Made by a program: the position numbers and the translations under genes
From: Lytechinus pictus
Lineage: Eukaryota
Length of the DNA: 64,000 nt
Assembly (NCBI RefSeq): GCF_037042905.1
Contig: NC_087250.1
Span: forward strand, 16,804,001-16,868,000
Reading direction: 5' to 3'
In this document: piece after piece, positions 1 to 64,000 of the stretch
Layout of the letters: each line of letters opens with the position of its first letter
How positions within the stretch are numbered: position 1 is the stretch's first letter
The notes under the pieces: model-generated
Databases searched by the model: none
What the model saw: the letters and a program-made list of their open reading frames with translations, nothing else
What the model was told of the DNA's origin: nothing

Positions 1-191
1 GTTGACATCTTCATACGATATTTTTTTTCTGTTAACTAATAAAGTTATTATTTCTGCGGATAATAGGTTCCTAGCATGTTTGGTCTTCTAGTTGGTGATT
101 ATCAATCCACATGTTTTGTCCGGTGTTATCGCCAATTGCATCCAATGGCTCTGTAGGCTACTGGTGGGTCTGCAATGGCATCATCAGTGTA

Positions 192-436
192 CACAGCAAA
201 AACTGTGGTGTTAACCTGTGTGCATAGAGGACCACACCAGTTATTTTACATCGGTGTTAAATTGACAGTGTTAGTTTAACACCTATAGGTGTTATTACAA
301 CACCTTTGGTTGTCACATCAACACCCTTTGGTGTTGGTCTTATGTCCAATCCCTAGGGTGTAATTTTAACACCTCAGGGTGTGGTCCTCTATTAACACCA
401 ACTGGTGTAAATTTTAACACCTCAGTTTTTACAGTG
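192..436. mobile_element. Non-autonomous CACTA/EnSpm-like MITE
   Basis: TIRs CACAGCAAAAACTGTGGTGTTAA / TTAACACCTCAGTTTTTACAGTG, flanked by TA on both sides; internal aacacc/ggtgtt subrepeats. Confidence 0.65.
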
Positions 437-612
437 TATGTAGGTAATTTATTCGATTATAAATGTATAGACAGGAAAATCCCTTTCTTTATACTTACCT
501 TCTTCATCACGAGATGTATTGCCTATAACGAAACGAATCGGTGAAAGTATGCAACCTTGACGCACTTCTGTCAGTACCTTTAACCAGTCACTATAACCAT
601 CTTCTCTCCTGA

Positions 613-1020
613 AGGCGACCGCACACCTTACGACTGGTCTGCGACCCGATTTCAGAATAAGATGTTGTAGAATTTGATGCTAATATTGAGACTTGGAATA
701 TCATACTGTGTAATGTTATAAATCATCGTACGAATACCTATGATCAAATCTGTGACTTTGCTATCATCCTTCTTAGAATAAAAGATAATTTAATATCTAG
801 TCGTAATGACGTCACAGCAGTCGTACGATTGGCTACGATTTGAAACTAATTTGGCCTTTACTCCAAAATAAAGGCTTTCAATCTTTCAAAATGATTATAA
901 GATTATTCTTTCAATTAATTTTAACCTCAAATAAAATGATATGTTCCATTCACATCTTCAGAAAATGAGCAAAATGTTCCAAAATCAGATCGCGAACAGT
1001 CGTAAGGTGTGCGGTGGCCT
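613..1020. mobile_element. MITE with ~40-bp TIRs (PIF/Harbinger-like)
   Basis: AGGCGACCGCACACCTTACGACTG ... CAGTCGTAAGGTGTGCGGTGGCCT; flanks tga/tta. Confidence 0.6.
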
Positions 1021-2385
1021 TTACACAACACCATAAACTATCAAAGATTGTATTGATGGTAGGGGCATAGTTAACGAGAGACCGTAAGAAGTGAACACCT
1101 TTATATTACACTGTTTATGTTATCAAATGCATTGCTGCTAAAATCAATTAAAGTTCATTGCAATGGGAATCTGGAGTTCCTAGCACTTTTCAATCATAGT
1201 ACGCGGTGTGAACATTTGCTCAGCACAAGTTTAGCTGGAAACCTGCTTATTCTTGATCTTGTTTTATAATTTCCTGTTATATATAAATGATTGTTTCGAA
1301 AACGACTATAATCTTCAGCTATCACTTTGATAGTTGACTCGGGAAAATGCATCCTCAGAAAAATAAAATAAATAAATAACGAGCAGGGTAATGACCCAGA
1401 AAAAGATTGAGTGATCCAGTAATGACAGACCCATTGCCTTGATTGCAAATTGTTATTTGCAGAGTTAGCTGCAATTATTGCAGATCTGATGGGAGCTGAA
1501 GTGAACTGAAAGATATGATTTTGCTACAAGGATGTACAAGCAAAAGTATAATACATGTATTGGCGTTATACATTACATTGCATAAGTCACACGTTTATTT
1601 GATTATTACGTAAGTTGGCCTATCTATTACCTAATTATGGATATGATGAACATGTTAATATATCTAATTCAATTAATCTAATTTCAACATGATTATTAGT
1701 TCATCAATCTATATTTAGTATTTTTGTTGTAGGTTCATGTAATTGTATCATTGTCATGATTATAAGATCAGTATCAGTGTGCTCTTAGGCATGCCTGATG
1801 CTCCTTGCAAGCATACTACTTTGTATACAGATGTGGGTGCATGTGTGTGCGTTTTTGTTTACTCCTGAATACAAATTAAAAATTGTGGTAAAAACGATTG
1901 TCAAATCATTCAATCATTAAAGCTTGATATATGTATTGCCTTCGACAAAATCATAAGCAGTTGTTGAAAGATCTCGTTAAAACAAATGTACAAAACAAAT
2001 GCTGGAAAATACCAAGAAATACATAAGCACTGACTGTGGTATTATAATTTAAAGGCCGTACAATTCTGATACGAGCGAATGCTATTTGTACAATAAATGA
2101 TAAACTTTTGAGCTGAAGTTACCGAATTATAGCATAATATTGCAAAATATGCATAAATTTGCATAATTAATTAACCCCAAATAGATTAACCTATTTTTCG
2201 GCATGGTTCATGTTATGTGTGCAAGATAATGCATTTCTCATGTCTGTGAAAGTGAATATTATAAAATAATATCGTAGAAATAAGATTCTAACTGGCCAAT
2301 TAGGCAGCTATTTTGTTTGTGTAAATTTAGTGGTCAAAACATCGGAAATCAGCTTGGGAACAGGTCTCGTCAGATTCAGCACATA

Positions 2386-2559
2386 CACTGTAAGAAATGA
2401 AGTGCTAATTTAGCACTTACAGTGCTTGTATAGTGATTGCACTACGAGTGCTGATTTTCTAGTTCAAATTTAAACTAGAAAATCAGCACTCGTAGCTGCG
2501 TAGTGCAGTCACTATACAAGCACTGTAAGTGCTAAATTAGCACTTCATTCTTAACAGTG
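2386..2559. mobile_element. Fully palindromic CACTG-terminated MITE (copy 1)
   Basis: Near-perfect 174-bp hairpin, TA flanks; second copy at 60971-61136. Confidence 0.75.
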
Positions 2560-3339
2560 TATGAATTGTGTGCAAAAAAACCTGTTCCCCACTTCTACCC
2601 CAAAATGCTTCTAGGATTCACATATTTCCCAATATATCTCTTGTGTAAATCAGAAGGCCCTCGCTATAACTAGCACCTCTTCTTCATTTGACACTATCTC
2701 TCTGACCACTTGATTTTAAGTATGTCGTCGCCATATCCACATCCCGAATGCTAACAGTAGCTTTGTTTATGTTGATCAGAAAACACCCTAACCCTGCAAA
2801 AAAAAATCCACATCTCAAAATAAAAGAACTCTGAACAATACAGCAACTGAAACTGAAACTTCACTGAGTTCGATTGACATTAGCTTCGTAACAGCAGATC
2901 ATGAAAATAAGGCATGTTAACGCAATAGTCGCACCAATGAAACCGACTCCAAACCGAACGATGGTATGTCATTGAAAAATAACGTAATAGATTTGATCGG
3001 TATGGAGTCGATTGCCCCTGTGCATCGGACCTTTTCGACTGCCAACTTTTTTTTTAGTATTATGTAGTCGTTCTACTCTATTAACGCTGAATGCGCTAGG
3101 TTCATTGCTATTCACATTAATGTTCTATTCATCGACAAGTTATTATGCATAGATTATTCATATCTGTTTATCATGTTCCCCTCCTATTTATACTACATGA
3201 CGCAGGCATGCAAGGAAAATTGGAATTCATTTCGGTGTCTTTCTATACATACGTGTTTTTTTTTCTAATAATACAGACGCCGCTTGCATCGTATTTGGAA
3301 TCGGACGATAAAGGCCGTAAACGCCACCTATAGTCTTTT

Positions 3340-3425
3340 CAAATTGCAGCTCTGAGTGGATTTACAACTTTCAGCATAATAAATTCAAATTTTTGGATAA
3401 GAATGGAATCGCTTAGATTTTGAAG
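3340..3425 (+). other. Probable non-coding 5' UTR exon of the 4TM-ZU5-DD gene (start approximate)
   Basis: Strong donor GAAG|GTAAGA at 3425/3426; pyrimidine-rich acceptor ttttatag at 4672-4679 lies downstream; contains a 6-codon uORF (3403-3423). Confidence 0.4.
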
Positions 3426-4173
3426 GTAAGAAAAACAAGAGAAGGTTTATCTGCCTTGGAGGTAACATTGTAGGACCTATCTGCACTTTCTGCAATAGTT
3501 TGTAAAAAAGGGAAGTGACATTTAAAAAATAAAAATATGGCGAAGACGAAAGAGAGAGAGGGGGAGGGTATGCGTTAATTCAGACTTATTATGAGAGAGA
3601 TGGAACAACTAATAAAAGTAAACGAAATAATTTAATACAGCAAAAACGACTACTTTGTAAATTTATGGTGAAACAACGTTTTTGTTTTGTTTTGTTTTAG
3701 CACGGAAGTATGATAAATCGTTGACGTGAATGCACGCTAGAATGCATCGAGGTAATTAAAATGAATGGTAGTTTTGTGGGTTTTTTTTTTATTTGGATGC
3801 ATTGTAAAGTAAAGCATTTTTAGGTGAATTCATAAAATATGATTGTAAGGTATATTGCCTTTTATGTGAGTACGCAATGAAGCATTTTATTTGAATTCGT
3901 GAGGGGAAATCATTTAGTTGTATAATAACATGAATAGCGAAGTAGTATTTGCTTTGAGAAAAATTCAGTATGACAGGTTTGAAAATAGCATTTCTGTTCT
4001 AGATATTGGTAAAACAAATATTCAAGACTAAGTTGTTCAATATTTTTATGTCAATATAGGGCAGAAATTTTTATGTGAATGCATGTTTTTAAATGTATTG
4101 ACTCGTGAAATATTTAGATTGGAATACGTGTTTCAAATGCCTTCCTGTGGTAACCTGCATGGAATCCTAATTT

Positions 4174-4545
4174 GATGATGATGGTGATGATGATGATGGT
4201 GATGATGATGGTGATGATGATGTTGATGATGACGATGATGGTGATGTTGATGATGACGATTATGGTGATGATGATGGTGATGATGATGATAATCATGGCG
4301 ATGATGATGACACAGATGACGACGATGATGAAAATGATGAAGCCAATATGATGATAATGATGATGACGATGAGAATGCTGCTGCTTCTACTCCAGATGAT
4401 GGTGACTGTGATGGTGACATATATGATGAATAATCATTATATGATGGTGACGGCAACACTTACTGTGGTGCCGAGGAGAATAATGACGATGATGATGAGG
4501 ACGGTAATACTAGCGGTGATGCCAAAATAGATAACGATGACGTTG
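4174..4545. repeat. (GAT)n degenerate microsatellite
   Basis: Runs of gatgatgat/gtgatg; explains the spurious poly-His/Ile/Met ORFs. Confidence 0.9.
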
Positions 4546-4728
4546 TGCCGATTTCGTTCGGTGATCAACGGATCAAAGATCATAATAACGTTGCTGCTCA
4601 GTCAAAGTGCGATATCATCAAGAATCTACCACACCAAAGCCTGAACTGATTTTCATCCACATTTCATTCCATTTTATAGCTTCTAGAGCAGATATCACAA
4701 CCGATGGAACATATGCAACTTTCAAACA

Positions 4729-4737
4729 ATGGCACGG
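4729..4737 (+). CDS. 4TM-ZU5-DD gene coding exon 1 (M-A-R)
   Basis: aaacaATGG Kozak-like context, upstream in-frame TAG at 4684, donor CGG|GTAAGC phase 0. Confidence 0.55.
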
Positions 4738-7700
4738 GTAAGCATTTAAACCTTAATCTATTCATTTTTATCTTTATATATATGAATTTATTCATTCTTT
4801 TTTTATTTCCTTTTTGATTAACTTGTTTATTTTATTGGTCCATACTTTTCCTATGTAGTAATATACACAGTGAAATTAATGTTTAATAAAATAATTATCA
4901 TCTTCATATCAGTCATGTTCAGCCTACTGCAAGGCGAAGGCCTCCTCAAGTTGGTCCCAAAGGTTCTTGTCTTATGCTGATGCAATCCACTTTGTGCCAA
5001 TAAACATTTTGAGCTCGTCGCTCTATCTCAATTTTTGTCTACCCCGATTTCTTGATCCGAGCCATGGTCTTCATTCTGTGATACGTTTGATCCATCTATT
5101 GTCATATGATCTTGCAAGATTGCCGGCCCATTTCCATTTCATTGTTTTAATCAAAGAATTAAACAAGTTCAACTTTTAAGTAATAAATATCAGAAATTAA
5201 CATTGTTGTTTAAATGTTAACATTTTGTTTAAAAATTAAAACGATACCTTATAATACAAACTATATGCCTCAAAGAAGAAAACATAACTGAGCTACGCTT
5301 TCTCGATGAACAATTCAGGGTAAAGTCAGCCTTCATATAAACAACACAATTAGCGAACTCCTTCTTCCCCAAAAAACAATCACCTGTTGGAACAATCTCA
5401 CTAGAGAAATTGTCACTTAAAAAAAAAGGCCCTCCCAAAACCAAACCCCTCAAAATATAAATAATACCACCACTCTCGTCAGCCCCGAGTAACACACCTG
5501 GCGGAGGACTTCGGGGGAAACGACTATAAGGTAATACGAGTTTCTTTTTTTTCAAATGGTGGTATTTGTTCTCTTTATTTCTCTTGTTTTCCTAGGTGTC
5601 CCAATTACCAGCTGCTTTTCAGATTTCAGGAGCTGTTTTTCTAATAATATTTGGCATCGTTGCCATCGTATTATCATGCAAATGGTCATATTTCGCTGCT
5701 CCAATTATCGTTGGTATATTGGTAGGTATTGTACACAATGTGTTGTTGCTAAAAGAGATCATCCTTTCCAATCTATTTAATAAACATTAAGGATGACAAT
5801 GAAATACTATTCATTTTTCAAGAGTAAACTGTTTGTTTGTTTTGTTTATTTTTATTTCTGCGTTCACAATACATTATCAAAAATATTTACATAGTTTTCG
5901 ATATACAAAATAATCCATAATGTATACAATATAAACATAATACATAATTAGAAAAAAATGTTGTGGGCACATACTTCACATTTTAATAATAATAAAAAGG
6001 AACATTAACAAATGAACGCAGGAGACCGCCATCGTGAGCGGTTAAGCTTGTAATTGATGGCGGCCTGTTAACTGTTAACGGGCTGTTTTAATCAAATTGT
6101 AAATAACGGCTTTATAAGCAAGACTAGAATGTGAATTACCAAATCGTGAGTAAAATGTTAAAGATTTTGAAGTTTGTAAATATATGTATTTAAAATATTG
6201 AATTATTTTGTTCCTATTCAATATAAAGTAAACTATGATATTTCTGTAAAATCAAGAATGGTTGACAACATCATCTGTCTACTCAAGCACAAAGATTTGA
6301 ATTAAATTAAGATTGGCTATGGCGATAATATGATACAGAATTCAATTTCAAATATGATTATTTTGATAATCAGTATCATTATCGTGGTTATCATTATTAT
6401 TTCGATTATTTTTATTGTCATAAATATGATTATTTCAATTATAATTATTATCTGTATCAATATTATCATTGATATTGTTGTCATTGTTTGTATCATTATC
6501 ATCATTATATTTTAACAGATACTTGGTCCAACAGGGATCATTGGAATATGTTTTTCCAGAAGAGGAATTGCTCTTTCGGTAAGCATTTAAAGCATTACAA
6601 AACTTATGCATTATTTGTTGTTTTTGACATATTTGTTTATTGATATTGTTCTTACTCTTCTAGATGATGTTTTCTTGTCAGTTATGTAAAATAATTAATA
6701 TCAAATCTGTCTTAGTATCCTTTCTAAATAAATGTTCATCTGCGTCTTAGGTGCAGTCTTAAAATGTTGGGCAACATACTGTCCACACAACAATTGGTTT
6801 AAAAATCAATCCAACACTGTGTAGTTTTCAACCAATACTGTGCAGTTTCCCCCAAAAGCACACATTATTGGTTTAAAACTACCAAGAAATTAATAAGGTT
6901 TTAACCAATTGTTCTGTAGACAGTATGTTGCCTGAAATTGTTAAGAGTGCAATGTACCAAATATAGGTCAAAATATCGTATATATTCATTTATTTCTTTA
7001 TTTATTTACTATATCTGAATATCTAGTTGGTCTTCTTTATGCAGGGTATTTTTCTATTGAAGTCTTTTATTCCATTTAAACATGATACAAATTAATCAGA
7101 TCAGATTCAAAATAACAAATGAACATTATCGGTGAGTGCAAGTCAGACTTAAGATTGTAAAAAAAAGTTCAGCACCAAATAGAGCATATGGAAATGAGAA
7201 GGTCCACTCAAAGCAATGCCTGTGAAATGTTGACCCCCTTTTATCACTTTCGACCTGTTCAATATCTAATATTATTCTCTCAAAGTGCCAAGGGTTGAGT
7301 CTGTACTGATGAAATATACATTAAAACATCTTCAATAATGAATTACTGTTGTACACACTGTATACAAAAAAATATTTGGTAAAATTTTAACCAGCACTAA
7401 GGTAATTATGTGTCCAAACATTTTGGGGCAGTAATTTACCCTATGCGTGAAGCATATTGTCTAGTAAGGTTAAAAAAACAGCTATTACTTTAGAATTGGC
7501 AAAGTTTCATCACACTGGATAAATAAAAATGTCCAATGTTGGTTCAACACATAATTACCCTCATGGAGCACTTTTACCCAATATTTTTTTAGATTGTATG
7601 GACTTTCATTTTCTAGTAAACTTTTGTTAATCCTTTGACTATTAATTTTGAATCATTTAAAAGGAATAACTCTAGATTTACATACAGTATATGGGAGGCC

Positions 7701-10700
7701 TTTAATGATATTTTTTATTGTTCAAACATTTTATCTTAAAAATAACATCCGGTGATCTTTCATTTTTCTTCCAACTTGCAATTTTTTTAAACATTCAATT
7801 CAAGCATGGTATTGATTTCAACAAATGCATGCAAATGTCAGTCAGAAGGCTGAAATTGGCATGTAAACATGATATTCTCAATGATAATACATTTCAAATT
7901 ACAAGACAGGAATATGTGAATTTTACAATAACGTGATACAATTATGCATGTACAAAATTTGAGCACACTAAACATGTTAAATATCATGATGATTTTTAAT
8001 TCGACCCACATAAACTACTTTTATTTTACTTTAATTTTGTATTTTACCCCAACAGCTTACCAGGCATAAGCTATTTTTTTAGATTATACAAACCTTGTTC
8101 TCAAATATTATAAATAACGTTCTGTGATCTTTATTTTTTCTTCAATCGTGCAATTTAATTATATACTTAACTTTAATTTAATCCAACGATGCTTGTAGGA
8201 CTATGCCTGTTCATTTATCCAAGGAAATAAACTGTATGCTCCACACTATCAGTTTCAATTAGTTGCATGTGGCAGGTAGTTGCATGTGGCAAGACTGGAA
8301 TTCCATTAATCAAAATCATACACAAAAGCAACATCCTTCCAGTGATTATCAAGCCGATTCTTAAAACAATCTACACTCTAAACATTGTTGGGTGAAAATG
8401 CTCTATGATGATATTTATGTGTCCAACCAACAATGTGCATTTTTATTTTTCCAGTGTGATGAAAATTTTGCCCATTCTAAAGTAACTGCTGCCTATTTCT
8501 TAAACCATACTGGACAGCATGCTTCCCACATTGGGTAAAATACTGCCCCAAATTGGTTGGGCACATAATTACCCTCGTGCTTGTTGAAAATTTACTTTTT
8601 TTTTACAGTGTACAGATATTATATTATCATATTATATTACTATATTATATTATATTAATATTCCCTTTTATCCCATCAGCCTACCAGGCATAGGTCCTAC
8701 AGGGTATTATCTTGTATATCGAGTCTTATTTCGTTGGCATTAGTTGCTTTCTATTGCTCCGTGGCTGCTTTGGAAGATGCCTCACAATGCACACCGGGTT
8801 TGATGAGTTCGTCATTTTCTTGCGAACAGTTGGTGAGTTGTCCAAATCATCTGTGTAATCATAAGGCAACACCCCTGGAATTCTGAAAAGATTGGAGGAA
8901 TGTAACCAAAATGAACTTATTGTGAAGTGAAGCCCTTTTTGTCAAATTTCTAGGGACCAAAATGACCTACATTTTGAAGTGAAAAACTTTTTTGGGGGGC
9001 TTGTCACATTTACATCAGCACCACCATTAAAAAAAATCGTTCCCAGGACACTGCATTGTAATCATCATTTATAGCTGTAATCATGGTAATGCTGATGAAT
9101 TATGGCAATAGCCAAATAAAGCACCTTTTTTGTATTGATCAGAATTTGCTTAAATCCTGAAGACACCCTAAAAATAGACACGCAAACATAATATTTGTTT
9201 TCCTATGATATACGATATAATTTCAAGTTAAATTCATTCGGCCCGTGTCCCGTTTTCTGTACCCTGTTTGAATACACACCAAACCAAACGCCTACAAAAT
9301 CTTCGACACATATTTAAGAATTTAAGGGTTTTGTTCCCTCAAATTTGCATATAATTATGTAAACAAGCTCAATATAGGAGCAGATCCCCGAATAACTGGG
9401 GGAGGGGGGGAGATCGACATCAGTATAGGCCTTCATAAAGTAACAAAAAAACATGAACAAAATTAGAATCAAAGGTTAGAGTCTTAGAGTTTGGGCAATG
9501 CAACTGAGGATCCATTATCATTTTAAGGGGACGTGTAATGTCCCAGAAATTAAAAAAACAAGTAAAATAAAACACCCAAAATAAGAAATGGATTTTGTCT
9601 TCGGAAAAAAAATAAAAGCAGGAAAAATAAACAAATAAATCCTTTAAAAAATAATAAAAATCGTTACTTAGGAGTGAAAAGCATTTTGGTCTATAGAAAA
9701 AAGTGACAGGCGGAAAAAACGCCACAGAAAGGAAGTCACTTCCAATTAAGTCTCAGTCTGGGGGAGGGCTTAATATTCAACAGCGTGACCCCGTCCCTTC
9801 TTGGCTCTGCCCTCGCAACCCCCCCCCCCCCCACCATCGCCCTCTCCTAGAGTCAGCCCTGATCAAATATAACTGCAAAATATAATATATTATATCGTCT
9901 TCAACGCTTACAAACTTTTCACCACATTCTTGCCAATAAAAGGAAACGAGACGGGCCATTGACGGGGTGGTCGCCGCGGTTGCATGCCTCGAGTTCATCG
10001 TCTGCATCCAAATAGGTTTGGAAGTACAATGGTGTACGTGCTTGGGTCGAAGGGCGACGGCAACAAAGGTGAGCTAGTCCCAGTCACACTTAATAGGCCG
10101 ACTCCAGACCGACCAAAGCTATTACGTTATTTTTAATAGGACATCATCGGTTGGTTTGGAGTTGGATACGTTGGTGGCAAGAAGGAAATATTTTCAATTA
10201 TTACGGTTGCCCGGATGACAATATTCCAATATTCCTGCCAGCTTAAAAGGGTTCTGTACAATTTTTTAATGGAAAATCAGTTAGGAGTAGCTCGGTTCTC
10301 ACTCTCCTACCCACCTACACAAAAGTTTTTGTACCTTGCAATAATGCTTACTTTAAAGACGTGGTGTGTGTGTGGGGGGGGGGGGGGTGAATTCATTCCA
10401 TAGTCCCGTAACACTTTACCCTAAAATTAAAATAAAGTTGATACTGGAAGCATTTGATAAAACACAACGATCTAAAGGTCTGGTCCCACTGCACTTGCGG
10501 ATGCAGAGAGGATGTAAAACGGAAAAGAATTTTGTCATCCGTTTGAAAACGTTATGTATCCGTTGAGGACTCTGTGCACACATGTTTCATACGCTCTATA
10601 CATGCTATATGTCCATCGAGCATCCGTCTACTGTGATTTCATTGTTCGCCCATTTTGACCATTGTCTGGAGCAGATGAAAACGGATGGAACCACCCCGAA

Positions 10701-12321
10701 ATTTTGCTTGTCCGCTGTATCCGATATGAATACGTTTTGTGTCCGCCGGGCAAATGGGACCAGGCCTTAACACCAAACTCACACATGGTGCTATTGCTAC
10801 GCGTTAGCCAGTGAGAAGACAATACAATACCAAAATATGCTTTTAAAGCACTGGAAAGTACTAAAGCATTAAATTAAACATATAAAAATAAGCATACAGA
10901 ATTGTTAATTTTCGGCGCGCTTTGCGCTCGAAATCCTGTAATTGTGGACAGTTTTCATCCCACCCCAATCTGAAGCATGGACCCCCCCCCCCTATATGAT
11001 ACTATCATAGGAATTTCTACGTATTACGGGGGAAAACGTTTTCCACTTTTGATGTCTCATGCTATTTTTTTTTATTATCATTTATTTATTATTATTCATT
11101 TATTATTATTTATCTATTATCATAATTTTTTTTTTCGGGGGAGGGTTGTTCAGATTCGTAGATTGCGCATAAAAGTGATTGTCTTCTTCATTGTTATAGA
11201 CTTTGTCTCCGCAGAATCTTGATGGAGGTAATTTTTCATTGCCCGAAACTGCGTCAGAGAAAAAACCAAAAGGTAAAATTTTCTACAAAAAATATGGATA
11301 AAAATGTTTCAAATGGAAATTAAATTAAAAAAATGCACTGATGATGAAAAGTACGCATTATCATGATACTATGATGAACTTTAATACACCTTTATTAAAC
11401 TAAATGAATTAATTTACTGTAATTAATGAATAAATACACGTTTATCAAATAGATTAATAAATACAACCTTATTAATCACATATAACTAAAGATGTATCCA
11501 TAAGAAACAAAAAAAAAGTATAATTTGGCTCCAACGAAGATTTTTAGTCTTATTTTGCTTTGGGGCTAAGATGCATTCCTGTCTAATCCTTCTGTATCAT
11601 TTCCATAACGTTATATATATACACAAACACAGTGCGTCCCACAAAAAACGAAACCATGATTTATAAATGACTTATCATGCCTTAATCGCAAAAACAATAG
11701 AAAAATGACCTATCATTGTAAAGCTTAGGGTCTCCTCTTTCATTTGAAATAACTTTAATTATTCCTCATTCATGCATGATTGAGCAAAACCAATTTGAAG
11801 AAAGGAAACCAAAAAGTCATTTGGCGGGCGGTATCTGAGTTTCAAAAAGCAAATCACATTCTAAAAAAGTTCAATATCTGCTGTTTAATTTGATACCTCA
11901 ATTACAGAAAACGGTCGAGAAATAAAAAAAAGTTTTGTTTACTTGAAAAAACGCTTGAATTGATTTCATAAAGTAAAGAGCTAGGATATAGCTTTTAGAC
12001 TTTATACTCGACACTCCGTTTTGTTGACGATCAGTCATGCAGACAGTCTTTTGTTTACTATGCGATAGCTTCGGTGGGAAACCGGGGAAAACGTGTATGT
12101 TTCATGAAATTATGGAAATACAAGCATTGTTTCGAAGAATCATACCTTTTTTTTCAACATTTTCTGCGATTTAGCTTTCAAATTAAAGGGCAGATACTGA
12201 ACTTTTTAGGCGTGTGATTTTCTATTTGAAATTTTGATACCCCCGCCAAATGACTTTTTGTTATCCTTTCTTCAAATTGTTTTTACTCACTCATGCCTTG
12301 ATGAAAAATCGTGTATGTTAG

Positions 12322-12395
<74 letters not shown>

Positions 12396-15300
12396 TATAC
12401 ATATTACATTGTATTAATTTAGGTGCCGATAATACAGGCTATGAAGGCGGGGATAATGAGAATACAATCATACGCCGTAAAAAATTGGTTGGTGGTGACA
12501 TGAGGGGGATTAGGAGAACAACTAAGGTAATTATTAAATCTTTTTTCCTGATTTTCCTGTCCCCCCGTACGAATAAGTTAAATTTAAAAAGTCTAAATCA
12601 TAACAATAATAATGAAAGTTTGAAGATATTTCTAAAATGATTATTTTAAACACACACACATACAGAAGTGGTTAGAAGCTGTACATTAAGCGAGTACAAC
12701 GAATAGTTATAATATTGCTACGTTCTTTATTTGTATGGGTTTTTTTTCTCCCTTCTTTGGCTTATTACTGAAAGAAATAATCCAGAAATTCTGTAACAAC
12801 TGTGAGGATAGAAGTTGTTCTTCTACTCAAACATTAAGAGTAGTTACTGATCATAAAACAATTATTTATAATATACCCATGAATTTAAAACTTTATTGAA
12901 AAATTTGAAATAACTATAGGTAAGCTACTTTCCGACCATGATAATTATACATGTATAGATTTACAACAAAACATTACGTTTATTTCTTTCTCCACTTCGT
13001 TTGACATGTGTTACTTGTCTCTGTTTCATTACTTTACAGTACCCTGCAAGTACAAATGATTTACTAGACACCAGAATGTTTAAGGTAAGGCCTTTTCAAT
13101 GCATAAAAATGATGGTTTAGATATTGTTTAGTAAATAATTGTACCGATAAAATACAAATAAAATGAATAAAAAATATAAAGACGTTTCGAATAGAGGGGG
13201 TGGTTGTCGTAAGTTGTACTTATCCTAGAAGGTGGATGTCCGCGGGGCGGACGTCCAGGGGGTGGATGTCTGGATACGATCACCCTTCAACCATCGTAAA
13301 TTTGAAGTAGGTTTGGCGACATTTTCACCTTCTTTTAAAACAAATTGTACTTTAAAACTGTCGAGAATGATGTCGCATTACAATCATTTGTCATAAACAT
13401 GTTTTTAATATATTCTTCATACCATTGTTTTTGCCTGATATCAGTCCACAGGGCCTACACAAGACTTAGAAGAGCTTTGTGGGCCACCCTCTGTCCCAAG
13501 GAATATTTCAGAAGGCAAGTCTTTCAATTTTAATGTAATCTGGAGCTAATGGAAGTCTAAGGGGAAGTTGCAAGAAAATCATTGCAATCAATTGCAAATT
13601 TCAGTTGCAAATCCTGGGGTGTTTCACAAAGATTTAAGTATGACTTAGAGTCGCACTTAAATGCTTCGTTGCGTGTGGTATAAAAGGCATGACCGCATTT
13701 AGTGGTCAGATCATGGGAGGAGGACGTGCATTACTGCGTATTGATCAATAAGATTGCGCGTTCTATATCTTGTACTCGTCGGCATTTAAGTGCGACCTAA
13801 GTCGTACTTAAATCTTTGTGAACACCCCCAAGAAGTGATATGTTGATTTGAAATCAAGCAAATGAATTTATTCTTGTCGATGGAAGAAGCAGACTAGTAA
13901 TCAATTGTAAATTTACTATCGATTACAATCCGTATGATTTATTTAATGACCTAAAATGATTTGCAATTAATTTCAAGTTTCTTGCAACATCCCATTAGTT
14001 TAGTCTTAGGCCCGCATACTGAAGACAGGTTTAAATTTAACCCTGGTTTAAAGTTGTGGTTTAAGTATGGAGAGCCAATTTGGGCACGAATCCCTTTCAG
14101 AGCACATCTTATTTATTCATTTGACACTCAAGTTGTTCACAGTGGTCTGGGAATGATAAATGCAGTATTTTTCCTTATTATGAATGCAAAAGGAACAAAA
14201 AAGGTAACGATAAGAAATTACAATATAATAATTTTAGCACAGAGTTAGACCGTGGTCTAAAGTTAAACCTGACTTCAGAATACAGGCCTTAGTATTCACA
14301 TGCTATACACTATGATTCGTATTTGATTTTGTCTGATTTAGTGCTATTATGTGTTTCAAAAACAAAATAAATAAAATAATTGACCCGATGACTAACTGGT
14401 ACATAATACAACAGCAACAAGTGAAATGTAGTATCTGTATTAAACGTAATATGCAGGCTTACTCTATAGTTCGAACCATTGTGGGTTTTTTTTTTTTTTG
14501 GGGGGGGGGGAATATTGCCAGCGGTAAGCGAAAAATAATTTCGCGAGCGGTAAGGCTTGGATGACTTTTTTGACCAGTATATCTATTTACCAAATTAAAT
14601 TCTTTCTGACAATCTAGAAAAAAAAATGACACAAGATGTCGAATTTGTTCGCTTGTATAAAAAAATACGTGTGTCCCTGATTCAAATTATGGTTTATGTG
14701 TGATAATAATGATAATTATTACCATTATTGTTATTACTGTTATCAAAATAATGATAATTATTATATTTATCCTCATCATCCTCATCATCATTTTTATTAT
14801 TTACATCTTCAGGGTTGGACGAATTAGGAGCAGGAGCAAGCGGAGGAGTTAGAATGCCTGACTCTGAACTCTTCCTTCCACACAGTCGTCTTGAGAAATT
14901 AGCCGTTCATGTTCGTATAGGCATACTAACGATTTTCCTGTATATTGTTACGTAACTTTTTTTTGCTGGGGAATCTGCATGTAATTTCTTTCATTATGAT
15001 GGCTCGTCACTTCCCCGCTGCGAAAAACACGGTATCATAGCGTGTACACAATTTGTTCTCAGTGTGATCACAGTGAGTTTGCAGTGTGTTTGAATGAGGT
15101 GTGTTTGCAGAAAGTTCACAGTGTGTTCACAGTGGGTTCGTAGTGTGTTTGCAGTGAGTTCGCAGTCATATCGCAGTGTGTGCACAGTTTGTTTGCAGTG
15201 TATTCACAATGTGTTTGCAGTAATTGTGTTCACAGTGTGTTCAAATTGATTTTCGAGTTAACAGCGAGTTCAGTGTATTCACAGTGAGTTTGTAATGTGT

Positions 15301-18300
15301 TTGCAGTATATCTTCACAGTGATTTCTGAGTTCACAGGGTGTTCAGAGTTAGTTTGTAGTGTGTTTGCAGTGATCTCACAGACATATCACAGTGTGTGCA
15401 CAGGTTGCTTCCATGTTGTTCACAGTGAGTTCGTTATGTGTTTGCAGTATGTGCACAGTGTGTTCACAATTATTTCTGAGTTCACAGTGTGTTCACAGTG
15501 AGTTTGTAGTGTGTCTGAAATGCATTCGCAGTGAGTTCACATACATATCACCGTGTGTGCACAGTTTTCAGTGTGTTAACAGTGAGTTTGTAATGTGTTT
15601 GCAGTATGTTCAGTGTGTTCACATTGAGTTCATAGTGTGTTTGCAGTGTGTTCGCAGTGAGTTCACAGACATATCACAGTGTGCTCTTGAACAGTCTGTT
15701 TGCAGTGTGTTCACAGTGTGTAATTGCAGTATATGTTCAAAGTGTGTTCAAAGTGATTCCCGAGTTCAAAGTGAGTTCACAGTGTGTTTATAATGTTTTT
15801 GTAGTATATGTTCACAGCAATTGAGTTCACAGTGTGTTCACATAAAGTTTATAGTTGGTTCACAGTAAGTTTGTAGTGTGTTTGCAGTGAGTTTACACTG
15901 TGTTCACAGTGAGTTCGTTATGTGTATGCAGTATGTTCACAGTGTGTATACAGTGATTTCTGGGTTCACATAGTGTTTACAGTAAGTTTGTAGTGTGTTC
16001 ACAGTGATTTCACGGAATATTCACAGTGAGTCTGTAGTGTGTTTGCAGTATGGTCACAGTGATTTCTTGGTTCACAGTGTTCACAGTGAGTTTGTAGTGT
16101 GTTTGCAGTGAGTTCACAGTGTGTTCACAGACATATAACAATTTGTGCACAGTTTGTTTCCAGTGTGTTCACAGTGACTTCGTTATGTGGTGGCAGTATA
16201 TTCACCGTGATTTCTGTGTTCACAAAGAGTTCGCAGTTAGATCAGGGCCATATCGCATCGTGTGCACTGTTTGATTCCAGTGTGTTTACAGTGAGTTTGG
16301 TAGGTGTTTGCAGTGTGTTCACAGTGTGTTCAGGGTGAGTTCTCAGTGAGTTCGTAATGTATTTGCAGTGTGTTTGCAGTGAGTTCACAGACATATTACA
16401 GTGTGTGAACAGTTTGTTTCCAGTGTGTTCACAGTACTTTCTGAGTTTACAGTGTGTTCACAGTGTGTTCACAGTGGGTTCGTAGTGTGTTTGCAGTGAG
16501 TTCGCAGTCATATCACAGTGTGTGCGCAGTTTGTTTTCAGTGTGTTCACATTAATTTTACATTGTGTTCACAGTGATTTGTATGTTTGCAGTGAGTTCAC
16601 AGTCATATGACAGTGCGCACAGTTTGTTTGCAGTGTGTTCACAATGTGTTTGTAATATGTTTGCAGTAATGTTTTTAAAGTGTGTTCAAATTGATTTCCG
16701 AGTTAACAGTGAGTTCATTTTGTATTCACAGTGAGTTTGTTATGTGTTTGCAGTTTATGTTCACAGTGATTCCTGAGTTTACAGGGTGTTCAGAGTTAGT
16801 TTGTAGTGTGTTTGCAGTGTGTTCGCAGTGATCTCACACACATATCACAGTGTGTGCACAGGTTGCTTCCTTGCTGTTCACAGTAAGTTCGTTATGTGTT
16901 TGCAGTATGTGCACAGTGTATACACAGTTATTTCTGAGTTCACAGTGTGTTCACAGTGAGTTTTTAGTGTGTTCGCAGTCAGTTTGTAATGTGTGTGCAG
17001 TATGTTCACAGTCATATCTCAGTGTGTGCACCGTTTGCAGTGTGTTCACAGTGAGTTCGTTATGTGTTTGCAGTATGTTCACAGTGTGTTCACAGTGAGT
17101 TTATAGTGTGTTTGAAATGCGTTTGCAGTGAGTTGACATACATATCACCGTGTGTGCACAGTTTTCAGTTGTTAAAAGTGAGTTTGTAATGTGTTCACAT
17201 TGAGTTCATAGTGTGTTTGTAGTGTGTTCGCAGTGAGTTCACAGACATATCACGGTGTGCTCTTGAACAGTCTGTTTACAGTGTGTTCACAGTGTGTAAT
17301 TGCAGTATATGTTCAAAGTGTGTTCACAGTGATTCCCGAGTTCAAAGTGAGTTCACAGTGTGTTCACAGTGAGTTTATAATGTGTTTGTAGTATATGCTC
17401 ACAGTAATTGAGTTCACAGTGTGTTCACATAAAGTTTATAGTTGGTTCACAGTGAGTTTGTAGTGTGTTTGCAGTGTGTTTGCAGTGAGTTTACAATGTG
17501 TTCACATTGAGTTCGTTATGTGTTTGCAGTATGTTCACAGTGTGTATACAGAGATTTCTGGGTTCACAGAGTGTTAACAGTAAGTTTGTAGTGTGTTCGC
17601 AGTGTGTTCACAGTGATTTCACGGATTATTCATTGTGAGTCTGTAGTGTGTTTGCATGCAGTATGGTCACAGTGATTTCTTGGTTCACAGTGTTCACAGT
17701 GAGTTTGTAGTGTGTTTGCAGTGAGTTCACAGTGTGTTCACATTGATTTCACGGATTATTCACAGTGAGTTTTTAAGTGTGTTTGCAGTGCGTTCGAAGT
17801 GAGTTCACAGACATATATCAATGTGTGCACAGTTTGTTTCCAGTGTGTTCACAGTGAGTTCGTTATGTGGTGGCAGTATATTCACCGTGATTTATGTGTT
17901 CACAGAGAGTTCACAGTGTGTTCACAGTGATTTTGTTAAGTGTTTGCAGTGAGTTCACAGTTAGATCAGGGCCATATCACATCGTGTGCACAGTTTGATT
18001 CCAGTGTGTTTACAGTGAGTTTGTAAGGTGTTTGCAGTATGTTCACAGTGTGTTCAGGGTGAGTTCTCAGTGAGTTTGAAGTGTATTTGCAGTGTGTTTG
18101 CAGTGAGTTCACAGACATGTCACAGTGTGTGAACAGTTTGTTTCCAGTGTGTTCACAGTGATTTCTGAGTTCACAGTGTGCTCACAGTGAGTTCAGTGAG
18201 TTCACAGTGAGTTTACAGATATATCACAATGTGCTCGTGAACAGTCTGTTTGCATCGTGTACACAGTGTGCAGTGATTTCACAGTTTGTTCACAATGTTC

Positions 18301-21300
18301 GCAGTGTGTTTACAATATCATAAAAGTGTGGACATTTTTTGTTCCTAGTTAAATTGAAATCATAATCTGTTGTGTGTGTGCTTTTTTACCAATAGGATCA
18401 ATTTTTGGATGATATGGAAGAAGACCCAGATGATGACGGTATGTATCTTAATAGTGGTATTAACAAAATTCAATAAATCGGGGCTATATTTTTATTTCAT
18501 TGTGTTCATATAATTTTCACTGTACACATGGTGTAGAATCAAGATTTCAATATCAACTACACCAGATTAGGGATTGCGGCTATCCCCCCCCCCCCCCCCC
18601 AAAAAAAAAAAAAAAAAAAAAAAAAACAAGAAAAAGGAATATTTTGTTTTTATTCCTGAAAAATCCTTGAAATAAAATGTAAAGTGAATAACAGCCCTTA
18701 ATCATTAAAAGGCCATTATCAATCCTTTTATATTCAGATCCAGACATGTCTAGTCAGATGATCCATCCATCTAGAGGAGGTACAATCATGCTACCTGCCC
18801 ATGGTATTAGTCTCTTTATCCCAGTCTGGGCTTTACGAAAGGAATGCAGAATCACGATGAAGGTAGGCTGGACGACAATTGATCCGATAGCACATTGGCA
18901 CGTTGAGGCAAACATAAAATCTAACCTCCCAAACTAAACATGCTAAATAAACCCTAATCATTACATCAACATTATTCTGAACCAAAAACTAGATTACCAT
19001 TCTAAAGCTACCCCTATGACCTCTGGTGGGTGTTTCATAAAGCTGTTCGTAAGTAAAGAGCGACTTTAAGAACGACTGGCGATCCATATTCATTGGCGAT
19101 CGTTAAGCGCGTAGGAAAGGTTCACCAGTCGTTCTTAAAGTCGCTCTTAACTTACGAACAACTTTATGAAACGGCGTCCTGATATATTAAGGCCAAAGCA
19201 AATGTCGCAAGAGCAAATATCCTGTTATCTGGATTCTGTATCGTGAAAGGGGCATTGCAGGAAGGCTTTAAAAAAAAATTTAACTTTCATTTTAGTCTCC
19301 GATTTCATCATTAGATTATATCTGGAGTGTGTCATGTTACCTTTTATTAAAAAAATATATACATTTTAGGATTTTATGATAAAAAAAATGAACTGAACCG
19401 AAAAAGACCGTAGTTTATATCGCCGATGGTAATAGCACGTTTTCTCACAGGCGACGCAGAACAAACTCAGGAACACAGTAAATCTATTTCAAATGCTCAT
19501 CAAATGACGATGAACAGCAGCGAGGTCTTTCACGCAAATTGGTGAACCTAAACAGAGGTTCGTCGTAAGTCTCGGAGCTGACGAATAATTGCGAATTCAT
19601 CGTTTGTCCAGAATCCCGAAGGCAACTGCTCAGTGTTTTGATTTAATCCCCAATTTTTGACAAATACTTTTGGTTGTGCTTTGTCATGAAGAACATTTGA
19701 CAATACATTTGCTGTGTTCTATGATGCGTTCTTCATTAAAGTGCAAGACTATTTACTGACTCTGTAAATGGGCAATGGAACGAATTTTGAAATGTGGGGC
19801 GTGGGCGGAAAGTAGGGGGACCATGCAAAAATTCGCAATCAGATTATCACTTTTACGTTTTCTGTAAGTTTGTTTAAAAAAAGTGGGCGGACCCCTGTTA
19901 CACCCACAAATGTAATAATCGCCCACAAATGTAATAACGCCCACAAGTGTGATAACACTTTACCCACAAGTGTAATAACGCCCACAAATGTAATAACACT
20001 TTACCCACAAATGAAATAATTTTGATCGCCCACAAATTTAATAATGACTTTACCCACAAATGTAATGAATTTGAAGGGATTTTTGGCGAATCCGTTCTAA
20101 ACTGAAATCCTATAGTAATACGTTCATAAAGCACAAAAGTGCAAAGTCTTTTTTTCCAGACCCGGTTAATAAAGAAAGTATAATATAATCCAAAGTCTTT
20201 TCTTCCAGACCCGGTTATTTCAAAAATTATAATATAAGTCCAAACTAAGATATGATAATGATATTCCAGTGGAATAAAAATGAGAATCGAGCTTAGTCTT
20301 TTTCCAAACCCAGTTAATTAAAACTGGTGGTATCAGTGTCTTTGTTGTTGTTTTCACTTATACGGCGCATATTGTGAATATACGCGCTAAGAGTAAATTG
20401 AGAATCAAGCATAGTCTTTTCTCCAGACCCGGTAACTAAAAACTAAAACCCTATAGTAATGTGTTCGTATAGCACAAATGTGCAAAGTCTTTTTTCCAGA
20501 CCCGGTTAATTCAAAAATTATTATAAGTCCAATGTCTTTTTTCCAGACCCGGTTGTTTAAAAAATTATACTGTGAGTTCAAAGTTTAAAGTTTCGCTTAA
20601 TTTGTATTTTTCAGAGAACTGGGTGCGGGGTACAGACAACACTCTAAACCCAAGCATTTTAACTGGGCTTAATTTTGAAATTTGGTCTTTTTTTTTTTTT
20701 CAATATTTCTTTATTTAAAAAAAAAACGGGTCTAGACGAAAGACTAAGCATAATACTCGTGTTATTCCACAGGAATAAGAATATGACAAAGTCTTGTGTT
20801 TTTAAGACTGTTTGAATTATTTTTAAAATGACTGGGTCTGGAATAAAGACAACATGTGCTTTTCTACATGGTCTTAATTTGGAGGACTGTTGGTTCTTAG
20901 ATTCGTTGTTGGGGTTGGGTTTTGTTGCTTTTTTATTCTTGAAATAACTGTGTCTGGAGGAAAGTCTACAATCGATCTTCATGTTATTCCACAGTAATTA
21001 GATTATTGGGTATTCGTTTTAGAATATTTGTAAAAACTATCTTTTTTTTCAAATAATAACCAAGTCTGGAGAAAGGATGTTTGCTTTACCCATGCATTAT
21101 TACAATGTTTAGTAGGGGTCTTAGTATTATTTAAAAAAAACTGGGTGCGGGGCTAATACATATTTTTACACCCAGTTACACCCAGTAAGGGTGTAACTTT
21201 TGAAGAGTGGTCTTAGATTTGAACTGTTGAAGTTTTTTTAATTCTTTTTTTTTAATAACCGGGTCTGGAGAAAAGAGTACGTTTTAAAACTCATGTTATT

Positions 21301-24300
21301 CCAGAAGAATAAGAATATGATATAGTCTTACGTTAGAATTTTTTTTTTTTTTTGTAATTTTTTTAATGATTAGGTCTGGAATAAAGACAATGCTCTAAAC
21401 CTCTTTTTAAAACAGGTTCTTAGGTTGAAGGATTGTTTGGTCTTAGATTTGGAATTTTCTTATTATTACTGTTAGCGTTATTTTGAAAAAAAAAGTAACT
21501 GGGTCTGGCTGAAAGACTATGCTATATGTCCATGTTATCCAGCATTAATAAGATTATGGGGTCTTTATACTGTTGTTGTTGTTGTTGTATTGTTATTTAT
21601 AATTTTCGAATAACAGTGTTTGGAGAAAAGACTAAGCTCGATTTTTATTTTTATTCCACTGGAATATCATTATGGTATCATAGTTTGGACTTATATTATA
21701 ATGTTTGAAACAACCGTTCTGGAAAAAAAAGACTTAATTTAGACTTATGTCATAAATATTTAATTAACCAGGTCTGGAAAAAAGACTTTTAACTCTTGTG
21801 CTACATGAACACATTACTATAAGGATTTAGATTTTAGTTTTAAGTAACCGGGTGTGGAGAAAGACTACGCTTGATTCTAAATTTACTCTTAGCGCATATA
21901 TTCACAATACGCACCGTGTAAGTTCAAACAACAACAAAGACATTAATTCCATCAGTTTTAATTAACTGGGTCTGGAGAAAAAACTAAGCTCGATTCTCAT
22001 TTTCATTCCACCGGAATATCATTATCGTATCCTAGTTTGGATTTATTTTATATTTTTTTCAATAACCGTGTCTGGAAAAAAGACTTTGCACCTTTGTGAT
22101 TGTGTGCTATATGAACGCATTCCTATAGGATTTTAGTTTAGAACGGATTCGCCAAAAATCCCTTCAAATTTATTACATTTGTGGGTAAAGTCATTATTAC
22201 ATTTGTGGGCGATCAAAAATTATTACATTTGTGGGTAAAGTGTTATTACATTTGTGGGCGTTATTACATTTGTGGGTAAAGTGTTATTACATTTGTGGGC
22301 GTTATTACATTTGTGGGTGCAACAACCCCGCCCCACCCCCCGCCCCTCCTTCCCCGTTTCTATAGCCAATTGTTTTAAGACTTTTTCTTTGTTGTTGTTG
22401 TTGTTGAGTGATTATCAACCTGAGTATAATAACTTCTGGATTATTTTTATCAATTCATTATTTTCATATTGCATGTTACGTATGAGATAACAGGTTCATT
22501 TAAGATTTTGTAGGGCGAATATGGAAATATTACATATTCGGAATAAAAGACTTTCTTCTTGTCGGTAGAGGCCTACCCAAAGGTTTTGTAATGATTTGAT
22601 ACTGTTAGGTAAGTTTCCTAAAGCCAGCATTCTCTATCCTCTCTCTCTCTCTGTTCATCTCTCCTTCTTTTAGGTTCTACCACAGCCATCAAGTCCCCTT
22701 ATCACAGAGGATGAGGCATTTGTGTCACCGGGTGTGATCTTCGAGCCATCGGGGACCATTTTTGATACCCCATTGAGGTTGGTGGTTCCCCATTGCGCAA
22801 TATTAACAGATCCCTCCATGGCCATGGTCAACATGCACGTCACACAGGGCGATAAAGGTGAATAAAATTTAATAGTACACAGGTTGTAGAGATTGGATCA
22901 GTGATTGGTCAAAATGCCATCACGTGATCATAGCTAGCCGCAAGGATCATATTCATTGCAGTGTAGGTTTTGACGTTACCTCAAAGAATACGATCAGATG
23001 AGGGCGTTATATTGAACATGGAGACGTCACCCGCTGTTGATGTTACTGTTACACTAATTCCTAACATTTGTTTTGACATTTAGTTTCTAATTTATCATCA
23101 TAATAATTATACAGCCATTATTATAGAGACAATATTTCTTTTCTAACTCAACCAGTAAATTATGATGAAGATGAAGAAAAAAACAAAATAATTTCGAATT
23201 AATCAATTTTTTTCCATAATTTTAGTCACCAAGGAAGAGCTATCACCAACTGGGATGCCTCGGTGCGTTGTCAGGCAGGACATGATTGAAGTGTACATCA
23301 ACCACTTCTCAATCTGTGAAATGTTCGTGGTAATTTCGGACTATTTCCTGGGAAAGCGTGTCGCATCGACGCCCTACCTTCCCAAATCACTCAGCCGTCT
23401 ACAACCGCAATGCTGCCACCTACGTTTGTACAATGACACCCCAGGCCTTGAAGACGTGAGATATTTTCATCAAAATCATTATAAAAACAATCATATTTGT
23501 GCTAGCTCAATGTAATGAATTTGATGTTTTAATTTTATCATGTTATTGTCAAAATGTATGGTCGGAGTTTTTATTTTGTTTTATTTATTTATTCATTTAT
23601 TTACCTATTTATTTATCTATTCATTATTTATTTATCTAATATTTATTTTCTATTTATTCATTTAGTTATTTATCTTTCACGAAAACGATATTAAGTTGAA
23701 AACATTAAAGAGTTGATATTTTTTATTTGCGTTTGGGTTAAACTTTTTTTCTAAATTGTCTTAATCTTGTGTTAATGTAAATTAAAAGTTAGATAAGTTA
23801 GAAAAGTTTGAAGAACATAATCTGAACAAAATATTAATTAGATCTTTGGGCAATGTGAATTTTTCTTCTTCGTCATCTTCTTCTTCATTGATAAACAGAT
23901 AATTGGTACTGAAGAAGAAAAGCTTGGTTACGTCAAAATGGCACCGACCAAGAAAATATTCGTCCTTTGGGAGAAGGGAGAACTCAAGATCAAATGTGAC
24001 GTAAACAGTGGCCACGTGACTGAAAGTGAAAAGGTAAATGGAATTGAAAATCAACGAAAAGAAAATCTGCTGCGTCATAAATCATATCATTCTTAGGATT
24101 TCATCACTGGCTGGTAATATACTCCTCATTTCAAACCACTATTTAACAAGAACTTCAAATCACCATGTATAGGTGAATGACTTTAAAGTGCAATGCACAT
24201 ATTCAATCTTGTATTTTGCGCACTGAACATTTGTGATTTGTACATTTTTTTATGTTTACAAGACACCATCAAAGTAGCAATACATAGTGTAATATTAGAA

Positions 24301-25281
24301 AAAAGTTCACTCATAACAATATTGTAATAAATATGATGTAGGATTTGTATAGCGCACATATCCACCTTGTTAGGTCCCAATGCGCTCATATATTACCCCG
24401 GCTAAGCTAGTCTACCGATTCCGGTCCTGACAGCTTTTTGAAGAAATGCTTCCTGCCGGTACCCATTCACCTCACCTGGGTTGAATGCAGCACAGTGCAG
24501 GTAGATTTCTTGCTGAAGGAAAACACGCCATGGAATCAAACCCAGTACTGTACTGTATTGTTTTTGCTTTGCTTTGAATTTGTTTTCCTTTTTTTTTTTG
24601 GTTGCATCGTGCTTTGTGGGGGAGGGGTAGTTCGTATGCTAGGAATTATACCTGCGTATAACTTTATATTATAAAACTCCAAAATTATAATTCTTAAGTC
24701 ACACCGGTTGAGCCGACTACTACAACAATCAAAGCTATTACGTTATTTCCGATGACACACAATCGGTCAATTCGGACGCAGTTTCGTTGATGTGACTAGG
24801 GCATTAGCAACGAACGTAGAGGGCAGCGACACACACCAGCTGCACTGATGTGTGTTGCTGCCCTCTACGTTCGTTGGGCATTAGTATTTTTTTTTCTATT
24901 TGAATTTTGTTCTGCTTCTATTCTTGAACGTAGGCTGTGTCACTAGACGAAATCTACAGACTGGATAGAAATGTTCTCAATTTCTTAGTGAAAGCGAGCG
25001 GTAACTCTGATGTTTTTTTTACTTTCCAATTCCGGCCGCATTGTGACGATGGTCATGCCTTCAGTGCTAAATTCGGTAAGCAACTCGATTTCTGTTATAG
25101 TCATTATCATTTTCATCATCATGATTTTTGATTTGATATCACTTTATTGAAATCACAATAAAGGAAGAAATTTGCAAAGTCAATACAAAACATAACAGAG
25201 ATTAAGATAGGCCAAGGTCATGACGCATTACTATTATAAGTAGTAGTAGTACTAGTAGTAGTACTAGTAGTAGTAGTAGTA

Positions 25282-25355
<74 letters not shown>

Positions 25356-26321
25356 TAGCAGTAGTAGTAGTAGTAGTACTAGTAGTAGTAGTAGTAGTAT
25401 AGTAGTACTAGTAGTAGTATAGTAGTAGTAGTAGTAGTATAGCAGTAGCAGTAGTAGTAGTACTAGTAGTAGTAGTAGTATAGTAGTACTAGTAGTAGTA
25501 TAGTAGTAGTAGTAGTAGTATAGCAGTAGTAGTAGTACTAGTAGTAGTAGTAGTATAGTAGTAGTACTAGTAGTAGTACTAGTAGTAGTATAGTAGTAGT
25601 AGTAGTAGTAGTCATGGTGGTAGTAGTAGTAGTAGTAGTAGAAGTAGTAGTAGTAGTAGTTGTTGTTATTGTTGTAGTATTGGCATCAGTAATGTTATGA
25701 TTATTCTTAATATTATTATTATATTTATCATTATTATTATTTGTTTTATCATTTTCATCATCATTCTTCTAATAATTATTTCATTATTATTATCACCATC
25801 ATCATCGACATCATCATTATTATTATTATCATAATTACTATTATTTTTATCATCATCATCATTATAAGAGGTAAATCAATTGTGAATATCGTTACGGCCA
25901 GGAATGATCGCTTCAGTTGACTGCAACAAACTATGGATTAAGTCATTATAACTACTTGATATAAAAAATTGAAAGCCATGCACACACCAGCACACAGCCT
26001 TTCTGGCAACTACATCATTCTCACATCCCGACCCCCCCCCCCCCCAAAAAAAAAAAAATGCATCGAGTTCGTCACCTACCCTATTTTTTTTCTTTTAATA
26101 CGCTATATCAGAAGCGATTTAAGAACACAAAATCTTTGTTTTTCTTGACAAGATCAAGATGCAATATGCAAAATTTGCAATCAATTTTGGCAAGGCCTTT
26201 CCATTTTTTTTCTCAAATGCAATATGTTGCATTTGATTCCCACGTCTAAAATACATATATTTGTATAAAAATTCAGATTTAGTCAAAGGTGGATTTAGCC
26301 CCTTTATATAAATAATATAAA

Positions 26322-26394
<73 letters not shown>

Positions 26395-27782
26395 AATAGG
26401 GATAGGGCTATATATGCATAATTATTATTTTTGTTCAATACATTACACTGGAACTAAAGTCGTAGTGATCAACATCTCTTAACTGCTTTCTATTATTATC
26501 ATTTTCTTTCTTTGTATTTTTTTTATGTTGCAGGTGACATAACTGACGCGTGAGTATTCCCAAATATTGTAAAATATGAAACTTAATAAAATCCAGATTC
26601 TCCCAATAACCTCTATTTTCATTCTACTTAAATAAACTCATCCATAATGTACATTATATATCCTGGACCTAGAAGTAGTACGTGAAATACTTGGAGAACA
26701 AATACAATATTGCATGATTATTTTTAACACAGATTAACGATAATTTATCTTTATGAAATTATATTTCTGGTTTTACTTTGATGATATAACACTTAATATG
26801 ATCCAAGAAACATCATATAAGCGTCATGTCCTGATCATATATATATTTACTTTAATTTTGCTTAAGTGTTTCTAGTTGTAATTCGTTACCTAAAGCATGC
26901 AAAATATGTAGGTCCTTTTTTCTAGATAATATTTTTTAGATTATATAGCCGTATCTACGATTAAATGAAATATTGAAAAGTCCCTTTGTTTACTAAATAT
27001 CACAATATTCAAATTGTTTACAGATTTGCCTTCAAATGCCACTTCGTTAAACTTCCATACATGACTTTAAAACGGCAAAAAAGGGGTGGTTTTAATAAAG
27101 CTGCTTAACTGTCACCAGGAGGATAAGATTTTAACCTATTCACAATGTTTCCCTATTCAGACCAAAAGGTTCTCTCTCTGCACCTGAACCAGATGGTGCA
27201 ACGTCTTCGGGGAGCCCAAATGGGGCACAAACCAAATCAGAGTAAGTCTACAGAGTATCTTAAATGCTCAGTGGCTTTCGTGAAAATTTGAGTCAATTCA
27301 TTATAGCCTGAAACGTACAGCTACCAATACAAGACGGCATAGCCGTAGGGAGTAGGGACTGGCTTGCAGTGGGCAGTACCCCCCCCCCCCCCTTTACCGA
27401 TTTTTTTTTAAGAAGTATGTTTCAAAATTCACAATAAGTGTGGAGTAAATATTTCAATTTAATAAAAAAAAACATGACAAACTTGGTCACTTTGCTCCAT
27501 TTTTTTTGAAAAATTGTATGAAACTTGCCCCCACGCCCCCCCCCCCTCCCCCGTAAAAAAAACATCCCAAAAATGTCGTTCCTTCATCCCTTCTTTCTTA
27601 TTTACTAACTTGCTTACTTGCGTTCTTTCTCCCTGTCTCAGAGTCTCTTTCTTTCTTTCTTTCTTTCTTTCAATCTAGCCTTCACTATCTCTCTCTCTCT
27701 TTATATATATATTTTTTTTTTCCACGGCATTTACTAAACCTTTTGTGATTACTTTATTCCATATGCCGAAGCAGACTATTTC

Positions 27783-27850
<68 letters not shown>

Positions 27851-28340
27851 TAGTCTTACGCACACAAAAAGACTCTTGCACAAACCCCCACACATCCACC
27901 CTAACACACACTAGCACAAGCATACATCCACATTGTATACTATCTCACATGTGTGGGGGTTTTATAATCATGATTAAAAAAAAGGGTAACATGTTTTGCA
28001 TTTTTTTCCTGCTCTATTCAATGTTCACACAAGGTCATCATCAGCCTCCTCAAAAAGGCTGGATGACAAGGTTCTCTACGATCTAGCCAACGAAATCGAA
28101 AACGATGACCATCTTGATAGGCTGATGCAAGCTCTGAAAGTCCCCTCTGGGGCGCAGCAACGGTGTCACGATCTCAACAGGCTGGAAGGCCAGGTTACCG
28201 CCAGAGGAACCCACAGAATACTAATGGACTGGAGAGCCGAAACGGCAGTTGCAGAACAACACGACAGGCTGAAGGGAGCCCTCACCGATGCCAAGTTATT
28301 GGATCTAAGGGATAGATTCTTCTCCCTTGAAATCACCTGA
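4729..28340 (+). CDS. Spliced gene (19 coding exons, ~693 aa): MS4A/CD20-like 4-TM domain + ZU5 + UPA-like + death domain protein
   Basis: join(4729-4737,5596-5721,6519-6578,8680-8832,9943-10068,11200-11227,12423-12526,13040-13084,13445-13514,14813-14910,18396-18438,18738-18862,22674-22857,23226-23455,23899-24033,24934-25075,26534-26549,27161-27241,28034-28340) = 2082 nt, one open frame to TGA. All acceptors are AG; donors are GT except one GC. Four hydrophobic helices at the N-terminus, ZU5 motifs (GGTIMLPAHGISLFIP; SPGVIFEPSGTIFDTPLRLVVPHCA), HFS motif, death-domain pattern in the last exon. Confidence 0.75.
5596..5721 (+). CDS. 4TM-ZU5-DD gene exon 2, TM1 and start of TM2 (MS4A/CD20-like)
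   Basis: cctag|VSQLPAAFQISGAVFLIIFGIVAIVLSCKWSYFAAPIIVGIL|gtaggt, 126 nt, phase 0-0. Confidence 0.8.
6519..6578 (+). CDS. 4TM-ZU5-DD gene exon 3, end of TM2
   Basis: aacag|ILGPTGIIGICFSRRGIALS|gtaagc, 60 nt, phase 0-0. Confidence 0.8.
7357..7598 (-). mobile_element. CACT-terminated MITE family copy
   Basis: Reverse-orientation relative of 8374-8610 and 58571-58822 (shared gtaattatgtgtcc / ggggcagta / cactggataaa blocks). Confidence 0.6.
8374..8610 (+). mobile_element. CACT-terminated MITE family copy
   Basis: taCACTCTAAAC...TTTTACAGTGta; aligns with 58571-58822. Confidence 0.65.
8680..8832 (+). CDS. 4TM-ZU5-DD gene exon 4, TM3 and Cys-pair loop
   Basis: catcag|PTRHRSYRVLSCISSLISLALVAFYCSVAALEDASQCTPGLMSSSFSCEQL|gtgagt, 153 nt. 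Confidence 0.8.
9943..10068 (+). CDS. 4TM-ZU5-DD gene exon 5, TM4
   Basis: aaag|ETRRAIDGVVAAVACLEFIVCIQIGLEVQWCTCLGRRATATK|gtgagc, 126 nt; D-x9-EF pattern resembles MS4A TM4. Confidence 0.8.
10476..10767. mobile_element. PIF/Harbinger-like MITE
   Basis: TIR AGGTCTGGTCCCACT / AATGGGACCAGGCCT with TAA target-site duplication. Confidence 0.65.
11200..11227 (+). CDS. 4TM-ZU5-DD gene exon 6 (short linker exon)
   Basis: ttatag|TLSPQNLDG-G|gtaatt, phase 0-1; an in-frame alternative acceptor (ctccgcag) would start the exon at 11215. Confidence 0.6.
11630..12305. mobile_element. Tc1/mariner-like MITE, right end truncated
   Basis: CAGTGCGTCCCACAAAAAACGAAACC terminus, same family as 56955-57774 and 58833-59635; ends near a (TA)n tract. 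Confidence 0.75.
12328..12392. repeat. (TA)n microsatellite
   Basis: Pure TA run; similar runs at 26325-26392 and 27788-27848. Confidence 0.95.
12423..12526 (+). CDS. 4TM-ZU5-DD gene exon 7 (linker)
   Basis: tttag|(G)ADNTGYEGGDNENTIIRRKKLVGGDMRGIRRTTK|gtaatt, phase 1-0. Confidence 0.7.
13040..13084 (+). CDS. 4TM-ZU5-DD gene exon 8 (linker)
   Basis: ttacag|YPASTNDLLDTRMFK|gtaagg, phase 0-0. Confidence 0.7.
13445..13514 (+). CDS. 4TM-ZU5-DD gene exon 9 (linker; GC donor)
   Basis: atcag|STGPTQDLEELCGPPSVPRNISE-G|gcaagt; supplies the phase 0-to-1 shift the next exon needs. Confidence 0.6.
13561..13993. mobile_element. MITE with a second palindromic MITE nested at 13616-13829
   Basis: Outer TIR GGGGAAGTTGCAAGAAA / TTTCTTGCAACATCCC; inner GGGGTGTTTCACAAAGATTTAAGTA / TACTTAAATCTTTGTGAACACCCCC. 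Confidence 0.6.
14009..14288. mobile_element. PIF/Harbinger-like MITE
   Basis: GGCC...GGCC termini with TTA TSD; related copy in opposite orientation at 41404-41716. Confidence 0.7.
14813..14910 (+). CDS. 4TM-ZU5-DD gene exon 10 (linker)
   Basis: cttcag|(G)LDELGAGASGGVRMPDSELFLPHSRLEKLAVH|gttcgt; only phase 1 is open; donor weak, so the end is uncertain. Confidence 0.55.
15040..18320. repeat. 3.3-kb intronic satellite built from CACAGTG/TGTGTTCACAG units with higher-order duplication
   Basis: Hundreds of degenerate cacagtg units; unique landmarks recur (aggttgcttcc 15402/16860; gatcagggccatatc 16240/17965). Confidence 0.9.
18396..18438 (+). CDS. 4TM-ZU5-DD gene exon 11 (acidic)
   Basis: aatag|DQFLDDMEEDPDDD-|gtatgt, phase 0-1. 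Confidence 0.7.
18738..18862 (+). CDS. 4TM-ZU5-DD gene exon 12, ZU5 domain N-half
   Basis: attcag|DPDMSSQMIHPSRGGTIMLPAHGISLFIPVWALRKECRITMK|gtaggc; GG-x-I-x4-GISLxIP-x-AL ZU5 signature. Confidence 0.85.
19025..19179. mobile_element. Palindromic MITE
   Basis: gtttcataaagctgttcgtaagt...acttacgaacaactttatgaaac inverted arms. Confidence 0.6.
19896..22324. mobile_element. 2.4-kb non-autonomous foldback element, ~660-bp TIRs, 5-bp TSD
   Basis: TGTTACACCCACAAATG ... CATTTGTGGGTGCAACA; ACCCC duplicated at 19891-19895 and 22325-22329; arms carry tandem cccacaaatgtaataa and ttccagacccggtt subrepeats. Confidence 0.85.
22674..22857 (+). CDS. 4TM-ZU5-DD gene exon 13, ZU5 domain C-half
   Basis: tttag|VLPQPSSPLITEDEAFVSPGVIFEPSGTIFDTPLRLVVPHCAILTDPSMAMVNMHVTQGDK|gtgaat; SP..PSG..F..P..L..PHCA ZU5 signature. 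Confidence 0.85.
23226..23455 (+). CDS. 4TM-ZU5-DD gene exon 14, end of ZU5 (HFS motif) and start of UPA-like region
   Basis: tttag|VTKEELSPTGMPRCVVRQDMIEVYINHFSICEMF...RLYNDTPGLED|gtgaga, phase 1-0. Confidence 0.85.
23899..24033 (+). CDS. 4TM-ZU5-DD gene exon 15, UPA-like region
   Basis: aaacag|IIGTEEEKLGYVKMAPTKKIFVLWEKGELKIKCDVNSGHVTESEK|gtaaat. Confidence 0.75.
24340..24535 (-). mobile_element. SINE fragment (body of the tRNA-derived SINE family)
   Basis: Shares ccggctaagctag / cctgccggtacccatt / gctgaaggaaaacacgccatgg with 44820-45105. Confidence 0.7.
24808..24876. mobile_element. 69-bp hairpin micro-MITE with 8-bp TSD
   Basis: 32-bp arms CAACGAACGTAGAGGGCAGC.../...GCTGCCCTCTACGTTCGTTG, 5-nt loop; GGCATTAG duplicated at 24800-24807 and 24877-24884. 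Confidence 0.8.
24934..25075 (+). CDS. 4TM-ZU5-DD gene exon 16, UPA-like region
   Basis: cgtag|AVSLDEIYRLDRNVLNFLVKASGNSDVFFTFQFRPHCDDGHAFSAKF-G|gtaagc. Confidence 0.75.
25239..25660. repeat. (TAG)n microsatellite
   Basis: ~420 bp of agtagtagt with interruptions. Confidence 0.95.
26534..26549 (+). CDS. 4TM-ZU5-DD gene exon 17 (16-nt microexon)
   Basis: Long polypyrimidine tract, ttgcag|GT GAC ATA ACT GAC GC|gtgagt; phase 1-2 bridges the flanking exons. Confidence 0.65.
27161..27241 (+). CDS. 4TM-ZU5-DD gene exon 18 (Ser/Gly/Pro linker)
   Basis: attcag|APKGSLSAPEPDGATSSGSPNGAQTKSE|gtaagt, phase 2-2. Confidence 0.7.
28034..28340 (+). CDS. 4TM-ZU5-DD gene terminal exon, death domain
   Basis: SSSASSKRLDDKVLYDLANEIENDDHLDRLMQALKV...THRILMDWRAET...DRLKGALTDAKLLDLRDRFFSLEIT*; L..LA..I / IL..W / L..AL helical death-fold pattern. 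Confidence 0.8.
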
Positions 28341-28578
28341 AAATTGAAAACACTACTAGTATATGGTCAGAGAAATGACCACTACAAATTTATAAATGTG
28401 TATCATATTTTTATGAAATTGTATTGACCGGAAAAAACACTGGCAAATTTGAATGTAAATTGTATAGACTGGATTAAGCCAGTCATTTTGTTTTCTGGTT
28501 TCTTGTTTTGTATCATTTTGCTTTGTCTACTTTTTTGTATATTTCAAAAGTTAACAGAGCAGAAATGGAAATAGAAAT

Positions 28579-28790
28579 ATAAAGTGATCATTTTACTGCG
28601 CTGTTATAGGCCTATGTATTTAGGTTTTATTACTCAATTTGATATTTATTTTTGTATTCCTCTAGTCGGAGAAAGATATTATACATAAAGTGATCATTTT
28701 ACTGCGCTGTTATAGGCCTATGTATTTAGGTTTTATTACTCAATTTGATATTTATTTTTGTATTCCTCCAGTCGGAGAAAGATATTATAC
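28579..28790 (+). repeat. 106-bp tandem duplication in the 3' UTR
   Basis: ataaagtgatcattttactgcg...gaaagatattatac present twice, one mismatch seen. Confidence 0.85.
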
Positions 28791-28791
28791 A

Positions 28792-28834
<43 letters not shown>

Positions 28835-28921
28835 CACAGACTTATTCGCGCAATGTGTATTTTAAATGAATATTATTTATATTGTAAATAACGGGGATCC
28901 ATTTTCATTTGTGTGTCGTTG

Positions 28922-28927
28922 AATAAA
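28922..28927 (+). terminator. Candidate polyadenylation signal AATAAA for the 4TM-ZU5-DD gene
   Basis: AATAAA ~580 nt after the stop codon. Confidence 0.35.
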
Positions 28928-31283
28928 TACTGTTAACATTTTACGCAATGCAGGCGCGGATCCAGAGTTGAAATTTTACGGGGTGCTTCAGGATCCAGGA
29001 TTTTTTTAAAAAGGGGTGGCACATTTTACATGTTTATGGGCGAAAATCTCAGGGGGACAGGGGGGGGGGGAGACGCGTCCCCCTACCCAAATGGTAGGGG
29101 GCACAATTTCAAATGTCCCCTACTATGTTTGGTATTTTATGATGGAAAAATATACATCATTCAAAATCGAAATAAAACATGTAATTAGGACGAGATGACC
29201 TTGCTTGTCAAATTTATTTTTGTCAAAATGACCTTTAAAAAATTTGGGGATGATAACCTTTTTTCTTTTTCTTTTTTTTTTGCTTATCAAATTTCCAAGG
29301 GGTAACCCGTTGAGAAATTGACAAGGTTGTCACCTAATTATAAGGTCATTGATTCGTCCGCCCCCCCCCCCCACCGCCCTAGATCTGAGCCTGCAATGTG
29401 TGAATATCCATCTTTCCCTGAAACATGTTTATAATTATGAATGCCTATTTCACGCAGTACTGGATTTCGGAATTATCAATTTTAGAAATTATATAAGCAC
29501 ATGCAGAACCCGGCACCTACTTATTAAAACTCGTTAAAAATGCCTGGGGTTGCTTTTATTTATATGTATTTATGCATCGTATATTTCTGTGCAATTCGTA
29601 GATATATCAATATTTGAGTTATATATTAAAACAAGAACAACAGGTCGGTGAGCACTTTTCTCATACAAACTTTCTCGTACAAAAAAAGCTATTTAAAAAG
29701 TGCATTGAAAATGTAGTGATGAAATATATATGAAATATTCGGGTACGTGGATAGAAGATTTCAAATGTAAATAGTCGGTATTCCATAGAAGAAAGGTGAA
29801 TGGCTTACTATTGTAAAACTATCATACTGAGTTCTTTGTTACGCCTATAATGAACGTACATGCATGCATCAAATAATATGAAATGAATTAGGCAATTGAT
29901 ATCGTTATTGTTTATGGATCATGCACAACGCTGATGTATTACACTGTATGAAAGTTGTTAAGAATTTTGAGCACGTTGTTTAAGCCCTTCAATCTAACGA
30001 CTATTGTTTAAACTTTTTAAGCAACTGTTTAAACTTTTTTAAACAACTGTTTAAACTTTTTAAACAAGTTGTTTAAAAGATCAAACAATTACACAAAGTT
30101 TAAACAACTTGTTAAAGTGACAGGCTTAAACAACGTTATTTTTTAATTTTTTTACGGTTTAATGAATACAGATTGTACTGTACGGTGACTTACTGACGTT
30201 ACGGAAATCTCAAACTTTGAGAGGCATAACTAAAATTTGTAATGAATGCCGTTAAAACAGGAGTGTGCCCCCCCCTTAAAAAGTAAAGACATTTTTTTTG
30301 CTTGTCAAGTTTTTCATGGACAAAATTTTTGGTTAAAACCCTTCGTTGGTTTGTTTTATGGGCTTGTCAAATTTTCATCGAGAAAATGCCCCCCCCCCTT
30401 TTCGGAAATCCTAGATCCGCCCCTGGTTACACCATATAGCAACACCCCGCCCCCTTCATCCTCCACGTTCGAAAAAGAAATATGTACAAAACCATCGAAC
30501 TACTCACCCTATATGTACTTTTGATAATTTTATTATTTTCATTATATTTTCTTTGCTTTTTCTTTCTTTTTTGTCATAAGTAATTATATGCGATCCGTTT
30601 TCTTTGTAATCATGGAAATGAATAAAGAAAGTAGGGGGCCTACTCGTCCGATGGTTGTGTTTGTATGCATGTGTGTTTTAATGCTCTATCTCTCTCGTTC
30701 TTTCTATGGTCTGCCCCCCCCCCCACTGCTTTTCTTCGTCTACAATGGTAAATTATCCCTTTAATTTGCTCTGAAGCACCTTTAACATCTAATTAAGATG
30801 GGAAAAGCGCTATATAAGCCTACATATTTTATATAAATTGTATTATCATTTCGATATGTGATGCAACTGCGAAGAAAACTAAATGCTTATGAAACTTGAA
30901 CTTCATTACTTTTGAGGTTGTATCGTGATAATAGCTAAATAAATATATATATATATATATATACATGACTAGTGTGCAGTGATTAAATTCAATATCGGGG
31001 CCTAGCATATTATGTCCAAAATGGAAATTCGTTTCTTTTTATGTCAATACCAGAATATTCAGGAAGATAAAAAGAAGATGGATACAGAAATTAATATATG
31101 CAAGCATCGATAATAGGTAATGAGACTGATCATACTGCCACTGACTAATAATTTATTTCAATTAAATTTTGTTTAAAATTGTTATTCACAGATGGAATGT
31201 TATAAACCTAAGCCTTATTTACTCCTATATTCAAAATTTCAGATAACTATGATATTTTTGGTTAAACTGATGATTCATATTAG

Positions 31284-32288
31284 TTTTTGTCTCACCTGCA
31301 TAGCAGAGTGAGACTATAGGCGCCGCTTTTCCGACGGCGACGGCGGCGGCGGCGGCGGCGGCGACGGCGGCGGCGGCGGCGACGGCGACGGCGACGGCGG
31401 CGTCAACACCAAATCTTAACCTGAGGTTAAGTTTTTGAAATGACAGCATAACTTAGAAAGTATATGGACCTAGTTCATGAAACTTGGCCATAAGGTTAAT
31501 CAAGTATTACTGAACATCCTGCCTGAGTTTCATGTCACATGACCAAGGTCAAAGGTCATTTAGGGTCAATGAACTTAGACCATGTTGGGGGAATCAACAT
31601 CAAAATCTTAACCTAAGGTTAAGTTTTTGAAATGTCATCATAACTTAGAAAATATATGGACCTAGTTCATGAAACTTGGCCATAAGGTTAATCAAGTATC
31701 ACTGAACATCCTGCATGAGTTTCACGTCACATGACCAAGGTCAAAGGTCATTTAGGGTCAATGAACTTTGGCCGAATGGGGGTATCTGTTGAATTACCAT
31801 CATAACTTTGAATGTTTATGGATCTGATTCATGAAACTTGGACATAATAGTAATCAAGTATTACTGAACATCCTGTGCAAGTTTCAGGTCACATGATCAA
31901 GGTCAAAGGTCATTTAGGGTCAATGAACTTTGGCCAAATTGGGGTATTTGTTGAATTACAGCCATAAATTTGAAAGTGTGTTGGTCTAGTTCATAAAACT
32001 TGGACATAATAGTAATCAAGTATCACTGAACATCCTGTGCGAGTTTCAGGTCACATGATCAAGGTCAAAGGTCATGTAAGGTCAAAGAACTTTGGCCACG
32101 TTGGGGGTATTTGTTGAATTGCCATCATATCTCTATAAGTGTATTGGTCTAGTTCATAAAACGTGGAAATAAGAGTAACCAAGTATCACTGAACATCTTG
32201 TGCGAGTTATAGTAGTTTTCAAAATCAGCACTGCTGCTATATTGAATCGCGTGATGCAGGTGAGACGGCCAGAGGCATTCCACTTGTT
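31284..32288 (+). mobile_element. Helentron/DINE-like non-autonomous element with internal tandem repeats
   Basis: Sub-terminal IR GTCTCACCTGCA / TGCAGGTGAGAC, (GGC)n microsatellite near the 5' end, five ~162-191-bp tandem units (catgaaacttgg...aaggtcaaaggtca), T-rich insertion site. Confidence 0.7.
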
Positions 32289-34637
32289 TCCCTTTCTGAT
32301 CAATCGAATTAATTTGTTGTTGGATATAATGGCGACCATGTCATATTCGACTATTGCCGCCAACTCGTTACTCTTTTTTTCCTCCTTCCAAATTTTCGTT
32401 TATTTTTTTCCCTTTTTCGTTTCTTTCCTTTTCTTTTCCTCAATCTTTACTCTCCCATTTTTGAAGTATTTTTTGCAGTGATTTCTTCTTTTTAATTGTT
32501 ATTTTCCTTAGAATGATTATTAAAAATGAGGAAATTTGGTTTTCAACTATATTAAAACTGAAATATACACAACAAAAAAAGTAAGTCCCCCCTAAATCAA
32601 ATTGCTGTAACTTTTGAACGGAATTATTTTGAGATATGATATTTCGTAGGTGGTTTTTTACACTCATTGAGCAACTCCTGGTGAAAAATTAGATTGATCG
32701 GTTGAGTCATGCATGAGTAATTAAAGATTGAATTAAAAATGACAATTTTTGAAAGTCACAAGAGTCGTTTTTCAGATTGTGCAAATACAAAGTTGGGCAA
32801 AATCTGTTTTTAGGTGAATTTTATGGTGTTATGCTGTTTTATTATCCATCATTAGCCACTCCACACACAATTTTGATATCGTATGTTCATGGTTGAGTGA
32901 GCACAACGTATTGCATGGGCCGCGGAAGCGGGGGGGGGGGGGGGTGGGGGGTGGCTTCAGCCCCCCTCCCACTTTTTTCCAAAAGCATGTACAAAAATGT
33001 AAAAATGACCATACGATTGTAATTTTTTGCATGGTCAGCACCCCCCCCCCCCCCCCCCCCACTTTGAAAACCGTAATTCCGTGGCCTCTGTATTGTGACG
33101 TATCTTCATAGGGGTTTATGGTAGTATCCTCTACAACTTGTTAGATCATGTTGAAATTTGAAAATGTTGGTGTCTCCCCCGATTATAGGCCCCTCCCCCA
33201 TTTTAAGATTCTGGATCCATCACTGATTTGTCCATAAATTAAACTGATCATGAGAAATTGTTAGGAAAAGAATACATTTATTCAGTATAAAGAGATCATT
33301 CCTAAGTTTTCGAATGTGCTCGCTCAACCATGAAAATGTTTTAAGTTCGGAAAGTGTGTGGTGATAGAAATGATGGATGATAAAAACAACAGCAATTAAA
33401 GTCACATTTGAAACCGAATTTGCCCCCAATATTCACTTTATTACCCTTTAAAATGAGTCTGTGACATTGAAAATACAAATTTTCCCTCTTTGATGCGTGC
33501 TCACTCATCCATAAATAAACAAATCGATTTCATTTTTGCACATAATTCTGACCATAGGTTGATAAACATTACTGCCAAATGACGTGGCTAAAGACAGCCT
33601 TGATAAAAAGTTCCACCATATTGAATAAGGGGTTACTTATTCTTAAACATATGCACCCATAATGTACACAAGTCTATGAGAGAGGAAGTCAAAAATTTAA
33701 CAAACATGAAATGAGGGTTTGTTTCATGGACGGTTTTTGTTACTTCTGCCAACAGTTATTTCATGAAACTTCGCAGATGGCTTTAGAGTAACACTATCCA
33801 AAAGGCGCGCACACCAAAATAACCATTCGATACGGCACAGAGTGGGGCCAAGGCCTTGAACTTTCTTCTCATTTGCATAATTTTCGAATATTGTGTGCTC
33901 ACTGATGCATTAAACATCGGGATTTTCATAAAAATCAAATCAAATGAACTATGCAAGGAGGTTTATGACAGATATCCATAGTTACAAATTGTTTTTTTTC
34001 CAATAACGTAAAAAAGAACTAATCACATTCCACATAGTTCATTCAAGCGTGAATGTTTATTTAAACGCCTTTGAATCATTGAAGCATGTCAATTGGTCAT
34101 GAACATAACGAAAAAGTTGAGAAAAAATCATTTTCAGTTACCAAAATTAAACAATACATGCCTATGATATTTGAAAATCGTATTTTTTGTTTTCAATAAA
34201 TGTTTATTGAACCGTGAAACGATTAATATTGTTGAAGATTTCCCAAAACTTCCCAAAAATAACTGTCATCATATTTTATCATTTTATTGATAGAAATGTG
34301 TAAAAATTCAATTATAGCAAATTTGGACTTGTGTTTATTCAACCGTGAAATTTAGCCAAAAAGTTGTATCGTCTTTTAGAAAGTACCTTTCACAAGCCTT
34401 CTGACTATTTTTCATGATGAGAATGTGGAATTAGTTCTAATAAAATGGAATCAAAGTCATGATATTTGGCTTGTGACTTTTGAAAAGTGACATTTTTGCT
34501 TTCTGACGGTGCTCACTGAAGCATGACGTAAAATACGTCCATAACAGTTACTCAGAGGATAGCTTATAAAATTACCTACACGCTCATGTAAAAATATATA
34601 AAAACTCGCATTGGTTCGGAAATTATTGATGTTTGTT

Positions 34638-35156
34638 CCCGGGGGGGGGGGGGGGGCACTCAGTATATAATGCATAGTGGGTATGTGCCGCGGAGGGGAC
34701 CCCCATTTTTACACTCAAATTTCCGTTCCGAGGCATAGCATTTTTGTCTTATTGAGAAAAAAGAACAAAGAAAGTCGCTCCAGAGCATAGCACTTTCTTC
34801 TTCTCGAGAAAAAAGAAAAAAAAAATCCGCTCCAGGGCTTCGCATATTTTCCGTTACGCCGTTCCGTTCGCAATTTTGGTGAAAAGCGGCCGCAGCTCGC
34901 TGTCCGACCATCGCCTCTGCGCTAGGGCGCCCGTCAGTCGTGCCACCGAGCTTGCTGCAAGTACGTTCCATAGGGTTGCATACGCACTCGCACGCAGGCG
35001 ACCCGTTCCAAGGACCCCCGTTTTCACAAACATTTGTAGTTCCGAAGCCCGTTCCGAGGACCCTCCTTTTTACAATCAGCCCGCTCCAAGGCCCCCGTTT
35101 TTTGTCTCGCCCGCGGCACACCCCTACCACTTTTTTGGTCGAGTGCCCCCCCCGGG
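34638..35156. mobile_element. GC-rich MITE with 8-bp TSD upstream of SARAF
   Basis: CCCGGGGG..GGCACTC / GAGTGCCCCCCCCGGG termini; TGTTTGTT duplicated at 34630-34637 and 35157-35164. Confidence 0.75.
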
Positions 35157-35838
35157 TGTTTGTTTAAGGGGGGACTTACTTTTTGTTGTTGTGTATATAT
35201 TGAAAGAATGAGTGAATTTGAAACTACATGAATTGGCCCTTTAATAATCATTTTCAAAATCGTTCATATATAGCTAATCCTATATTGATAGATCTCCCCA
35301 AACGCACCCAATACTACAAAAAATAAAGGAAAATGTTTTTAACTGGCAGAAGTACTACCGTACGTCACAAGTCTTGTCAGTTGCATCACTATAGGAATTC
35401 AATAGATTACACATAAGACTTGTACACGTCATTCTTATGCGAATGAATATGCAATACTCCCAAAATAGCGACATAAACAAAGGTTTTCCATTATTCAGCT
35501 CCATGTAGCTTGCCATAAGATCGAGAAGCAGATATACATACATATACCACTACGTATTGTGCCCAGTGGCATTGGAAGAATTTCTAAAAACGAACTAGAT
35601 CTTTAATTTTTGAAAATAAGGAATCTGGGTTTTCAACTCGATTAGAACTGAAATACATTTATTATAGATAATTGTTCGTTGATTTCTGAAATTTTGAGCC
35701 AGCGGGAAACTGGAAATTTAAGCAATCTGAGAAGGAAAAGAAGACGACCAGGCGGAAAAACTTTGCACAAATCTGAACAGGTGGGACAACGAACTACGGT
35801 TACGCTCATTGAAGCATCTGCGAGAGAAAATTAGAAAG

Positions 35839-35914
35839 ATGAAGGCGTCGATTGTGGTCTGCTCCGTTTTCATCGTGAGTTTAACAGGTGTGATAGAAGC
35901 AGCATTTGGCTTTG
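35839..35914 (+). CDS. SARAF: SARAF exon 1 (signal peptide)
   Basis: MKASIVVCSVFIVSLTGVIEAAFGF-G|gtaagt. Confidence 0.85.
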
Positions 35915-38900
35915 GTAAGTTAAAACGGTACCGTGGCAGCATAATTTCAAAGATTTGGACTAATTCCCAGATTCCCCCAAATTATTTAGGTCAGGAATTT
36001 ATCATTCTTAATTTCATACCTTGACTTATTTCCAGGACCAGGGTTATCTGTTGAGTGTTGTAGTATTTTCTTTATCAAAAATCTGTTGACTCTATGCGCG
36101 GAGGATCGAATTATGCGGCGATGACCTTTTGCACTGAATTGCACTAGGACCTAATAATACTAATAGTATTCAACCTAGTGATGATATAGGCCTATAGCGA
36201 ATCTCAAAATGGTTTAGATTGCTAAACTTAAAACTAAACCACTCAAGGGTTCATTACACGCCGCCGCGCACAAAAAATCCAGCCATAGAAGTCGTGCGTT
36301 GTGGACACCAGAAGTGGGATCACAGCATGCGTGACCCACTACTCACACTAGTTAGAAACCCACTGCTAAACGCAGTTCATCATGGTGCGAGGTTGGTATA
36401 CTAAGTAATACTAAACCTCGCAATAGGTGTGAGTGAAACTAGACCTAGAATCTAGATCTATGTAAGTCTCGGGCTTTGACTGATTCCCTGTTTTTGTTAG
36501 GTCTCATCTCAAATGGTCTAGTCCATAGTCGGATGGGACAAGGGCAGATTGAGAGACAGGGCCATCTTTCATCACTAACAAGTTGGGTTGAATACAAGTG
36601 CCAAAAACCATCGCCGTATAATTTGATCGCCGTCGCACACAGTCATCGGGTTGAAGAAAAAAATAACACAAAAAGAATAAATTAACCAGCATTTGCTCTT
36701 TACAATAAAACAGGTCTGAAATTAAGGTAAATTCTATAATATATATTTGAGGAAAGTCCAAAAGGGATGAATACTAGTGCCCTTAGGGTATGTCAGTCCT
36801 GTTGCATGCCTTGGTACATGTATGCCTATTCTTAGTTTATTTTAAATTTAAAATTTGGACTTGTAAGCAGACAACAAGTCAGATTTGTCTCTCACTCAGA
36901 AAATATGATTATTCATTTATCATGTTTATTATAGATTCATTTTGGCCTGATCAAAGATTAAGAGATTTTAAAGCCTGTCTAGATCCAAGAAAACTTCATT
37001 TACTTAGTTTAGGTTTACTCAGATGAGAGTTGGCAGCATGTATTGTGAAATTTCAAAATTGGACAAGTCGGATTTGTCTCTCACTTAGAAAATGTTATTA
37101 CTCATTTATTATAGACTCATCTCGGCCTAGAACAAAGATTAAGAGACATTTTAAATCCTGTCTAGATCCAAGAAAACTTCATTTACTTTAGGTTTGCTCA
37201 GATGAGAGTTGGCAGCCTTGCACTGCAGCATGTATTGTGATTGTCCTCTCCACTAAAAATAAATGAAAAATAAAAGGACTGTAGATGTGTGTGTTGCTGG
37301 TAATAAAAATGAACTCTTGTGTGACACCAAGCCATATTCAACCATAATCGGTTAACTACATGTAGATAAGAGCCGGTGTTACTTTGATGCTTCCTCATAT
37401 TTGAATTAAAAGAAGACTCTATTTCATGTTGAAATATTTTAGGAAAGAGTGACCAAGTGCGGCTGGAAGACATCTCGGTACTAACCCTTAAACATGGGAA
37501 GATGACGACGGGAAGGAGATCAAGTCCTGTAAAACAGGTGAGGAAACGATCACGGATGATCAAGATAAATGTGGCTTATAAAGCGCCAAATCCACTCCGT
37601 AGAATGCTCAAGGCGCATAAAGAAATTTGAAGTAACAGAAAGGTTTTAAGAAATTTTTTGAAAGACTCAACAGAGATACAACTGTTGATGTCTTCAGGAT
37701 GTCTGTTCCAAAGTATGGGACCTGCATGAGCAAAGGTTCTGTCCCCCAAACTTTTGAAACTTTTGGAACCACAAGCAAACGATGTTTAAGAACGTAGAGA
37801 CCTGGTAAGGCAGTGGACCAATCATGGATGATCAAGATTTGGGGATGACAATAGTCGACTTCTATTAAGGGGGAATCCAGGCAGAAAAAGATTTTATATA
37901 TCTGCATATATTATTTGAGTAAAATTCACAGAGCAAAATGATTTTTAAAAAATCATTGAAATTTGATAAGAATGGAGTTATTGAATTTCAAAGGTAGGCC
38001 TTATTTTGTGAAAAATTGTTATACATGTATGCATGTCATGAATATTCATTAGGTGAGCTGACGTCAGTTCCCACTTTCCTCTTATGTTATTTCATAAAAT
38101 AATTATTTTAGTATGGGTGTATAATACATGTACATGTATGTCTCCCTTATAATAAAGTATTGCAGCTATGTATATCTTACATGTAGGCATTGAATCAGTT
38201 GTTTATCCAATATGTTTTAATTATTGGAAGACAAAATTAGACCAAACATGCATTAAATATCATACATGTATAATAAACTACGACAGAACAAGCGGGGATC
38301 TGACATCATCAGTTTGCTCATTGAAGACATCCATAGTACTGTTTCATCATAGTAATGCAAATATTTATAATGTCTATTCTTTGTCTAATTCTGACCAAAT
38401 TTTCAGTGTTTTGTTTCTCTGATTTTTCTTTATCAGTTTAACAAAAACGTGTTTTGGATGGGAATACCACTTCAAATGGCTTTCCAAATTTTACGTTGAT
38501 GTAGATACACGAGAGGTTTCTCAAATATTTTTTCTTTTCAGCTTCAATGTGTTGGTGGTTCCGCTGCCCATGCGTTCACCCCACAGGTAGTCCAGTGTTA
38601 TAACAGAGGATCCGATGGGTATGATGTTCAGGTAAATAAACTGGGTTCCAAAAGAAACATATCAAACATTACAAGGGCACTGCACAAATTCCACTCGGTA
38701 AAAATGAAGATGCTAGCTTCGATAATCATTTTAAGTGCATGTCAATAATTGAGAGATTGGTTCATTCACAGAGAGGCTATGTATGTGCTTAGAAAAGATT
38801 ATTGAAGCTAGTACATGTAGCATGTGTAGAAATATTGTTCATTTTGACTACATGTAAGTGGAATTAGTGCAGTGCATTTGTAAAGTTTAATAAGTTTCTT

Positions 38901-41900
38901 TCGGAACCAGTTATATCGTCATTGTACTTTATCAACCTGAAGCATCGCAACATGCTTAAATCCCTCAGATATATTGATGGTTTTGTCTTTACCCTAAAAA
39001 AGGAATGGGCTATTTAAGATGTATAGGGGGTATGATGGCCTCGCCGATCTTGGCCGCCATTCATGCGATCGTGCCAAAATTTGCCATGCACAGTCATTTC
39101 AACGTAACTACAAGCCAGTATAAAAACATTAAAATATGTAAATTTATTCATATAAAACCTTATTTGCATATATCTAACACCGAATGTCAAATAGTGATTT
39201 TTTTTACCAGATGTCATCTTTGTACTTCTATTTCTAGAAGAAAAAAAAAGTTCAAAGCCAAATATTCAATGAATTTCTTTGTTTTTAATCTTGTGTTTTT
39301 CATTGAAAATTATTTCTGACCATAACTAAATTTAGCCCTATTATAGTTAAGCATACCAATAAGAATGGAAAAATAATTACCCCTTTATGAATTTCATCTC
39401 CTGTTGACTTTGTACACAAAGTATAAACATGAGCAATTTTCCGCATTACATTGTCTCGCAAAAAGCAACTTGGTGTCGCAATGCTATATCCATGTCCAGA
39501 AATTGGTTTCGAAAGTTGCTCAAGACTCCAAAGGATAAACTTGTCCATTCCTTTAATGATCACACAAATTGTCCAAGGAGGGAGGGGGGCATCATGCCCA
39601 CCCCCAGTTCTGATTGACTTTGTTCTCCTTTTGTTAATTTCAGTGGGAATGTAAGACAGACATGGATAACGCCTATCGCTTTGGTCAGATCGAGGTCATT
39701 TGCGAAGGATACTCCTCACCAGACGATGAATACATTCTCAAAGGATCGTGTGGCGTAAGTTGTGGACAATCGAATCCAGATTTGCAACTCTTTAGGGTGT
39801 TGCAAGAAAATATTTTCAATCTGTCGCAAACTTCTTTGGCAATTTAATATGAGAGATGATTTTTCAACTATAGCAAACCAGTTTACATTCTTTGTAACAA
39901 AAGGCAGATATTTAGTAATGAAGTTGAAATTTGCAATTAATTGCCACAGTTATGGGTGATATTGAGATCCAAATAGATAAATTTGCTATTGATTACATGT
40001 CTCTTGCATCACAGCGTAACATACAGACCATGTTTTTATGCCTCTGCCAACTGTAGATAGATAGATAGATAGATAGATACATGTAGGTAGATAGATAGAA
40101 AGAAATAATTTTTATGCCTCTGCCAACTATAGATAGATAGATAGATAGAAAGATAGAAAGATAGATACATGTAGATAGAAGGTATAAAAAGAAATAATTT
40201 TTATGCCTCTGCCAACTATAGATAGATAGATAGATAGACATATTTTAATGATAATTTCATATTAACGCTGCAAAGAAAATTACTGGTTTTGTCTCCATAT
40301 TAACAATTTTAATCCTTAGGATTACCGATTTGTGCTCTTGAAGGTTGCCGTCTTTGCATCATGCAAAAACTTTAAAGCAGATAAGAACTAATAGTACCAT
40401 CTCGAGTCCTCAACTACTCATACCTGGCTAGTTTCCTGACCCATAATGCTAGTGTAGTCTAGTAATATAAACCCACTTGAATGATAACATGCTAATTAAC
40501 TACTCAATACATTTATACTGCAATGATTATGTTACCAAGTAGCAAAACAATTACTTTTCCTCTCAAAACATTTTAGTATCTCTATACAAATACAATTATA
40601 GGTCAATTTATCCTCTTTTATAGTATTAGTAGATATCTGAAAATGTGTATTTTAAGACTAGGTATTTATAACACACAGTCAATGAGAGACCACACACAGT
40701 TCACTCCCCCTTTAAATTGCTATTGGGTTCACTCTTATATCCCTGCAGCTGGAATACACACTTGAATACACAAAGGAAGGTATGAACCAGAAGAACAGTG
40801 GAGGGAGCTATCACAGTTACCATGACAATGATGATGGATCCTATGATAACTACTATAACCAAAGGTTACATGTAGTCTATAGTGGTAGACATTTCTGAAT
40901 TCTATTCCCATTATAACTCATCACGAAGTAGCTCCTTTGAACGATTTTGTTGAATTTTTCCACTTTGCGTTGTTCATAAATTTGAGATGTGCAAAATGAG
41001 ATCATCAAATTTAGAGTCTGATTAATAAATCGATGATTATTCAACTGCTCGTATTCAGCAATGGAACAAAACATTGCTTTAGAAATATGATTGTTTTGTG
41101 CAAATAGATTTATTTTTTATTCGCAATTGTACCTTAACGGTTTTAGTTTGTTTATAAAAGATGATGAATCGATGAACATTTTCGTTTGGATTGGAATTTG
41201 AATAATGAAGAAGAGCAGGGTTACAATAGTTATAATACATTATTTCATTTTGTTTATTCTGCGTTAAAAAACATTTTTTTTTAATCACTGAAAAATCACA
41301 GACATACAAATACAAATTGTTACATATATAAGAAGTGAATGTACAACGTGATTAAGTCACATGGGTTAATATGTGACCTGGGCCAGTGATAGCAAACCTT
41401 ATTGGCCCGTATTCTGAAGTCAGGTTTAACTTAGACCATGGTCTAACTCCATGCTAAAATTATGGGAAGCCAAAAGTGTCAAACATTTGTATGAATTTGT
41501 ATGTTTCTTATGTTTACTGTGCTCTTTCCTGATTCATCGATGGTGAAGACAATCATCTATTTATACTTCCTAGACAATTATTTAATGATTTGAAAGCCAA
41601 ATGAGCTGAAATGTGATATCTATACTGTCAGTGATTTATGTAACAATTGGCTATCCATACTTAAACCACAACTTTAAACCTGAGTTTAATTTAAACCCGA
41701 CTTCAGAATATGGGCCATACTGAAAACAAAACATACACAAATAAACGAGCAAGTCCTAGATTTTACCAGCCGATGAAAGCATGAAACAAGAGATTGAAAG
41801 TGGCATTCACCAGGGTGCAGTCTTTGCACCAATTTTGTTTTTACTGTTTCAGGCAGTATGTTATCAAAACACTGGCTATTGTATTAAACACACAACGCAG

Positions 41901-44900
41901 ACACACACTGTGATCAAACTGTTAATACACTGTAACACTATGAACACACTGTAAGCAGACTGAACACACTGTAATACGGGCCATTATGTCTAGCCCTGTC
42001 AGCTTCATCTCTTTAATACTTTATGCATCCCCTATGATGAAACAAACAGTAGTGCATTATATTCTTGTCTTTTTATCTTGCAGCCGGCAGAAATCTTGGA
42101 AGGCAGATTGGTTGTTCCTGGCCATTGTTGCAGTCTTGATGTACGTTATCTACAGAACCTGCATTGCCAGTACACCCACTGAATATCCTTTGTGTTCAAT
42201 CGAATTTACTCCTCTGGATTCTAGATTTCAAAGAGCTGTAGTTGATAATTTGTCAATTTATAAAGTGCAGTTACTATATGCATGTACTCTACTGCTCTGG
42301 GCTGCCATATACCAGTAGTCGTTGTTAAAAGCGTTCAAGGAATAAATCCTACCAAGCACCTATTCACCTTACCTGGGTCAAGTGCAGCACAATATGGATC
42401 AACTTCTTGCCGAAGGAAACAACTCCATGGCTGGGATTCAAACCCACGATCCTCAGTTTCAAAGTCGGGAGACTAATCCACTAGGCCACACCGCTCCACT
42501 AATCAACTATTATTAGTCATCAATTATTATGACATGTTGGCCGCGTTTTGTAAATGCATAAGAATCCTTATAGCTCTGGGCTATATTTTGAGACTTGAAG
42601 TATAATGTGCACAAATGTGATTCATCCCACCTCATATAAACACTTTGGAATGTGGTGCTGAGTTTTTCACACTATATCTAAAAAGGCTTAGCTGATACTG
42701 TGCGAAAGCCAACACCCGAGTCTAATATCTCTCCATACAATTGCGGAGCTTACGTTTTCAAAACTAACTATGATTATTCCTAGTTAGTGCCAGCAAAACT
42801 GTAAAAGCAGAGTTCTAAGTTTAATATTATATGTCCAAATTGATTTTGTTTCATGCTCCATAAAGTTTCTCCAATTATATTCTAATTTATCCATACAATT
42901 GCCTATTCCTTTTATATGTTTAGTCTTGTCGAGAACTATTAATCCAAGCTAGCGAAGAAAACACACTCTTTTAAGAAAACAAATGTCGTACATTCCATCT
43001 TAACATAGATTAAATTTATGCTACAAAATTTTACATACAAGTACATGCACCTAGTTTTAGCTCATATTTAATCCAAGATAATATCCCAAATAATTGAAAA
43101 AGAGAGAAATATATATATTTATTAGGTTTAAATAGATTTTGATTTATGCTCCTTAACCCACCATCACATCGGGAACCGCTGGCAGCGATGACGGTTACCC
43201 AGGCCAGAGAGGTACAGGATTTGGGCCAGGGGGTGGTGGAGGCGCACCCCCTCCACCGGGCTTCAGGGACGATGGGTACTCCGGAGGCAGCTGTAGCGGT
43301 ACCCAAGGGCACTCATCGGGGAACACCAGGGGCGCAGGGACCGGTGGAGGGGGTCTTGGTGGGGGTGGATTCTGGACCGGTGCTGCTGCTGGGGGTCTGC
43401 TTGGGTACCTCTTTGGTGGAAACAGAAAGTAAGTTGATTTTGTTTTAATCACATCATATTTTGTAAAAATATGTTGTTTTATTACTCCAGCTTGTTATCT
43501 GTCTTATTTTGGTATTTAAGTATGAAGACATGTTGCTTCTTTACATGTATTAACACTTTATTATAATTTCAACTTTTTGCTATGGATACCTTGACTACCT
43601 TGATTTGATTCATGTAATGGATTTATTAGACTAAATTGATAGCAAACCAAGTTGTAGACATGATGGTATTTGACATTCTGAGAAAATGGTCTGTTTGTTG
43701 ATGAAGTTGATAAAAGCCACCTACATGTAGTGCCTCATTCATCAAGCTCTATCAGCATTAGAGACATCCTAATCATGAACTGCATTTCTGATTGTTGCTC
43801 ATACTGTATGATCTGTATTTGTTGATTTGATATTAAAGGGTTACTCCAGGCTGAACATAATATGATTTGAACAGATACAGAAAAAATCAGACAACCAAAA
43901 CACTGGAAATTTGATAAAAATGGGCAAGGAATAACACAGTTATGACATTCTAAAAAAATGCATTATTTGTTGAAGCAGTTCTAGGCATGTCTTCATGAAT
44001 ATTCAGTGAGCAAACTGATTGTGTCAGTCATATCCCCACTTGTTCTTTTTTATTTTATGACATGAAATTATATTAATTCAATTTTTTTTCATCAGTGAAC
44101 AAAAAAATTGGATTGATGAGTGATTTAATGCATTAGATATTTGTAGCAACATTCCTGTATTTTATTACAATGGAGATATATCATTCACACGCATGAAAAA
44201 ATGAATATTTATGATTTTTCGTAATAACATAAGAAAAGGAAGGTGGGGATGTTACATCATCAGCCCTCCTAATGAATATTCATGATGATGTGCACAACTG
44301 TTTTTCACAATAATTTTGTTATTTGTTATTAGATTTTGATGAAATTTTCATCATTTGCTTGGTGAATTTTACCCAATTTATTGAGATATAATTATTTCCA
44401 TTGAATATAACAAATTAGATTGATTTGAATCAAAGAACTGTTGTCATGTCTTGTTATTTTTTTAGTCGTGGCTATGGATACGGGGGCTACGGCAGGCCGA
44501 GGTATGGCTACACTGCTCCAAGGTACAATAGTGGATTCTCCTCAGGCTGGGGAAGCAGTAGCAGGAGCAGCGGTTTCTCAGGGTTTGGTGGTGGGGGAAG
44601 TTCAGGCACAAGAACTGCTTCAGGTATGTACACAGAACTTGTTTTTTTTGTGGGCCTTGCAAGAATCTTGCAATCAATAACAATGTCTTTTGCCAATCAT
44701 ATGATTGATTTGCGGACACAATTGATTGTAATATTTCTCTTGATGCAGTAGTGCTTCTTGCAACGAGTATGAATTGATTTACTATGCTGCCGTACTTTGG
44801 CAAAAGGAAGCAAATGATAATGATAATAACGGTATATTTACCCGGGGTAGCCACTTCAGTTCCGAAAACTGTTCTCCCAGCGGGCCCTGCTATTATTATT

Positions 44901-45940
44901 ACCCGGCTAAGCTAGGCTACCTATTCAGGTGCACACAGCTTTTTGAGGAATTCCTCCCTGCCGGTACCCATTTACCTCACCTGGGTCGAGTGCAGCACAC
45001 TGTGGATGAATTCCTTGCTGAAGGAAATTACGCCATGGCTGGGATTTGAACCCACGACCCTCTGTTTCAGAGTCCGGAGACTAATCCACTGGGCCACGAC
45101 GCTCCAAATTACAAAAGTATAATTTGTTGTGAATGAGCAATGTGTGTTCGTCATTTACAAGGGCATCAATGCAACTGAACAGCATATTTTCTTCAATATC
45201 TTTCCATAGAACGATAATTTCTTCCCCAAATTTTGAATGACAGTGCAACATACAAAGCGTGTTTCAGAGACAACAATAACTCAAATTAGACTGATGTGTC
45301 ACTTGCTTCCTTTTGCCAAAGTTGGGTAGTATGGTTAAAGCATGTCTTTAGTTTTGGTGAATCTCTTAAAAAGAATGTCATTATTCCAATTCATTACTAG
45401 ATTATATCAAAGTGTGTGCCTTTAACAATGGAAAGGATGTGAAATAAAAAAAGTATGTATTTCATTGGATAGAATGACTGATTTTACATCAAAATTTATT
45501 TTGATCGAGTATATAAGTATACGTAGAGTTTAGAGTCTAGTCTTTACACTCCACATTGTGTATTTTGTTGAAGTGGTCAAATTTGGGTCTGTCCTTGCAG
45601 ACTAGTTGAGTGATGTCATGTTGGTACAATGCAAAAAATATATACATGTATTTCTATTTTGGGGGGCTTCATTTCAAAGCCTGATTCTGCTACATTCGAT
45701 AGGCTGTAACATGGCAGTGGATAGGCTTGTAACATAGTAGTGATTGGGGATTTTTCCATGGCTCTTTAATATCCAGTGAGTATTTGGGGAAAAAATCACC
45801 CGAAGCCCCTGAGTAACTTTTCCCAGGTTCCAAATGGCACTGGCCATTGGTGTGACATCATCATGAACATCATCATGAATCATTTTTTGTTCTCTCTTTC
45901 GAATTACTTTATAGGTTTTGGTGGGACGAGACGACGATGA
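35839..45940 (+). CDS. SARAF: Store-operated calcium entry-associated regulatory factor (SARAF/TMEM66), 9 coding exons, ~343 aa
   Basis: join(35839-35914,37443-37537,38542-38631,39644-39754,40749-40864,42084-42182,43168-43428,44466-44623,45915-45940) = 1032 nt. Signal peptide; LTLKHGKMTTGRRSSPVKQLQCVGG; VVQCYNRGSDGYDVQWECKTDMD; CEGYSSPDDEYILKGSCGLEYTL; single TM; PPPPGF; GFWTGAAAGGLLGYLFG; C-terminal TRTASGFGGTRRR, all characteristic SARAF motifs. Confidence 0.95.
36850..37220 (+). repeat. ~180-bp imperfect tandem duplication in SARAF intron 1
   Basis: acaagtc.gatttgtctctcact...ctagatccaagaaaacttcatttactt...gatgagagttggcagc occurs twice. Confidence 0.75.
37443..37537 (+). CDS. SARAF: SARAF exon 2
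   Basis: ttag|GKSDQVRLEDISVLTLKHGKMTTGRRSSPVKQ|gtgagg. Confidence 0.9.
38542..38631 (+). CDS. SARAF: SARAF exon 3
   Basis: ttcag|LQCVGGSAAHAFTPQVVQCYNRGSDGYDVQ|gtaaat. Confidence 0.92.
39644..39754 (+). CDS. SARAF: SARAF exon 4
   Basis: ttcag|WECKTDMDNAYRFGQIEVICEGYSSPDDEYILKGSCG|gtaagt. Confidence 0.92.
40032..40240. repeat. (GATA)n microsatellite within three tandem units
   Basis: ttttatgcctctgccaact followed by gata runs, x3. Confidence 0.85.
40371..40715 (+). repeat. Dispersed ~340-bp repeat (second copy 49382-49719)
   Basis: ttaaagcagata...gagtcctcaactactcatac...cacacagttcactcccctttaa, highly similar in both places, TTAA-bounded. Confidence 0.75.
40749..40864 (+). CDS. SARAF: SARAF exon 5
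   Basis: ctgcag|LEYTLEYTKEGMNQKNSGGSYHSYHDNDDGSYDNYYNQ-S|gttaca; weak donor but phase fits exon 6. Confidence 0.8.
41404..41716. mobile_element. PIF/Harbinger-like MITE
   Basis: GGCCCGTATTCTGAAGTC / GACTTCAGAATATGGGCC TIRs. Confidence 0.7.
42084..42182 (+). CDS. SARAF: SARAF exon 6 (TM helix), followed by U12 AT-AC intron
   Basis: ttgcag|RQKSWKADWLFLAIVAVLMYVIYRTCIASTPT-E|atatcctttg. Confidence 0.85.
   Translation, partial: PAEILEGRLVVPGHCCSLDVRYLQNLHCQYTH
42183..43167 (+). other. U12-type (minor spliceosome) AT-AC intron in SARAF
   Basis: 5' splice site ATATCCTTT; branch site TCCTTAAC at 43150-43157; 3' end ...catcAC at 43167; the join GA|A keeps the frame, and no AG acceptor lies between the in-frame TAA at 43154 and the Gly-rich coding sequence starting at 43168. 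Confidence 0.88.
42345..42497 (-). mobile_element. tRNA-derived SINE (5' part) inside the U12 intron
   Basis: Reverse complement reads GGAGCGGTGTGGCCTAGTGGATTAG...GGGTTTGAATCCCAGCCATGG (A and B boxes). Confidence 0.75.
43168..43428 (+). CDS. SARAF: SARAF exon 7 (Gly/Pro-rich cytosolic)
   Basis: SGTAGSDDGYPGQRG...APPPPGFRDD...GGFWTGAAAGGLLGYLFGGNR|gtaagt. Confidence 0.88.
44466..44623 (+). CDS. SARAF: SARAF exon 8
   Basis: tttag|RGYGYGGYGRPRYGY...GGSSGTRTAS-G|gtatgt. Confidence 0.9.
44820..45105 (-). mobile_element. tRNA-derived SINE
   Basis: Reverse complement starts GGAGCGTCGTGGCCCAGTGGATTAG (A box) ... GGGTTCAAATCCC (B box), followed by a body and an (ATT/ATC)n-like tail. Confidence 0.8.
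45915..45940 (+). CDS. SARAF: SARAF terminal coding exon
   Basis: tatag|GFGGTRRR* conserved C-terminus. Confidence 0.9.
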
Positions 45941-46299
45941 GATATACTGGAGTCATCCATGATAGGTCAGCATTTTTATTTCAGTGTGTGTCACAATCTT
46001 CATCTGTGTGATAGCGCCCTCGCTCTATCGTTGGGTAATACAATAACGTTTATATGTGCTCTGTCTACAAGCAGGCGGTCTACTTCTCAAGCCGTATAAC
46101 ACCATCCTGGCTGAACCTATTTGGTCTACTAGCTACTGAATGGGCAGCACCATACAGGCGCAAAATATTCCCAGATCGCCAAAATCCCACTTTGACTAAT
46201 AATAATACAATGTATATATTGCCATCTATCTAGAAATATTCTATTCCGAGGCGCACAAGAAAAGACAGAATGAGAGAGTGCGGATGAGTTTTAAAGTGC

Positions 46300-46595
46300 C
46301 AGTAACTAATACTGTTAAAAGAGATAAGACTTCAAGTTAGATTTGAAGGTCTCCAGTGAATATATAATTCTTCAACGGCAAATTGTTCTAGAGAGAAGGT
46401 GCTGGGGCAGAGAAAGCTCACACACCATAATGCTACACGTGTCTTGGGAGTCTTACGAAGTTGCTGGTGTGATGATCTTAGGCTACAAGCTGTTGTATAA
46501 GGCATGACAATGTCATGTAGATATTTTGGTGCCATACCATTTAACACTCTCCAAGTGAGACAAAGTATTTGAAATTCGCTTCCGGATTGGCAACC
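46300..46595 (-). mobile_element. Degenerate CR1/L2-type LINE 3' fragment in the SARAF 3' region
   Basis: ILCLTWRVLNGMAPKYLHD...SLRSS resembles the post-RT C-terminal region of L2/CR1 ORF2. Confidence 0.6.
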
Positions 46596-46944
46596 AATGT
46601 AACTACTAATTATTTTGCTCTTTGTCAAATGAAAATATGATTCATGAACAGTTTAGCTAGTCGTATAGACTATTATATGTTAGACAAAGTGGATATTAGA
46701 TTAAATTGGTGTAGTCTAACTAGAAATAAGACAAATGGTAAATGGGCTAGAGGGAAATTATACCACTTGCTGTTGTAGACGATTTGGAATAGGACTAATT
46801 GGGAAGAGACCAAGCACCTGTTTCATAAAACTTATTACAATAAAAAAAATCCAATAACAGTTCATATGAGCTAATGAAATCCTATTATCTGATAAGCTGA
46901 TGGTAAATTTGTGAAAGGGGGCACAGATGGAAAGTAGACAATTT

Positions 46945-47385
46945 GCTAATGTATACCTAATCCTATTTCTACAAACTGATTCTCGCTTTTTTTTATAATC
47001 ATTTTGAAGAAAGCAACAACCAAAATATATCACTAGACGTGAGGACAGAAGGTAAACAAGATAAAAAGGGGATATATACCAAGTGACAATTTACTTATTT
47101 ATGATACATAATCCTATTTTCTACAAACTATTTCTTTTATTATTGCTATTGTTCGTTTTATTATAATAATTTTAAAGACAGCAACAACGGCTAAAATATA
47201 TCATTAACCGTGAGGACAGAAAGTAAAGTAGATATTCAGGGGGTGTTCACCAAGTAACAATTTACTAATTTAAGAAACATAATCCTATTTTCTACAAATT
47301 ATTTCTTTTTATTATTGCTATTATTCTTTTTAGTATAATCATTTTAAAGATACCAACAACAACTAGAATATTTAATTAACCATGC
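46945..47385 (+). repeat. Three ~150-170-bp imperfect tandem repeats
   Basis: aatcctattttctacaaa...gcaacaac...cgtgaggacagaa recurring at ~46958, 47110, 47281. Confidence 0.7.
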
Positions 47386-47514
47386 GAACATATTACAAAA
47401 TGCCTTCTGATTCTATTTGTACATTATTACATGTTATTGTGGTGGGACAATGTAAATATTGTAAACCTTTATGACATTGGTACTTCGTAAAGTTTTGTGC
47501 AGTATAAACATCTT

Positions 47515-47940
47515 GGCCCGAATTCACAAAGGTGTTTTTGAAAACCCACGGTTGAATCCATGGTTTTTAGGCTGATTTTCTGTATAAATTACGCTTAATT
47601 TAGCGCGTATTGGGCGCATGTATAAAAAATGTCCAATGCTGATGTGCGCGTTTGTCACAGTGCGCAAAATTGACGCCTGTTACCATGGTAAGATACGCTA
47701 TTTCATTTATGAGTCCACTGTTTGAAGAGTGGACTCATTAATTCAAAACAGTGGACTCATGAATAAAATAGCTTGGATAACCACGGCAACAGGTGTCAAT
47801 TTGGCGCACTGTGACATAAGCGCATCAGCATTGGACATTTTTAAATATACGCACTAAATTAAGCGTAATTTATACAGGAAATCTGCATAAACCATGGACT
47901 CAACCGTGGGTTTTCAAAACCACCTTTGTGAATTCGGGCC
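47515..47940. mobile_element. 426-bp near-perfect palindromic MITE
   Basis: GGCCCGAATTCACAAAGGTG...CACCTTTGTGAATTCGGGCC; arms pair over about 200 bp. Confidence 0.8.
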
Positions 47941-48008
47941 AGTGTTGGACCTGATTATGTTAGGTATTAATTATTATCAATTTCTGTAATATGTAATATT
48001 TTCAATAT

Positions 48009-48711
48009 TTTTGAACTAGGATTATCTTATTTTATGTCACTAAGCTTTCACTTTTGGACAATCAAGATTTGTATGGTTTTATAAGGAAAGTTATATTATA
48101 TTTACTTCAATAAATCTATTTAATAATCTACTCTTTGATTATGTCCATTATGTTTTGTACTCTTTTATTTTTTGATACAGATTAATGTGCCCCTGTGACA
48201 TGGGAAATTTGTATTTGTCATGCCCCAGCCAAATTTCATGAAACTGTTTAACAAATTCTAAAAGTCTACTCTCTGTTATCTCTCTTGTATCTTTCCTCCG
48301 TTAAGGTCGGAGATCGCTGGTATCAGTAGAAATGACTGCAGACACTTGAATAATCATGAATAATTTTGAACTAGGATTATCTTATTTTATGTCACTAAGC
48401 TTTCACTTTTGGACAATCAAGATTTGTATGGTTTTATAAGGAAAGTTATATTATATTTACTTCAATAAATCTATTTAATAATCTACTCTTTGATTATGTC
48501 CATTATGTTTTGTACTCTTTTATTTTTTGATACAGATTAATGTGCCCCTGTGACATGGGAAATTTGTATTTGTCATGCCCCAGCCCAATTTCATGAAACT
48601 GTTTAACAAATTCTAAAAGTCTACTCTCTGTTATCTCTCTTGTATCTTTCCTCCATTAAGGTCGGAGATCGCTGGTATCAGTAGAAATGACTGCAGACAC
48701 TTGAATAATCA
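48009..48711 (+). repeat. 355-bp near-identical tandem duplication
   Basis: ttttgaactaggattatc...cacttgaataatca twice; only about two substitutions seen. Confidence 0.9.
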
Positions 48712-50824
48712 AATTACATCCTTTTAAAAGTTTAAAACAGTGACATGACATAAGCTCACTGTGGCAATTGCTCCGGGCCCTATTTTGTCCAAGGTGTTGG
48801 GTTAGGCATTAGATTTGCAATATGGGTTCGCGTTAGGTTTAGGGTAGAGTATATTGTTAGATTTAGGGTTGATGTAAGTAATTTGATTACTTAGTTTATA
48901 AAGTGTATGCATAAAATGTCACCCAAATTTATCTTTAGTTTAGTTAGATCACCACACCGGCCACATTACAGACTTCCTTCTAGTGATGACACTTCAATCT
49001 TACTCATTCCGAGAGTTGTTACAAAGGGGGAGGGGTGAGCTAGCTTTGATTTTTGTGGGCCCAAAGTATCATATTCGATCTTGTCCATCTGTCGAATTAT
49101 TTAAACATCTGAAAACATACTTATTTTTGTTGTAGTGTAATTGTAATATTGGAGAGTACTTTGTATATGTAAAGCGCATGAGGCAGTTTTAAGGTTTAAG
49201 TGATTATGCGCTATATAAGCACCAATTTATTATTATTAATTAGTGTGCAATTAATAGCGGATACATTTTCGCTAGAACAAAATGTAATGGAAACAACTTG
49301 AACGAAATATTTCATGAAAGAGGAAGCTTTAGCAATTCAAAACAGGATGCATGAAAATCAACTTTACAATCGATCACTCATTTTAAAGCAGATAGGAACC
49401 AATAGCGCCATCTTGAGTCCTCAACTACTCATACAGGCCAGTTTCCTTACCCATAATGCTAGTGTAGCCTAGTAATATAGACCTACGTGAATGATAACAT
49501 GCTAATTAACTGCTTGATTCATTTATACCGCAATAGTTATGTTACCAAGTAGGAAAACAATTACTTTTCTTCTCAAAACATTTTAGTTTCTCTGTACAAG
49601 TGCAATTATGGGTCAATTTATTCTCTGTAGTATTAGTAGATATCTGAAAACGTATATTTTAAGACTGTATTTATAACACACAGTCAATGAGAGACCACAC
49701 ACAGTTCACTCCCCTTTAACACAGGGCACAGATTGCTCTTATGCAACACACATATTAAAGCAACATGAAAAAAAAAGAGTTATGAACACTCAAAGAACTA
49801 CAAGAAAAAATAATTAATGGAACATTCAAGGTTTATTATGCTCACAATGTACATATTGGAACAGGGTATAAGCACCACATATATACATGTATGTGAAATA
49901 TAATTAATATGATGATGACTATATCAAATGGCATTTATAATCTAAAACACTAATTAAAAGAGGTTCTCTGTTTATACAAAATATCAAAGTAACTATAATA
50001 ATTTATAAGAAAAAAATAAAAGAAATAAATGATCGAGGGAGTGACAACACTATAATCATTATTCTTAAACAAACATCATTTTGAAAATAGACTTATTCTA
50101 AACATTGAACATGATACTAAAAAGGTTATATTTTTTGTATATTGGTACTCTTATATTGAAATATATTTTTTTTGTTTAAAGTTTACAATCAGGGGCTGCT
50201 CTTCATATGACAACGAGACGACTGTCCGTACCATGATTGGATCGTTCAATTAGTGAGAAAAAGAGGAAAAAGGAGAAACAAGAGAAAATGTACACGCCAA
50301 CAATAAGTTGAATTCGAACAAAAATAAATAAAGAAGAATATTGTCGGTTTGAGGAACATCCATCGAAGAAGAAGAGAGTTGTGATTTGAATTTTTTTTTT
50401 TAATTTGCGATGTTATATTCGAGGAAGTTCACCATGTATCATGTAACATAATATCTATAAACTCCAATTTTATATACGGCGAAATTTTGTCACTATTGTC
50501 ACTATATACATTTACATAAACACACACACACATATATAAAAATAAAAAAGTAAATGTTTTTGCCAATCAAAAGTTTATTCACATTTACTCAAAATTTCGC
50601 CGTTCCCTATAAGTTTGTATGTATGCGATAAAAAATGCCAAAGCTGTTTGTTTGTTGGCGATCAGTCATGTTTGACTAGCAACTCGTTCCTAATTTTTCT
50701 TCTTTCTTTTCATTTTTTCCTTCTTTCTTTCCTTTTCTTTTCCTCAATATTTACTCTCCCATTTTGTTGTATAATTATGTACTCTTAAAAATAATTGATG
50801 AAAATAACAAAATGTGCTAGTGAA

Positions 50825-52698
50825 TATAAGGAAGCAATATGTCTTTTTAAACGGTTGCAATTCTCAAATGAAAAAAAATAATTGTGGAGTTCCCCAGGGT
50901 AGTATTTTAGGCCCGATTTTGTTTATAGTTTATATTAATGATTTTTGTAGATCATCAGACGTTCTTTCTTTCATTCTCTTTGCGGACGACTCTAACTTAT
51001 TCTTTTCACATAAAAATCCTCTTCACCTTGCTAATATAATCAACTCTGAACTAGAAAATGTTACCGAATGGATAAGAGCAAATAAATTGTCACTAAATCT
51101 TCAAAAAACAAAATACATGTTGTTTAGCAACTCCATAAATACACTTCCTGTTGATATTATTTTGGATGGAACTCCCTTGGAAAATGTATCCCATATTAAG
51201 TTTCTTGGAATAACAGTCGATAATAAGCTCTCATGGAAATTTCACATAGATAACATATGTAAAACTATTTCACGCAACATTGGTATAATTAACAAGCTTA
51301 AATTTTGTTTACCATTATCGTCCCTGCTTACATTATATTCATCCCTTATATTGCCTTATTTAAATTATGGAATTTTAGCGTGGGGTAACACACAACAAAC
51401 ACTCTTAGACAAATTACTCCTATTACAAAAGAAGTCTCTACCTATTATATGTCACACGGCATATTTGTCTCATACTGACCCATTATTTTTTTAACATAGA
51501 ATATTGAAAATTAAGGACTTATATTTGTTTAATCTCGGTCAGTTTATGTATAACTATAACAACAACAACCTCCCAAATGTATTCAATTCAATGTTTCCAA
51601 AAAATCAATCCATTCACAACTATCCAACAAGGCGATTGGGTGAATTTCATTTACCACTTTTAAGAACTTTGCGGGCTCAGAACACATTTATATACGATGG
51701 ACCGAAGTTATGGAACTCACTTCATAATGATATAACAAATGCAAAATCTTTGAATTCTTTTAAGACTAAATTCAAATTATCTCTATTAAAACCTTATAAT
51801 ATACTCCCAAATTAATTTTAATTCATCATTTCTGTCAAGTCATCATCATTATTATGTCAAGTCATCATCATTATTACTTTAAACTAAAATTAAAACATAA
51901 AATTATTATCCTTTTTTTATTAAAAAAATCTGACACAAGTCCTTCTCAGATGTGCTCATTATTGTGTCTATCCTCTCCTCTATTTTCTCCTCTCCAGTCC
52001 GCTTATCCGCCTTCCTACCGGTTATTTGTTTAACGGCATCAATCACATTTTTCGTGCATTATATTCTTTCCAGGTTATTTTATATATTTTTTCTCCTCTT
52101 ATACACATCATTGAATCCAGTTTGCTTGAGTCCACGACGGCATGTGTTCTATCTACGTACAGCAGCACCCATCCATCTTCTCAGGGCATTCTCCCCCCTT
52201 TTTCCCTTTTTTTTTTCTTCTCAAGTTTTTCTGGGGGGGGGGGGTGGGAAGGGTAGATATTTTTAGGACGGGTTGTTTTGTCCTTCACCAAACTGTATAT
52301 TTTTTATTACTTTGTATTTATTTTGTGAGTATTTCCCTCTCATTTATTCATTCTTTTCTCATTTGATTATCTGTATTTATACTTTGTTATTTTGTTATTT
52401 GTTGTGTTATCTATTTCTTGAGGGGCCCACATTGTACAAGCATTGCTTTTTAGTGGGTCCCTCCATTTCCATCTTAATTTAATTTCTATTGAAAAATAGT
52501 ATATATATTTAAAACCTACAATGTGTTGCCCAAATCGTCTAAGTGTTTTTTTTTTTTTTTCACTACATATGTATAATTAATTTTGTTTGCAACAGATACA
52601 AATATTTATGTTTTATATATGGTATACAATTTGTTTTTGTTTGATGGAAGTGAAATAAATGAATTTGAATTGAATTTGAATTTGAATTGAATTTGAAA
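50825..52698 (+). mobile_element. 5'-truncated CR1/L2-clade LINE: RT fragment, 3' UTR and microsatellite tail
   Basis: GVPQGSILGPILFIVYIND and LFADD RT motifs, KFLGITVDNKLSW; frameshift near 51490; AATAAA followed by a (GAATTT/GAATT)n tail at 52655-52698. Confidence 0.88.
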
Positions 52699-53939
52699 TG
52701 GGTCGGACCGACATAAATTGTCAAATCAATCAATTTTCTGGTAAGCTAGATTGATCTATTTTGATTGAAAATGACTATTCTTAATCAGTCGGACATATAT
52801 CAATATATATATATATATATATATTGATTATACATACACACACACACACACTGACAGATTGGTTTGGCCGAATAACTGTAAGAGTGTAAAAATAAATAAC
52901 CACCAAATGTCTATAGGCCTACAACATTAGGTTCCTCATTCTAATTTTGATATTTTAAAACATTAATCGGAATAATAACATTTCAGAGAAGCAATTAAAA
53001 TAAAAATAATTTCAAAGAAAATAATAATTTGAGATGCTATTGATTATAAACATGAACATGTTTTTCTAATCAATATGTATATACGTTACAAATACAATCA
53101 CAGCTTAAGGTTAAAATTAATAATGGCAATAATTTTATACATTAGCAAAAAAATACGCTTGCTAGGAAGTTGGGTACAAATAATATCCGATAAACTTACA
53201 GATAGTGCACCTTCTGATAGTAAATCTCTCATCCTCGTTGATCCGTCTTCTATATACATAGCGAGTCTTTCCCCTTTCCGAGTTGTGATGTAAATTGCCA
53301 CCTTTCGCAAACCTCACGGACGCTAATATTAGGGTCCCCTAACACAAAAGTTGACGCTGAATCATACACTTGATTTTTACGATTGATTGTACATTATAGT
53401 CAATAGAATCAAACGTAGAAAACTGCTCTACAATCAATGCTTAGTTTTGTGTTAAAGGGGGGTTACAGGCCCTACAGATCTGCTTTTCGTGTGCAAAATT
53501 CTTCCCCGCGACACCCGCACCATACATGCATGTATTACGAATGATGGCTGGGGATATTCAAAATGCAGGACCTAAAATAGAATATGACATGGATAAGAAA
53601 GTGTTTTTTTTTTCAAACAAATCGAGTGCATATTAAGTGAGGAAAAACTTACTGAATTAAGGCTTAGATATAGATCATTACAGTCCATAGAATCGATATT
53701 GCATTTAATGTGGATTATTGATGGATGACTGGCAATTGATTCCATGGGTCAGATCACCTCTCCAGCCGAAACAATTTCGCATGCGTTGATATGTACACAG
53801 CGTATGCAATACGTTTGAACATGCGGGTTTCTTTTGTTTCTTTTGTTTACTCCTTCTACACAAACGATACGCCTCTGGGACACGATGTAATGGGCATTAT
53901 GTTTTACTTTCCCCAGAAATGAGGCATTAGACTCAAATT

Positions 53940-54242
53940 CCGGGGGGACCACTTCCATTGATGAGTGGATACCAGGCACGACCATGGGGTTTCGAAAAGT
54001 ACCCTAAACAAGGGAAGCAAGTCTTTTCCAGATTATGAAAATGCATCTTTTAACAAGTATTTGGCTTGTGAAACCCTACAAGTATTGGAAATGTATCCCC
54101 TTTTTCAGTATTTTAAACATCGTTTTTGACACCCTTATAACGTTACATAGGCCTATACGTAACATTCTTGCCCACTCTTTCCCTAGCTTTTTACGAGTGG
54201 TCGCGCCTAGTATCCACTCTTCAATGGAAGTGGGCCCCCGGG
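53940..54242. mobile_element. MITE with CCGGGGG termini
   Basis: ccggggggaccacttccattgatgagtggatac / gtatccactcttcaatggaagtgggcccccggg inverted arms. Confidence 0.65.
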
Positions 54243-55799
54243 TGGCCTCTCGAGCTCTGGGAGGAACCAAATGTGGACTTGGAAAGTCGTCCTAAATCGG
54301 ATATATCGCTGTTACCATAGTAGCAACCAGAATTTTGCACACGAAACGCAGATTGAATGTTTCCGTTCCAGATGCGAAACGAAAAAAAACTCCCATGTCA
54401 CACAATTTGCATTGCAGGACAGAGTTTTACGACCATGACGACGGGCCCAAAAGTATCTTCCAAAATCAACTACCGTCGCAAATAAGCGTTCGCGTTCTCC
54501 AACGAAAGGTCGGGAATGTTAACTAAGGACGTTAAATACATTTATATTAAGCTTAGTGTCTGTAGTGTAATTTGCATATTATGCAAAAAAGTATCCAACA
54601 TGCTATAAATATTCAAGAAAACACGCTGGTGATACATTCCTCAAAAATTGCAAAAGAATTATCGATTAAAATTGGAATATGGCAATGCCTTATAGGAGGT
54701 CTTCCTAAACACCATGATTATTAAAAGTCATAAAATAGTCAAGCATAGGAATATCAGAAAATTTGCATTTTATGCAAATTAGCCATAATAAGTTGCAAAT
54801 AAGGAAAATAATCCAAATATTGGAAATCAAGTGCAGAAAAAATCATAAATTGAACGGAAACTCATAAGTTTTACAAAATTATTTGTTTTTTCAATAAAAA
54901 CAAATCGTAAAAAATCTACCTCATTTGCATATACATGAGCATCCTTATATGGAAAAAATCCAGAAATTTTTATTTTTCCCACACAAACAGTTATGAAAAC
55001 ATTTCAGTCTAGATCAATATGATGTGATCACTAAGAATGCCCAATACATTACTAATCAGCTTAATATATGAAGTGTCATTTACATATTATGCAAATAAGC
55101 ATCCTGCATGTTATAAATATTCAAGGAAACTCGTAATGCTTTCCTCTAAATTTCCATGTAGATTATGTGTAACCATGGTGACCATCCCTACACTTCTTGC
55201 TTGGTTGATATTGACTTTCTTCGTGAGCAGTGACCCCCGGGGCAGTTACTCCACTCATATTGTGCAATGATGAGTCAGTTCTACATGAGTCCCACTGCTT
55301 GAATGCTTCATATTTCCTTCCAAGTCTTGCTCTCCTCTTGACTTGGTAGAGTCTAGTATAGTTCACGCTAGCAAGCTCCTAGATTGTCAAGTGATCAGCA
55401 CAAGATGTCACACCCAGTACAAAGCAGTACAAATTAAAGGCCGTTGGTTTCGAATATTTGGCCCTTGTAGCACACCTATTGTCTTGGTGGTGAATATGAG
55501 TACTTGCTTGGATCACGAGATCTCTGGGCATTGTTATTAAGCGTACCAATGAGCATTAGCCCATACGAGCGACATGAAAGCCATTCATAAAGTCATGAAA
55601 AGGCTTAAAGTGTACAAAGACATCTTTCTCAGAAACAGGAATCGTGATTAGACGTTCTTGCTGAATCCAGTTGCTGCTTCAGGATGAAGAATCCATTTTC
55701 TGTTCTTTACTCTTTAATAAATCTCCCAAGGATGGCAACTATCTCCAAATATTATAGCTATAGTTTCTAAGTAAATCGTATGTAAATAATACAAATTTC

Positions 55800-56910
55800 C
55801 TGATATTTATGGCAAATAGAAATTCCTCAGTGAGACAATGAACAACCAAGTAGACATTAACAGATCGAGGACTAAGCCAGATTATTGCCTTTCCAACAAG
55901 AGGACACAACATAATGGAACACCCTTACGTCACTATCAAATACCATCCAACATTGATTAAACAGTGTGTACCCATTCCGGGATTTATTTGCCACAATGTG
56001 TTATTCATGGGTATACTGTGATGGTATACAGAGGAATAAACCTTTCAGTAATTATGGTACGACTAATGATGGTCTATGTTCTTCTGGAAGAATGCTGACT
56101 TCAATAGTGTCATGCAGATGTACTTTGGACAATCATACAACTCTCTGTTCTGAAAACAAAAAGTCGATCGAGCATAGGAGATTGAATGCTAATCAAGAGG
56201 ACTTTGACAAGAACCAAACCGTTACCCATGTCTTCTTCCGACACAAGTTGCCTCAATGAGACAATTGACATAAGTTGTGTCGGAAGAAGACAAAGAGTTT
56301 TATAGGAAGGCTAGGAAAGCTTGCGCATGTTAGAGCTCCAAAAGCATCAAAAGGTAAAGCTCAGAATTGCTACAATGCATTGAAGAGGACCATAAAAAGG
56401 TTTGCAGACAGCCTATAATACATTATTTGTTGACTGGATTGACAATGATCCAGGCTGTAACAATTAGCATGTTGGGAGCCCTTGATATCATGTGCTATGA
56501 CTACATTGGATAAGCATTATTAAAGGAAGGCAAACGATTTTTTGTCTTAGTATTTACCACTGATCATGATGGGGATGACGCTAGCTGCTCTACAAGCCCT
56601 GGGACCCAGTCCTGACCCAGACATGACCAGATAACATAATATTTTATCAAGCAGATGTAGCCAAACTACTGAGGAAATTGTGAAAGAAAACAACCTGCAT
56701 GAAGCTACTAGGCCAGATGGAATCTCTGCTACATTTCTTAATGAGACTACTCATCAGATCTTACCTGCCATAAGTTTGCATTCCTGGCCTCCCTCTTTAA
56801 GCGGTGAACTTTCAAGAAAGTCTTTGTCGTTCCCATCCATACAAGAAAGGGTTGTCAACTCTTACAAACTACACACCAATTCAAATATTGTCAGACTAAC
56901 AACATGGCTT
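55800..56910 (+). pseudogene. Heavily decayed CR1-type LINE ORF2 remnant
   Basis: FPTRGHN (end of APE endonuclease) near 55890 and ATRPDGISATFLNET (KAxGPDGI motif) near 56700, with many stops between; boundaries approximate. Confidence 0.55.
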
Positions 56911-56954
56911 TAAGAACACATTTTCAGTATTTTTCCTTCAATATATAAATTATA

Positions 56955-57774
56955 CAGTGCGTCCCACAAAAAACGAAACCGAGATTTATCGATGATTTAT
57001 CATAACTTTATCACAAATACAATAGACAAATGACCTACCATTGTAAAGCTTAGAATCTCCTCTTTCATCTGAAATTACTTAGATTATTTCTCATTCACGC
57101 ATGAGTGAGCAAAAACAATTTGAAGAGGGGATACCAAAAAGTCATTTGGCGGGCTGTATCTGGGTTTCAAAAAGAAAACCACATTTCTAAAAAGTTCAAT
57201 ATCTGCTCTTTAATTTGATACCTCAATTACAGAAAATGGTCAAGAAATAAGAAAGTTCTGGTTATTTGAAATAAGGCTTGAATTTCAATAATTTCATAAA
57301 TTGAAGAGGTTTTACAGGCTAGCGTTCAAACTCACTCGACACTCCTTTTTGTTGAGGATCAGCCATGCATGAAGTCTTTTGTTAACCATGTGATAGCTTC
57401 TGTGGGAAACCGGTGAAAACACGTTTATTTAATGAAATTATGGAAATACAAGCTTTGTTTCGAGAGAACGTAACTTTTTTACTCCTTGACCATTTTTTGT
57501 GATTAAGGTATCAAATTAAAGAGCAGATATTGAACTTTTTAGGCATGTGATTTTCTTTTTAAAATTCAGATACCCCCCGCCAAATGAGTTTTTGGTATCC
57601 TTTCTTCAAATTGTTTTTGCTCACTCATGCGTGAATGAGGAATAATCTAAGTAATATCAGATGAAAGAAGAGATTCTAAGCTTTACAATGGTAGGTCATT
57701 TGTCTATTGTATTTGTGATTAAGTTATGATAAATCATCGCTAAATCTCAGTTTCGTTTTTTCTGGGACGCACTG
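56955..57774. mobile_element. Full-length Tc1/mariner-like MITE (820 bp, long TIRs, TA TSD)
   Basis: taCAGTGCGTCCCACAAAAAACGAAAC ... GTTTCGTTTTTTCTGGGACGCACTGta. Confidence 0.85.
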
Positions 57775-58570
57775 TATTAGGATAAATTTGCATGCTTAGT
57801 GAAAGCAGTATATTAATTTGAACAACTGAAATATTTTCACTGCAATCAATGTGAGAAAAATAAAAAAATTGACATTTTCCACTTATTTGCATATTAAATA
57901 TGCTAATGAGGCAGATTTGCTAGCTTTTTAAAAATAAAAACATTGAACTTATTTATTCATCATGAACTTTTGTTCAAATTTCTTGCTGTGGACATTCAAT
58001 TTGTAATTTTTGGATATTTTCCATATTTTCTATTTTTTAAGGCATATTTGCATAATATGCAAATTAATGTTCAGGAAGTGGGATTAATTCTCATGCTTTG
58101 TGATAGTAGCATCTAAATGTCAACATTAATGAAATGTTTTCAAGCAGTCTATATGAGAAAAATCACAATATCTTGACATTTTTTTCCATATAAGGATACT
58201 TATTTGCATATTATGCAAATGAGGTAGAATTTTTTGCACTTTTGATTAAAAACATTGAACTCAGTTATTTATCATGAACTTTCATTAAAAAAATGTTTTG
58301 GACACTCAATTTGTAATCTTTGGACTATTTTCCCTATTTTTCTAACTTTTTATGGCTAATTTGCACAATATGCAAATTTCATAAATTTCCACTGCATGGA
58401 TTTTTGGGAACTTTTAGTATGTTGTTAAGGGGGCCTTCCTGGAAAGCATTGCAGTGGAATATCCAGTGTTGCAATTAGTGGTGGGTTAACCCCTATTCTG
58501 GCTAGATTGACTGGACTAATAGTGTTACCACTTGTCGAGATCATGTATATGAATAATTTGTATAGCGCAT

Positions 58571-58822
58571 ACACTCTAAAAATATCGGGTAAAAGTGCTC
58601 CATGAGGGTAATGTGTCCAACCAACATTGGGCATTTCTTTTGGGCATTTTTATTTATCCAGTGTGATGAAAATATTGCCCATTCTAAAGTAATTGCTGCT
58701 CATTGTTTAACCATACTGGACAATATGCTTCCCGCATTGGGTAAAATACTGCCCCAAATTGGTTGGACACATAATTACCCTCGTGCTGGTTAAAAATGTT
58801 ATCCAATATTTTTTTTACAATG
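58571..58822 (+). mobile_element. CACT-terminated MITE family copy
   Basis: taCACTCTAAAAATATCGGGTAAAA...; aligns with 8374-8610. Confidence 0.7.
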
Positions 58823-58832
58823 TATATGTATA

Positions 58833-59635
58833 CAGTGCGTCCCACAAAAAACGAAACCGAGATTTAGAGATGATTAATCATAACTTAATCATATATATAA
58901 TAGACAAATGACCTACCAATGTAAAGCTTAGAATCTCCTCTTTCATCTTAAATTACTTAGATTATTTCTCGCTCACGCATGAGCAAAAATAATATGAAGA
59001 AAGGATACCAAAAACTCATTTAGCGGGGGGTATCTGAATTTCAAAAAGAACATATCACATGCCTAAAAAGTTCAATATCTGCGTTTTCATTTAATCACAG
59101 AAAATGGTCAAGAAGTAAAACAATTCTGTTCTCTCGAAACGATGCTTGTATTTCCATAATTTCATTAAATAAACGTGTTTTCACCGGTTTCCCACATAAG
59201 CTATCGCAAGGTAAACACAATACTTAATGCATGGCTGATCGTCAACAAAACGCAGTGTCGAGTGAGTCTGGAAGTTAGCCTGTAAAAACTCTCAATTTTA
59301 TGAAATTATTGAAATTCAAGCCTTATTTCAAACAACCGGAACTTTGTTTTTTCTCGACCATTTTTTGTATCAAATTAAAGAGGAGATATTGAACTTTTTA
59401 AAAATGTGGTTTTCTTTTTGAAACCCAGATACAGCCCACCAAGTGACTCTTTGGTATCCCCTCTTCAAATTGTTTTTGTTCACTTATGCGTGAATGAGAA
59501 ATAATCTAAGTAATTTTAGATGAAAGAGGGGATTCTAAGCTTTACAATGGTAGGTCATTTGTCTATTGTATTTGTGATTAAGTTATGATAAATCATCGAT
59601 AAATCTCGGTTTCGTTTTTTTGGGGAGACGCACTG
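58833..59635. mobile_element. Full-length Tc1/mariner-like MITE, opposite orientation to 56955-57774
   Basis: Same termini and TA flanks; the internal asymmetric core is reverse-complemented. Confidence 0.85.
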
Positions 59636-60970
59636 TATAGTTTAGGCCGAGACATGCTAGAGTCATATGGCTGAAATACTTTTTTTTCCTTTTCCTTCAA
59701 CTTTTCCCAAATCTTTCAATTAAATTTTTTTTCTCTCTTCCTTCTCATTCTCATCACTTCTCCTTTGATAACCCTGTTCTTCTTCACTAATGACGAATTC
59801 GAAAAATCACAATATTCCCTTGCGAAAAGCGCATCTAGTTTTATATCAAATACATATATGCTTATGCCCCCCCCCCATCCTATTGAAAATTTGAAAAGAA
59901 AATTAACCTTTCATAATTGTACTACAGTATGTATTATCCGATATTTCTAAGGTTACAAGCTTCAGTTTTTTTTATACATGAATTGAATAGATGAAGAATG
60001 ACAATCAAAATAATGGCCTTCGAAAAAAAAGCAGAGTTTGGTGTCAGCACCTAGCGTGTGAGCAGACGACAATTAGGTTGCACTTTCAAAAGCCACTTGT
60101 GTGTTAAAAGTATACGCGCTTGCTGGTCTTTTGCTTAATGATATATTCAGGATCGTATAAAACTTCAGATGAAGGCCTTTGATGAGTGCATCACGTGTGG
60201 CTAATTACCCTTGGAACATTATCGTTCTATCTTTGACTATTTCTTAACTTCACTTTCAAAATTCTCCCAGGTGTCAAGTGATAAAAGATACAAAAAGGTT
60301 CAGAATATAGATCATCATGCTTTATTATCATTTTTTTTTAATAGCAAGTGCACACCTAGTTAAAGAATGAATATAGCATTTAAATGCAGGATAAAAGAGC
60401 AGCACTGTCGATGAAATGTCGGGCATAGGTGTCGTGGCCGGGGATCGAACTCCGGATTTATGCCTAAATGTCAACAATAAATTCATTTATTTATTTATTT
60501 GTGTGTTTATTTTTTAATAATTTATTTAGTTGGTTAGCTACTATTTTCAGGTTTTAATCATTAATAATTAAGGATTACTATTTATTACCCTTTCATAATT
60601 TTTTTTTCAGAATTAATATTTTTTCTAAACTAAGTGCACGCTAAGGTTCAGTTAATATTCTATTCGTATGTATTACACTCTGCACATTCTAATCAATACG
60701 TACACACTATTAGACAACGAGTACTACAGAGTTACGATTTGGTGCTTTAAGATATATACTTAAATGTCATTGCTTATTTTTTTCCAGATTTTTTTTTGCA
60801 TTCAAAACTTCACTATTTCAGAATAAACAGAATGACGAAACGAAGTGTCCGCTTGCAGTTATACCTATCTATATTCGTATATGTATTACGTTCTGAACAT
60901 TGACCTGTTCTAGTTAAAACGTACACAAAGACAACGATCACAATAGTTTTACTCCTTTTAAATAGGCCTA

Positions 60971-61136
60971 CACTGTAAAAAATGAAGTGCTAATTTAGCA
61001 CTTACAGTGCTTGTATAGTGACTGCACTATGAGTCCTGATTTTCTAGTTCAATTTTAAACTAGAAAATCAACACTCATAGTGCAGTCACTATACAAGCAC
61101 TTTAAGTGCTAAATTAGCGCTTCATTTTTTACAGTG
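60971..61136. mobile_element. Fully palindromic CACTG-terminated MITE (copy 2)
   Basis: taCACTGTAAAAAATGAAGTGCTAATTTAGCAC...TTTTTACAGTGta; matches 2386-2559. Confidence 0.8.
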
Positions 61137-61988
61137 TATATACGCCTAGAATTATGAGACTTTGAGATATATCTCCTCATATGTTTAATATCCGCATTTA
61201 TTGTGAGCAAATAAAATTGGGATGATTCCCACTTCTCTTTTTTCAAGACAGATCACTTTTCAGTTTATATCCCATAAAACTATAGCGGCGTCACATGTCG
61301 CTGCCAAAGGTTACAACGCACTTGTGTATTATTTTGTATTTGTTTAGAAATTGGGAGCTACATTCATTAATTTGCATTTCGTTGTCCCTCCATCCTATTT
61401 ATCACCATGGATAGTGATACACATTCATCTTAAATTGATTTTATATTTGATGACAATTTGATTGCTCAATAATATAATCTTTGCTTTCGTGCCAGCCCTC
61501 GCGACCTCGAAAGAATCTAAATTTGTATCGCGTGATTATTGACTCAAACTTGACCTTAACGTGAAGGGTTGATTTCTTCTAAAATTTTCTGCCGGTATCA
61601 TCAACTGGCTCGATATGGTCAAGTATACAGGATAGATTTTCTTTAAATACTTTCATATTCTGTGAGGTTTGTATCACTCGTCGGTTAATAGGAGATCACT
61701 GCGAAAAGCTGATAGAAAATCGATCCTCTAGTCTCTTCCTCGAGTTGCCGAATTGTAAGGTGAGTATCTTTATCTTTGTAATTTGTGCCAGAGTCGCCCT
61801 ATATAGCCTCTTGTCGAGACCCTGGCAGCTGATATACTCCACCTCGCGAATCGAGCGCTTGCCAGAGTCAAGGTATCCCTTATTTCGCTAGGGATCATAA
61901 TCGACGAAAAGCAGCTAGCAGGGCCTCGAAAAAAAGGCTAAATTCACCCCAACGTATAACCAACCCAGTCGGCCGAAACTTCTACTTT

Positions 61989-63006
61989 CACTGCAAAAAC
62001 TCTGGTGTTGATTTAACACCAGCCCGGAATGTATATGTCCACACCAGAGAAATATTGAAACAACACCAGTTTGGAATCAAACTGATGCTGTTTTAATACC
62101 AATTGGTGTTGTATAAACACCTTTTGGGTGTTAGACCAAAACCAAACTGGTGTTGTTTAACACTTGTCTGGTGTGGACAAGAGCTCACTTGCAATAGGGG
62201 TTAGGTCCATTTTTCATCAAATTCGATTTTTATATCTCAATGTATAGATTTTTAGTAGCTATATAAGATGATACCAAACAAAAGTTGAATTTCATATTAA
62301 AAAGTGAACTAAAATGGCAAAGAAAAATCACTTTTTTTTTCAAAAGGGTTTAGGTCCATTTCAGTTTAGTTGCAAAGGGGGTTAGGTCCACACATATTTT
62401 TGGAAAAGAATATCTTTAAAAATATGAAGACAGGTAAATTTCTTTTATACCCAATTTTATTTTCTCATGGTAGGGTATCATGAACATTCAGTTTCGCATA
62501 AGAATATTGCAATAGGGGAGAATTAAAAAAAAATATTTTCTTGGAGTGGACCTAACCCCTTTTGCAACTAAACTCTTCTGAAGAACTCATTTGTCAAAAG
62601 GGGTTAGGTCTATTTTTCATAATTTTTTTTATTGTTTTCTGTCTCTAAACCTCTAAATTTTTTGTAACTCTGATACAAAAGAAAATTTGAAATTCAAATG
62701 AAAACGTGAATGAAAGTGGCAAAGAAAAATAACTTTTTTAATTAAAAGAGATTGGATTCATTTCACTTTACTTGCAAAAGGGGTTAGGTCCACAATGATA
62801 TTTTTTTGAAAAATATATAGAAAAAAATGAAGACAGGTAGATTTCTTTTATACCCAATTTTATGTTCACATGATAGGGAAGTACATCATGATAATTTAGT
62901 TTCTCATAAGAATATTGCAATAAATGAGAATAAAAAACATGTTTTCCAACTAAACTCTTCTATAGATTCCGGGCTGGTGTTAAATCAACACCGGAGTTTT
63001 TTCAGT
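61989..63006. mobile_element. CACTG-type MITE interrupted by a tandem dimer of a GAAGAG-ended element (62180-62960)
   Basis: Left arm ccagcccggaatgtatatgtccacaccaga; the right arm is split into tctggtgtggaca | tatagattccgggctgg by two ~390-bp units carrying ggggttaggtcc repeats. Confidence 0.7.
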
Positions 63007-63454
63007 ATATGTTCAATGACATATCATTGGTTGGTTTAGAGCCCGCGTTTATTTCGTAAAAGACTATATGCATAATGAGTATTCATGATACGAATGGTAA
63101 AGCTATAAAATATTTTGTCAACGACCTTGTGCTTAAATGGCATGTTCGCGTGTTCGAATCCCAATAAAGGCAAGAAACTATTACGAAAAAAATACATACA
63201 TGTATTTTAAAATAAAAATTCAGGCGAAGCTTTAAACAGCTAGCATAGAAGTAAGTCTTTTAGCTTAAAGTCAGACTCCAAAATTGATTATATGTATTAC
63301 GGAAAGATAAAAAAATGCCTCAAGTTCGTGGAGGGGGTGGCGCCAAATGGGGCAGCTGGTGGGGGGGGGGGGGGGGGCTCAACATGGCCTGTTACCCACG
63401 CACGCCTAGAATGTGCGAATGCCATCAAATGTTGGCGGTAATATTTTTTTTCAT

Positions 63455-63660
63455 TAGGAATATTATTTGTGTGATATCAAGTGTTTTCTTGAGTCGTTTT
63501 TGGTCATGTATGTTCAATTAATATAGATCAGAATGGCATTAAGAATATCAATTATTCGACTGAGACATGCCCTTTTCACTTGACTGATTATCTGAGAACT
63601 AATATTTCTAGGGGGCAATTCGTTGGGATGGTACTCCTAGATCTTCAAAAAGCATTTTTT
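63455..63660 (+). mobile_element. Short LINE RT fragment
   Basis: YSTETCPFHLTDYLRTNISRGQFVGMVLLDLQKAF matches the STE...(F/L)LDLxKAFD region of CR1/L2 RT; cut by a (GATT)n tract. Confidence 0.65.
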
Positions 63661-64000
63661 GATTGATTGATTGATTGATTTTATTTCTCATGATAAAAAA
63701 CAATACAAAATATATACATTCAAAATATAAAACGTTAATAATTGAATTACATATATAGAAATCAGGTACATGAATTTGAGATTATAAAAAACTTATAGGA
63801 GAAATATGGGAAAAACCAAAAAGCTACAAGGAGCTTGAAAGGGGTTATTCCCAATTAAAGAATACGATTGCAGAAATACATATACATAACTTGATAAAAT
63901 AACATACAAATAAAGCATAAATAAACTTAACTGTAACTTGCCCAGATAACTCCTAAACACCCCCCCCCCCCCCTTACATGAACAAAATCGACCTATCTTC

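Follow-up and report, generated by a model that had tools for sequence, protein, structure and literature searches.

Gene structure of LOC129263279

The window is the whole stretch of Lytechinus pictus DNA that was analysed, 64,000 nucleotides in length. The gene LOC129263279 occupies window positions 4729-28340 on the forward (+) strand and has two RefSeq proteins, P0003 (708 aa) and P0001 (703 aa), both labelled 'uncharacterized'. Exact spliced matching, run exhaustively over the window, gave one solution for each protein, identical letter for letter. Each isoform has 19 coding exons, from the ATG at 4729 to the stop codon at 28338-28340. The single 19-exon reading frame of the preliminary description was thus reproduced; its length is 703/708 aa, not about 693 aa, and of the two exons named there, 9943-10068 corresponds to exon 5 and 18738-18862 to exon 12. 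All acceptors are AG and all donors GT, except for a single GC after exon 9. The only difference between the two proteins comes from the acceptor used for exon 6, at 11200 in P0003 and at 11215 in P0001; the two sites are 15 nt apart, on the four-helix (4-TM) side of the linker.

The exact spliced model and hydropathy placed the membrane domain in the first five exons, all on the + strand. Exon 1 (4729..4737) encodes Met-Ala-Arg and has the donor GTAAGC. Exon 2 (5596..5721, aa 4-45) carries TM1 and the first part of TM2, and in exon 3 (6519..6578, aa 46-65) TM2 ends and the basic cytosolic TM2-TM3 loop begins. Exon 4 (8680..8832, aa 66-116) encodes TM3 and the outer loop, in which two Cys are conserved. 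Exon 5 (9943..10068, aa 117-158) encodes TM4 and a juxtamembrane basic stretch, with which the CD20-like 4-TM domain ends. Reading through the exon 5 donor meets a stop after 2 codons, so a stand-alone 160-aa tetraspan isoform is possible.

Exons 6-10 (11200 or 11215-11272, 12423-12526, 13040-13084, 13445-13514, and 14813-14910, +) form the linker and encode a disordered acidic/Gly-rich tail, aa 159-288, with pLDDT 31-40 in the L. variegatus orthologue model. The last exon unique to LOC129263279 is exon 11 (18396..18438, +), which encodes acidic DQFLDDMEEDPDDD and ends in phase 1. The linker is poorly conserved between L. pictus and L. variegatus, and exons 7-8 contain two in-frame gaps (6 and 7 residues); its fast divergence fits a disordered tail and, equally, weak constraint.

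The remaining exons, also on the + strand, encode the ZU5-UPA-death-domain (ZU5-UPA-DD) cassette. ZU5 starts in exon 12 (18738..18862, aa 303-344, Pfam ZU5 positions 7-38), and its core, with the VPHCA motif, is in exon 13 (22674..22857, aa 345-406, Pfam ZU5 positions 46-90). Exon 14 (23226..23455, aa 406-482) contains the end of ZU5, with an HFS motif at aa 432-434, and the start of UPA. The UPA beta sandwich follows in exons 15 (23899-24033) and 16 (24934-25075), aa 483-575. Exon 17 (26534..26549) is a 16-nt micro-exon common to a paralogue, P0007. Exon 18 (27161..27241) encodes a disordered Ser/Gly/Pro linker from UPA to the death domain, and exon 19 (28034..28340, aa 607-708) encodes a six-helix death domain and the stop codon.

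Domains of the predicted protein

Hydropathy of P0003 residues 1-158 gave four hydrophobic segments and two Cys in the loop between TM3 and TM4, as had been described for the first ~158 aa. The Cys pair was invariant in all four aligned family members. The TM1-TM2 loop is very short, the TM3-TM4 loop is larger, and the N-terminal cytosolic segment has about 12 residues. The number of K/R residues in the domain was 9 on the cytosolic side and 3 outside, following the positive-inside rule. A topology with both termini inside is predicted from the sequence, and because of this count the ZU5-UPA-DD part is predicted to be cytosolic, which supports the placement proposed earlier. The AF2 model of the domain from the L. 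variegatus orthologue showed four helices; it was built on a four-sequence alignment and was poor, with a mean pLDDT of 46.6.

The MS4A/CD20 label given to this domain in the preliminary description had no direct Pfam match and became plausible through relatives. Pfam CD20 (PF04103, gathering cut-off 27.9 bits) did not match P0003 residues 1-158 even at E<=10. A scan of the genome with PF04103 gave 21 weak matches, none of which was in the window or at the loci of weak 4-TM paralogues. In an Atlas structure search, the clusters listed included a MARVEL one (TM 0.71) and unnamed ones from fungi. These three results favor another four-helix membrane family, MARVEL-like or new, that shares only its topology with CD20. 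Against this, the Strongylocentrotus purpuratus relative P0159 matched Pfam CD20 with E 2.6e-5 and 24.8 bits, below the 27.9 cut-off, and the sub-cut-off matches of P0159 and P0160 (E 2.6e-5) covered profile positions 3-150 of 156. Both proteins aligned to the 4-TM domain at E 2e-16, P0159 with 34% identity and exactly where Pfam CD20 matches it. The protein-language-model neighbours of two family members were CD20 clusters (26/30 and 29/30 matches), echinoderm ones among them. A family other than CD20 was considered rather unlikely, and kinship of the 4-TM domain with MS4A/CD20 is plausible from these sequence comparisons.

Structure databases added little on this domain. The phmmer search of P0003 against the PDB returned ZU5 chains only, and the best PDB match of the 4-TM alignment profile was at chance level (E 6.8). 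Foldseek with the poor 4-TM model gave nothing at E<=0.001, and none of the matches listed was a CD20 chain. In a wide VIA search with the same model, the top matches were generic helical bundles with Z 8-10; an 'IgE receptor' chain, 8yvu_F, had Z 7.9 and was tied with many others.

Residues 304-708 are a genuine ZU5-UPA-death-domain module, modelled by AF2 with pLDDT 85.5. Pfam ZU5 (PF00791) matched P0003 residues 314-394 with E 2.6e-12 and 47.3 bits against a cut-off of 21, and also matched 2 of the 8 separate exon ORFs scanned, in agreement with the ZU5 motifs noted earlier. Pfam CD20, UPA, and Death had no match on the exon ORFs or on whole P0003 (UPA: none at E<=1), so only the ZU5 part of the proposed Pfam check was positive. 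The beta-rich region and terminal death domain of the preliminary description were recovered by the AF2 model and by fold and profile searches. Foldseek matched the module to UNC5b (6.9e-19) and to AnkB ZU5-ZU5-UPA-DD (2.9e-14). VIA-align gave Z 23.8 and rmsd 3.0 over 269 residues with UNC5b (model 35-306), and Z 15.2 and 14.5 with the FIIND of CARD8 and of NLRP1. The C-terminal domain showed six helices at 350-438 of the AF2 model (model numbering). The family profile matched the death domains of TNFR1 (3.1e-6), ankyrin-3, PIDD (E 1.3e-4 and 3.2e-4), RIPK1, FAS, CRADD, and FADD, as well as the AnkB UPA-DD stretch 333-578. Pfam Death coincided with the stretch aligned to residues 607-705 in 6 of the 21 relatives scanned.

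The HFS motif at residues 432-434 lies at the end of ZU5, at the position of PIDD/NLRP1-type autocleavage; of the 34 family rows with residues at those columns, 28 retain it. The alignment of the NLRP1 C-terminal fragment (chain 6x6a_G) starts at model residue 167, right after HFS (model 164-166). In UNC5b, the counterpart of the HFS position is Q676-L677; the profile segment '...ldH' aligned to residue 676 of UNC5B (chain position 136), one before Leu-677. One paper equates UNC5b Leu-677 with the cleavage-site Phe of CARD8 (PMC3210808). According to another, PIDD1 undergoes autoproteolysis at HFS and its signalling needs release of the fragment bearing the death domain, and UNC5CL, called 'the transmembrane receptor Unc5CL', is autoprocessed by a PIDD/Nup98-type mechanism (PMC7883297). 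The LOC129263279 protein would probably autoprocess at HFS.

Duplicated cassette and proposed continuity of the gene

By blastn, window positions 18631..30093 (+) are collinear with an ankyrin-ZU5-UPA-DD paralogue (G000:C6, 18.20-18.22 Mb) at 74-91% nucleotide identity. The paralogue protein P0007, annotated 'ankyrin-1-like', has ANK repeats and ZU5-UPA-DD and lies 1.4 Mb away on the same chromosome; Pfam found ANK in P0007 and none in P0003. Collinearity was confined to 18631 to ~30093, which covers exons 12-19 and the 3' flank, and its 5' edge precedes exon 12 by about 107 bp, within intron 11. The cassette exons of the paralogue have the same sizes (125, 184, 230, 135, 142, 16, and 307 nt), and its model is without the 81-nt exon 18. 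Exon 12 is entered in phase 1 in both genes. The cassette coding sequences of LOC129263279 and P0007 are 95% identical in nucleotides, with dN 0.029, dS 0.129, and dN/dS 0.22. For the death-domain exon alone, dN/dS was 0.14. Therefore, the cassette is under purifying selection.

Intron 10 is filled by a degenerate satellite (15042..18314, no strand) with an 11-bp unit GTGTTCACAGT and higher-order units; GC skew is part of the evidence for it. It was ruled out as the duplication breakpoint because the breakpoint is about 300 bp further downstream, in intron 11.

LOC129263279 is probably a lineage-specific exon-shuffled fusion of a tetraspan gene and a ZU5-UPA-DD cassette. The host would have been a single-copy gene (exons 1-11) whose product was a tetraspan membrane protein, CD20-like but divergent, with a disordered tail in the cytosol. 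Exons 12-19 would have been gained by segmental duplication from the ankyrin-repeat ZU5-UPA-DD gene 1.4 Mb away. The phase-1 donor of the host and the phase-1 acceptor of the duplicate would thus give a single open frame (703/708 aa). Death-domain shuffling is a known feature of sea urchins and amphioxus (PMC2575513).

Whether the gene is continuous depends on exons 5 to 12 lying on one mRNA, which is suggested by computational gene models from two species. The L. variegatus model P0009 (358 aa) contains the 4-TM domain and all linker exons and runs into the first ZU5 exon, with 75% identity over 99% of residues 1-330. In L. pictus, two older models, P0005 and P0006, connect exons 10-11 with exon 12 and the exons after it. 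Taken together, these overlapping models would chain the whole gene. Among the sequencing runs listed for window positions 5500-15000, none was on record as RNA, and two with small shares (0.06 and 0.05) were guessed to be RNA. The L. pictus model may derive partly from an L. variegatus protein, so the models of the two species are not fully independent.

A merger of two adjacent genes by the predictor is the main alternative at the level of the gene. The window would then hold a CD20-like tetraspan with a disordered tail and a 5'-truncated duplicate of the cassette; expressed alone, with its start in exon 10 or 12, this duplicate would give a soluble ~376-440-aa protein. Several annotations are of this kind: P0005 and P0006, from the earlier annotation, cover ZU5-DD only (312 and 440 aa), starting at the exon 10 Met without the 4-TM part; P0002 models the paralogue cassette from the exon 12 Met; and in L. 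variegatus the annotation divides the locus into two genes. Relatives of the 4-TM domain in S. purpuratus and Diadema likewise stand alone, with neither ZU5 nor Death. However, the division in L. variegatus comes after the first ZU5 exon and not between the 4-TM exons and ZU5, P0009 ending by reading into intron 12 and P0004 starting inside exon 13, so P0009 itself crosses the disputed gap. The older annotation also cut short the paralogue, for which the current model is a 796-aa ankyrin-ZU5-DD protein; the old split therefore looks like incompleteness and not like evidence. In addition, the phase-1 entry of exon 12 requires an upstream coding exon, the reading frame continues without a stop through six small canonical exons in L. 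pictus and L. variegatus alike, and two isoforms are annotated at exon 6; the NCBI pipeline generally calls extra isoforms only from transcript alignments. Two merged genes were regarded as a rather unlikely explanation.

The fused transcript could also be real and accidental, with no receptor function, either as read-through without a stable protein or as an incipient pseudogene. The fusion is confined to one genus among the proteins examined, the linker diverges fast, and P0009 stops within ZU5, all of which favor such an accident. The 708-codon frame is nevertheless intact with canonical splice sites, HFS and the fold-defining residues are kept, and the cassette dN/dS of 0.22 is well below the expectation for one neutral copy. 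P0003 shares 95% identity with P0004, the cassette protein of L. variegatus. An accident of this kind was judged very improbable. The reading preferred here, with somewhat better than even confidence, is a young chimeric gene that joins a tetraspan to a duplicated cassette with autoprocessing death-domain signalling.

A scripted check of 162 proteins found both parts, the 4-TM domain and cassette sequence, only in P0001, P0003, and P0009. In a word-indexed search of residues 1-165 against proteins of 389-1239 aa, the protein matched itself alone. An exhaustive representative search had 2 of 150 listed matches in the 4-TM part, and both of these lacked ZU5 and Death. No fused relative outside Lytechinus was found in these searches of proteins, so deep conservation offers no argument for a function. 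No description of a tetraspan with ZU5-UPA-DD was found in the literature, as the preliminary description had supposed, although the protein itself was already in RefSeq as an uncharacterized entry. No paper on a CD20-like protein together with a death domain was found, and co-mentions of MS4A and ZU5 were, by title and abstract, on other topics; within this scope, no MS4A protein with a death-fold domain is described.

Proposed function and comparison with known systems

The protein would sit in the membrane with both ends cytosolic and a short two-Cys loop outside. A flexible cytosolic tether of ~145 residues would hold the ZU5-UPA-DD module, which has HFS at the self-cut position of PIDD1, UNC5CL, NLRP1, and CARD8. 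Autoprocessing, which is probable, would leave the 4TM-ZU5 part bound to the membrane and the UPA-DD part attached without a covalent link. Clustering of the anchor or removal of the N-terminal part would then allow the death domain to seed a signalling complex for cell death or inflammation. In full, this would describe a Lytechinus CD20-like tetraspan receptor that signals as a membrane-bound PIDD/NLRP1, cut constitutively between HF and S, with its UPA-death-domain part released by clustering or N-terminal loss to nucleate a death-domain complex. This complete scheme was judged possible but rather unlikely. The autocleavage, partners, and trigger in it are putative, as are the 'receptor or channel-like sensor' and 'innate-immune' roles suggested in the preliminary description.

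The signalling mechanism of MS4A-type proteins is still debated. If the fusion is expressed, a multi-pass CD20-like anchor would join the short list of ZU5-UPA-DD membrane couplings, of which UNC5 and UNC5CL are known, and a testable link between MS4A-type proteins and death-fold signalling would be suggested. The gene would also be a clean, datable case of exon shuffling by segmental duplication, with donor, recipient, breakpoint, and phase compatibility in one genome. If the receptor reading is true, it would be an undescribed way of coupling an MS4A-type membrane protein to death-fold signalling, and a fusion caught a few per cent of divergence from its origin with the donor gene still present. 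Its reach is limited to one gene in one genus of a phylum already known for rampant death-domain shuffling.

The predicted protein was compared with known systems. Like MS4A/CD20 proteins (PF04103), it has four TM helices, predicted cytosolic termini, a short TM1-TM2 loop, and a two-Cys TM3-TM4 loop, and its relative P0159 covers nearly the whole Pfam profile. It differs from them in lacking a direct Pfam match and in its N-terminal cytosolic segment of only ~12 residues. The paralogue P0007 has the same cassette, including the 16-nt micro-exon, and has N-terminal ankyrin repeats in place of the 4-TM domain and linker.

UNC5CL (ZUD) has the same order of membrane anchor, ZU5, and death domain; in LOC129263279 the ZU5 carries HFS. 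LOC129263279 is anchored by a CD20-like domain that spans the membrane four times and has two Cys in its outer loop, with a ~145-residue tether after it, whereas UNC5CL has a single N-terminal span. For UNC5A-D, the cytoplasmic domain of UNC5b (PDB 3g5b) was the best structural match over ZU5 and UPA, and its Foldseek match spans 430 columns, death domain included. Unlike UNC5A-D, LOC129263279 has neither an Ig/TSP1 ectodomain nor single-pass topology, as Pfam found ZU5 only and the N-terminus is 4-TM. UNC5b has Leu at the position of the cleavage-site Phe (PMC3210808), whereas the LOC129263279 protein has HFS.

PIDD1 also has ZU5-UPA-DD with HFS, and its death domain was matched by the family profile; it is soluble, with LRRs and two ZU5 domains, none of which LOC129263279 has. 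NLRP1 and CARD8 share the ZU5-UPA fold in their FIIND and have the cleavage motif at the same position. Their effector is a CARD, their motif is SFS, and they are cytosolic, whereas LOC129263279 has a death domain and HFS.

Gene model and exon structure

In the window (C6:16804001–16868000), the ORF at 22674–22865 was 100% identical to P0001, a RefSeq model of 703 aa named 'uncharacterized protein LOC129263279 isoform X2 [Lytechinus pictus]'. Isoform X1 (P0003, 708 aa) belonged to the 90% cluster of P0001. To map the exons, the window was searched exhaustively for exact spliced matches, with a single solution for each isoform. Both consisted of 19 coding exons from the ATG at 4729 to the stop codon at 28338–28340, with AG at all acceptors and GT at all donors except GC after exon 9; exons 1–5 were in phase 0-0 throughout. 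The sole difference of P0003 from P0001 was the use of an alternative acceptor for exon 6, 15 nt apart (11200 vs. 11215). The search agreed with the preliminary description in the 19-exon ORF, its end coordinates and the exons at 9943–10068 and 18738–18862. The claim of one ORF was correct, while the proposed length of ~693 aa was replaced by 703/708 aa.

In the cassette (exons 12–19), the exact spliced model included a micro-exon of 16 nt at 26534–26549. It was kept in both copies of the cassette, lying at 41969–41984 in the reverse complement of C6:18198001–18248000 in the paralogue. Exon 18 (81 nt, 27161–27241) was used in LOC129263279 and in the L. variegatus model P0004, and was not used in the model of the paralogue.

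Long microsatellites occurred within the gene and next to it. A (TGA)n microsatellite lay just 5' of the start codon (4173–4372), an (AGT)n microsatellite of 144 copies in intron 16 (25239–25660), and several (AT)/(TA)n microsatellites adjoined exons 7 and 19 (12324–12404, 26305–26391, and 27786–27848). Most of intron 10 was occupied by a degenerate satellite of ~3.3 kb (15042–18314) with the base unit GTGTTCACAGT (~293 copies, 59% matches) and higher-order units of 42–161 bp. Its GC skew was strongly positive (0.19–0.28), and on the + strand it yielded long, spurious ORFs rich in Cys and Val. The ORF at 50808–51815 (+ strand) matched Pfam RVT_1 (E 1.3e-16, profile positions 103–205) and is a retrotransposon reverse-transcriptase fragment.

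ZU5-UPA-death-domain module and its HFS motif

Pfam ZU5 matched two exon ORFs among the eight ORFs scanned and, in the whole protein, residues 314–394 of P0003 (E 2.6e-12). Pfam UPA and Death had no match on the exon ORFs or the whole protein. The structure of the cassette was predicted with AF2 from the allele P0006, an older L. pictus model lacking the 4-TM part (440 aa, 98% identical over the cassette part), and 39 relatives (alignment A2). The model had a mean pLDDT of 85.5 and contained two domains rich in beta strands and six helices (350–438), as well as a disordered stretch. The top Foldseek match was the UNC5b cytoplasmic domain (3g5b, E 6.9e-19, 430 columns), followed by the ankyrin-B ZU5-ZU5-UPA-DD tandem (2.9e-14), the NLRP1 FIIND (8.5e-8), and CARD8 (4.9e-5). 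VIA-align gave Z 23.8 for UNC5b (rmsd 3.0, 269 aligned, model 35–306), 15.2 for CARD8, and 14.5 for NLRP1. Against PDB sequences, the A2 profile matched ankyrin-2 (1.3e-12, with the UPA-DD stretch included) and UNC5B (5.3e-12), as well as the bona fide death domains of TNFR1 (3.1e-6), ankyrin-3, PIDD, RIPK1, FAS, CRADD, and FADD. Pfam Death was present in 12 of the 21 relatives scanned, and in six it coincided with the stretch aligned to residues 607–705. The C-terminal half of LOC129263279 is a ZU5-UPA-death-domain module.

Exon 14 encoded the tripeptide HFS at residues 432–434, which the AF2 model placed in the turn preceding the last ZU5 strand. HFS was found in 28 of the 34 A2 rows with residues at those columns; the others had HFC (2), HFT, HFF, NFA, and HGA (1 each), and six further rows were gapped. 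PIDD and Nup98 use HFS, and the cleavage-site Phe-296 of CARD8 corresponds to UNC5b Leu-677, as stated by D'Osualdo et al. (PMC3210808). In the A2 profile, '...ldH' aligned to UNC5B chain position 136, which is residue 676. The alignment of the NLRP1 C-terminal fragment (chain 6x6a_G) began at model residue 167, directly after HFS (model residues 164–166). The UNC5B alignment, the equivalence stated in PMC3210808, and the start of the 6x6a_G alignment thus place HFS at the known cleavage position. PIDD1 autoprocessing is described as common to 'the transmembrane receptor Unc5CL', and the PIDD1-CC fragment is required for PIDDosome activation (PMC7883297). We infer that the urchin protein may cleave itself at HFS.

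N-terminal tetraspan domain and linker

Hydropathy analysis of the part encoded by exons 1–5 (residues 1–158) showed four hydrophobic segments (~13–31, 35–57, 74–96, and 122–144). Lys and Arg numbered one in the N-terminus, one in the three-residue TM1–TM2 loop, five in the TM2–TM3 loop, two in the TM3–TM4 loop, and three after TM4. Since nine of them would lie inside and three outside, both termini were predicted to be cytosolic. The TM3–TM4 loop also held four acidic residues and two Cys. This Cys pair was invariant in the four aligned 4-TM members, and so was an Arg-x-x-x-Asp motif just ahead of TM4 (R127 and D131 in the numbering of the L. variegatus model P0009).

Pfam CD20 did not match the 4-TM domain even at E ≤ 10. 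Among the 150 matches listed by the exhaustive representative search, its relatives were P0043 from Diadema antillarum and P0092 from S. purpuratus, neither with Pfam ZU5 or Death. The single model P0043 (511 aa) contained two complete 4-TM modules in tandem, either because of a genuine internal duplication or because the predictor joined two tandem genes. The P0092 cluster included the stand-alone proteins P0159 (S. purpuratus, 279 aa) and P0160 (283 aa), which aligned to positions 3–150 of the 156 of the CD20 profile at E 2.6e-5 and 24.8 bits, below the 27.9-bit cut-off. The CD20-matching stretch of P0159 (35–168) was 34% identical to P0003 9–138 (pairwise E 2e-16). The ESM Atlas feature neighbours were CD20 clusters for both P0003 1–165 (score 0.91, 26 of 30 matches) and P0159 (0.91, 29 of 30, some echinoderm). 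The AF2 model of the 4-TM part was poor, and fold searches with it gave nothing informative. These comparisons make it quite likely that the domain is a divergent CD20-like tetraspan; by Pfam it is not a CD20 member. The linker between the two parts (exons 6–11, residues 159–303) was low-complexity, rich in Asp, Gly, and Glu, and modelled as disordered (pLDDT 31–40).

The preliminary description had proposed four hydrophobic helices, a two-Cys TM3–TM4 loop, and cytosolic termini, with which hydropathy and the K/R counts (a prediction) agreed. Its ZU5, beta-rich region, and terminal death domain were confirmed by Pfam ZU5, AF2, Foldseek/VIA-align, and the A2 profile. Its MS4A/CD20-like label gained support from the relative P0159 and the ESM Atlas neighbours, but not from Pfam CD20 on the domain itself. 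Overall, its sequence observation stood and its interpretation was supported in part, the ZU5-UPA-DD assignment holding and the CD20 label being mixed.

Origin and integrity of the probable fusion

A genome search with P0002, an older model of the paralogue's cassette, found only two close copies, each in six pieces of 66–95% identity: the LOC129263279 locus and C6:18,203,502–18,218,418 (minus strand). Beyond these, E ≤ 1e-10 was reached by six matches, with 34–44% identity. The second copy encoded P0007, 'ankyrin-1-like' (796 aa), with ankyrin repeats followed by ZU5. Its exact model had 11 exons, of which those in the cassette equalled their LOC129263279 counterparts in length (125, 184, 230, 135, 142, 16, and 307 nt), and exon 12 was entered in phase 1 in both genes. 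Collinear blastn homology between the window and the paralogue locus was confined to 18631–~30093 (74–91% identity). The duplicate therefore starts in intron 11, ~107 bp upstream of exon 12. The duplicated unit took in the 3' flank, and exons 1–11 were unique to LOC129263279. Between the copies, the cassette CDS was 95% identical, with dN 0.029, dS 0.129, and dN/dS 0.22 (0.14 for the death-domain exon alone), substitution values indicating that purifying selection has acted on the cassette. The 4-TM part had no close paralogue in the genome, where its next best match reached E 1e-4 over 42 residues.

A 106-bp unit, present twice at 99% identity just 3' of the stop codon (28579–28791), fell within the segment common to this gene and the paralogue. 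A ~680-bp repeat in intron 6 (11629–12310) also matched by blastn, in both orientations 5' of the paralogue's cassette (loci L020–L021; 76–83% identity). Probably a transposable element, it does not belong to the duplication.

Whether the 4-TM part and the cassette form one gene or two was judged from gene predictions on both sides. The current RefSeq annotation fuses both parts in two isoforms, whereas older L. pictus models are without the 4-TM part, although they connect exons 10–11 to the cassette. As the older annotation also truncated the paralogue (P0002), the old split is weaker as counter-evidence. The L. variegatus annotation has two loci, P0009 and P0004; yet P0009 (358 aa) covers 99% of residues 1–330 at 75% identity, spanning the 4-TM domain, every linker exon, and the first ZU5 exon before reading into intron 12. 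Two genes would also be in line with the weak linker conservation and with a stop after two codons on read-through of exon 5. On these gene models, the two parts are probably fused in one gene.

Among 162 proteins compared, including the 150 best representatives, both parts were matched only by P0001, P0003, and P0009. A word-indexed search for fused relatives of 389–1239 aa found nothing besides the protein itself. Judged by titles and abstracts, no paper was found on a CD20-like/MS4A fusion with a ZU5 or death domain, or on such an architecture in the sea urchin ZU5/death-domain literature. Pfam ZU5 matched the 812-Mb genome at least 118 times, with many of the matches clustered in tandem (C8:40–42 Mb, C6:17.8–18.1 and 24.5–25.0 Mb, C21, C9, and C37), which fits a large lineage-specific expansion. 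Death-domain relatives of the cassette were fused to NACHT, TIR, or TNFR domains (P0020, P0095, P0110, P0118, and P0125). These fusions and the ZU5 clusters suggest a death-fold repertoire that is both large and shuffled. Among invertebrate deuterostomes, amphioxus is reported, with cDNA support, to have death-fold proteins with shuffled domains (PMC2575513).

The most likely reading of LOC129263279 is a young fusion made by exon shuffling, with Lytechinus as the only genus in which it has been seen so far. In it, a CD20-like tetraspan would anchor a ZU5-UPA-DD module that is putatively competent for autocleavage. It would be a variant, not seen before, of the UNC5/UNC5CL/PIDD kind.
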